NCBI GenBank assembly: GCA_964035545.1
Contig: OZ037773.1
Coordinates: 5,485,751-5,549,750 of the forward strand
Direction: 5' to 3'
DNA length: 64,000 nucleotides
Source of the DNA: Bugula neritina
Taxonomy: Eukaryota; Animalia; Bryozoa
Below are positions 1-64,000 of the stretch, piece by piece. The translations under genes were made by a program, and so were the position numbers. Each line of letters begins with the position of its first letter. The stretch's first letter is position 1. The notes under the pieces were generated by a model. The model did not search any database, was not told the DNA's origin, and saw only the letters and a program-made list of their open reading frames with translations.

Positions 1-470
1 ACCAACAATTTCCAAAACAAAAACCAAAATACTGATGCTGAGGTCAAACTAAATACCATCCAGAGCTGTCACAGAGTTGCAATATTAGAATAATTATGTT
101 TATATTATTCTTAGTTTACTGGCTCCAGTGTTTTTATTGGTCGTTACCTAAATGTCAAATCAATTATATTATATACAAAATCGCTACTGTATTAAGCAAC
201 CAATATCTTATATTTAACCTTTGGCGCAAGTTCAATAAACATTATAATTATCATATATATAAAAATATTTACGAGTTATAATTTAATATTTGAATAATTT
301 TAGTAATGAAAACTGTTGCCATGGTAACTATATACTAGTATTTATGCTGTTGCTGAACAACAACTTTTTGAAATCTCGAGAGCCATATGATTGCTGACTT
401 TGTGCTTGCTGACCAAGATGTTAAATCTGACACTTTGCATCATCTTTAATCGATATGTGCAATGCTACTA

Positions 471-673
471 ACGCAGGTTTATAGTCACCATCCCTGTGAG
501 AACCCCCGGATGGAAGGAGTTTTTTTAAAGTGGACTAAGGACTTATTCATATGTGGCACAGGAGCAATTATGACTGGATGCTCTTCCTAACATCACCAAT
601 GGCCTTTACTGGGGCTCAAACCCATTGCTTCGTGTTTATTAAGCCAATACTATAACCTCTAGACCACGGCTGC
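471..673 (-). mobile_element. tRNA-derived SINE, family 1, copy 1
   Basis: Reverse complement of the ~210-bp unit GCAGCCGTGGTCTAGGGGTTAGAGCG...GGGTTCGAGCCC...AGGAAGAGCATCCAGTCATAATTGCTCCTGTGCC...GACTATAAACTTGC, with Pol III A and B boxes. Confidence 0.85.
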
Positions 674-1064
674 AATACCACTGCAGTTCTCTTTGTGGGT
701 AAATATTATGTCTCTTCAAAAAGCTCAAACTTAAATTCTAGTTGAACTTTTTTAGTAAAAGGTGCAAAAATACACTTTTCAGGAGCTGCTACTAATTCAC
801 ATGGCTCCTGCACTCTACTATGGGAAGTTCCTACTTTGACATTTTAAGCATCTCCAAAACCTTTTCCTTGACAATCTAACAAGTTAGAGAAAGAGACGCA
901 TTCACCACTGCACTAAGTGTTGGCACCAACCAAGCTGGCATAGGAAACACTACAAGTGGTCAGTAAAAACTTTTGTTGATTTGAATAACATTTCGTATCT
1001 TTGATGTTACAAAAAATGCTCTAGCCTATGAAAGTTTCAGATGACAGAAGAGCAACACAACTTT

Positions 1065-1140
1065 GATAGTCTGAGTAAAACTGCAATAGTCTGAGTAGAG
1101 CTGTGATAGTCTGAGTAGAGCTGTGATAGTCTGAGTAGAA
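1065..1140. repeat. Minisatellite, 20-bp unit, ~4 copies
   Basis: (GATAGTCTGAGTAGAGCTGT)n in a RhoGEF intron. Confidence 0.9.
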
Positions 1141-1167
1141 TAACAATGTGTAGGAAGCAGGGCTTAC

Positions 1168-4100
1168 TTGGGATAGTTTGTGACATATTCAGCGTAGATC
1201 TGGAAGTCATCTCCCCTGTTGATAAAACACTTGGCTATCTCAACGGGTTCTTCTTCACACTCTTTCAGCTCATTCAGAAATGATCTAAAGTGGCAGCGTT
1301 GTATAAAAATGTGGCCATCAAATGGCAGCATCATTAAAGTAATGAGTTATTTCTCTCATAATCAATTATATTTCGGTATTATCTACCAACAATTTGTCAA
1401 AATAAAAAAATCAATAAATAAAATTAATTCTGAATTTTGGTTGTTGATTATTTCGTTAGTAGTAGAAGTGAAACCCTTAACAACATATTGCCTAAACTGT
1501 ATCCAAAACATGTGGTGCCAAAAATATAAGCAACGTTTTCAGGATAGCTTTAACCAATATCTCACTGCCACTGTAACCTGGTAAATGTTGGAAGTGTAAT
1601 GAAAGGGTCGTTATGACAACTTAATTCTTACTTCGTACTAGCTACATAAAACTTACTTGTGAAAGTTTAAGATATTCTCTATATTGCTGTATATCTCGGA
1701 TATTTCCTGCTCCGTAATGTGCGGACAACTTTTTGAGAACCCCAGATAACCCTGTAAACAAGTTTACAACTTGTAGTAATAGTAGTAGTAGTAGTAATAC
1801 GTAGGAGTAGTAATACGTAGGAGTAGTAATACGCAGGAGTAGTAATACGCAGGAGTAGTAATACGCTGTAGTAGTAATAGCAGTAGTAGTAATAGCAGTA
1901 GTAGTAATAGCAGTAGTAATAATAGTAGTATTAGTAATAGCAGTAGCAGTAATAGCAGCAGTTGTAATAGCAATATAGTAGCATTAACAGTAGTGGTGGT
2001 CATGGTGGTGGTAGTAGCAGTAGTAGTAGTAGCAGCAGCAGTAAAAGTAGTTAGTATTAGTTTTGCTAGAAGTAGTAGTAGCAGTAGTAGATAGTAATCG
2101 CAGTAGTAGTAGTAGCAGTAGTGATAGTAGTTAGTAATAGTAGCAGCAGTAGTAGTAGTAGTAGCAGTAATAGTAGTTAGTAATAGTAGTAGCTGTAGCA
2201 GCAGTAATAATAATGGTTTTAGTGTAAATAATGTTGGCAGTAATAGCAACAACAATAGTAGTAGTATTGGCAATAAGAGTAATAATTGTGTTATTAATGA
2301 TGTTTTAATAGCAGCAATATTGATGATATCAGTAGAAGTTTTAACAGAAATAAATAACCATAACAGTAACTAGTTTTACAACAGCAGTTCAGGCTGCATT
2401 CAAGGTTGTGGAATGTAGAGCATTATCTATTACTGAGAGAAAAAATACCGAAAACATTTCAAAAGTCATAATTTATAGCTGCTCAACCGGCTGGCATGGT
2501 ATATACTTCTCAAGTTAACAGCTGCAGTGCAGTCCAGTCATTCAAATTAAATTAATTAGGGGAGTAGCTGACAGATTCACATAACCCATCAACGTAATTA
2601 TCTGGTGCAGTAGTCAAAAGCATACTTCAAATTCTTCTAAGATTGGCTATCATCTGTGCACCAGTTAGAGCACAAAGTCCAACTAAGTTAAAGTTTTAGT
2701 AACTGGACAGGAACTCTATTAACCTCACAAATCCCACACAGAAACAAAGGAAATGCTAAATTAAAGACATGCTTATCTGTATATAATTGCTCATAATAAT
2801 ATTTTCTATATAGCTCCCTACACAATAGAAGTAGGCAATATTTTTTATGTTTTTGGAAGCTGGAGGATATAGGAAAAGCAGTCCCAGAATTCAGTGTACC
2901 CTCATGATTCTGTTAGTGATGTAAACAACTTGAGGTGAAATGAAAATACATTTACTAAAAGTGTAGGTCTGCACAGCATCAATGAAGTCAATGGTGCCTA
3001 CCATTCTAGAGATATTTTGCAATCGGCTGCTTTTTAAAAACTTTCACAATAAAAGAAATTGGAGTTGTTTTATAATAACTGTCTTAGCATAGAATTGTAG
3101 CCCTGATTTGATAAAATAGAGAAGACAAGCGTAAAACAGCTTTTCTTCTGATGATTTATGCACACGGCTTAATTTTACTGAGCAAAAAACATGAAATGAA
3201 AACTCCTTAAACCAAGTGGACAAAGACTTTTTATAGCAAAGCCTTAAAGAATTTCTTTGGATCTTTATAAAATATGTTGAGATTCATGCAAGTCAAAGGA
3301 CCTGATGGTTCCGTATGTTAAGATTATCAACAATCAAAGTCGTATTTGATATCAAATTCTATTATGCAACTACAGCTATACAAGAAAAAATTCCTCACCT
3401 CACAATAAAGTGGCTTTGTTTACACAATGTATTATCTCAATTGTTAGCTAGAAGAACATGAGGTGACTGCACCATTACAAAAGTACTGCAGAAGTAGGGT
3501 ATTGGGTGACTGTGGTTTTAGTCAGTGTTGTATTAGAAGCAGCCCTGCTTTAAGCTACTTTTTTTAAAACAAGCTCACCTAATGTATACATACCATCACG
3601 GTAGATTGCATAGAGTTATACATATCGAAATCGAAAAGATGCCTCTTAAGCTTTTTCTTTGTCTAGTAGCACAGGGTAGGTAGGGGGTAGGTAGGGGCAC
3701 CCTTAAAAACTGCTAAGGGTACATGCTAAGGATATTGGCCTTGTAGGGTATGAACCACAAAGATATCTTAACATGTTCTGGAAGAAAACTTCTAGTAAAT
3801 GTCTATTCTAACACTTTAGTTGGAAAACAGATTTTTCATATCAATTCATAGACAGAGAGTAACTGTGATAATTCACCTTTAGGCTATGTATCTACTAACC
3901 TCAACTATATCTGACAGGTCACGGACATACTGTATCTCAGTGAGCAGAATCTCCTCTATAACGTACTCACTGAAGTCTGTCTTACTGGTTGGGCTAGCTC
4001 TCCCATCTGGACTCGGGGATGGTGACCTGTCCCTAAACAGAAACCGATCATTATCAGCTCAGACACAATATCAAAAGTAGAGAGTCTTCAGCAGGAGTAG

Positions 4101-7100
4101 ATGCAGAATTGTGCAAGTTCAGAGTTCCATTGAAACTAGGTGACATAAAAATTTCTTTAACTAATAAAGCTATTAAGTTACAAACTCAGCAAAAATCTGC
4201 ATCACAGCACAGCTGCAATTAAGTGAATTTTGGCAGTTGACCTAACAACACTTGACAGAGAAAAGTTGTGACTATATATTCCTACTGAATGGTATTTTAG
4301 ATAACTATAGCAACACATTAGCTTATCAGCTCTCAAGGACAAGCTATATTCAACAGCTGCTAGCTAGTTACAAAGTGAAACAGACACTTTGTCAGGATAA
4401 GAGCCTGTCAACACACTGACAGGGTTTATTTGATTTCCCTGGTAGAGCAAGTCTAACCAAACAACACTTGGATTTCTCTCACTACATTCAAGTATTCAAC
4501 ATTAGCAACTAAACCTTGGTTCTACAAAGTGAAGCACTAGTTTATGGTTATTTTGGTTACAAGTTTATATTTACTGATTTTTTTTATTAATGAACCTAAA
4601 GGAGCTAAAGGAGTTTTAGCATTGGAAAATCCGTTTTCAACTATTTAGCTGAAACTATATGGGCAACTTTCTAGCCTGCACGACTTTCAAAACTACTCAA
4701 ACTATCAATGACAATATGCAGCACTGAGGCTACAGTTGAAGGCTTACCTGGTCAGATATTGCAGCTCCTGGCTCTCCTGTGACAGCATGCTGATGTCAAA
4801 GGAGGCTTGCTTTCTTCGATGATGGAGGAAAACGGATCCACCTTGAGGTTGGTGAGAGGAGAACCTTCTCTACAAATACAGACAATCATCATTACTATAA
4901 CAGAATCGACAATGCAGATTATGGAATATACATTCAACAGTTTCATGCAAACATTGACATGTAGATAATATTCAATTATTATTTGGGTCTAGGATATATT
5001 TTTCCTAAAAAGACTAAATGAAAAACAGTCCTGATCTGCGGTGACATTTTTTTCATTTCCAAAAAAATTCACTTTTGACCCTAGCAAATGACTTGCTTCT
5101 ATGACTTGCTTCAGAAAATATTTTGTTCAAAACATGTGCATATTACACATAAAATCAACAAATATCACACATAAATATAAAAACAAAGTAATTATACAAA
5201 AAACATGAGCAAAATAACATCTCCTATCTGTAAAATAAAAACGTTAGAACTAGTCTTAGACCAGCTGGCAGAAAATCAAACCACCAAGTCAGCCCAGTAT
5301 GAAAGAAATGTGAAGAATAGAGCCACTGCGTTGTGATTAAATGTAACATGCAGATGTTAATATGGTCTTGTTTTAACTAAAAGACTATTATTCCACTCCA
5401 ACATTAAAAATTATGTCTATTTGTTTCTTGGAATAAAAGTCACGCATTTCAATTTATTGGTGATTTTGTTTCTTAGCTAGATTCAAGCTCCATACACTGT
5501 CCTACAAAGGCATGGGACCAGATGCAGAATTTCTAGAGGCCCTGTGTCAAGGTCTCAACAAAATGCAGATACCATATTACCTTTTGCACCAAGTCTAAAA
5601 TATATTCAGAGAACTATACACGTTCTTACACACAATAGCAGCTGAGAGCTACAAACATAATCATGCATACACTTCTACAAAGTGCTCAACCAGAAAGCCA
5701 AGTTGTTTCACCTGCTGCAGCATGTCACAAAGTAGACAACTTGACACAAATGGTTCACCACAATCACTCCTCACATGTCCACAGACTGTAATATTAGCAC
5801 TAGGATCTGTATATTCAGAAACACTATAGTTCAATATCATATCTAAGAGAGAATATGACACCTACCAGAACCATTGAAGAGTTACTAAGTTTAAGAGTAG
5901 TTGCTATTCTCTACTAAGGCCCAAGTCCTTAGGCCTTACTCCTTATAGGCTAGCCTAGCAGTGATGAATGTTATGCATGTGTCCACATGCTCTACCAGCT
6001 ATCAAATGTCAGTTCACAAATTAACTCAATACCTCTATTTATAGCCTTAGAATTCTAGTCTCATTGTTTTCCAGGCTATTTAGTAGTTAAGGCTATTGAA
6101 ATATCTTTTGAGTCAACAGCAAGCTTTCAGTGCAGTTATGGCACCAAGGCAGTTGCCATAACTGCACTGAAAGCTTGCTGGCAAGGCAGTTGAATATTTT
6201 TATTATAAACAACTGAGTGTTAGCTTTGAACAGCATCTGCTAGTATGTAGGAGTTTGAGGGCAGTATAGGAAACAGTTTGAAATGGAAATACAATTTTGG
6301 TTTTTAAAGGAAATACAACTGAAAGTTTAGGCTTAGATAGTGTAACTTTCTGAGCCTATGAAGAAATTGAGGGCGTGTTTTCCTACTAGGCGTACATGTC
6401 CCTACCACAAATCATACATAATGTAGGGCATAAGTCTATCTTCACCATAATAGACAAACAAGTAGAGATATAACTTCTAACAGCTTAGTCACTTTTACTG
6501 AGTTTAATGTCAATTTCTGAAAGCAGTGTAATCTATCAAAGGCGCAGTTGTCAACCCTTATATGCTATCAATCTATTGATCTCTCTGTGTGTCTACAACC
6601 TAAACCAACCAACCTTTAGCCTGAGAGAGTGTCTTAAGCGTGCCCATGAGGTCGACCTCGGCCGTTGTGTGGTTTGAGAATCCCAAGCCATGATAGAAGT
6701 TGTAAATAAACTCTTTGGGGATGTTCAGAATAGAGAGGAATGGGAGTGGAGCAGTTGAAACAGTACTAATGTATTTCTGCATAACAATACCCTATACTCT
6801 CATATCAATCTTGGACAAGCACACTATCATGTAATATTATGCCACAATTACCCTGTTATCCAATCACAATACTCTATTGTGTTTGAGAAAGACTTACAAT
6901 AACTTAATAATACAAGCCTAAGTGACAACGACAGCAAATAGCAGAAAGAAAGGGTGGTAACCAACAACTACAAACCATTTCAAAATCTAATATGAACTTA
7001 GATTAGATTTTGACATTCATTTGCATGAGCTTATTATGATAAACTTCAGACCAAACACTATGTCAACATATCCTTTGGGTTCCTTGTCAGATAACAGGAG

Positions 7101-10100
7101 AGATAACTGTTCCATTTGGAAGAGTTCCAGCAATTGACACACCATGCCTTGTGTTACTACCTCACAGCATAACAAACTACCTAACTCTCCCTAATGACTC
7201 ATGTTTATATAACAGCAGAAGTTTTAGTCTCAAAATGTCTGTATATTTGCTTTTACTTTAAAAACGGTCTAACTTTTGTTTTAAAACTTTTTAATTTGTA
7301 CTAAAATTCTTGCCTTTTCAGCTTCTGCTTTGTGTAAAAAGCTCCAAAAAATATATGGGAAAAAATAATATAGAATAAAGTATACATTTGTTTAGAAGTC
7401 ATCTTCTCAGCTAAGAAATACAATTATGATAAATCTGTAACAAAACAGCTAACCTAGAAAATTAATACTACTTTCTACTCAGGTAATCATCTTTGCCAGA
7501 CAAATAAAGGTATCAAGTCAACTACTCTGACAATACAACATAGTGAAGGTTTTTCTTTATTTGATTTGGTTTCCAAATTAAATTGAATTAAAATATTAGC
7601 CAGAATATGAAGAATGGTGACTCAGTACAACTTGCTAAACATAAAGTTCAATTTTGTTTAATTGAAACACCACTATCCCAGTAATTTCAAAATTTAAAAT
7701 TTTTAACCACAAAAAAGGTTACACACTGGTTGCATGCTACACTAAATTTAAATAAATTTTTTTTCAAGATCTTGTAGTGTTTTTGCACTTATTACAGGAA
7801 AGAGTACAAGTGATTCAGATTGAAAAAGCAATAACTATTAATAGCTACTAAAACATTAAACTATATACAGCATATATAATCAGTAGTCACCAAAAATATT
7901 TACTAAATTTAGTATAACTAACCACCACTGAAGCCATTACCATCAGCTATTGTAATGTAAGTCATAAAACAATCCACCATTTGGCTTCTCCTAGCCGCTA
8001 CAGCAACTATCCATGAGTGATTCCAGCACCAGGTTATGCATAACTAAGCTTTTGTCAGGGAGGTACCCAACAACTTATTAAATACCACAACCTCTCAAGG
8101 AATCTATCAATCATACTAAATTCCATTTTAATAACTTGCATTCAAACAGTTGAAGTAAATTATGGTATTAAAGCAGTGATAGAACAACATGCACTTAGGA
8201 TTATAACGCACTTGCTTTAAATATCTTCCTCAGCTAATTACTTATATAATTACTGCAATAATAATTAATATTCTACACATTCTACCCCAACTCTCTCACA
8301 GATTCAATGAATGGTGAAATATTTTCCCATAATCCCTCAATCAATTTGATATATGGACACATTTTTTCAAATATAATGTAACTCTAAAACTTAGCCTAAT
8401 AAACTCTACTTAAGGCTTTTTAGACATGCAAACCATGAAAGCACCAAACATACTTCTGTGGATTTACAGTGAAAATTTTGATCACAGTCTACAAAACTTT
8501 TTTAGTTAATAAGCTGCATGCAGACTTTATTATAAGCAGCTTACTAAAATGAAAATATTTTGGACATACAATTCTATTGGCAAGAAGTAAAAAGCAGTGT
8601 GGATGCCTAACAAACAAGGTTCACAGGGGGTCATTACTCCTAAGATTTTCTGTTCGAATACGTTGTTATGCCAAGGAAAAGTTCTATTTCTGTTGATTAG
8701 TGCAAACATCCGACTGAGAAGCTGTATTCTCTTAAAATTAATTCTTTGGGACTCAATAATGTTCATCAAAATGCTTGACAGAATCCAATCCGTCAACTGG
8801 ATTAGAATTTATTCATAAAACATTCTATAAATAGAAAGCAACTAGCGAAAAGACACATCATAATTGACTGTTATATAAAAATATAATTTTGAGGTTTAAG
8901 AAAATTTTGCCTTGCTCTGTCTAGACTAATTTGTCTTGAGTATGCAAATTTTTTATTAGCTTTAATAATACTGTCAATGTGATAGAATGTGCACATTTAT
9001 ACTAAGTATCATAAGTTCAGACTTTAGGATTTTATGGTGACCTCAAAAAACTTCAAATTTAGCCTAAAAATACAAAAAGTTTCGAAGTTTATGTTGAAAT
9101 AAAATATTATGGAATTATACTGATGCACTTGTATGTTATGTCAACATTGAATAAATATTTTTGAAAAATGAGTCAATATTGAAATATCAAAAGTTGTAAA
9201 AAAGAACTCATTTTATTTGAATGGATTTTCTCGGAAATGAAATTAGTTCTTGGAGTGCAAAAAGTAAGAAAGTGAGAAGCACTGAAACATTCAAATACTC
9301 GAAACTGGATATTTGATATTCAATGTGTAACACAAATATATTATTCAAGCTTTTGCTTATGTAGCCTTACATTCTCTATTTAACAAATCTTTTCTCATGT
9401 TTCAACAAAACCAGAATTTCAGTTCCTTATTGAAATTTTATCAACAGAAGCAAATTTACTGCCAACTGCATCTATACATTGAAGTAAACATGTAATATAA
9501 TTCTATATGTATCTCTATTGTATTCTTCATTTAAATTTTAGACTTTAGAGTCTGTAGAGGCTGGAGTCTGGAGCCTCCGATTTAGAAAAAAAGGAGACAA
9601 CCCTATGATATATATTCTGTTGAGTTTTTACACATACAAATTTTATACATGAAGCTTAGACAAATTCATACTAACTCAATCAAATGATTATTCGTTTAGT
9701 TAAAGTTGTCTATAGCAAAAAGCGTAAAATTGATCAATTTTAATATTCAGAAAACTTAAAAAGATAATTTTTTAAAATAAATCACAAAGAATGCCTTTTA
9801 AATAATTTATTTAGAACCACTTCATACAGGCAGTAAGTTTGTAATGCTTTATTTGAAATTATACACCAAGTGATTGAAAAATAATTATTTCTGCTATATA
9901 TTATAGAGTAGAGACTATATAGGATATTAAGACTGACTGGGAAGATATAGCTCTACAATAATATTCTTTACACTTTCTTAAGGGTTTTACCGACTCACCC
10001 CTTTAGCGTGATTGGGCAGACTAGTACTCTTGTTTGCTGAAGGTACAGTAAGGAGAGAGTTCCTTCCACATGCCTCTTCGATTCTTAGGTCATGGCAACT

Positions 10101-13100
10101 TCTGGACTCAACAGAACTCAGCTGAACTCCCAAACTATTCTGGGGAACTCTCTCTGTGATAGTAGACAACTCCACAGATGAGCCTAAAACATACGTATCA
10201 CCATCTTACTGAGTAACAACCACAGAGAGCAGCAGTGGTCTAGGGGTTAGAGCGTTTACTTTATGAGGCCGAAGTTATGGGTTCGAGCCCCGACAAAAGA
10301 CCATTGGTAATGGTAGAAAGAGCATCCAGTCATAATTGCTTCTGTGCCTCATCTGAATAAGTCCTTAGCTCAATTTAACAAGGAAACCCTTGCCATAAGG
10401 GGCTTTTTCACACAAATGGTGAATATAAACTTGCGAGAGTTTTATTGAGTACAACCCCAGTGCTATCACATTGAGTGACTATCACACATGCATTGGTGCT
10501 ATCACATTGAGTAAAGGAAGTTGATGTGTAACACAATAAGTTCTAATTGAGGCAGCATATTGCAAAGTTTACTTGTTTGGTTTATGTAAACATTTTAGAT
10601 GAGAAGAGAGCCTGTTTTAGTTTTTAGGAATGCCAAGACAGTCACAATGAGTGAGTGATTTTCACTAGCTGTTAATGCTTGAATGAAGTGTTTAGGAGTT
10701 GTAAGGAACTTTACCAACTCTTTTGAAAATAGTATTGAGTATTGAGAAGTGTATTTAAGAGCTGCAAAGTTGCATTAATAGCATTGCTGAATAGAGAACT
10801 ATTTCATAGCTGCTAAATATTGGATTTAATATTCAACTTGTGATAGACTGAAAGGAGTGATAGACTACATATCAGAGGATTAGGTTCTGAAAGAAATAGG
10901 CTTGTTAATGAATGAAGTAGGGTTGAGCTATCTCAACATAACGCAGTTATAACTGTTTTAGGGCCAAGCTATACTTTACCCAGGACTTCTGTAGAAGGAA
11001 CAGGTGCTGAGAAAACAGCTGCCAGGAAATAATATCTGGCTGATATCTACTACTCAGCTGTTGAAATCTTACACATGACCACATAGAACTATCCTTTTAC
11101 TGAGTCTAACATTCTATTAGATGAATATATACCAATAATATACAAGGAAGTGGGAGTATTTATCAAAACATGAAAATATGGACATAAATAAACCCTGGTT
11201 ATGATAAAACCAGGGATTTATTTTTCTATTGCAATATACGATGGGCCGTGTTGTAACCCACCCTTGTCAAATAAAGTTTAACTCAGTCTCAACAGCTTTT
11301 GCAGCTTGTCGCTCTTATAACTATAACTTATATCCGCCAACATTTTGAACTTTGTTCATTTGGTTCTTCATTTGCATCAGCCCACTCTATGAGGAGAGTT
11401 TTAGATGCCAACTATTTTTACTACACCAACAGCAATAGCACTGGTTTATTTACTTAAACTTATTGTATCAGTGCATGAACATAGAAGGAGTTAATGGCTG
11501 ATGGCTGATAGGTGATGACTCTGTACTCAGACTAAATAATATATACAGTCACTCATGTAGTATAAACAGTAGTTGGACTTTAGCATCAAAAGACAATCTA
11601 TTGTTTTTACCTGCAGGAAGAATGCAAAACAACATATCTGCTTTAAACTATTTAAAGACATGAAATGTTTTAGTATATTGCGAAATAAGAGAGTTGAAAC
11701 TGAGAGGAGACAATTATCAACAAATATCATTTCCACAGCAATAAAGTGATTCTAAGAACAAAGTTTTATATAAAGCCCAAAAAATTGGCAGTAATTAACT
11801 GCATCTACATTTAGGAGCAGTGGTGGAGAAATTGAGACAGCCTAAGTTTTTTCATCTTATTTTTTAATTTTGATTTGGGCGCGAGTTGAAATTTTTGCGA
11901 GAACATAACTTCTTTTGCTACATTTTTAATCTAGAACACAGGCTTTTCTCAATTTCTTCATTACTGCACCTACCTCTGCATTTAGAACTCAAAGCGCTGC
12001 CAATATAAAACTAGTGATTAGATTATGACCCCTTCCTACACAAGGGCTCAGTGTAGTTTGAGACATGCTTGAGGCTAGTAATGACAACCTAGAGTTATCA
12101 GAGCATGTTGAGAGGACAAGCACTTTTCTTTGCTGCCAGCGCTCCATCTATGTCATCACTTTTGTCTGACAAAAAATTTACATAAAATGTTTGCCGTAGG
12201 CTGTCCATGACAGTGCCCAGCCATGCCGTTGTTTACACGAGAATAAACTTGTGCCAAAAGCAACTATCTAGCCTTAAAAAGCCGGAATAACAACATCAGA
12301 ACAAAAACAGGTCTACTGTCGGTATGACCTTAGATATCAAAGGACATACAAGGTTTCTATCTCTTACATCAGCTCTATAGTTCAATAGAGTATTATCAGA
12401 TAGGGCACCCAACAATTTAGCTCTTATACCATCACTGTGGTGTTGAGATTTTCTAGTAGCCACCATAGTGTAATGGTTAGCATCTCAGCTTACAAGTTAG
12501 AAGGCTGTGGTTCAATTCCCAGTGGAGGTCAAAAGTTTTTACAATCACCATACTTCACACTGTCGAATTAATTTAACAGCTTGCGGAGCTACACCATGGC
12601 CTTAGAACCTACTGATGTTTCCCCCCACCCAGTGTATACCCTTGAATAATGTCGAATTAAACGATTAGTATTTTAACAGTCTATGCTACGAATGTTACTG
12701 AGATGACATCAACTTGACAGGGTTGATAGGCTACCTAACAACTTGTGTAGGTTCCGTAACCAATGGATAAAAGAATATCACACAGGAAGCCTTCTGCGTT
12801 GTTAATTTGAAAGAGTCTATTGAAATGCTAGGAGTCAAAGCTTGTTTGAGTTAAATGCAAACTGAATAATCGAAAAATAATCAAAAGATTTTGTAGTCAA
12901 AGATGTGACTTTAAAACTTTGGAGTACAAAAAGAAGTTGATGTGTGATAAGAAATGATCATTCCTACGAAGTTTCATATCTTTCCAACAGGTTCAGTGCA
13001 TGTTTTCACATTCAATTGCCATTTTCAAATAAACTTTTTTATCACAAAAAGGCAAACATTATATGGGGTATTTGCATCAGAATTAGGCATATCATCACAA

Positions 13101-15133
13101 ATCACTCATGTTTTATACTGGGTTGAAAAGCACCAACACTTTGCTAGAAAGGCTTTTTGTAAACTACCGGAAATTTACTATGAAGTATATTTTTTAAACT
13201 TTCTGACTCTAGCGAACTCCGTTTCCTTCAGCATACATTTTAGAATAAATTAATTAATCAGTAAATGAGTGAGTGAGTGAGCAGGAAAGCTAGTAAAGTG
13301 AATGAATAAATGAGTGAGTTAAGATAATCAGTAGGCGAGTGAGTGAGTGAGTGAGTGAGTGAGTGAGTGAGTGAGTGAGTGAGTGAGTGAGTGAGTGAGT
13401 GAGTGAGTGAGTGAGTGAGTGAATGAATAAATGAGTAAGAAAATAAATGGCATAAAAACTGTCAAAACAAATGAAAGCAAAACATCTAAAACTGGTGCCT
13501 AGGAATGAAAAGCACATAAAGCCCTGTAGCTATATAGTTTATGGTGTGATAGTAAAAATATTTATGTATCACTCTTTTTAGGCACTTCCTCTAAAATCAA
13601 AACAAGTTTTTGCAGGCTGTGGGCTCATTAAAAACAACCTAGGTATGTGTCAAAGCCCAAAACCCTCAACTATGATGTAGTGCACTTAGCAGCCAAAACC
13701 ATGATGCTTGTTAAAATGTCTAAATAACAAAATTTCTATAAAGTAAGAACTGTAGAATATAGAAATGTAGAATTTACTGCAAACATACAAGCTTTAGAAA
13801 GTTAGAAAATAGTTTTCAATAAAAATGCTGGGTGTCTTTTCAGAATAACTGATGCTATAAACTATAAAGTATAGAACAACACATGACCTTGATTACTTTA
13901 TGCTAGGAACACTTAGCAATAACATTGAAAACATAAATCCACAATGCTTCCAATGTTATTGTCATCAAAAACCTTTAACTCAAAATTTTAAATCATCCAG
14001 CAATTCTACTAATCATTGACAACAACAGTGAGTTAATTTAAATTAAATGCTAGTGATACAAATCTTAACCATAACTAAGAGGCTGACCTAAAGTGTCATC
14101 TAACTTTATTAATTTTTAGCTGGGCTTATTCAGATAATCTTGTCCTACCTAATTTATAGAATTCTCTGAAGATTATCTTAGACTTTAGAGTCCTTAGCCC
14201 TTCCAATCTAATAAGAACTAGCAATCAAAATTTATTATCTTTATTGTGGTACATTGTGTAGCAAGCCATAAAAATTTGTCATGACTAACCGGGCAATGTC
14301 CAGGAAAACATTTAGGAGCAGTAGTGGCGAAATTGAGAAAGCATTTACAAAAGAAGAAGTTATTCAGAGGATATGTTGTAACACATAGCAGCAGTCACGT
14401 AGTTGGCTGTGTTGACCAATTTATGTGATGATCTTAGAAACAAAACATCAGTAATTGAGATATTTTATGAATCAGCTGGCAGGTAGATGGACCACAAATA
14501 ATGTATTATTTGTTTTTTACAGCATTTTCTTGTGAAAAAACACATTAACTTCCACATAATTACAATCTAAATACTACAAACAATCGGGCTGACACTTCTA
14601 TATACATTATTTAGTCTAACTAAAAACAATTTATTTAGTAAGTTATTTGAGAACAATAGACTTTTACCATTAAAATTCCTGTTGGAGGACAAAAAAAGAA
14701 ATATAGGTATTGACTCTTTCAATCACCTCGCAAATCATTTTGCACATGATCTCCAGTATTTCTAATTATAACTACAAATGCAAAGCGCCACCTGCTTATA
14801 TAACCTTAGAGATGTTGAATTCTCTGCTAGTAGAATTCTGCTCGATAAATAGTCAAAAAATGATCAGTAAAACTAAATGTTCATTATGAGAGCTCAGGTA
14901 GAAAACAAGAAATGTATGCTTTAATAAGAAAGACGAACGATAAAACTGCTTTAAATCTGAACAAACATAGTTCACTTTTTATGCGAAAGAGAAACGGGAC
15001 AGTCACAACAAAGAATACTCTTACCATGTAAGCTGTTATCTTCCACCAAAGTCGTGAGCTCAGGAGATGTCACTAGCAGTAAGGGAGGTGTCACTGTAGC
15101 TCTACGACGTTGGGCCTTACTCTTAGACACCAT
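1168..15133 (-). CDS. PLEKHG1: Dbl-homology RhoGEF, PLEKHG1/2/3 family; 5' part only (continues off the left edge)
   Basis: Six GT-AG exons with consistent phases: 15133-15025 (MVSKSKAQRRRATVTPP..., phase 1), 10183-9999 (0), 4869-4748 (2), 4032-3900 (0; ...EYVIEEILLTEIQYVRDLSDIVE), 1751-1657 (2; GYLGF...IYSNIENILNFH), 1284-1168 (2; SFLNELKECEEEPVEIAKCFINRGDDFQIYAEYVTNYP). These motifs match the start of the DH domain of PLEKHG1/2/3-type GEFs. The symbol is a family-level call, not strict orthology. Confidence 0.85.
1772..2335. repeat. Degenerate (TAG/CAG/TAA)n trinucleotide tract
   Basis: Long AGT/AGC/AAT run abutting the acceptor of RhoGEF exon 1751-1657, including 18-bp sub-repeats GTAATACG(T/C)AGGAGTA. 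Confidence 0.95.
6117..6180. repeat. Perfect 27-bp inverted repeat with 10-nt loop
   Basis: CAGCAAGCTTTCAGTGCAGTTATGGCA-ccaaggcagt-TGCCATAACTGCACTGAAAGCTTGCTG. Confidence 0.95.
6614..6691 (-). CDS. Probable alternative first (or cassette) coding exon of the RhoGEF: MAWDSQTTQRPRSTSWARLRHSLRLK
   Basis: ATG in good Kozak context (atcATGG), 26 open codons, AAG|GTTGGT donor in phase 0, which joins in frame to the phase-0 acceptor of exon 4869-4748. Locally GC-richer than the surrounding intron. Confidence 0.55.
10227..10443 (+). mobile_element. tRNA-derived SINE, family 1, copy 2
   Basis: A box TGGTCTAGGGG, B box GGTTCGAGCCC, family body; degenerate TSD (actgagtaacaaccacag / attgagtacaaccccag). 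Confidence 0.88.
11814..11970. mobile_element. MITE (~157 bp) with ~30-bp TIRs flanked by TA
   Basis: Left GGAGCAGTGGTGGAGAAATTGAGACAGCCT; right end reverse-complemented GGTGCAGTAATGAAGAAATTGAGAAAAGCCT; TA on both sides; a solo left TIR recurs at ~14313-14342. Confidence 0.7.
12459..12530 (+). other. Degenerate tRNA-like sequence (SINE head/pseudo-tRNA), similar to 37257-37330
   Basis: GCCACCATAGTGTAATGGTTAGCATCTCAGCTTACAAGTTAGAAGGCTGTGGTTCAATTCCCAGTGGAGGTC followed by TTTTT. Confidence 0.45.
13265..13436. repeat. (GAGT)n microsatellite
   Basis: Pure GAGT run ~13337-13420 with degenerate flanks. Confidence 0.95.
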
Positions 15134-15842
15134 GACTGAAGAGTAGCCTACTTAGTGTACATGTCCTTTAGTGAAATATGTGTTTAGTAGGTCGTGGTTC
15201 TACGCAGAACAACTCCGCAAGGTATGTCAACCTGCCAGGTATGTTTGCAGACGGCTCTAGCAATTTATCTAGTTTCGCGTCAAGTGTTTGACAGAATGAC
15301 AGGCTGTATACAATTAGATTCTAAAATATGCGTGATTTCGATAGTCAGTTGAATAGTTCGAGAGGTTTCAGCGGCTTAGCACCGACCGACGGTGGTTCAA
15401 CGATGACCAACGACACTCGACCACTTTTAGCCCTTCAAAAAATTTGGTACAAATACGATGTATTTGAATAGGAATTGGTTTGTATTGGTAGATACTGTTA
15501 AGCACAAGTTAGAGACGGATAGATACAGATGGCAACTGTGCTAGACACAAATTAGAAACGGATAGATACCAATAGCAACTACCTCACTACGACACGAGAT
15601 ATCATATGAAGTACAACCAACATTCGCAGTTGAGTGACAGAAGTGCCAAATCGTACCGAACATAAACATGACCTCTGACCTTTTGTGGCATATTCCACAT
15701 TATTTTGATAAAACTCTATTGGGGGTTTAGTAACCATGTGTGACTTCCTAGTTCTATTTGTCCTAATTACTTACAAAGCCATAGATTTCTAGGTTGAAAA
15801 TTGAATTATGAAGCATCATAGCGCACAGTGTATTGTCTAGAA

Positions 15843-17552
15843 CAGGGCTGTCCAACAGGCGGCCCGCGGGCCGGATCCGGCCCTCCAGCTATATTTGTGT
15901 GGCCCCCCAAGGTATAGCAAGTTACAAATTTTTGTTCATCAAATTTGCTAACTAGCCTGAAACAGCAGCACATATAGGATAGTTGAGAGCATCCCACTAA
16001 GAATTTCTATCAAAATGTAGTTTAAGTTCTTTTACAATATTGTTCTGTGGGTGGCATGCGTGTTGCCTACTTGTCATTGTTTAGCCTGAGATCAAACTAC
16101 AACCAAGAACAGCAAGCTAGTCATTATAGTCTGTTAGCTAGCAAGCCTGTGACTTATAGTAATGTAGACCCCTATATTATATTTTCATCTCTACGCGTTC
16201 ACTGAAGCGTGAAGTGATGCACAGTGCTTACTACTTAAAAAAAAATAATATACCATTTCCCGCGTATAAATCCACAATTTATATAAAATCTAAAAGTCAT
16301 TGCTTTTTTTTATTCAGATATCATGTTTTTCTGCTAAGATATTTTACTGGTACTAAAAAAAATCAGCTATTGAGGCAAAATTAGCCAAAAATGTGCAGTT
16401 TTTTTTCTATAACTTTGCAAAAGAATGAAAAAATTCCAAAAAAGTTGCACTGGGAAAAATAAGATTCACAACATAGTTTTTAAATTTTGATTCTAGTAGC
16501 CTACAATCAAATGAGATTGTTTTTACTGGTACTGAATTTTTACAGTTACAATGCAAACCCCAGCAAGGCAGTTGCAGCTGAAAAGTTGCCTGTAACTATC
16601 CTGCGCAGACAGGTATTTCAAAGACATTTAATCAGGACTGGCCATATAGAGAAAACACTTTTTTGAAAGTATAACTAAGATCTCATTTTTATTGATTGTA
16701 ATGTGAAAGATAAGTAGTTAAAGAATCCCTGACACACTTCACTTATGCAGTACTACAATATTATTATGTATATGTTAGTTTTTATTTACATACTGTTTTA
16801 AGGTTAGATGCCTAAACAATTTTGTTTTATAATGAATTTTGTGCGAGTATGTACTGAAATGATTTGGGATTTGTGATCGCCTTGACCTTTGACTGCTTGT
16901 TAGATGCTGCACTGCACAACATTATCACCGAGATGGTTTGAACTTTGAACTTTCAATTTTCAGTCAAATGAAATACACAAAATAAATACTACACTTCACT
17001 CACTAGTCAGCACATAGTCCAGCAACTAAGGGTTATATGTTCTGATACGAAACCAGATATTAACAGAATTGTTCAAGGCAAACAGTACTCACTGTGTACT
17101 CACAAGTGTTTCACTGATGGTTGTAAAATATAACTATACTGGTATGAGTACAGACTCTTAGCACTGGCACATCTTGCTTAAATTTGCGTATGCAATCATG
17201 AATATATACTTTGTATGTATATAATATGTATAATTTTTTATGCACAAACATAAATTCATATATAATTATTGATTATTAAAGTAATAAAAATGAAATGTTT
17301 CTTGTTTACCTATTTTAATTAAATGCATATATACACACATACACACACATAAATAATATATATCTATTTAAATATGTTATGATTTTAATAAACATGCAAA
17401 GCCTAGCCTAGCTTATAATTACAATACATATAGCCTGCAGATGTTTAATGAATCTTGAAAATTGATCTTAAAAACAGAAAAAATGTTGTGGCCCTCGGCT
17501 CAAGCTGAAACTTGCAGACTGGCCCTCGGTCTGAAAAGGTTGGACACCCCTG
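15843..17552. mobile_element. Non-autonomous hAT DNA transposon (Charlie/Buster-like), 1710 bp
   Basis: TIRs CAGGGCTGTCCAAC ... GTTGGACACCCCTG; perfect 8-bp TSD GTCTAGAA (15835-15842 and 17553-17560), matching the NTCTAGAN target typical of this group; subterminal GGCCC repeats; no transposase ORF. Confidence 0.92.
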
Positions 17553-20500
17553 GTCTAGAATAACATCTCATTGATTGAGATTAAGAGTCTACTAATATTG
17601 ATTTCTTAGTTATATTAAACTGTCTTCCCAGAGATAATGAAATTATAAATAGATTGAAGAGCAGTTTTTACAGTAAGTGCAGTGAAGGACTTAGGTATGG
17701 CCCAGGCACCTCCCAACATAGAAATTAAAGTTTTCATGCGTTAGTATCTGCTAGTTTGAGAAAAGCCTACATTCTTTAACAAAAATGGAGCAAAAAAGTT
17801 ACGTTTTCGCAGCTATTTAAACTCTTGCCGCAAACAAAAAGTTATTAAGAGTATTTGGGAGCTTAAGCTAATAAAATTTATCCACTGCTGCATTTGAATA
17901 GAAAATAATATATTAATTGCAATTTATTCAATGAACCAGATGAATTTCTGAAAGAAGTGTAGAGAAGGAAAAGTGAAAGAATTGTTTTACACAATATGAA
18001 GGTGACTCATCAATAATATGTTCTCCATAAGAGCGGCATGGTTTTAATTTAGTCCTTATTATTATTTGCAGACCTGCACTCACAGGCACTCACAACCTGT
18101 TATATAAAGCAATAAACAATAAAAATAAGAAACATAAAATAAAAATACCTAAACCATTTTGTACAAGTACACGATGCTTAAAATAGAAGTTATCTTTCCT
18201 ACAATGCCTCCTAAATATTTTGTGCTAAGATTTAATGCTATAAAAATAGCAATTTGCAGAAAAATGCAAATAAAAACCGCATAAAGTTCACAATTGAACA
18301 AAGTTTGTAATGGGAAAACTAAGCTATCACCAGAGGTTAAGTTTTTTTAATGATGCTTCATTGCTTTAAGCATTTTTCTAATTTATTATTCCTGAAATCT
18401 CTTTTGTTTTGAATTTAAAAATCAAAAATTTAATTACTGCAGATATTCAAAACATTGTGGAAATGCTTAGCCACTAGTAATAAACATAAAAACTCATGAC
18501 AATACAATTATCAATTATTATTGGCTCATTAGAAAGCTTCACATTCAAGAAATGATATTGCCTTAAAGCTAAAGCAGCAACCAACCAAAGAGTTTGGCGT
18601 TGCTTATTGGTATGGTATCATAGTAATAGGATTTTAAATTAAAAAATGGAATTGTTTGCTTCACATCTGAGAGAATACAACTCTTACTACAATTGTATCA
18701 ATTTAGTTGTAGAATATTTGTGATCAAATTTGAAATTGTAAATTATGATTATTGTTTATCATCTTTGAAAATACATAAGAAATAAGTAATTGTTATCAAA
18801 TTATGACTCTATCTTTGTATCTCAAATGAGTCATATAAAAATACAAAAAAGTAACATTATTTTTATGGTGCAAAATAAGTAGCAGTTAGGGTTTATAAAT
18901 TTAGCTATTGGACAAAATACTGCAGTAGACTCAGTTGCTATTAAACATTGTACATTAAATTTTTGGATAAACTTATAAAAGCAATTTCATAACTTTCAAT
19001 AAATGCATATGAAAAGTTTATATAGAATCTGGTTTCTACCTCCAACTACAATAACCTTACACAACGATTTGTAATGGTTTACGTACCTGACAAACCCAAT
19101 GACTTTTTGAGAGACAAGAACTTAAGAACCATTTTCTTAGTGAGAGAGCTGAGTAATGAACAAGAGTGAACTGATTTCGGCTAGGTATAAGATGACACAC
19201 GTTCTTTATTACTGATAAAGTGCGGAGTAAATTGTCCATAAAATTATACTGCTCTGTTTGGCATACCATAGAATACTATCATCCACAAATTCATTCTACT
19301 TTAAACCAATATAAGTGTCTAAGACAATGACTATATACTGAATAAGTAGAACGTTGGCAAAGACTCTGATTGAAGGTAATGGAAGGGTAGATGCTTAGAA
19401 AGTGATTGTGTAGGAACTCATGCATGGTGATAGGATAAATGACTCAAGGTAAAGACATTTATTAAGCAATCAAAACCATATACACCCATTTAACACTCTC
19501 TCTCAAATTACCCATATACAATGACTATAATTATTTAGTAATTCACATCTGATCAATATGATTACATGATGTAGAAGCTATAATAAAGTAGGCAAGACAT
19601 GTATCATAATAACATACCCTGTACTGCATGATCTATATTATAGCTAACTATCGTACGTGCTGTATCAAAGCAACTTATGTAAGTTTTACTGCAACTTTAA
19701 AAATACATACTAACCAAAACTGGTTGAAACTGAAAACTTGATTATTGAAATAGAGTATAAAATAGAAATATTTTATTACAATTCTGATAAGCTAATAAGA
19801 CAGGATAAAGATGACAACTCCAAATTATTGCGATCAACTTTTAGTGAGCTTTTGTAATTCTGTAAAACGTGAATTAGTAACCTTGACATGCATGCAGGCG
19901 ACAATAACGCAATAAAAAACTGTTTTGAGTAAATCTAGAAACAAGTATTTCGTAAATTGGTTTTCCCAATAATAATAACAAAATAATAATTATGTTTTTT
20001 TAGTAATTAATTAGTGCTTTAACTTGAATCAATGCTTGAACTCAATTGAGTCTTATAATAACCTTAAGTTCAAGTTGAATTATTTAAAATACTAGCTTAA
20101 AAATTTTACCCAACATTTTCCCATATGTCAATGAAGTTTTTAGTTTGTACTGCTACAATCTACAAAGTTCTGTGCTTGTAATTATAACTCTGAACTACAT
20201 ATAGTTTATCTTAATTATCATGTAACTTTCACATTATTTGAAAATAATATTGCATTTATTGGTGCTTACATCAATTATTTACTTTAAATTTTTATTCTCT
20301 ACCAGATTATGTTAAACTTGTTTAAATATTTACATGTAGTCATTATCTATATATCCATATCAGTCATGTCATCTGCACGCAACTTAAAAAATTTTTTATA
20401 ATGTGAGAAATTGAGACGTTGTTGTTACTATAGTTTAAAACTCTATATATGTGTAGGAAAAATCGATAATTTTATCAAGCAAAACATAAACACACAGGTA

Positions 20501-21985
20501 AGTAATGCTGTTAGAAAAATGAGTGGGTATACACATTTCTCTCAATAGCATACTGATACCTTGTACAGTTTTATATATTAGCTCTAGTATTGTCTATTTA
20601 CTTTTATTTGACTTGGTTAATGCCTTCCTTTTATGTAAATATTTTATTGCTTTATATAACTGCATAAACCTGAGTCAAGGTGTCTCAAGCTATCACGTTC
20701 TAAGACTGTAAATGGCATTAGCTTGACTTGAAAGAATGGATAGCTAGAGAAGCTAACAGGTTCAATAACACAAAACAATAACCCATTTTATATAACTAAT
20801 AATTACATTTGTTTACCTGCTAATAACCTGCTAAAGCCATTCTAAAATTCCTTGAAACTATACATTGAGTTCAGGAAACTTGGGAATATGTATTCTTGAT
20901 CAATAGCAATGTCACCTGAACTGCTACTAGTATAAGTGTTTAGAAGAAGTCAAGTGCAGCATGCTGTGATCAAAGAGGCTTTCAAATGTAATTTAGAAAC
21001 TTATATCAAACTGATTTAACTGGTTTAAATAGACTAAACAACAATCAATACAAAAGTTATTTCTTTATTTTAACTAAAATACAAAAACTATAAAAATTTA
21101 CAATCTAAAAGTGGTAACTTCCACTTGCTTGCAATCACTCATACAGCGGAACTGACAACAGCTTGAACAACAGTCATAGAGAAAGCATTGTTACTAGCTT
21201 GCCACTAGGGCAAACAATACAAACTTTTAACTTTATTAATAAATACGTTAAAGCACATTCTAGACCAAATTATTATTTGTAGCAAGAGATCAAGATCGCG
21301 CTCGCTTTCCCTCCTCTTCACCCAAAGAAGACACCTATTTATTCATACTACTTTTTCCTGTACCACTCTCATTTGACTTACTCAATCTCAGATTTAATCG
21401 TCTGAGAAAACATTAACTTTTAGTGAGCCTGAGTTGCTATTTGTTGGTTTGACATTTGGGTTCTGGGTGCAGTGCCAGTGGGGGATAACTCCTTTAAATT
21501 TGATTAATCTAGCATAGAAGTCATGGAGCTACATTTACTTATTATTCATCACACAGCTAGTGTGACTTATAAGTAGTAGTCAGTAGTTAATTCGAATATG
21601 ATGGTAAAAAGTAAATGCACTTGGAACCAAAGGGATGAAATTACTGAGTGACTGATTGAAACTGAAAATTATAATGCAAAACTTTTCATGATGCAGTGAT
21701 AGCTTTATATATTCTATGTTGGAGTTGTGTCTCTTGGTTAGGTATGTGTGGGTAGACCATGTTGATGATTGCTAACCTGGGAAAATGAACTTTTAAAACT
21801 GCTAAAACTGCTTGTAACTCCAAAATCATACAAATGTGTGAGTGAGAAATATTACTCAAAGGCGCTAACCTTAACTAGCATAGTATGACCTTGACCGACA
21901 TGCATGCGAGAACACAAGCTAGTACCATTTGACAGAAATTCTTGGGCTATAAATCTTTTCATGCAATATTGACACTGAATTGATC

Positions 21986-22139
21986 TATAAGCAGCCCCGA
22001 GTTGGTGGTGATTGAGTGCAGTAATTTGGGATCTTGAGTTGGGAGTTGGTAGTTTAGGTTGTAACTTTGAGCCTTCAATTCCAAACTTGAGAACCCCAAA
22101 CTACTGCACTCACTCACTCCCAACTTGGAGCTGCTTATA
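21986..22139. mobile_element. Foldback/MITE-like element, ~63-bp imperfect inverted arms
   Basis: TATAAGCAGCCCCGAGTTGGTGGTGATTGAGTGCAGTAATTTGGG... versus the reverse complement of the right arm TATAAGCAGCTCCAAGTTGGGAGTGAGTGAGTGCAGTAGTTTGGG... Confidence 0.65.
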
Positions 22140-23037
22140 AAACATCACGAAGCTGTTAAACGATTGTTAGTTAACACGAAACTTACATGTCACAGATATA
22201 ATATTATTATTTTTTTATCTATACTTGAATATATGCTCCTACCTTTCAACTGTTTGAGCTGATAGAATCAGAGGTGACAAGTAATCCAAGGAAGTAAGCA
22301 GAAAGTCAATGTGAATATACCGATTTGTAAGCCTATGGCAAGTACAGATGCAATAGTGTTGCTGTTTTCTACAAGATAATGAAGGCACCTTTTAGCATGG
22401 CAGAAGTGAATAGTTTGAAAACATCTAGTGTCAGTTAGTTTAGTACAAAAGGAGTGAAATATAGTATTGGCCCACAGCATAATAACATTGAAAGTATTGT
22501 TCACCTTAAACAATAACAATACAATGAAAGAGGCATGAGCTTGTGTGCTTGTATACATTATACTATTGTGAATCGCACAATGATCCTTGCACTAACATTC
22601 CTTTACATTAGGCAGACAACTCCTGATGATATTGACTTTTATTATTGTTAGAGTTTTAAATGCAAAAATTGAAACTAAAAATATCCATACTTCACATATA
22701 CTAAATGGCTTTTAAATAATATACTTAGCTGGAAAATTGTTAAAAGATGCAGGTAGTATTTACAATTTTGACACACAAATTATATTAAATCAAAACAACC
22801 GATATTAACATTCAAAAGTTTTAATTAAAGAAAGAATAGCCTGAAAGCTCAAGTATATCATTTTTATATTAGATTTCAGGCTTTATGAGACTGAGCATAA
22901 CTTATTTTACAAATAAATAACTCGAAATAGTTATTTGTACTGCAATATTTTAGCAGGTGCAGCAATAACTAACTGGTTTGTTATAAGAATAGGATCATAA
23001 CCAGAGGAATAATGCTGTTATATAATATGATCCAATA

Positions 23038-23140
23038 TTTATATAATATAATATAATATATAATCTATAATATATATTATATATTATACATTATATATAA
23101 TATAATATGATATAATATAATATACAATATTTATATAATA
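23038..23140. repeat. (TATAA)n AT-rich simple repeat
   Basis: Visible TATAA/TATAT reiteration. Confidence 0.85.
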
Positions 23141-25865
23141 TTTACATTTACATATGATGCAATATTTATTTTAGTTGCAATAGAGTAAAATACTTGCAGT
23201 GTAGTGTTATTACATTCACATAGCAGGTTTCTACAGATTTAATTATAATATCATAAGCAAGTTATGGAAGGTGAGAAATTGCACACTACTGCTAAATAAC
23301 TAAAGTGATGTAACTAGTATGGTAATCAGTAGAATAAAAATTATTTCACTGACATTACAAAATAAATAATACCAATATAAATAAATTGTTTAATCAATAT
23401 TTATATAGTCATATTCCTAATTGCCTATACTTCAATCTACACAATGATACTAATTATAAAGCATAAAGCTGCATATATCAGTAATTCACATGCATGGGAT
23501 GCACTATGAAATTTTGATAATAAAACTTTATAAAATTACAAAACATACAATTAAATAGGAACTACCAAATTGAAAAATGTTTTTCTAACAACTGCATGAC
23601 TAGAAAATAATGTGCACTAGTTCAATTTAATAAAATTCCCTTCTCTAAACCTCTCTTGGTATGTGTAAGACTAGCTGCTATGACACTGATAAAATGGCTG
23701 ACCAGCAAGCAAGGCTAAAAGCTACCAGAACAACATGAGAAGCCAAGTAGCTTTTTGTCTCTCCTCACTTACCGTCTGTCTTCCACAAACTGATTGTGAC
23801 CAAATAAAGTGTTACAAGTGTTTGCTCCCATGCATATCACTCAGAGTGTACTTATCTCTATACCTAGGGTGTACAAACACAATGGAATCTATTTGTATAA
23901 ATAGTAAGTGTAATAAACATAGTAAGATTATCTTCTATTGTCTTAATCATTCATGTTTACACACCTTAACCCATTGTGACACAGGAAATCTTTTGTGTTT
24001 GGTTAGCTTAAGTTTTTGCAGACGTAGTCCAGCATAGGTTGGGCGTGTTGAGGCCTGCCTCTCAATCACACGTGACCATCATAGATGCAGGGCTTTTATT
24101 CACTGTGTAAAAATACTGCCTTTTGAAATGATGAGTGTTGACAGTAATTAGACGCTATGAATCATTATTAATGGTGAATGACTTCAATAGTTGGAAGCTA
24201 TCAGTATGCACATTCATAAAAGCCTAATATAATAAAAGCTATATATTTTGTCATTACTGGGCAAGTTGCAAGTATAGTGTATGTTTTGCATTAGACATAA
24301 TGCTATTGTGTTCTCATTTTCTGAAATTTTCTGAATGGTTTTTTTAGTTACTTAAAATCAAGATCTAAGCTATTTAAAGTATTTAAACAAAAGTATTATA
24401 TTTGATCATCAATTGATTTTAATAAAAATGTCAACTACATGATTTTCAGCACATGGTATATGATTTTTATTTGTTGATAACCCATTTCGGAAGCCTTCAA
24501 TGAATTACTAATTCAAACTTATCTATGCCAAAGTTTCTGGGGCATGTCATGTTAGTGACAACAGGTGTCTAATATATATTTCTGCAACGCTTACATTACT
24601 AGACTTTTGAAAAATTAAGGGTTTTTAGACAAATGTTTTTTATAGTTGGGATTTCTAGCCATGGGGTTGCAGATTGAGTTGAAATTAAACTTACTGAATT
24701 TGTGCCTCTGGCAATAACTTATATTCTGGTATAATTAATGTAAACATGGTAACACCCTAGTTTGATAATATAGAGTATACAAGATACAAATGGTGGCTAC
24801 ATTTAATATTCAGGACAATTAGGTTGTTAGAAATAACACCGCTCATTGCTTTGCTTAAATTGTTTTTTGATTGTAGATTTAGTTAAAAATTTAGTTTGAG
24901 GGAGCTAGCTAGGTGGTTTAAGGGACAAGTAATGTTTGTCACAGACGTTCGTTTTTATCATAATACTCTCAGAGTTTTGAGCAAAGTAGAACAACTATGT
25001 AATTATTGGTCCTTGTATGTATACATAGCAATCGCAGAATCTGTTTATACATATGAGTTTGTTAGGCTACATTGAAATACAGTACAAGTCATTGTTGCTA
25101 AATTTATAGAAACTCTTACTGAAATAGCAGCTACTATTTTTGCAAGTAGATTAAATTAAATGTTGGTAATTTTTAAAAGATTCAAATAAAATGCCCAGGT
25201 TAAACCTAATAATCTCATTTAAAACTATATATCTATAGAAAATTTTAGTTGTGGAACGAACTATAGACATATATGTGGTTGAAAATGGCTAAACCTGCAA
25301 TAAAATTGTAGATTGAAAATCTAAATATGCATTAAAGAACATATTTTATTTCTACAAATCATAAAAATACAAAAATTAATTGAAGCTATGAAGTGCGCAG
25401 CAGTGTTTTAGAACATAGAGAATAAACATTTTATGTAATTTATAGAACACAACATATCTTGCAATCTAAAGAACAACAAAACAGCGACTCTGCAAACCAA
25501 ATTGAAGACACATTGGTTGTAGATTGAGTTACATCTGACATTCACAGAACTTTATATCAGTAGAATAGCTTATATAACACTAATTAATATGCTATAATAA
25601 ATCATACATAGGCTTTTGTGAAGAAATTTGTAGAAATTTCATTATATTACACATTGCAAGTAACACAATATAATCAAAATTACTCTCTAATGAACTAATC
25701 AAGATTATAGAAATTTACTGCCGTTTACTAATACAAAGTTGGTTTTAAAATAATATTTTATAGAATTTAGATACAAAAAGATAAATGGGCTTTTTGCATA
25801 ACAATATTATTTATTATCCATTACTACAACAAAATGATATTAGAATTGTCTACCCCTACTGTGAG

Positions 25866-28800
25866 TCACATTAGTTTATAGACAAGAGAAAACAATCCCA
25901 CAACTGAGCACACTAAATACAAACTAGCTGGACTCCTAGCTCCACTATTTGGCGTATCTTGAGGGCAGGAGTTACCTTGAGATACTGGTGGGTCTGGGTA
26001 AGACTTGGGAGATATCGGTACAAGGACATTCTAAAACAGACAGACACCCTGTGTGTAGTTCACATTGCCAAATAAAAAATTGAGTTCTAGATTGAGTTCA
26101 GAGAGCAATTGTGACCAACAAAAACATTGGTCAAAATAGAAAACCTCTACTCAGTGCTGCAAAATTTTAGTCACAAATTTTTATTGGGTATGGTAAATAA
26201 CTGTTTCATATTTAGCAGGTTATGCAATGTCTTCATTTATTGGACAGTGCCTTCATCGTATTACCCAACTTGATTGGACAGAAAGCATAGTCTGCCTTTA
26301 CTTTTCTGTAACTAAACCAATGGATTCCAGTATAGTACGACAAAAATGCTGCCTTGCTTTATTTTTGTGTGCCGGTATTTGCTCATCCAAATGCTGACAA
26401 GCATGAGTTGCATGTACGGGATTCTATCACTGCATTTGCATAGTTTGCTAAAAAATCAGTACTTATGCTCATGGAAGAATCTAAAGACTAACTCTAGTTT
26501 AGCTCATAGAGTCTATCATAGTTTTTATTGAGTTGTTATTGATTATTGATAATTGGTTATTGATCTAGCTTTTGCTGACTCAATAAACATACTATGAACT
26601 CATCATATAGTTTACCGGGTAATCAACGTGAAAGGAAATTTTTCTGCAACCAGAGTAGTGATCAGTCTCATAGTAACTTCTTTGTAGAACCAGAGTGTCT
26701 TCTTTGGACCAGTTTGGTACCTCCTCTAGCAGCTTGATGTTATCCTGGATAGTGCTGCAAAAATACCATATATGGTGATAATGTAACACCAGCCATGGTA
26801 TAGTGGTTAAAGAGCTGGTTTATCATGACATAAGTGGTGAAGTGTTCTCTTGTGATTGAGGTAAGTTTGAGAGACCTGCTGGGGCTCTTTAGCTTGAGCA
26901 ATAACTTTTACAGTTCCAGAAAATGCTCTCTTTTAATACTTTTATGCAGCTTCAAAAATTAAGGTTTGTCAACTGCTTGCCAAAAGACACAAACAAAAAA
27001 AAGCAAAAAATATTGCTAAAAATTTTCCTATCTGGGTAACAGGTTCTCTATTTAATATTGCAACCCCTAATAGTTGAGCATATTTAACTGTCTTGTCCTT
27101 GCCTTAAACATCTTGATAGGATATTTGCATTAAATGAACCACGGTCAATTGTTAGAAAGTGCCTGTTAAGAGACGATCTAATTTCAGCACATAGCCTCAT
27201 AAAGTATTAAATCTCTCCTGCAACCCATATGGATTAAATGATTAATCCTGACCTGCTAGTGTTAAAACCCCATCTCTGATAAATAGGATCAGTTTGGTTG
27301 ATATTAATGCCAGTATAAGATCCACACGTGGTAACATGCTGCTTGGGATAATAATTGAGAAAAGCTAGACACATTTCATCTGTTGACGGCTCTCCTCCCT
27401 AAGATATAGCAAACTATACTCAGATCTGCATAAACCATTACAAAACTAACCATAGAGTGTAAATTCATATAGAAAACGTGTGAAAGCATACACTCTGACA
27501 TTCTAGCTTTTAGTTTTTACAAGGGTTCACAGATGTGTATAAATTATTACAGAACCATCCTCACTAAATTAAAGTTTGCCAAAACCAAAAAGTCGGCTTC
27601 TAGTGTTCTCTTGTATCGGCATATATGTAGAGAAATTGAATTGACAAACCTTCTAGTAACACAGCACAAAGGTATAAAACAATAGTGGCTAATAGCACTT
27701 GAGTATATAATTAGTAAGTTACTATAAGTATATGTTATGTTTTATAAATTATATTGTATTATATTATATTATATTGCTATACTAATTAACATTGCTTTAT
27801 TATTCTGAATGATCAAGATCTCACATCTACTTACATAGGTGAAGCTGTTGCGGGAAGGGTCTGTGTAAGTACATGTGACCTTCAATGTGTCCCCCTGGAA
27901 AATATCCATAATATAAGTTTTAGATAAAAATAGCAAGAATAATATTAACTTGCATTACATTAGCAAGACATGGCTATTGTGTTGCCCCACACCATTTCCC
28001 TATTGCATATATTACAACTGTTATTACTATCTGATCAAAAGCAAGATGCATTTTATATAGGCTATACAAAAATTTCGTTTGAATCAGATGATTTTTAATG
28101 TACCGATAGCCATGCATATTTTATTGTCTACACCTTATAAAAACTCATGCAAGTTTATAGTAACCATTCCTGTGAGACAACTCCTGATGGAAGGGTTTTT
28201 TGTTAAATCAGGCTAAGGACTTATTCAGATGAGGCACAGGGGCAATTATGACTGGATGCTCTTCTTAACATCACCAATGGCCTTTGTCTGGGTTCGAACC
28301 CATGACTTACTAAGCATAAACACTCTAACCCCTAGACCACGGCTGCTCCCTTATCTATGCCCTATGGCTTTTGCAAATTCATTTTGAAGCAGCCCTAATA
28401 ATTATATATTACTAATTTATTGCTGCATTATTTATGTGTATATTTCATAATGCAATGTTAAAGCAAACAATGAGTCATGTGGCGTAGTGTGAGCATAACA
28501 TAAAATAACAAGTTTTAATAATTTATGAAAATCATTGCAATTTGACACATACAATTTTTTGTTGATATCCTACTTACAGGTAAAAGCTTTTTGGGTACAG
28601 GAAGTAGTCGGTTTTCCTGATAATTGAAATCATAAGAGTTGTCTTCCGCCAGCACTTCACTTTGGCTGCCATCTTTACTGTACCAGTCTAGTTTAATTTT
28701 CGCTCCGAGAAGGTGGGAGTGTAGAAGATAACCAAACACAGTTACACCATCATCTGGTATCCACTAATGAATAGAATTACTCATTCAACTGGTATATGTA

Positions 28801-31800
28801 TAACTAATAGTCTGTTTGGCATGAGATTTTAACTACAGCTCAGTAGTATATGGCTGTATTTTTATGAATGATCGTAAGTAAACGACCCACTCTTGTTTGT
28901 ATTGCAATAAATTATGCAAGTACAAAATGTACAAATGAGAGTATTTGTAAATGAAAGAGCTTTTTAAACAAATATATATAATATATAATATATGATATAA
29001 AATATACAATATATAATATACAATATATATTATATAATATCCAGTATAATAGTATATTGTAATCATAAATTTATATTTTCCTTCTGCTCTGCTACAATAA
29101 AAGCTGAAGATAATGCAATCACCATAGGATTACTCTTGAAGTCAACTAAAAGTTAGTTTGATTATTGAATGAAAAAAAGAGTAAAAAATTATTATATATA
29201 CTGAGTTTTATCAACTAACTTTATTTTTAGAGATGATCAGCAAAGATTGAATTGGCACTATGTATCAAATATCACAAACTTTTAGCTCATAAATTCGTTT
29301 CTCTCTCCAACTCATGCAAGTTGTAATCTAGTGTAAAAGCATCAACATTTATACAATTTCAATTAAAATTAAATAGATTAAACTTTAAACCTATAATAAA
29401 AACTGTTTAGCACCTTAACTATGATGCAATTTATTAAGAACTGATGGTTATTTTTTACATTTTGCCATATTAAAGCTCAGATAATCTCTAAGAACATATA
29501 TAACAGGAAATCTAAATAGTGTGGAACAAACCTGTTCTGTGCAGCTTGTGTGACAGATAGAAATATGTTCAAAATTATCTGGCTTTGGAGGTACAATAAT
29601 GCCCCAAACGTTCCCTGCTGCGAAAGTTCCGGAGTCTTGCTCTCTTAACTTGGAGGTATAACTAACCCTGAGCCCTGAAGAGTCTACCCATGCTACAAAA
29701 CCACATAAGTGTTATATTTTAAAAATTTCTAACAGCTAAATTAGTAATTAGGAAAGATTAGAGTTTTATTAGTTGGCTTCATGATGAACTCTCTAAGTCT
29801 GACCTTGCCAGATCTCACCAAAGTACCAGCTAACAAGCATGAACTTATTTTGGGACATATCAAAGCTATACTTTCAAGCCTAATACCAAATTAATACAAC
29901 ACAACCAAAAAGACACAACGATTTGAATGGCATAAACTTGGATTGCACCTGCTCAACAAAAGATTGCATACCTATAAGCTTTGAGTTGAAGAATTTTCTT
30001 AAAAAAAGAAGCAAAAAAGTGAGTTTTTTTGACAAAAAGCAGTAAAACATTATGTAAGATTTTATGATTATATGACATCGCAGCTTTTGTAGAGTCAAAA
30101 AGTTGTGTAATAGCAATTTGCACATCTTGCAAGTGTAGACAGCAAGAGTCTACCTAGTTTAAGTATAATGACTCTGTATGATAAACCTACTATCCAACAT
30201 TCGTGGGTTGTCATAGTGCATCTCAGTCATGTAATAATCAGGGCTGGAACTACCATTACCACCAAATGGTACACCAGTGTGAATGGGCCAATAAAATTTC
30301 TACAATTGGAACAAAACTGGTTAACAAATGACGGCAAAGAAGGAAACTTAGATATCTGAACCGACTATGCTCTCACTAGAATATATATCGTTCAGCCAAA
30401 ATTATAAGCAAATTTTAGTTTATGCAGTTTTCTCAAAGCATATTAAGGTTGTTATAAATAATGCAATAAAAACGCTAAGAGTTCTATAATTTGTAAGGAC
30501 GTGTATGCGTATCGGAATAGTCATTCTTACAGAACCTCCGATGGCCCAGGCATATTCTATGTTAAAGCAAGAAGATGCAAATTCCGGCATTTCGGGGGGT
30601 GTTGCATATACCCTCCGTCTTGTTGTTGTTTCTCAGATGTTCCTTGTCTACTCCCCAGCAAGCAAAGAGCACTATATGGTGTACCAGTGCTTCATTTCCT
30701 TCGGTTATCAAGGGTTCAATCTAAACAATTCCAATTATAGAGGAGCAAAATTGAGATATAAATAGACCGGCTATCAGTCATCTGGCATGAACTTTCAAAG
30801 TCACATGTTTTGTAGCTTAATACTGGGCTAGATATCTGTTTGAAACAAAATTAGTATAGGTCTCTCACCAATAATTATTATTATGATGGTTTTGACACAC
30901 CAGATGGCATGAAATATTTTCATTATCAACACGCAAATTCCTCACCCTAAACAATCGATCTGAAAACTTGATGAGTTGGGCACATGTTTTAAAACTCAAT
31001 ACTAGCCTAGATTTGCAAAAAGAGTTGGGTGTTTAACAATATTGCTGTAATGGCTTTGACACGAATTCTTTATCTAAAAGCTCCCAATCGGGTGACAAAT
31101 TGGAACAGAAGTAGTCAGCTGACAAAGCTTACAACAAATGCTCAAACCAAACGCTGCCTGCTAATACAAACATAGTTCTCATTTCTGCAGTATAAATTAT
31201 TTACAAAAGATCAGGTGACTAGAATAAGAAGAGTAAAAGAACTTCAAATTGACTGTAATAAAGCAGTTTAATATCTAAAAGTCATTAGGTTTGTAACAAA
31301 TTAATTATCTCTATAAGTCTGATGGTCACCGTTTGAATGCTTCGAATACTAATATAGGATAAATATAACTTCACTGGGTTGAATATACATAATCTATTCA
31401 TTCTAACAGATTTGCTAGAAGTATTAAGTTGTGTATTCAGTTACTTTGGGAACTTATAAAGCTGTCCTCACTAAGTTTCTTACAGCTAAATAAGCACTAA
31501 TTTTAATACATTAAAGTGCTATGATATATTACACACAATTTTATCTTCAAACTTTATACACTTGTAACCTTAATAGTTGGTTCCACCTTTTTAGAGCAAC
31601 TTTGTAGTATTATAGTGCAGACTTTAAATTTTATTTTTTATAAACTCCATTTATTTTATAATAGGTTGTGTAAGCTAATTAAGACTGTTGATATGATTTC
31701 AGTGCATAAAAGTATTAATTTAAACAGTTGACTTACCGATAGGATATGGTGTTTAGAATCTAACTGTGGAGGGTCATGAAATGCACAGTAGTATGTAGTG

Positions 31801-34800
31801 TCTGTTGCTGGCACATGGTACTGGAACAGAAGATACATTTCTTTAAAAATCAAATAGTGATATCTGTATTGTTATATTACAATATTCTTGGATTGATATT
31901 ATATCTTTTACTTATGCAAGTAAAAGTGTATATATTTTGAAATAAAATATATAAATAATTTATACAAGTTAGATATGCAAACAACTTTAGTGCTATAACA
32001 AAATATGGATGCCAACCTTAGCAGCCCAGCAAAATGTATCAATAAAAAATTTTATATTTGTATTTCTTTAGAATACAAAACATGGGGTAGTAGAGTCTTT
32101 GGTGATTATTTCTTGAATCTTGATTGTACTCCAGTTTGCGCTTTTATGTGTTCATGAATTACTTTTTAGTAGTTAATTTCTAAAACTTTTCACTAAAAGC
32201 AACTATTTTGTGTCGGTCCCTGAGCATGAGTTGAAAACTTTTTCAATGTTGACGCTGATTTTGATAGCAGTGTATCGTTTTCATTTAAAAATTTTATATC
32301 GAAATCAGTACTGTTCAAGAAAGTTTTTAAAACATACAAATATGAAGGTTAGAAATAATATTGCTAGGCTGAACAACAGAAAGGCTCCATAAAGAAAAAC
32401 AATGTAAAGTTTAAAAGCAAAGCTTTACTTTGCTGCCTCCAATCAATTGATCTTAACCCTACAGCACAATGCTTGGTATTTTATTAGCTAGTTTAAAATA
32501 TTACATTTGGAAAGTGTTTTGGAGCAAAACAGATTATGTGCACTATGCTGAAGTAAGAGTTTAAACTATTTTTGTGAAAATTTAGGTTCTAAAAACACTT
32601 GCTTTCAACATAACTTTAAATTTTGATCAAATGTAGTGCAGGGCTAATTATGATCAGATGTATCTGCTGGTCTGTCATCAAGGGTCGTACTAAAGTTTGA
32701 TCTTCTGGCAAAGTTGAATTAATGCAATGCTAGACTATTGGTCTGCTTTTTTAAAATATTTATGCATAGAACTTGACAATGTAGCATAAGCTTGTTGCTG
32801 AGGAGAATGTTTGCTCATCAGTGAATGCGTGAAGCTGCAGAATGGAAAGAGCAGAACTTCAAAAACTGCACCAGTATGTACCAGGTGTAACTTACATTAG
32901 TGACAGTCATATCAAAATACTGCAAATCCTCTGGTAGACTCTCATCTGGAATCTTAGAAGCTGTATCCAGGAGGTAAACACTCTTCACACCTCTGTTGGT
33001 AGCTCCGTGGTAGTTTAAGGAAGAGAGTTTATTGTTAGTAGGATCAGTGTCTCCAAATGCATAAATCAACTTTGTAGTAGAAGTCTGAAGTGTATAACAT
33101 ATTATTAATGCAAAGAGTGTTGCCTAAATAGGAATCGATTTGTTCTGTAAATGCCTAAAAGTTATAATATAATTTTTAGTTAGCTCAAAGCTTGAATTAG
33201 AAACATTGATTTTATTTAAACGACAATTTTATTCAAATGAAATAGAATCTGCACTAGATATTCTATATAACTTTTTTTTTGTATTACAGTTTGTTAACCT
33301 CATAAGTCAACAATAAATATCAACATAATGGGGCAAAAAAGGGTGGTTGAAATATATGCAGTTAGTTTACTCAACAGAGGTGCGCCAAAAGGCTAAAAAC
33401 TAAAAAAAGGACTGCAGTAGCATTACCTCAACTATCTGTTACTCACCATAATGGCTGCATCTTCACCATCACATGTGTTGATTTTCCTTTTGAAGATAAC
33501 AGATGTGACACCATTGACTTCTGAAGCAGAAACTAAGCTGACATCTTGAGAGGAATCAACCAGAGGTAACTGGTTTCCTGTTGCATGCATATCCTGGAAC
33601 ATTACGTCAATATCACGTTAGAAAATACTTTTAAAAATAGGTAGAAATTTTAAAAAAATTACCTCTTCATTGAATTCAATAAAAAATAAGAGAGAGACTA
33701 AAAAGTCAAAGGTGTACAAAAGGAAGAAACTGCAAGAGCAGCTGAGTTTACACAACATGGCAATGCAGTCAGTTACTGTACCATGATATGGCTGGTGCCT
33801 TCTGAGTCAATCCAAGCTACTATCAGGTCTGCACCTGTCATTGCACCATTAGGGGAGAATCCAAGACCCACCCAACCTTCTGTGCGGACAGATATCTACA
33901 AAGTGTATAGGCCATGTTATATTCTCAAAATGTTATGAGAATAATGGGTGGAATGTGCGATGAGTTTAAATTTGTATACAACCTGGTTTTGTAAAATATT
34001 CTGTTAAATGCTTGCTCTTGCGTTTACTTAACTTAAGCATTCATTGCTGATCGCTCTTTTATAGTCAAAGTTAGTTTAGCTTGACATGTACCACATGACT
34101 AAATTTATCCTTAATAATAATAATTTGAATGGCTAATATGAATTTAGGGTTGCTTCAGTATGTTACATTAAAAAGGTTCAGAAATTTAGTTCATATTATA
34201 AAAGCTGTCATCAATGTTGGCTACTGACACTACATATTGAACTGTAAAATTAGGGGACTGTGCCATTAAAGTCAAAGATCAACACACGGAGCCAAATGTT
34301 GGATTGTTTGAGTTACTCTTAGCCAATGGTATTTTATCCAAATACCTGCAGCTATTTTTCAAACATTTCAAAAGTTGAATTTTGTTTGAAAACTTCAAAG
34401 ATCGCAATCTAAAAATTTGAGATTTCTGGATTTCAAGAAACTAAAATGTATTCATGCAGTCATGCTTTGAGACTAAATATTTAGGAGGAACTATTATAAT
34501 TGAGTATAAATGTTAAAACATGTTAAAAAATTCTTTGTGAATTCGTTTTGAAATGGGGTAGTCATAGTGTACAAATTTCATAGCAATATTACACTAACAC
34601 AAAAATGCACTGTCAAAGGTCTGTCAAGTGTTGCCATACAAGAATAATATTATTTTAGCTACTTTGATGTAATATAGATCAATTGGTCAGTGTCTTACTA
34701 CCATGCCGAGAATAATTAAAATGATATCGTCAGCATTTTTAGCATAGCTGGTAGCAAAAAAATATTAGTTTTTTTTGTGAATCAGAATAGCATTTAGACT

Positions 34801-35005
34801 GAAAAGACATCATCCTTCTACTTTCCACTCTTCATTAACTGCTGTTTTAGTCACATACCGTAAATATTAGTTCACTATCGGGAGTTGTCTCATCAAATGA
34901 CCAAGAGACATTAAACTTTCCTCCAGCAGCTAAAGAGGCGAAAAGATCTTCTGTATGCACAAAGTTACAGAATAGCATCAAAATAAGGAGTGGTACCACC
35001 TCCAT
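25866..35005 (-). pseudogene. MOXD1: DBH-like monooxygenase (MOXD1-like) copy A; single +1 frameshift in coding exon 6 (pseudogene, null allele or homopolymer sequencing error)
   Basis: Exons 35005-34859, 33895-33782, 33593-33447, 33084-32896, 31820-31737, 30720-30531 (190 nt vs 189 in paralogs), 30299-30191, 29692-29532, 28763-28578, 27894-27835, 27398-27253, 26754-26616, 26030-25866 (TGA). G6 at 30594-30599 (G5 in copy B) shifts the frame to a TAA at 30564-30562. All other exons are open and copper ligands VHH, HYDNP, HSH and EMC are retained. Confidence 0.8.
28141..28350 (-). mobile_element. tRNA-derived SINE, family 1, copy 3 (copy A intron 9)
   Basis: Full-length match to the family unit on the minus strand. 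Confidence 0.88.
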
Positions 35006-36877
35006 AGTAACCAGACTACAACAAACAACTTACGATGTTCAAAACGTGCAATTTACGAAATGCCTTTGTGTATCATACCAACAGAAAATTCTCCAATTAC
35101 CAACCTACCAAAGTTAGAACTGAAAATCCATATTTAACAACAACACTAATTTATTAAAGTTGTGAGAAAATTCCTTCCAAAGTCATCAAAAAAGTTGCTA
35201 ATGCTAGAACACACTTTGTCATAATATTGTAAATGGATAATGGTGGTAATGTTTTATACTCTGGCCTGTAATACCAATTACTATATGTTAATATAGCTAC
35301 CGTTCAGCTGTAATAGCTTTTGAAAGCCTAGGCTTTTTTAAGCAGCAGCTATTGATACACAAAAATGCAAACTGTGTGTAATTCTAAAATTATTTATTAC
35401 ATGTATACTAAAAAGTTCATATATATAATTAAGACTCTTTGAAATAACATGATCAAGCTGCAACTTGGATTATTAGTATAGCTATAGTATAAAAGTAAAC
35501 CCATTGCACAAACTTTATAATATTCATACCTGAAACTTGTAATTCAAAGTTTTTCTCTACTATTACTACTGCACTGCTTGGCTTCCTCAATAGCTACAAC
35601 CTGCACTGACAGACTACATGTGGATTAGCACACTTTGCACTCTTGTAAAATTGTATTTAGACTATCAAACCTTAGTCAAAGCATGTGGGACATCACGTGT
35701 AACTTTCTCTTCAAATCATTGCAACATTCAACATTTGTTTATCTCTTGATATCTGGCAGTGCTATAAGGAGCCAAAGGCTATGATAAAGTAGGACTTGTA
35801 ATAAGTTGACCTTAGAAAATAGAAAACTGGCTATTTTGAGATCTGGTTATGTTGGTTTACTTGTCACTATTGTGATGTCACAAAGCCGTCATTTACTGTG
35901 TGCCACTTACAATGTAGAATCCCAGCTATGACCTGTAATCACAATACACCCAGGCACTTTAAATATTATAATACTACTGATGCTATCTATGCAAGTGTCA
36001 CATGGTATTCTGGTATTTATAAATTGCTAAAGCTCAGCAATGTGATACACACACCACACACGCACACGAAAAAACACACACTCACAACTACAGTGCCATC
36101 TGATCAGTTTAGGATTTTTTCAAGTCAAACTATGTTATGTGTTTTTACCCGATCAAAGAAATTTATTTCAACTGCCTTGTAATCAGATAAGTAAGTGCTC
36201 TTGTCATCAAATCACTTGAACACTTTTTAAAATGAGAAACTAGCTTACATTATATATAGAATATGAATGTGCATTATAGAGCATAATATTATATTTTGTT
36301 ATTTAAGATCATAAAAATATATAGAAAATAGCTTAGATTACCAAGCACCCAGCAGTAGTGTTGATTATACAGGGAATAATATAGATATTTATCACAAAAA
36401 TTATAGAATGCAGACATTTGATATATCAGGTAAATTATAGAGCATAAAACATAGATGTAGATGCAAATTGTAGGGTTTAGAAAATGATAGAACATGACAG
36501 CTCTGCCAATCAAAATAATAAAGAAATTGATAGTAAAGTGCAAATTTTCCACAAACTTGTACCAGAAGTATATTATATACAATGCTAATGCTTTCTAACA
36601 TTCAACCCCATCAGCAAATCAAATTAAACTCTGCTGATAGTGTAAAAGCCTTTGCGGTAAATGTATCCTATCAGTTATAAAATCTAATTAAAATATTTTC
36701 TACTAATGCAAGCTGATTATATTTATAGAAATAGACTGCTACTAATGCAAAAATAACTGTAAAAATATATAAGCTGATTATATTAATTATGTGCTATAGA
36801 AATTAGACCTGCATTATTATTTATTATATATGCGATTACAACGAAGTGATATTAGAATTGCCTGCCCTTACTGTGAG

Positions 36878-39800
36878 TCACATTAGCTTATAGACAAGAG
36901 AAAACAATCCCACAACTGAGTACACTAAATACAAACTAGCTGGACTCTTAGCTCCACTATTTGGTGTATCTTGAAGACAGGAGTTACCTTGAGATACTGG
37001 TGGATCTGGGTAAGACTTGGGAGATATCGGCACGAGGACATTCTACAACAGACAGTCTGTGTGTAGCTCATAGAAAAATCTTTGCAAATGAACCAATAGT
37101 TAATTTTTGTTAATAAGTTTTAATATTTAAACACGTTATGTTTTAAATTAATAAAAGTTTCAGCATTAAAAGTCGGACAAATCATTTAGTTACCAGTTAG
37201 TAGAATCAGTGCTGGGGTGGAGCACCATGTTGTAGTGGAATGGTATGTAAAATAATTGCCCCCCACCAGGATTCGAACCACAGACCTCCGGCTTGCAAGC
37301 AGGCGCGCTAACCAATTATGCTACAGGGGCTTCGGGATTCCAAGCGACATGGTACTGAGGTTAAAAATACTGAGCAAGAAGAGACATGGGAGGGAGAGCT
37401 CTTTCCTATCAGAAAAAACTCACGAGTTCTTTCCTATTGGAACTTGATTTCTAATTGTTACACACACACCCGCTAACACACACAACCCACACACAAGTCA
37501 CAACCCTACATTATACCATAGAGTGCATTTACTTAAACTACTGGTTTTATGCAGAAGAAGGTTGAGTAGATATATGTCTACTGTATAATTTTTCTTAAAG
37601 ATATGTAAAAGTCAAATTAGAATCTTCATGTTTGTGATGCATATATTTTGTATTGAAAAGACTGATCAGATGTGACCCAATTGATGACAAGTCACAAAGT
37701 TTGAATGATATATACAAACGTCAAATTTTGCTATAAACATATCAAGTGTCAGCTGCATGTTTTGTGATGCCTGTTTTACAATTTTGTTTTTATAGTCATA
37801 AAAGTCATAAAATGCCAATCAAAATTTAAATAATGTTGAACAGTGCTGAAAATTTCGAGTTGAAAAAGTTTTGTTAGAAGAACATTCTTCACTTTTCAGT
37901 TCTACTATAAAAAAAGCTGCAGCTGGTGATATGTGTCTAGTTTTATATTATGTAGAAATAAAATCGCTTTTACTTTTACTTTTATGATAAATTTCAAAAA
38001 TTAATTCTAGACCATGAGATTTAGTGAAATATTGTGTCAAAAAGGTGCACCCCCATTTATATCAGTGAAGTAGAAACTCCTAAATCTAAGCTAGTATTTG
38101 ATACTCCTGTTGCAGCCGTGGTCTAGGGGTTAGAGCGTTTGCCTAGTAAACACGAAGGTCATGGGTTCGAGCCCTGACAAAGGCCATTGGTGATGTTAGG
38201 AAGAGCATCCAGTCATAATTGCTCCTGTGCCTCATTTAATTAAGTCCTTAGCCTGCTTTAACAAAAACCCTTTTTATCAGGGTTTCTCACAGGGATAGTG
38301 ACTATAAACTTTCGTGAGTTTTACTTGATACTCCTGTTGCCAAGGCTACTTCTTGCTCAAAGCAAAATATCTTGACAACACAAGCTCAACAAAAGACAGC
38401 ACTCTTGCGGAATTTCAAAACTTAATCAGCAGCATTTCTTCCAAACATAAAGTCAGTGTAGGATAAAATTAAACCATGGAAGTCTTTCAGCCATATAGCC
38501 ACCATTGATTATTGATACATAGTTTTCCCAAGCAATATATGATTGAAGAAATACATAGTTTACGCAGCTGTAAACATATATTATTAATATAGTTTACCGG
38601 GAAATTAATGTGAAATGACAGTTTAGTGCAGCCAGAGTAGTGATCAGCTTCATAGTAACTTCTCTGTAGAACCAGAGTGTCTTCTTTGGACCAATTTGAT
38701 ACTTCCTCCAGCAGTTCGATGTTATCTTGAATAGTACTGCAATAAGACCATGTATGAACATTATAAAATGATATATTATAGGGGAGGGTGGGGCTAGTTG
38801 AACCAAAAATAGTTGTAAAGTTGCAAATTTAGCGATTTAAGCCCTGTGATAACCCCCTTTAATGTACTACAGCCAGGGTTCTTTGCTTTGAAGATTTTTG
38901 CACCAGCATAAACTGCAGTCACTTGCTACAAGTTTTAGTTTAGATTTGAGGACAGGAACTAACACGAACAATTATTATTTTTCTGGTATTGAAAGCACAT
39001 AAATTATAGATCACAGCTGTTTTCTAAAAACTGCACAGTTACAGATGTCTTTGAAAACTTTCTTCTGTAACTGATATGAATTAAATAATTCATAATCCTG
39101 ACCTGCTAGTGTTAAAACCCCATCTCTGATAAATAGGATCAGTTTGGTTGATATAAATGCCAGTGAAAGACCCACACGTGGTTACTTGTTGCTTTGGATA
39201 ATAGTGGAGTATAGCCACACACATTTCATCTGTTGATGGTTGTCCTCCCTAAAATAAACATATACTCTGTAAGGGTCAGATCTGCATAAACCATTAGCAA
39301 AATATTAAGCTCTTGCCACATACAAAAATAAAGAGTAGATTTCAACACACCCACCCCTCTTCCTGCTGGCAAAACTCTTAGGACATATGTCCTTAAATAA
39401 CAGCTATTATTCGTGCAGGTTTCACAAAATGTTGAGTGATTACTGTAAATGGGTAGTGATATAATTGGTTGAATATTATTTAGTGAGTTCACTTCTCCAG
39501 TTTTCAATTTAAACAAAATGTGACATAAATTCATTGATAAATCTAATATTGATCAGAAGTATTACTTTAGCTTGTTACATAATGTGTGTCGGCTGGTAAA
39601 TCTTGCATAATTTTGCACACCACATTTAGCTTCATGTACCTGAATCTTTACAGAACTATCCACCATAATATAAAGTCACACAGGATTCATGTAAAACCCT
39701 AACAACCTGACGTCAAATCTGTAGAGTAATCAACACAACACAAAGATACTTCAGTACTAAAGTGTAATTTTTTTGTGGCTGGATCCATACAAGTAAATAG

Positions 39801-42800
39801 TACTAGTTGAAATTTTAAATTTACTTACATAAGTGAATCTTTTGCGGGAAGGGTCTGTATAAGTACATGTAAGTTTCAGTGAGTCTCCCTAAAAAATGCC
39901 AAAACATAAAGTATATTATGTTACAAAATCAACAATTTCATTAACTAACTTATCAAAACCTATGGTTAATGTTTTGTATCATTGTTTTTGCTATCATATA
40001 ACTACGCCATAGTATAAATTACAAGGATTGGCCGATGTTTTCAATCTTACAGCTTTAATTTGCAAAACGTTATTTTGAAAAATTCCTGATGTATATATCA
40101 CAAAACCATTATTGCATTAGTTATGGTGCATGTTATATATTGCAATATTTATTAACATAGTGCAAGCCAAACCAAATTGGACGTTATAGAAATTATGAAC
40201 TCATTTTACAGGCTCTCCCAGCATATAGCTTTTGATTTTTAATCTCCTTACAGGTATAATTTTTTTGGGCACCGGAAGAAGTCGATTTTCCTGATAATTG
40301 AAGTCATAAGAATTGTCTTCTGTCAGTACTTCACTTTGGCTGCCATCTTTACTGTACCAGTCGAGTTTGACTTTGGCTCCAAGAAGATGGGTGTGTAGAA
40401 TATAACCAAACACAGTTACACCATTATCCGGTATCCACTGATAAATATATAATAAACATTTTAGTTTTGTGAATCGTATGGCAATAACAATTTATTTAAA
40501 AAGTATAAATTCAAATTTCGAGAAGATAAGAATTCTAGAATTTTTTTATAGATACACAGCAGAAAAATAAAGTGACACTACTATGAGATTAGTGCAATGC
40601 ATGGTATTAAATTAAACTAATACTTTTAGTTCCATAAATTTGTTTTAACCTTTAAACCACACAGGCTGAAATTTAGTATAAACTATAGAAATCTACATCA
40701 TTTAAGCAAAAATAAAATTAATTCGATTAAAGTAGGTTGCAGAATTTAGAATATGCACAGCTGTTTTTTCAAGTTATTATTAAGGTGAGGTCGTGTTTGA
40801 GTTTGCTACAAGCTGCTAAATAAAAGCATGAATCCCTGCTGACCCGATATTAGATAACATCTACGCTCATTCAGCAATAAATAGATGTCTATCTAAAAAT
40901 TAAGACACACCTGTTCAGTACAACTTGTGTGACATATAGAAAAATATTCAAAATTCTCTGGTTTTGGAGGTACGATCAAGCCATCGACTGCTCCCACTTG
41001 AAAAGTGCCTGCATCCTGCTCTCTTAAGTTGGAGGTATAGGTTACCCTGAGTCCTGAAGAGTCTACCCATGCTACAAAACCACACAGATCACACTAAGAT
41101 GGCAAACATGTGAGGCAGATTCTTTGCTTTAAACTCTAGAGCCTAGAATGTTCTCTAGCAGAAGTAAAAGCAAGTAGGCTTATGAATTAAATTTTACTCA
41201 CAAGAAACAGCAAAGCATTAAACCTACTGTCCAACAGTTGTGGGTTATCATAGTGAGTCTCTAGCAGGTAATAATCAGGGCTGGAGCCATCACTACCACC
41301 GAATGATACACCAGTGTGGGCAGGCCAATAAAACTTCTATAAGATAAAGAAGTCAAGTGTAGACGGCAGATGGCTGAAAGTTATACAAAACAATGATAAA
41401 CTCACATAAATTGGCAATTTTGCATCTTTAGCTAAAAAATATGTTTGTATTTTATGCAAATGGTTTAGAAATTCTTATAAGTTTTTTTAAGACTGTAATA
41501 AAAATGCTAATTAAGATCTGTAAAAATATGCCCAGCAACTAAAAGGCTATATACTACTGGAATCTTTGATGGCAAATATTATTTAGTAATAAGACAGTCA
41601 TGCTTACTGAGCCTCCAATGGCCCAGGCGTACTCCATGTTAAAGCAAGACAATGCAAATTCCGGCATTTCGGGGGTGTTGCAGATACCCTTCGTCTTGTT
41701 GTTGTTTCTCAGATGTTCCTTGTCTACTCCCCAACAAGCAAAGAGCAGCATATGGTGTACCAGTGCTTCATTTCCTTCGGTTATCAAAGGTTCAATCTAA
41801 ACAATTGAAAATATTTCATCATAATCTGGACATGAATAGACTGGCTGTTTGCCAGCTGACTAGCAACTTCAAGGTCACATTTAATTTAGTTCTGGTTTAG
41901 ATATTTATCTAGAAGCATAATGAAGAGGTCATTCACCAACTTTTTGACACAACAGCTGCCATGCAAATACTTTTATCACAAACAGAATTTAGTTGGGCAA
42001 AAGTTGGCACAAAATTTGTCAGCTGACAAAAGCAGCAACAAACTCTCAAACCAAATGCTTTTTACATTGAATTACTGTCCACTGCTTGTACCAGAGCTGG
42101 CAGCCAAGATAAAAACTTTACAAGCTCTGGGTTTACTCTAATGAAGTGTTTTTTAAGCAGGTCATGCCCTGATGCTTGTAAAAAAATACGATTTTATCTC
42201 TAAAAATTGGGAGTTAGTTATTTGCAGAAAAATACATTGCTTTCAGGAAGATTAAAGCAGAACTGAAATGCTTAAAAGTATTAAACTGTCAACTTACTGA
42301 TAAGATATGATGTTTAGAATCTAATTCTGGAGGGTCATGGAATGAACAGTAGTATGTAGTATCTGTTGCTGGCACGTGGTACTAGAATATAAGATGCATC
42401 ACTTTGTAACTCAAATAGTGATAACTGTGTTACTTTATTACAATATTACTTTAATGATAGACATGATAATATGGGTTGTGAGTGGATGGATTTAAACAAG
42501 ATACACGCATATCTAATATAGGAGTTATGGTATAATGAAGAGGATATGTCAGTATACCAAAACTTGAATGCAGGCTCAGTAAGAGCAGCCATGGTCTAGA
42601 GAGCTACATCGTTGGCTTAGTAAACACAAAGTCATGGGTTTGAGCCCCAGTTAAAGCTATATCAGTGGTGTTAGGAAAAGCATCCAGTCATTGTTGCTGT
42701 TGTGCCTCATTTGAATAAGTATCTAGCATGCTTTAAAAAGCCCTTTCCATTATCGGTTATTACCGAGACAGCAACTACAAAATTTTTTGAGTTTTTATAT

Positions 42801-44189
42801 ATGCAGTCTTATTGAAATCTCAGTAATTGCAAGAGTAGCACTAAAATTTACTTACATCTGTTACTTTCAGATCAAAATACTGCAAATCATCTGGCAGACT
42901 AGCATCTGGTATCTTAGAAGCTGTATCCAGGAGGTAAACACTCTTCACACCTCTGTTGGTAGCTCCGTGGTAGTTTAAGGAAGAGAGTACATTGTTAGTA
43001 GGATCAGTTTCTCCAAATGCATAAATCAATCTGGTAGTAGAGGTCTGGAGTATATAGCACACTATTACTGCGGTAATTGTCATTAAAAATATAGATGAAC
43101 GATGTTTAAATCTTAAAAAGTACAGATACAACTGCTGGTTTTTGAAAAGCTCACCTGGAACATTGTTTTGCAAAAATGAAATGCGCTGAATAAATTTAAG
43201 TTTTTGTTTTATCAGCTCATTAGTTAAAAAAGCTTTATAAGTATAAAAAGGATGAAAGGAGTGATTGAGGTTTCAGTAGAGAAGTTTTAGTGTACCAGGA
43301 CAGAAGGAGTGATTGAAGTATGCAGCATGATAATAGTGGAACGATTTAAGTACTAATGACAACAGGTGACTGCAGTAACATTACCTCAACTATCTGTTAC
43401 TCACCAATATGACTGCGTCTTCACCATCACATGTGTTGATTTTCCTTTTGAAAGTAACAGATGTGACACCATTGACTTCTGAAGCAGAAACTAAACTGAC
43501 ATCTTGAGAGGAATCAACCAGAGGTAGCTGGTTTCCTGTCGCATGCATATCCTAGAACATGATGTCTTGTGATGTTGAATGGGTATAAATCTCAAAGAAT
43601 AAACTGTGAAAAGGAACTTAGAAAAAAGAAAGGAGAGATTGGCAAGTCAGAAGCACAAAAAAAGGAAAAAACTGCAAGAGCAGCTGAATTTACACAACAT
43701 GGCTATGCAATCAGTTGTTGTACCATGATATGGCTGGTGCCTTCTGAGTCAATCCAGGCTACAATCAGATCTGCACCTGTCATTGCACCATTAGGGGAGA
43801 ATCCAAGACCCACCCAACCTTCTGTGTGAGCAGATATCTACAAGTGCATAATTAAGCTATTATAGCTACATTATAAAATAGTCCTGAAAAATTATAGATG
43901 AAAACAACCTAATATATTATACATAGGGTGCGCACTCGAGCGTATGCATGTGTGTCGGGTGTGCGTGGGTATGGGTTTGTGTGTGTGTGTGTTTGTGTGC
44001 GTGTGTGCCTGGGTGTGTACGGTAGAATAAAGCGAAACTCACTGTGAATACAATCTCACTATCTGCAGTTGTCTCACCAAAAGACCAAGAGACATTGAAA
44101 TTTCCTCCAGGAGCTAAAGATGCTGAAAGATCTTCTGTGCTCACAAAGTTACAAAGTAACATCAAAATAAAGAGTGGTGCTGTTTCCAT
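36878..44189 (-). CDS. MOXD1: DBH-like monooxygenase (MOXD1-like) copy B, intact, 611 aa
   Basis: Exons 44189-44043, 43837-43724, 43551-43405, 43044-42856, 42381-42298, 41796-41608, 41336-41228, 41071-40911, 40437-40252, 39888-39829, 39248-39103, 38736-38598, 37042-36878; total 1836 nt, all GT-AG, in frame. Signal peptide METAPLFILMLLCNFVST; DOMON GWVGLGFSPNGAMTGAD...YHG; CuH VHHM and ETHYDNP; CuM HTH and DEMC; YDFNYQE motif; C-terminal NSGA plus hydrophobic tail. Confidence 0.93.
37257..37330 (-). other. tRNA-like sequence (pseudo-tRNA or SINE head; Ala/Thr-like)
   Basis: GCCCCTGTAGCATAATTGGTTAGCGCGCCTGCTTGCAAGCCGGAGGTCTGTGGTTCGAATCCTGGTGGGGGGCA with clean A and B boxes and TTTT just downstream, but a 6-nt anticodon loop and mismatched D and T stems. 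Confidence 0.55.
38112..38322 (+). mobile_element. tRNA-derived SINE, family 1, copy 4 (copy B intron 12)
   Basis: Perfect 16-bp TSD TTGATACTCCTGTTGC (38098-38113 and 38325-38340); empty site visible in copy C at ~47173-47188. Confidence 0.92.
42583..42795 (+). mobile_element. tRNA-derived SINE, family 1, copy 5 (copy B intron 4; diverged)
   Basis: Family match; same intronic position and flanks as copy 7 in gene C. Confidence 0.85.
43940..44018. repeat. Degenerate (GT)n in copy B intron 1
   Basis: GT/GC dinucleotide-rich tract. Confidence 0.85.
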
Positions 44190-45038
44190 AGCAACCAGAC
44201 TACAACAAACATTAAACATGCAATGTACTACTAATTTAGACTATCTATGTAAGGAACTAAATTTCATTTGTATAGAGCAAGGCTATCTTTTTTAACATCG
44301 ATAATAGAAATAAAAGATACATTAGTGAAATTGACAGAAGGTTTGCTGACCATGCTATTTAATACTATTAAAACTATATTTTTATAACAACAATGATTTA
44401 ATGAAGTAATGAGAAGTCCCTGACAAATTCAGTAATCAATTTGGTGCTCCTAGAAAGCATTAGAGCCACAGTCATAAATAATTATTATAATGCATTATAC
44501 CTATAGGATGTCATGCTTGTGTAAACGCTAATAGCTATAATAAAGCTGTAATAGCTCCTACAACTTTGCAACATGAGAAATTGTCTGACTATGAAATAAA
44601 GAAATCTCAATCTAAATTTGCCAAACATAAAACCTGAAACTTTAAACCAAAGTTAAGCAAAAATGTATATATCTGAACAGTTAAGGCTGTTGAAAACTTA
44701 AACTCAACAAATGAAATATATTATATTGAATTATGATTTAGTAACTGTAGCCTTTGTTAGTATAGCAGTAGTTTATTAGTAGCTTCTGTTCATAAACTTT
44801 GTAACTATTATACCTGTGAATATCCCTGTAATTGTCTAAAGTGTTATTTCAAAGGCTTTTCTTTACTATCACTGACTATAGTCTTTGCATCACATCGAAA
44901 TCGAACACTGCACCCAGCAATAGTAAAATAAAACACAGCTTGCAGTATTTAGACTTTAGACCATCACACCTTATAGCCAAAGCTCGTGCGACATCATTTC
45001 TAACGTCCCTTAAGTGTAATCACAGCATTATACATCAA

Positions 45039-45304
45039 TTTTATATCCATTGGAGGCTGGTAATTATAATAAAGAACTAAAGGCTATGATGAAACAGACT
45101 ATGTTGATAACTTGACCTTTGACCTAAGTGTGTCAACTGACTATCAACTGGTTTATTTGTCATTATTGTAATGTCTCAAGCCACTTGCTGATATTACTGT
45201 TAAGATTACTTCCACTATGGCTGTGATGATTGAAAACAGTTGCAAAAACTCAGGCACCTAAAATAATAATACTCTTGCTGTCTGCATGTGTAGGTATCAC
45301 GTGA
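45039..45304 (-). promoter_or_regulatory. Candidate core promoter of copy B: TATAAAA (45045-45039), DR1 AGGTCAAAGGTCA (45125-45113), E-box TCACGTGA (45297-45304)
   Basis: Motifs seen directly, at equivalent positions in C (54312, 54384, 54561) and D (62808, 62892, 63060), upstream of a conserved CAG|GTAT donor. Function is inferred. Confidence 0.4.
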
Positions 45305-45877
45305 TATCTTATAAAGTGATTTATAGATCATACAAGTTTGCAAAGCAAATATATCACACAAACTATAGAATATGCAAAACGAATGCATCATGTACCTTAA
45401 CAAACACAGAATTGCAACTCCACTAACCCAATTAATAAAATAGCAGATTTATGTTCATGTGAAATATATGCAAGCCTGTCTCAATAGCATGTTTGGTGAT
45501 ATAACAATTAAATTTTATTAAGTGTTTTTATTAACTCATTTTATCACCAAAATAACTTGATTTCTGTTGAAAGTGTGAACAAATTTATAGAAATTTTATT
45601 ATTTTTCATATTATAATAAGCAAAACATAATGCAAATACTCTCTATAATTTACCCGATCAAATTTATATAGAAATACACTCTAATGCAAAAAATATAATT
45701 GTAAAAGCATCTGTAAAAGCATCAATGTATAACAAAAAATCAGCTTTTTTGGTAAAAATATTAATTGTAAAAAACTATGGCATATTGTAATATTAGGTGT
45801 TATAGAAATTAGACATATACTGCTACGTATTTATTATCAAAAAGTAATATCAGAGTTGTCTGCCCTATTACTGTGAG

Positions 45878-48800
45878 TCACATTAGTTTATAGACAAGAG
45901 AAAACAATCCCACAACTGAGTACACTAAATACAAACTAGCTGAACTCTTAGCTCCACTATTTGGTGTATCTTGAAGACAAGAGTTACCTTGAGATACTGG
46001 TGGATCTGGGAAAGACTTGGGAGATATCGGTACAAGGACATTCTAAAACACACAGACACCCTGTATGTAAACTCATGCAAGTTTATAGTCCTTGTCTCTG
46101 TAAGAATCCCTGATGGAAAAGGTTTTTGTTTAATCAGGCTGAAGACTTATTCAGATTGGGCACAGGAGCAATTATGACTGGATGCTCTCCCTAGCATCAC
46201 CAATGGTCTTTGTCAGGGTTCGAACCCATGACTCTGTGCTTACCAGGCAAACGCTCTAACCCCTAGACCACAGCTGCTCCCTCTGTGTGTAGTTCATAGC
46301 CAATATGTTGCAAATGGGCTGATAGTCTAACTGTGTTGATAGGTTTGAGGATTTGAATGTGTTTTTGGTTAAATTCAGAGAAATTTCAGTGACAAAAGCG
46401 ATATCAGTCATTTAATTATCAGTATATTTAATTAATTGATTGATTGATTCTTTGCTGGGGTGGGGCGTCATATGATAACTAAATGGTATGTAATGGAACT
46501 CAACATAGTTGAATGGTACTGAGTCTAAGCCACTGAACAATAAAAAGGCATAAGAAGAAGACTTCCAACTACACACACATGCACACAGGCACACACAAGT
46601 CACAACCTTTGATAATACCATAGGGTTCATTAACTTAAACTACTGCAGAAAAAGGTTGAGTAGATGTCTGTTTACTGTATAAACTTTCTTAAAATATATA
46701 GAGGTCATTTTAGAATTGGCATGTTAGTGATGCATATATATCTTATATTGAACATACTGAACAGATGTGTATCACAAAGTTTTAATGATATATACAACCA
46801 TTAAACTTTGCTATAAACATATCAAATGTCAGCTGAATGTTTTGCAATGCCTATTTTATAATTTCATTTTTAGCAGTAAAAGTCATAAAATGCCAATCAA
46901 AATTTAAATAATGTTAAGCAGTGCTGAAAATTTGTAGTTGAACAAGTTCTGTTAAAAGAATATTATTTTTTCAGTTCAACTATGAAGGAAGCTGCAGCTG
47001 GTGATCTGTGTTTAGTCTGTTTTATATTATGTAGCTATAAAATTGCTTTTAATTTTCAGTCGCAAAGATGTGTTTAATTCTATGATAAGTTTTAAAAGTT
47101 TATTCTAGACTGAGATTCAGTGAAATATTGTGCTAGCAAGGTGCACCTCACATCAGTGAAATAGAAGGAAATTTGATGTTCCTGTTGCCAAGGCTATTTC
47201 TTGCTTAAAGCAAGATGATGCATCATAACAACACAAGCTCAACAAAGACAGCACTTTAACAGAATTTCAAACCTAATCAGCAGCATTTCTTCCCAGCATA
47301 AAGTCAGTGTAGGACAAAATTAAACTACAGAAGTCTGTCGGCCATAGCTACCATTGATTATCAATACATAGATTTCCTCAAATATACGATTGAAGAAATA
47401 CTTAGCTAACCATATGAACATATATTATTAATAATATTGTTTACCGGAAAATTAATGTGAAATGAGAGTTTAGTACAGAAAGAGTAGTGATCAGCCTCGT
47501 AGTAACTTCTCTGTAGAACCAGAGTGTCTTCTTTGGACCATTTTGCTATTTCCAACAGCTTGATGTTACTCTGGTTAGTACTGCAATAATACCATATATG
47601 AACATTATAAAATGAAATATTATATATTATATCTCAACTGCATGCAAAGCCTAAAAAAAAATAAGCGCAAAGAGATACAGCAATTCGAAACTGTTATAAC
47701 TCTCTCATTAGGTTATATGTAAGTAAAGTTAAACTGAAAGTTGTAAGTTTAGCGATTTAAGCCTTGCGATAACTCCTAATAATGTACCACGGCTATGGAC
47801 CTCTGATTTGAGTATTTTTGCACTCGCATAAACCACAGCCACTTGCTGGGAGTGTCACTTTAAATTTGAGGACAAGAACTATCACAAACAATTGCTTTTT
47901 ATGGTGCCATACCAAGCTCTACTGGAAATACATAAATTAGGAATCACAGCTGCTTTCTAAAAGAACTGCACAGTTACAGATGTCTTGGACAACTTTCTTC
48001 TGTAACTGATATGAATTAAATAATTAATCCTGACCTGCTAGTGTTGAAACCCCATCTCTGATAAAGAGGAACAGTTTGGTTGATATTGATGCCGGTGAAA
48101 GAACCACACGTTGTGGCTTGTTGTTTGGGATAGTAGTTGAGTATAGCTAGACACATTTCATCTGTTGATGGTTGTCCACCCTAAAATATACACATACTCT
48201 GTAATGGTTAGTAGATCTGCATAAATCATTAGCAAAATAATACAGTCTCTCCCCCATAGAGTAGATTTCCACACAATACACCCCTCCTCCTGTTAGTGAT
48301 AACCTATTCACAGATGTCAAAATAGCAGCTTTTATTCAGCAGATTTTATATACGCTGAGTAATTATTGTAAATGGCGTAGTGATCTAACTGGCAGAATAT
48401 TATTTGGTGAGTTCACTTCTCAAGTTTTCAATTTAAGCAATAATAAATATTAACTCATTAGTAAACATACAATTGGTCAGAAGTCTAATTACTTTAGCTT
48501 GTGACATAATGTGTGTTAGCCGGTAAATCTTACACAATTTTACACACCACATTTAGCTTCATGTGCCTGGGTCTTTACAGAGTTATCCTTAACACTATAA
48601 GGTTACGTAGAAGTCATGTGAAACCCTAACAATCTGACACCAACACAACATGAAGATATTATAGCACTAGACTCTAGAGTGTAATTATATTATTGTGGCT
48701 AAATTCAAAGGAATATTAATCATAATAACTATTACTTTGGATGGTCAAGATTCATATCTACTTACATAAGTAAATCTGTTGCGAGAAGAATCTGTGTAGG

Positions 48801-51800
48801 TACATGTAAGCTTCAATGAGTCTCCCTAGAAATTGTCAACAACATAAAGTTTGTTACAGAAATAGCAATTTTATTAACTAATATATTGCATGCAAACTGT
48901 CATGACCTATGGTTAATGCATATGTACCATTATCGTTGCTTCTTTTATTATGGCAATAGCATAGATTATAAGCAGTGTCCTGCTACTTTATATCATATGA
49001 ATTTTACAAAACTGCCTTGAAAAATTTTTAAATACCGTATCCCTAAATTACTACTGCATTACTTATGGTGCATGTTTTATATTCAATATAATAATTATAT
49101 TAACATAGTGCAAGCCCTACCAAATTCATAATAATAAAATCACTTTACAGCTGAAAGGATATAGTTTTTAATTTTTAATGTACTTACAGGTAAAAGTTTC
49201 TTAGGCACGAGAAGCAGTCGGTTTTCCTGATAATTGAAGTCATAAGAGTTGTCTTCTGCCAGTACCTCACTTTGGCTGCCATCTTTACTGTACCAGTCGA
49301 GTTTAATTTTAGCTCCGAGAAGATGGGTGTGTAGAAGATAACCGAACACAGTTACACCATCATCTGGTATCCACTGATAAATATATAATAAACATTTTAG
49401 TTCTGTGAATCCTTTGGAACATTTAAAAATTCAAAGCTTTTCCACTTTTTAATGGACTGAGATTTCTATAGAACTTTTTTTCAAGGATAAACAGCAGAAG
49501 AAGGGAATGAAACTTTTATGACATTATTGCAATGTATGTTATTAAATCAAATTAAAACTTTTGGTCCCATGAATTTGTTTTAACCTTTAAACCATATAGG
49601 CTGCAATTTAGTATAAACCATAGAAATCTACATCATTTAAACAAAAATAAAATTAATTTGATTAAAGTAGGTTGTAGAATGTAGAATATGTACAGCTGCT
49701 TTTTCAAGTTATTATTAAGATGAGGTTGTGTTTGAGTTTGCTACAAGCTGCTAAATAAAAGCATGAATCCCTGCTGACCCGATATTAGATAACATCTAAG
49801 CTCATTCAGCAGCAAATGAATATTTATCTAAAAATTAAGACACACCTGCTCAGTACAGCTTGTGTGACATATGGAAACATATTCAAAATTCTCTGGTTTT
49901 GGAGGTACAATCAAGCCATCAACTGTTCCCACTTGAACAGTGCCTGCATCCTGCTCTCTTAAATTGGAGGTATAGGTTATCCTGAGTCCAGAAGAGTCTA
50001 CCCATGCTACAAAACCACACAGATCACACTAGCTAAGAAAAAGATTGCAAACTTGTGAGGCAGATCCTTTGCTCTGGAGCTTAGAATGTTCTCAAAGAGA
50101 AGTAAGTTAGGTTCATGAGTCAAGTTGCCACTCACAAGAAACGGCAAAGCAATAAACCTATTGTTGGGGCTTTCCTTAATGAACGATAGCTTTTCACATA
50201 TCATCTCAGCTATATTACGCTTTTCCACTTTCAGTATAGCTAATACACAAAAGCTAATTTTTTTACTACTATCAAAAAACCCAGCAGTTTTCACTTATCC
50301 ACACTTGCATCTCACCCTTGTACTTGCAACTGATAACTCATGAGATAACCTTTTTTACGCATTGCTTTTCTTTCAGTCTGCTATAATAAATATATATTTC
50401 TCTAACTTAAAACACAACACCTACTGTCCAACAGTTGGGGGTTGTCATAGTGAGTCTCTAGCAGGTAATAATCAGGGCTGGAGCCATTACTACCACCGAA
50501 TGATACACCAGTGTGAGCAGGCCAATAAAACTTCTAAAAGATATAATGGTCCAGTGCGGATAGCAAATGGCCACAAGTTATACAAAGCAATGATGAACCA
50601 ATATAATTATATTGAGAATTTGGCATCTTCAGCTTAAAAATCAGTTTGTATTTTATGCAAATGATTTAGAAGAACTCATAAGTTATAAAGGTGCGATGAA
50701 AATGCAAAGATCTTTAAAAATACATACAGGAACAAGAAGTTTATTCTATTGGAATTTTTGATAGCAACAATCTAAGTATAAACTGTCATGCTTACTGAGC
50801 CTCCTACGGCCCAAGCATACTCCATGTTAAAGCAAGAAGATGCAAATTCTGGCATCTCAGGGGTGTCACAGATACCCTCCGTCTTGTTGTTGTTTCTCAG
50901 ATGTTTCTTGTCTACTCCCCAGCAAGCAAAGAACACCATATGGTGTACCAGTGCTTCATTTCCTTCGGTTATCAAAGGTTCAATCTAAACAATTCAAAAT
51001 AGTTCATTACGATCTGGACATGAATAGACTGGCTATCAGCCAGCTTACTAGCAACTTCAAGGTCACATGTAACTTAATTCTGGTTAAGATATTTATCTAG
51101 AAGCATAATGAAAAGGGTGTTCACCAATATTTTTACAATGATTTCGACATCAGATGGCATGCAAATACTTCTGCCATTGACATATTTTAATTGGGCAAAA
51201 GTTGGCACAAAATTAGTCAGCTGACAAAAGCTGCAGCAAACTCTTAAACCAAATGCTCTTTACTGTCTACTGCTTATAACAGACCTGGCAGTAAGATAAA
51301 ACAACTGTACAAACTCTATGTTTACTTTGATTAAGGATTTTCTAAGCTTGCAAGTTATCTTCATAATGCCGTAATGGTTGTGAAAAAAAGTTAGACTTGA
51401 TCTCTACCTAATAACTGGAAGTTAGTTATTTGCAATTGCAATACATTGCTTTCACTGAGATTTCCAACAGAACTGAAAGACTTAAAAGTATTTAACTTTA
51501 ACTTACTGATAGGATGTGGTGTTTAGAGTCCAATTCTGGAGGATCATGGAATGAACAGTAGTATGTAGTATCTGTTGCTGGCACATGGTACTGAAACAGT
51601 AGATACTGGGGATAACTTTACTTCATTACAATATTACTTTAATGATAGACATGATGATATGGGTTGTGAGTGGATGGATTTAAACAAGGTACATGCATAT
51701 CCTATTATAAGGGTTATAATAAAATGAAGAGGATATATCATTATACCAAAACATATATGCAGTCGCATTGAGGAGCAGCCGTGGTCTAGGGGGTCAGAGC

Positions 51801-53439
51801 ATTGGCTTAGCAAATATAAAGTCTTGGGTTGAAACCTCAGTAAAGACCATCGGCAGTGTTAGGAAGAGCACCGGTCATTATTGCTCCTGTGCCATATTTG
51901 AATAAGACCTTAGCCCACTTTACCAAACCCCTTTTCTATCAGGGGTTTTCACAGAGACAGTGACTATAAACTTGCGTAGGTTGTTATATATGCAGTTTCA
52001 TTGAAATCTTAGAAGTAGCAAGAGTAGCAATAGACTTTACTTACATCTGTGACTGTCAGATCAAAATACTGCAAATCATCTGGCAGACTATCATCTGGAA
52101 TCTTAGAAGCTGTATCGAGGAGGTAAACACTCTTCACACCTCTGTTGGTAGCTCCGTGGTAGTTTAAGGAAGAGAGCACATTGTTGGTAGGATCAGTGTC
52201 TCCAAATGCATAAATCAATCTGGTAGTAGAGGTCTGGAGTATATAGCACATCATTACTCCAGTAGTTGTCATTAAAAATATAGATAAACCATGTTTGAAT
52301 CTTAAAAAGTACAGATACAACTGCCGGTTTTTGAAGAGCTTACTTAGAACATTGTTTTGCAAAAATGAAATGCATTAAATAAATTTAAGTTTTTGCTTTA
52401 TCAGCTCATAAGTATAAAAGAGATAAAAGGAGTAATTGAGGTTTCAGTTAAGAAGTTTTAGTGTACCAGAACAGAAGAAGTGATTGAAATATGCAGTTGT
52501 AGCTTTGCACATCGCTTACTCAGCATGATAATGCTGGAACGATTTAAGTACTAATGACAACGAGGTGACTGCAGTAACATTACCTCAACTATCTGTTACT
52601 CACCATAATGACTGCATCTTCACCATCACATGTGTTGATTTTCCTGTTGAAAGTAACAGATGTGACACCATTGACTTCTGAAGCAGAAACTAAGCTGACA
52701 TCTTGAGAGGAATCAATCAGAGGTAGCTGATTTCCTGTTGCATGCATATCCTGGAACATTACGTCAATCTTGTGATGTTGAATAGGTACTTAGAAAAAAG
52801 AAGAGAAAGACTAAAAAGTCAAAGGTGTACAAAAGGAAGAAACTGCAAGAGCAGCTGAATTTATACAGCATGGCTATGCAATCAGTTACTGTACCATGAG
52901 ATGGCTGGTGCCTTCTGAGTCAATCCAGGCTACAATCAGGTCCGCACCTGTCATTGCACCATTAGGAGAGAATCCAAGACCCACCCAACCTTCTGTGTGA
53001 GCAGATATCTACAAAGTGCATAGGCTATAGCTACATTATCAAATAGTCCTGAGAATTGTAGATGACAACAACTCAATATATACGTGTGCGGGTGTGTGTG
53101 TGTGTGTGTGCGGGTGTGTGTGCTTGCGTGTGCGTTTGTGTTTGCGCATGCGCTTGTGCTGTCGCGTAGGTTTGCGTGTATGTTCGTGTGTTTGTGTGTG
53201 CTCGTGTAGGTGGGTGGATGTGCGTGTGAGTGTTGTGTTTGTGTACATGAATGGGTTTCCGTGTGTGTGTAGTGGAATAATACGAAACTCACTGTGAATA
53301 CAATCTCACTATCAGGAGTTGTATCACCAAAAGACCAAGAGACATTGAATTTTCCTCCAGCAGCTAAAGATGCTGAAAGATCTTCTGTGCTCACAAAGTT
53401 ACAAAGTAACATCAAAATAAAGAGTGGTGCCGTCTCCAT
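45878..53439 (-). CDS. MOXD1: DBH-like monooxygenase (MOXD1-like) copy C, intact, 610 aa
   Basis: Exons 53439-53293, 53008-52895, 52750-52604, 52233-52045, 51590-51507, 50984-50796, 50533-50425, 50006-49846, 49373-49188, 48825-48766, 48180-48035, 47580-47445 (one codon shorter than in A/B), 46042-45878. Open frame; all CuH and CuM ligands present. Confidence 0.93.
46069..46281 (-). mobile_element. tRNA-derived SINE, family 1, copy 6 (copy C intron 12)
   Basis: Family match; flanked by ctgtatgta/ctgtgtgta duplication; empty site in copy A (cagacaccctgtgtgtagttc at ~26041). Confidence 0.88.
51773..51985 (+). mobile_element. tRNA-derived SINE, family 1, copy 7 (copy C intron 4)
   Basis: Family match; paralogous insertion site shared with copy 5. 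Confidence 0.87.
53084..53270. repeat. Degenerate (GT)n in copy C intron 1
   Basis: Longer version of the tract in B; only a short TGTGTGTGC seed in D. Confidence 0.88.
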
Positions 53440-56400
53440 AGCAACCAGACTACAACAAACATTAAACATGCAATGTACTACTAATTTATACTATGTAAAG
53501 AACTAAATTTCATTTGTATAGAGCAAGGCTATTTTTTTAACATCTATTATAGAAATAAAGTATAAATTAGTGAAATTGACAGAAAGTTTGCTAACCATTC
53601 CTTTTAATACTATTAAAACTATTTTATAACACTCATTGATCGAAGTAATGAGAAAGACCCTGACAAATGCAGCAATAAATTTGGTACTGCTAGAAAGCAT
53701 TGGAGTCACATTCGTAAATAATTGCTAAAATACTTTATACTCTAGCTTGTCACACCTATCTGTCAGCTAATAACTACAATACAGCTGTGTAATAGCTCCT
53801 GCAACTTTGTAGCATGAGAAATTGTCTGACTATGAAATAAAGAAACCTTTCACGTTTGGCATATTTGGATTGCAAATCTGCCAAACATAAAACCTAAAAC
53901 TCTAAACCAAAGTTACGCATAAATCTACATCTCTGAACAGGCTAGAGCTGTTAAAGACTTGAAGCCAACACATGAAATATATCTTGAATTAAGATTTAGT
54001 AGCTGCTGCCTGTGTTAGTATAGCAGTAGTTTATTAGTAGCTTCAGTTCCTAAGCTTTGTAACTATTATACCTGTGAATATACCTCTGGATATACCCGTG
54101 ATTGCCTAAAATGTTAGTCCAAAGGCTTTTCTTCACTACTACTGACTCTAGTGTTTACGGTACTTAGAAGTTGAACGCTGCACTTGCAGTAGTAATCTAA
54201 TATCTGAAACAGCACAGCTTGGAGTGTATAGACTATATCACAACTTAGCCAAAGCTTGTGTGACATCATGTCCAACTTTTCTTTAGAGTAATTGCCGCAT
54301 TTTATATTAATTTTTATACTCATTGAAAGCTGACAGTAATAAAGAGCCAAAGGCTATGATGAAACAGACTACGTTTGACAACGTGACCTTTAACCTGATT
54401 GTGTCAACTGACCATTAATTGGTTTACTTGTCATTATTGTAATGTCTCAAGCCACTTGCTGATATTACTGTTAAGATTACTTCAACTATAGCCATGATGA
54501 TTAAAGACAGTTGCAAAAAGCCCAGGCACCTGAAATGATATTACTCTTGCTGTCTGTGTGTCACGTGATATCTTATATCCTATAAAGTGATTTATAAATC
54601 ATACCTAAGTAATGCAAATATATCACACAAACTATAGAATATACAAAATGAATGCATCATGCACCTTAACAAACACAGAATTTCAACTCCACTAACCAAG
54701 TTAATAAAATAGCAGATTTATGCACAATGCGAAATATATACAAACCTGTCTCAATAGTATGTTTTGTGACATAACAATTAATATTTTATTAAGTGTTTCT
54801 ATCAACTTCTTTTATCATCAAAATAAATTGAGTTTTTTTAAAAAGTGTGAAAAAAGTTTATAGAAGATTTATTATATTTTATATTATACTAAACAAAATA
54901 TAATTTGCATACTCTCTATAATTTTACTGATGAAGTTTATATATAAACAAACTCTCCCTAATGCGAAAAATATAACTATAGAAACATCTATAAAAATCAC
55001 ATAATGAATGTATAAAAAAAATCAGCTTTCTTGGTTGAAATAATAATTGGAAACATCTATGGCATATTATAATATTAGGTGTTATAAAAATAAAATATAC
55101 ACTGCTATTTATTATGCATTATCAAATAGTAATATCAGAGTTGTCTGCCCTACTACTGTGAGTCACATTAGTTTATAGACAAGAGAAAACAATCCCACAA
55201 CTGAGTACACTAAATACAAACTAGCTGAACTCTTAGCTCCACTATTTGGTGTATCTTGAAGACAGGAGTTACCTTGAGATACTGGTGGATCTGGGAAAGA
55301 CTTGGGAGATATTGGTACGAAGACATTCTAAAACAGACAGACAGACTGTGTGTAGTTCATAGCTAACACTTGTGAATGGGCTGATGTCAGACTTTATTGA
55401 TGAGGGTTTGAGTTTAAATATGTTTGTTTTTGAACGTAATTTAAAAAACATATCTAAACATGTATTAGAGCTTCAGTGATAAAATCAAGATCTAGCATTT
55501 GGTGATCAGTAAATCTAGCTGGCGACTAGCTAACAAATGAGTGTTGAAGTGGATGAAGAGGGGGGGCTATAGTCACTGAATGGTACTAAGGCTGAAACTA
55601 CTGTGCAAGAGACGGCAAAACAAGTGAGAATATTTTACAAATTTTACAAATATAAACAATTAACAGTCAAAAGCTAAGATGTATTTCTGTCACCAGTTAT
55701 TGGTTATTGATACATAGTTTTTCCCACAAATATATGATTGAAGAAATACATAGTTTACCCAAATGTAAGTATTTATTATTAATATAGTTTACCGGGTAAT
55801 TAATGTGAAATGACACTTTAGTACAGAAAGAGTAGTGATCAGTCTCGTAGTAACTTCTCTGTAGAGCCAAAGAGTCTTCTTTAGACCAGTTTGCTACTTC
55901 CAACAGATTGATGTTATCCCAGTTAGTGCTGCAACAAGACCATGTATGACGCGTTATAATAAGTTGGTATATTATATATAATATCCTCAGCTGCATGCTA
56001 GAAACATGAGACACAAACATAGTGGGGAGATAGTGACTAAAAGTTGTTGCTGATTTTTGACAGACAAAATATAGCTATTTGCTTTTATGAGTTTTTTGTT
56101 TGAGTCGAGAATCACTTATACATGACTTTTCTGATGTTTTTATTAGATGTTAGGGGTACTCAATAAATGACCCTGATAAACTTTAATGGTCATCATAAAA
56201 GTAATTGTTGCAGGTATTAGTTATTGCATATATGTAGTGCTGGTATTGCAAATTAGAAACTAAGTTATGTGGGGAGGCACTCTTGAAACTGTATTTAACT
56301 GGTAGCAAAAATAGTTCCAAGTATTAGACAAATGTAACTAGCCAGGCCTGCTTTAATTTCAAGATGGTATATATTTTTGTAATTTATATGAATTAAATTG

Positions 56401-57579
56401 TTACTCTGACCTGCTAGTGTTGAAACCCCATCTCTGGTAAAGAGGATCAGTTTGGTTGATATTGATGCCGGTATAAGATCCACATGTGGAGATTTGCTGC
56501 TTGGGATAATAGTTGAGAAAAACCAAACACATTTCATCTGTTGACGGCTCTCCTCCCTAAAATATACACTGACTTACATGATGGTCAGTAGATCTGTATA
56601 AACCATTACACAGATTTCTACAAAATGCAAATTCATGCAAGAAACGTGTAAAAGCATTCACTCTGACATTCTTATGGCTTTTGGCTTTTGTAACAGCACA
56701 ACGATAAAGAAATAAGAACTTTGGAGAATAATTATTACATTGCTGAATTTATAAATTTGCCGTTATAACCTTTCAGTATTTAACACAGCACAAAGGTATA
56801 CAGCAATAATAGCGCATGAGTATAATCTGTAAGTTGCTAAGAGTATATTAGTATAAATTATAATGTGTATATATCAGTGTGTTGATTAATATCCTTATTC
56901 TGGATGGTAAACATCTCACATCTACTTACATAAGTAAATCTGTCTCGGGAAGAATCTGTGTAAGTGCATGTAACCTTCAGCGTGTCTCCCTGGAAAATAT
57001 ATCCACAATATAAGTTTTAGAACAGAAATTGCATGAGCAAGGCAAATGGCATATCAGTAATTTATTAAAATATTACTTATTGTGATATAGTAACTTAGTG
57101 CAATCAATTTGAAAATTTCAATAATTATGAAAGCACTTTACAGCTCAATGGATATACTTTTTAATTATTAATCTACTTACAGGTAAAAGCTTTTTGGGTA
57201 CAGGAAGTAGTCGATTTTCCTGATAATTGAAATCATAAGAGTTGTCTTCTGCCAGTACTTCACTTTGGCTGCCATCTTTACTGTACCAGTCTAGTTTAAC
57301 TTTGGCTCCAAGGAGATGGGCGTGTAGAAGATAACCAAATACAGTTACACCATCATCTGGTATCCACTGATAAATAGAATGACTCATTCAACTAGTATGT
57401 ATAACTAATCTGTTTTCACATGACATTCTTCCTATATAGCTCAGCAGTATGTATACATATCTATGAATAATAATACATATGTGAATTATATTAGCTTACT
57501 TCAGCATATGCAATGAAAGAATGCACGCGCAGGAAAAAAGGCGTTTATTAAAGGTCGGGTCTTACAGGATATTAACTGA

Positions 57580-57806
57580 GGGAGCAGCTGTCGTCTAGAG
57601 GTTAGAGCGTTTGCCTATAGTAAGCACGAAGTCATGGGTTCGAGCCCGGACAAAGGCCATTGGTGATGTTAGGAAGAGCATCCAGTCATAATTGCTCCTG
57701 CATGTGCCTCATCTTAATAAGTCCTTAGCCCGCTTTAACAAAAACCCCTTCCATAAGGGATTTTCTCTCAGGGATGATGACTATAAACTATAAACTATAA
57801 ACTTGC
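57580..57806 (+). mobile_element. tRNA-derived SINE, family 1, copy 8 (copy D intron 8)
   Basis: Family match; 3' CTATAAA repeated three times; TSD ACAGGATATTAA on both sides. Confidence 0.9.
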
Positions 57807-58138
57807 TGAATGTGACAGGATATTAAATAACATCCAAGCATATTCAGCAATAAAAAAATGTTTATCTAGAAATCAAAACACACCTGTTCAGTACAGCTTG
57901 TGTGACATATGGAAATATATTCGAAATTCTCTGGTTTTGGAGGTACAATCAAGCCATCAACTGTTCCCACTTGAACAGTGCCTGCATCCTGCTCTCTTAA
58001 CTTGGAGGTATAGGTTACCCTGAGTCCTGAAGAGTCTACCCATGCTACAAAACCACACAGATCACATTAGCTAAGAAAAAGACGGCAAACATGTGAAACA
58101 TATCTTTTGCTCTAGAGTCTAGATCATCCCAGCTAGAC

Positions 58139-58200
58139 TAGGGTTTTCCAACCTTTTTAGAGGGAGGGCCACTGAAATGGAATATTTTAGCAGCAACCAA
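58139..58200 (+). mobile_element. Possible hAT terminal fragment in copy D intron 7
   Basis: TAGGGTTTTCCAACCTTTT...GGGCCA resembles the hAT end seen at 17552 (CAGGGGTGTCCAACCTTTT...GAGGGCCA); absent from the same intron in A-C. No partner end found. Confidence 0.4.
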
Positions 58201-59174
58201 CGTTTGCAAAAAGTTAAGATTTAAGTTTTAGAACTTATAAAATCTACAGTCAGTAAAGGGGGTAAAAGAAGGTATGCTCAGAAATCCAGTCTTTATTTAC
58301 AAGAACCATCAATTAGCATTAAACCTACTGTCCAACAGTTGTGGGTTGTCCTAGTGCATTTGTAGCATATAGTAATCAGGGCTGGAATTATTGTTACCAC
58401 CAATTGGTACACCAGTGTGAGCAGGCTAATAAAACTTCTGAAATATGAAATAAAAAATGTAGATCTGAAAACCAAGTTAATAAAGATGGCAAAGCAAAAA
58501 CAATTAAACTTTGGCATCTAAACTGGCAATGTTTGATCTTTGGCTGGTAATACAGGTTTTGGTTCATTCAAATGTCTCAAAGCATCTCAAAATTTAGAAT
58601 AATGCAATAAAAATGCTGTAAGGCATATATATTTTTTAATATGAGAGTTGAGGTAAAAAATTGTTACTACTGAATTATTCAGTCATTCTTACAGAACCCC
58701 CGATGGCCCAGGCATATTCTACGTTATAGCAAGAAGATTCAAATTCTGGCATTTCCGGGGTGGCACAGATACCCTCCGTCTTGTTGTTGTTTCTCAGATG
58801 TTCCTTGTCTACTCCCCAACAAGCGTAGAACACCATATGGTGTACCAGTGCTTCATTTCCTTCGGTTATCAAAGGTTCAATCTAAACAATTGAAAACATG
58901 GGATCACAATCGTGGCATGAGTAGACTGACTAGCAACTCAAAGTCACATGTTTTTTGCAACTTAGTTCTGGTTTAGATTTAAAAACAATGTTGGCTGTTA
59001 AACAATATTGCCATAACAGTTTTGACACATGACTGCATGCAAATTCTTTATTTAAAAAACTTGTAATCGAGTGAAAATTTGGGACAAAAATAGTCAGTTG
59101 AGAAAAGTGTTAACCAATACTAAAAGCACAGTGTTGATTACTGCAGTATATTGTTTATACGTAACCAGATAAGA

Positions 59175-59388
59175 CCTCACACAAGTTTATAGTCGCCATC
59201 CTTGTGAGAAAACCCATGACAGAAAGGTTTTTTTGTTAAATTGGGCTATGAACTTATTTAGATGGGGCACAGGAGCAATTACGACTAGATGCTCTTCCTA
59301 ACATTACCAGTGACCTTTGTCGGAGTTCGAACCGAAGACTCCGTGTTCACTAAGCAAATGATCTAACCCCTAGACCACGGTTGCTCCC
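59175..59388 (-). mobile_element. tRNA-derived SINE, family 1, copy 9 (copy D intron 5)
   Basis: Family match on the minus strand. Confidence 0.87.
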
Positions 59389-59609
59389 TTTATACATTAT
59401 CAGATGGCAAAGATAAGAAAAACTTAAAGAATTTCAAATTGATTGTGATGAAATGTTTTCTATAAAAGACATCTGGTTTATATAAAAATTTGATAATCTC
59501 TAAGAATGTGAAAATAATCAACCTTCAGATACTAAAATATGATAACTATATATAACTTCAAGGAGGTGAATATCTATCCATTCTTAAATATACTATGAAT
59601 TGTAATGTA

Positions 59610-59826
59610 GGGAGCCGCACTAGTCTAGGGGTTGATGCTATAGCCTAGTAAGCGTGAATTCATGGGTTTGAGCTTGGGCAAAAGCCACTGGTGATGTTAG
59701 GAAGAGCATTCAGCCATAATTGCTCCTGTGCCTCATCTGAATTAGTCCTTAGCCTGATTTAACAAAAAATCCTTCCACCAGAGGTTTTCTCACAGGGATA
59801 GTGACTATAAACTTGCACGAGTTTTT
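59610..59826 (+). mobile_element. tRNA-derived SINE, family 1, copy 10 (copy D intron 5)
   Basis: Family match on the plus strand, head-to-head with copy 9 about 220 bp away. Confidence 0.87.
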
Positions 59827-62800
59827 GTATTGTTGTTTTAACAAATTCAAACACTTTCCTTACTAAGTTTTTAAGCTAAACAAGCACTACATCCAATAGA
59901 TATTATATACACAATCACATACTCAGATTTTATACACTTCTAGCTAGACAGTTGGCTCTACCTTTAACACAACCTAACTACCTCATAGGGCATATTTCGA
60001 ATTTTTCTCTGACAAACTTCATCTGTTATATAAGTTGCATATGCTAAGATTGTTAACAAAATTTAAATGCTTAAAAGTATTAAACTGTTAACTTACTGAT
60101 AAGATATGATGTTTAGAGTCCAACAGTGGAGGGTCATGAAATGCACAGTAGTATGTAGTATCTGTTGCTGGCACATGGTACTGAAACATAAAATACACTA
60201 AAATATAACTCAGATGAAGATAATTGTATTACTTCATTACAATATCACTTTCCTATAATAACATATAATTGCAAAATGTATGAATTTAAACTAGAGTACA
60301 TGTCTAATACAGTATAGTAACAAGTAAACATCATTATACAAAAACATATATTTTTTTTATTTATGACATAACTTTAGCAATCTAATGAAATGTTTTAATG
60401 CAAAGCATTATAGTTACAGTTATTTAGACTATAAAACATGTTAAGATAATCATTGGCAACTTAATTTCAAATTGAATTTTATAAAACCAATTAGTGGCTG
60501 CAGAATAACAAAATAGCATAATTTTAGATATTTCAAGAGCAAATCTAAATTTTACTTACATCTGTGACTGTCAGATCAAAATGCTGCAAATCATCTGGTA
60601 GACTCTCATCTGGAATCTTAGAAGCTGTATCCAGGAGGTAAACACTCTTCACACCTCTGTTGGTAGCTCCGTGATAGTTTAAGGAAGAGAGTACATTGTT
60701 AGTAGGATCAGTGTCTCCAAATGCATAAATCAATCTGGTAGTAGAGGTCTGGAGAACAAAATGCATAAAAACTGTAAATAAAAGCATTGTAAAAAGTACA
60801 GCCCCCATGGAAATCGAATTGAAGTTTTCTAACTTGCAAGCAGGCGTGCTCACCAAAGTGACTGCAATGATATGATATTACTTCAACTTTCCTGTACTCA
60901 CCATGATGACTGCATCTTCATTATCACATGTGTTGATTTTCCTTTTGAAGGTAACAGATGTGACACCATTGACTTCTGAAGCAGAAACTAAGCTGACATC
61001 TTGAGAGGAATCAACCAGAGGTAGCTGGTTTCCTGTCGCATGCATATCCTGGAACATTATGTCAACATCACTTTGTACAATCTTTCGACAATAAATACTA
61101 AGTATTATAAATTACATAAACTGCAAAAGCTGCAAACAGGGGCAAGAACAAAGGAAAGACCAAAAGGAAGAAAGAGCAAAACAAATTCTATGTGAAGGGA
61201 AAAAGTTAAAATAATCTTGCTAATCAGATTTGAATGACTATATAAACATGTTCAACACCAGAAAGTTACATGGGGTCACACATCTCAACTCAATTACTTT
61301 TATAGTTTATTATGGCAGCAATATCTTTATGCAAATCAAATGTAAGGAAGCCTTTATTTGATAATTAAAATGCTTGTTTGATGGAAAAGCATTGAGTTAT
61401 AGCTTTTAAGTACTAATTTGACTTTTTTTCAACGGTATCAACTTTATATGAACCAAATCAAAAATAAAATACAGAAAGATATGTTAATTGTATCTTAAGG
61501 TGCACAAGATCAGAAAAGATAAGAGAGGCGTGAATAGAGAGCAAAGAACTCCTGGAGCTATTTATGCAACACGGCTATGCAATCAGTTACTGTACCATGA
61601 GATGGCTGGTGCCTTCTGAGTCAATCCAGGCTACAATCAGATCTGCACCTGTCATTGCACCATTAGGAGAAAATCCAAGACCCACCCAACCTTCTGTGCG
61701 AGCAGATATCTACAAAGTGTATAGGCTATGGCTACATTATCAAATAGTCCTGAGAATTATAGATGACAACAACATGTGTGTGCAGTAGAATAATACAAAA
61801 CTCACTGTAAATACAATCTCACTATCTGCAGTTGTCTCACCAAATGACCAAGAGACATTGAATTTTCCTCCAGCAGCTAAAGATGCTGAAAGATCTTCTG
61901 TGCTCACAAAGTTACAAAGTAACATCAAGATAAAGAGTAGTGCCGTCTCCATAGCAACCAGACTACAATAAACAGATATGGTTTCATGCGCAATGAATTA
62001 AAACATACAATGTACTATACTATAATTTACACTGAAAATCATATGTATACAGCAAGACTGGCTTTTTTTCATAATATCGATAATAGAAATAAAATATAAA
62101 TTAGTAAAACTGACAGAAAGTTTTAACCATTCCTTTTGATACTATTAAAACTATTTTATAACAACACTAATTTCATGAAGTAGTAGAAAGTCCCTGACAA
62201 ATCCAGTAAAAAGCTTTGTATTGCTAGAGAGTATTGGAATCACAGTTATAAATGATTACTAAAATACTTTATACTATATAGGCTGTCATACCTATCTGCA
62301 AGCTAATTATAGCTACAATGGTTCAGCTGTAATAGCTCCTGCAACTTTGTAGCATGAGAAATTGTCTGACTGAAATAAAGAAATCTCAATCCAAATTTGT
62401 CAAACATGAAACCTTAAACTTTAAACCAAAACTAAGCAAAGTTCTACTTTTTTGAACAGCTGAGGCTGTTAATTACTTGAAGCCAACACGTGAAATATAT
62501 TTTGAATTAAGATTTAGTAGCTGCAGCCTGTGTTAGTATAGCAGTAGTTTATTAGTATAGCTACAGTTCATAAGCTTTGTAACTATTATACCTGTAAATA
62601 TCCCTGTGATTGCCTAAAGTGTTAGTTCGAAGGCTTTTCTTTACTATCACTGACTATAGTGTTTGCCTCATTTAAAGGTTGAACCCTGCACTTGCAGTAG
62701 TAATCTAATATCTGAAACAGCACAGCTTGCAGTGTATAGACTATATCGAACCTTGGCCAAAGCTAGTGTGACATCGTGTCTAACACCCCTTTAGAATTAT

Positions 62801-64000
62801 TGCTGCATTTTATAATATATTCGTATACTCAATGGACGCTGGTGGTAATAAGGAACCAAAGGCTATGATAAAACAGACTATGTTGACAACGTGACCTTTG
62901 ACCTGATTGTGTCAACTGACCACTAACTAATTTACTTGTCATTATTGTGATGTCCCAAGCCAGTTGCTGACATCATCAACTACGACCTAAATTTGAGCAA
63001 AGACAGTTGCAAAAACCCAGACACTTGGAATATTATTACTCTTGCTGTCTGTGTAAGCGTCACGTGATATTATATATCTTAAAAAGTGATTAATAGAAAA
63101 CATACAAACAATGCGATATATCACACAAGCTATAGAATGTGAAATGTAAATTTATCATGGTCCTTATAACACGCAGAATACAATTAAAAGTTTTAACTCC
63201 TCCAACCAAATGGATGATATAGCAGATTTATGTACATGTGAAATTTATACAAACCTGTTTCAATAGTATGTTTTATGATACTATAATATTCCATTAAGTG
63301 TTTTTGTTAACTTACTTTGTCACCAACATAAAATGAAAATGTGAAATAATTTGTAGAAATTTCATTATCATGTATCTTATATTAGAATAATTATATAAAA
63401 TATAATCCAAATACTCTCTATAATCTAACTGATCAAGTTTGTAAAAATAGACTGTACGTTCTAATGCAAAAATACAATTGTAGAAATATATGCTATAAAA
63501 CTAAATCAAAAATAATCAGCTTTCCGCATAAAAGTATTAATTTTAAAAATATGGCTGATAACTAAATTCGGTGTTAAATAAGTTAGACATAAACTATTAT
63601 TTATTATAGTACATTATTTGGACAAAGTGATATTGGTCAGTCACAACTCTAACTAAATGCTGAAAAGAATTATTCATTATGTAAAATGCAGGCTTTATAG
63701 AACATGGTCAAGAGATATATGCCATAATATTGTAATATTGCATAGAAATTTTAAAAGATATAAAATATTCCAAATTATAGTTGCATTTTTATGTTTCCTA
63801 TTTTCATTTGATTGAAATATTCTTCTTAATATTTGAGAAATCTAAACTTTAAGTGGTAACAGTTTGGGATCTTTCAACTTATGACCCAAGCTAAGCCAGA
63901 ATCTACATCTTTTCACTCACAGAATAGGCTAAGACTGCTAAAACCAGCACATGAAGTATACTTGCATTAAGATCTAGTAGCAGTAGTCTATGTTAGTAGT

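Follow-up and report, generated by a model that had tools for sequence, protein, structure and literature searches.

A tandem array of four DBH-like monooxygenase paralogues, two intact and two disabled, in the bryozoan Bugula neritina

The window analyzed here is a 64,000-nucleotide stretch of the Bugula neritina genome (assembly GCA_964035545.1, contig OZ037773.1, positions 5,485,751 to 5,549,750), and all coordinates given below refer to positions within it. Self-blastn of the window revealed four colinear, head-to-tail units of 8.5-10.9 kb, all on the minus strand, which we refer to as A (~25.8-36.75 kb), B (36.75-45.8 kb), C (45.8-55.1 kb), and D (55.1-63.6 kb). Units B and C align over nearly their entire length at 78-83% identity, and the alignment of unit A is mostly exonic, with additional patches of intron and spacer. 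Each unit hosts a gene of 13 exons, and four-way alignments showed that every exon border in all four copies is AG/GT (i.e., the introns are GT-AG). Exon lengths are equal across the copies save for exon 6 of copy A, which is one nucleotide longer than its counterparts (190 nt vs 189 nt), and exon 12, which measures 139 nt in A and B versus 136 nt in C and D. An AATAAA hexamer lies 42-52 nt past the stop codon in all four copies. The context of the ATG is likewise kept in all of them, with B and C carrying an extra in-frame ATG 30 nt upstream.

The spacers between the genes are homologous to one another according to self-blastn. They lie, again on the minus strand, at positions 35006-36877 (B/A), 44190-45877 (C/B), and 53440-55162 (D/C), with positions 43941-46069 aligning to 53185-55354 at 83% identity. 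Spacer homology also extends into the upstream flank of D (61953-63607, minus strand), where 44013-45837 aligns to 61776-63607 at 76% and the array ends. Neither the remainder of the 64-kb window nor the 10 kb following it on the right contains a fifth copy. In the segment spanning positions 1-25,800, tblastn detected no decayed fifth unit and none of the ten ORFs matched a Pfam family, and a whole-genome scan found just these four copies on the chromosome. A preliminary description of this DNA had proposed a young array of four genes with a common 13-exon architecture and alignable introns and spacers, and both the self-blastn results and the four-way alignments bear out that layout. The end points it gave are exact gene ends, position 25866 being the final base of the copy A stop codon and position 61952 the A of the copy D ATG. 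Nevertheless, its count of four genes does not hold, as open reading frames are found only in B and C, and A and D are disabled.

Copy B (36878-44189, minus strand; 611 aa) and copy C (45878-53439, minus strand; 610 aa) are intact genes, each with an open frame running over 13 GT-AG exons. The Pfam matches of copy B are colinear with the gene exon by exon: DOMON (PF03351, positions 26-111) falls in exons 2 and 3, PF01082 (positions 9-128) in exons 5-7, and PF03712 (positions 2-148) in exons 8, 9, and 11, in that order. Exon 1 (44043-44189; this and the following exons are all on the minus strand) carries the start codon and an N-terminal hydrophobic segment resembling a signal peptide. The center of the CuH domain lies in exon 6 (41608-41796; PF01082, 47.5 bits) and contains the His-His pair (ALVHHM), over which it was aligned to human DBH (4zel). 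The third CuH histidine (THYDNP) follows in exon 7 (41228-41336; PF01082 positions 97-128), the exon that bears both stops in copy D. For the CuM site, exon 9 (40252-40437; PF03712, 43.3 bits) supplies the His-x-His motif (HTHLLG, matching HTHLTG of DBH), and exon 11 (39103-39248; PF03712 positions 120-148) supplies the methionine (DEMC, matching EEMC of DBH). Finally, alignment and hydropathy indicate that exon 13 (36878-37042) encodes small residues and then a 17-residue hydrophobic end followed by the stop codon, a tail that resembles a GPI signal or a membrane anchor. Just two hydrophobic windows were identified by hydropathy, namely residues 1-18 and 592-611. The secretory or surface location suggested previously is thus plausible, given the putative signal peptide and the C-terminal hydrophobic tail.

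Each of the four copies has the full set of six copper ligands, with HH 241-242 and H318 aligning to His262/263/333 of DBH (CuH), and H395/H397 and M470 aligning to His412/414/Met487 (CuM). Twelve cysteines, the total for the mature protein, are also retained in every copy. Ten of them align, in the comparison of 4zel with an orthologue of C, to DBH C154, C232, C269, C283, C295, C390, C394, C466, C488, and C503, and the pairing of Cys 547 and 579 with DBH C565 and C596 is based solely on their number and order. The array and human DBH (PDB 4ZEL) therefore have in common a DOMON domain and a CuH/CuM core, the six ligands, and the ten aligned cysteines, with the total of 12 equaling the six intramolecular pairs of DBH, at an overall identity of about one third. 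The ligand and disulfide numbering of DBH has been published together with its C-terminal dimerisation domain, which carries the intermolecular Cys528/Cys530 (PMC4846438); neither that domain nor those two cysteines are detectable in the array, which has a hydrophobic C-terminal tail instead. With DOMON, Cu2_monooxygen, and Cu2_monoox_C found to be colinear and the CuH and CuM ligands all in place, the family assignment made in the preliminary description is confirmed. Among the type II copper, ascorbate-dependent monooxygenases, the predicted domain content of the array, a DOMON followed by two copper domains, places it in the DBH-like branch, and sequence similarity to a solved DBH is enough to assign the fold.

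Copy A (25866-35005, minus strand) is the most diverged of the four 13-exon genes and carries a +1 frameshift in exon 6, where a surplus C within the run at 30594-30599 leads to a premature stop at codon 280. Copy D (55163-61952, minus strand), whose exon borders are all GT-AG, is interrupted in exon 7 by a pair of in-frame TAG codons, i.e., codons 294 (58426-58428) and 319 (58351-58353), where the nine related copies examined all have W and Y. The extra base of A is absent from nine other sequences, including its orthologue A' in the 2020 draft B. neritina assembly, the annotated product of which is intact (611 aa). Since the related copies in that other assembly contain neither lesion, both appear to be recent, and A and D are each probably a recent pseudogene or a null allele. 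Either lesion could be heterozygous in the sequenced colony. One further sequence, L048, was rejected as the other-lineage orthologue of D, since its identity to D' of the draft assembly reaches just 91%; it is therefore either a further D-like copy or a sequence from a third lineage. The stops of D are still private to this genome, because both D' and L048 are free of them.

We consider it unlikely that all four copies are functional, with the frameshift of A and the stops of D being assembly errors or null alleles of one haplotype, although several observations are consistent with this alternative. One-base homopolymer changes are the commonest residual error in long-read assemblies, and the lesion of A, one extra C inside a C-run, is of that type. 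In addition, A and D keep every copper ligand, their dN/dS relative to the other copies (0.17-0.22) is not above the value for the intact copies, and their other-lineage counterparts A' and D' are free of these lesions. However, the matching assembly, tzBugNeri2.1, was built from HiFi reads at 132x and has a QV of 53.7 (~1 error per 230 kb), and therefore an error within a 1.8-kb coding sequence is unlikely. Moreover, two independent substitutions to TAG within a single exon of D do not bear the signature of sequencing error.

In a tree constructed without DBH, TBH, or MOXD2 references, the array forms one 100/100 clade within a 100/100 bryozoan-only clade. Its four copies are much closer to each other (86-92% aa identity) than to any other paralogue (≤57%), in agreement with their earlier description as an expansion, and further DBH-like arrays are present in this genome. 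Among named proteins, those closest to the array are "DBH-like monooxygenase protein 1" and "moxd1," and when an orthologue of C was compared, vertebrate MOXD1 proteins gave 290-335 bits and human DBH 275 bits, which is a slight margin. Bryozoan and vertebrate MOXD1 clades are each supported at 100/100, and the backbone between them lacks resolution in this tree, which has no DBH outgroup. Accordingly, the term "MOXD1-type" used in the preliminary description agrees with automatic names and slightly better scores, but the tree neither establishes nor refutes MOXD1 orthology. Rooting was also attempted at the nucleotide level with exons 4-7 and the C3 paralogue, but that tree had an outgroup branch of 4.3 and, being saturated, carried no information on the root.

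It might also be argued that these genes are duplicated orthologues of TBH or DBH that make octopamine or noradrenaline, as the best solved-structure match is human DBH (those 275 bits extend over 470 residues, with the active site complete) and the catalytic core is common to enzymes acting on phenylethylamines. Yet vertebrate MOXD1 scores above DBH, the nearest named relatives are all MOXD1-type, and a bryozoan-specific clade with multiple copies and frequent gene death is not what one would usually expect of a single essential biosynthetic enzyme. Similarity to DBH ends at residue 493, short of the dimerisation domain, and the Cys528/Cys530 pair is absent; indeed, no CxC motif, the feature of the DBH intermolecular pair, was found in residues 494-611. 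Furthermore, in the tree, built without verified DBH or TBH sequences, it is another locus (C8) that clusters with a protein annotated as DBH-like, not the array. Taken together, these data make a neurotransmitter-synthesizing role improbable.

Comparison of the copies revealed a dS of 0.24-0.39 and a dN/dS of 0.15-0.22, so that "young" applies to the array only in a relative sense. The 2020 draft B. neritina assembly (PacBio RS-II, Canu, one Pilon round) holds the genes in the same order, D-C-(extra unit)-B-A, at a dS of ~0.24 from this genome. The extra unit of this second lineage, X, has a 5' part of B/C type and a 3' part of A type, and frameshifts are present in D' and X as assembled in this draft. 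Given that D', C', B', and A' stand in the same order at this dS, the copies predate the split of the two lineages. The preliminary description had called the expansion recent and lineage-specific, which is overstated in view of the same-order counterparts in a deeply diverged assembly and a parallel cluster in Watersipora. The copies arose through successive unit duplication and have been kept under purifying selection, and the array evolves by birth and death.

B' (L045, P0200) is 93% identical to B in exons and 82-87% in introns, and P0196, deposited as "moxd1 [Bugula neritina]" (C'), is 91% identical to C. P0196 and P0200, which correspond to C' and B' in the colinear draft array, owe the name moxd1 to automatic annotation, which is no proof of orthology. 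The public B. neritina moxd1 proteins A0A7J7JBR2 and A0A7J7JB84 (GenBank/UniProt), which lie in that draft array, are 87-91% identical to B and C. A word search with B exon 6 alone, to which a length window applied, returned only four exon-sized fragments, which served as handles to contigs and not for classification. C' is barely closer to C than to B, and in the protein tree it sits with B and B'; one-to-one orthology inside the array is therefore blurred, possibly as a result of gene conversion or unequal crossing-over. That the array is a haplotype or assembly artefact, with one or two real genes multiplied by mis-assembly, is hardly credible and is already contradicted by the data. Assembly errors do classically arise at tandem near-repeats. 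However, 7-12% of the coding sequence differs between copies, their introns diverge much further, and their repeat insertions are different. In addition, purge_dups was run on the matching assembly tzBugNeri2.1, and distinct counterparts of all four genes, arranged D-C-B-A as here, occur in a PacBio/Illumina assembly made separately from Virginia material and in metagenome contigs from Illumina data.

Among known systems, MOXD1 has the same domain order as the array products (signal peptide, DOMON, CuH, CuM, and a C-terminal hydrophobic segment) and a similar length of ~610 aa, its own hydrophobic segment serving in membrane association. Identity between the array and vertebrate MOXD1 is ~33%, and vertebrate MOXD1 is single-copy, whereas the array is multi-copy with dead members. 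MOXD proteins have no established substrate in any species (PMC11979771). Vertebrate MOXD2, a membrane-bound enzyme that likewise has no known substrate, has undergone repeated parallel tandem duplication in several lineages, and it is described as frequently inactivated across lineages, both in published abstracts and in the discussion of the same paper (PMC11979771). The array follows the same birth-and-death pattern, but the olfactory expression of MOXD2 has no known counterpart in it. Since MOXD2 originated within vertebrates (PMC11979771), the array genes cannot be its orthologues.

Lineage-specific multi-copy sets of the same family have also been published for other phyla, and these represent independent expansions: the glass scallop has 13 DBH-like monooxygenase copies that are expressed in the digestive gland, and an expansion has been reported in the springtail Folsomia. 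Those sets come with expression and stress-response data, whereas the array is known from sequence alone. Closer to B. neritina, Watersipora subatra hosts a sister clade consisting of XP_067938987.1 and two neighbors on OY755162.1, i.e., three same-strand genes within ~130 kb that are 45-49% identical to the array and three to four times longer. The Bugula and Watersipora copies group by species, and therefore the expansions are either independent or homogenized. Our literature search found no paper on these Bugula genes, and no transcript-derived full-length relatives of the array copies were found in the protein collection searched. The undescribed system envisaged in the preliminary description is not supported, as two orthologues are already deposited as moxd1 and DBH-like expansions are published for other invertebrates.

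Overall, the locus is very likely a tandem array of four paralogues of the DBH-like branch in B. neritina. The intact proteins B and C would enter the secretory pathway and be held at the membrane via a GPI anchor or a C-terminal helix. There, they may hydroxylate a C-H bond of a small amine-like molecule or a peptide, with two copper ions, O2, and a reductant (ascorbate, for instance) taking part in the reaction. The enzyme activity, copper binding, and anchor type of B and C are all predictions from their sequences. A far bolder reading, which we put forward tentatively and consider unlikely, is that cheilostome bryozoans possess a clade of DBH-like monooxygenases peculiar to them, extracellular and tethered to the membrane, expanded in tandem independently in Bugula and Watersipora with fast turnover (a chimeric unit gained, A and D recently lost), that would act on exogenous or symbiont-derived small molecules or on amine settlement cues at the larval or zooid surface, and not in neurotransmitter synthesis. 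Fast gain and loss is the pattern of genes under a changing chemical environment.

This array amounts to an ordinary case of expansion in an enzyme family that is already known, and it adds no new category: the family and its chemistry, the fact that it tends to expand in invertebrates, and the annotation of these very genes are all public. It does, however, illustrate birth-and-death evolution cleanly and shows that two assemblies, both labeled B. neritina, differ at the level of species. With two intact close paralogues, natural knock-outs next to them, and a sister cluster in another bryozoan, it would also be a convenient setting for comparative expression studies and substrate screening.

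Self-comparison of the window, which is AT-rich (G+C ~33%) and lacks long ORFs, as expected in intron-rich animal DNA, revealed four colinear units on the minus strand: A (about 25.8-36.75 kb), B (36.75-45.8 kb), C (45.8-55.1 kb), and D (55.1-63.6 kb). Each unit contains 13 sharply conserved blocks with reading frames open on the minus strand only, and four-way alignments of A-D showed clean AG/GT borders at every block. The resulting 13-exon model fits all four copies, and exon lengths are the same except for exon 6, which is 1 base longer in A than in B, C, and D, and exon 12 (139 nt in A and B versus 136 nt in C and D). AATAAA follows the stop codon by 42-52 nt in every copy. The array reported in the preliminary description was thus correctly observed, with 25866 being the stop codon of A and 61952 the ATG of D.

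In addition, the acceptor-like TTGTTGTAG lies immediately ahead of the ATG in all four copies (12 nt upstream, at 35017, 44201, 53451, and 61964), and therefore a non-coding 5' exon is possible in the array genes. A second in-frame ATG is found 30 nt upstream in B and C (44190-44219 and 53440-53469), and it is missing from A and D. The public protein model P0200, which represents the B counterpart in the 2020 draft B. neritina assembly, is 10 residues longer at its N-terminus than the start of B predicts, consistent with use of the upstream ATG.

The array had been described as comprising four genes; however, two of the copies are disabled. Copies B (44189 to 36878, 611 aa) and C (53439 to 45878, 610 aa) have uninterrupted frames on the minus strand. 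In copy A, the C run at 30594-30599 contains one additional base, and the resulting frameshift at codon 268 leads to a stop at codon 280, whereas in copy D, TAG replaces both Trp294 and Tyr319 within exon 7. Neither set of lesions occurs in any of the nine related sequences compared (i.e., the remaining copies in the window, the five units in the second assembly, and one metagenome contig), and the A orthologue in the second assembly is annotated as an intact 611-aa protein. Since A and D show dN/dS values of 0.17-0.22 relative to the other copies, similar to that between B and C (0.14-0.15), the disabling lesions are recent.

An assembly or haplotype artefact is ruled out because coding sequences diverge by 7-12% between copies and introns far more, distinct counterparts occur in an independent assembly and in independent Illumina contigs, and a foreign B-type contig finds its best genome-wide match in copy B (82-87%). 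The Darwin Tree of Life B. neritina assembly spans 216.00 Mb in 320 scaffolds plus the mitochondrion (N50 24.8 Mb), with 132x HiFi reads, a QV of 53.7, and purge_dups applied.

Values of dS are about 0.24-0.25 among B, C, and D, and 0.32-0.39 between A and those three. On contig VXIV02002702.1 of the 2020 draft from Virginia (GCA_010799875.2), five units lie head to tail and align colinearly with the window (78-87% identity), in the order D', C' (encoding P0196), X, B' (encoding P0200), and A'. X is an additional unit that resembles the B/C type in its 5' part and A in its 3' part. Over the same exons, dS is 0.24 for B versus B' and 0.28 for B versus C, and a tree of exons 4-13 grouped B with B' at 93%, with C joining next at 95%. 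Together, these results indicate that the array duplications predate the split of two deeply diverged B. neritina lineages, and the number of copies has altered since. The proposed youth of the array holds relative to the other paralogues only. Although unit order is conserved, C' is barely closer to C than to B, which suggests some exchange between units.

The two assemblies labelled B. neritina (17548-66368 of the draft record versus the window) show a dS of ~0.24 and are 13-22% apart in non-coding DNA, with five units at the locus in GCA_010799875.2 and four in the window; this divergence fits the known cryptic-species complex. In JGI sample 3300003318, B-type contigs are 99.3-99.8% identical to B', whereas a D-type contig (L048) is only 91% identical to D', and it is thus either a sixth unit, of D-like type, or derived from a third lineage present in that sample.

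Domain searches, run exon by exon on copy B, matched DOMON in exons 2-3, the N-terminal copper domain PF01082 in exons 5-7, and the C-terminal copper domain PF03712 in exons 8, 9, and 11, with profile positions colinear along the exons. In a PDB search, exon 6 by itself retrieved human dopamine beta-hydroxylase (DBH, 4zel). P0196 aligned to 4zel with 275 bits over residues 25-493, versus ~56 bits to PHM; its His-His pair and third CuH histidine coincide with DBH His262/263/333, its His-x-His motif and CuM methionine with His412/414/Met487, and ten of its cysteines with DBH disulfide cysteines. The copper ligands are complete in all four window copies, and the family-level reading was accordingly sound. 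The mature array proteins contain 12 cysteines, the number required by the six intramolecular bonds of DBH, but lack the Cys528/Cys530 pair of the human enzyme and show no similarity to its dimerisation domain. There are only two hydrophobic segments. The first, residues 1-18, resembles a signal peptide; the second comprises the final ~20 residues and follows small residues, an arrangement like that of a GPI-attachment signal or C-terminal anchor.

Queries in external searches were single exons, aligned pieces of exon 6, or public proteins; joined spliced sequences served for dN/dS, local BLAST against fetched sequences, and trees. Among 1.84 billion representatives, the exon 6 profile matched 410, and almost all the named ones bear MOXD1-type names, including platypus MOXD1. 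The nearest full-length match was "DBH-like monooxygenase protein 1" of the bryozoan Watersipora subatra (47% identity to B), and two database entries named "moxd1 [Bugula neritina]", retrieved in a second word search, share 87-91% identity with B and C. No transcript-derived close relative (~335-1,070 aa) was found in the protein collection searched.

In a maximum-likelihood tree of 61 proteins, built without verified DBH, TBH, or MOXD2 references, the array and its B. neritina counterparts formed one 100/100 clade. A four-gene Watersipora clade was its sister (93/60), and both fell, with paralogues on C3, another contig of this genome, within a 100/100 bryozoan-only clade; the backbone gave no resolution between that clade and vertebrate MOXD1. 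P0196 scored 290-335 bits against vertebrate MOXD1 proteins and 275 against human DBH. By scores and names, the label "MOXD1-type" is thus reasonable, but it falls short of demonstrated orthology. Three of the Watersipora sister-clade genes, each 25-33 kb long, lie on the same strand within ~130 kb (OY755162.1, 36.19-36.32 Mb), so tandem arrangement is not peculiar to Bugula.

A PF01082 profile scan of the whole genome (216,009,554 bp, 321 records) returned only the four window copies on contig 9, the array's chromosome. The nearest paralogues, 45-57% identical to B, are a tandem pair (C3:32.007-32.025 Mb) and a single copy (C3:26.625 Mb). A three-copy tandem array on contig C4 (5.715-5.732 Mb) has fewer introns and a separate long branch in the tree, and a locus on contig C8 (6.075-6.081 Mb), whose tree partner is a priapulid "DBH-like" protein, may be a TBH/DBH-type gene. 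Several more distant loci occur elsewhere.

A ~210 bp short interspersed repeat is present in ten copies, 72-88% alike and in both orientations (467-673, 10224-10443, 28140-28350, 38112-38320, 42583-42750, 46069-46282, 51772-51977, 57579-57789, 59176-59389, and 59609-59825), mostly within array introns and spacers, with insertions unlike from unit to unit. A 1.3-kb insertion in a B' intron (contig L045:4770-6106), missing from copy B, is presumably a transposable element, since dozens of copies (69-79% identity) are dispersed over this genome's chromosomes. No recognisable gene was found in window positions 1-25,800, which contain a (GAGT)22 microsatellite (13337-13426) and a degenerate (GTA)n/15-mer tandem repeat (1773-2214) within a 169-codon minus-strand ORF that has no Pfam match.

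The proposal of a novel system is not supported: the enzyme family is known, and the genes of this array already carry the moxd1 annotation in the earlier B. neritina assembly. Both B. neritina genome papers lack discussion of them. Published multi-copy expansions of DBH-like monooxygenases include those of a deep-sea scallop (13 copies, digestive gland) and the springtail Folsomia, and vertebrate MOXD2 has undergone repeated tandem duplication and loss across lineages. The Bugula array is an ordinary birth-and-death expansion of the DBH-like enzyme family.
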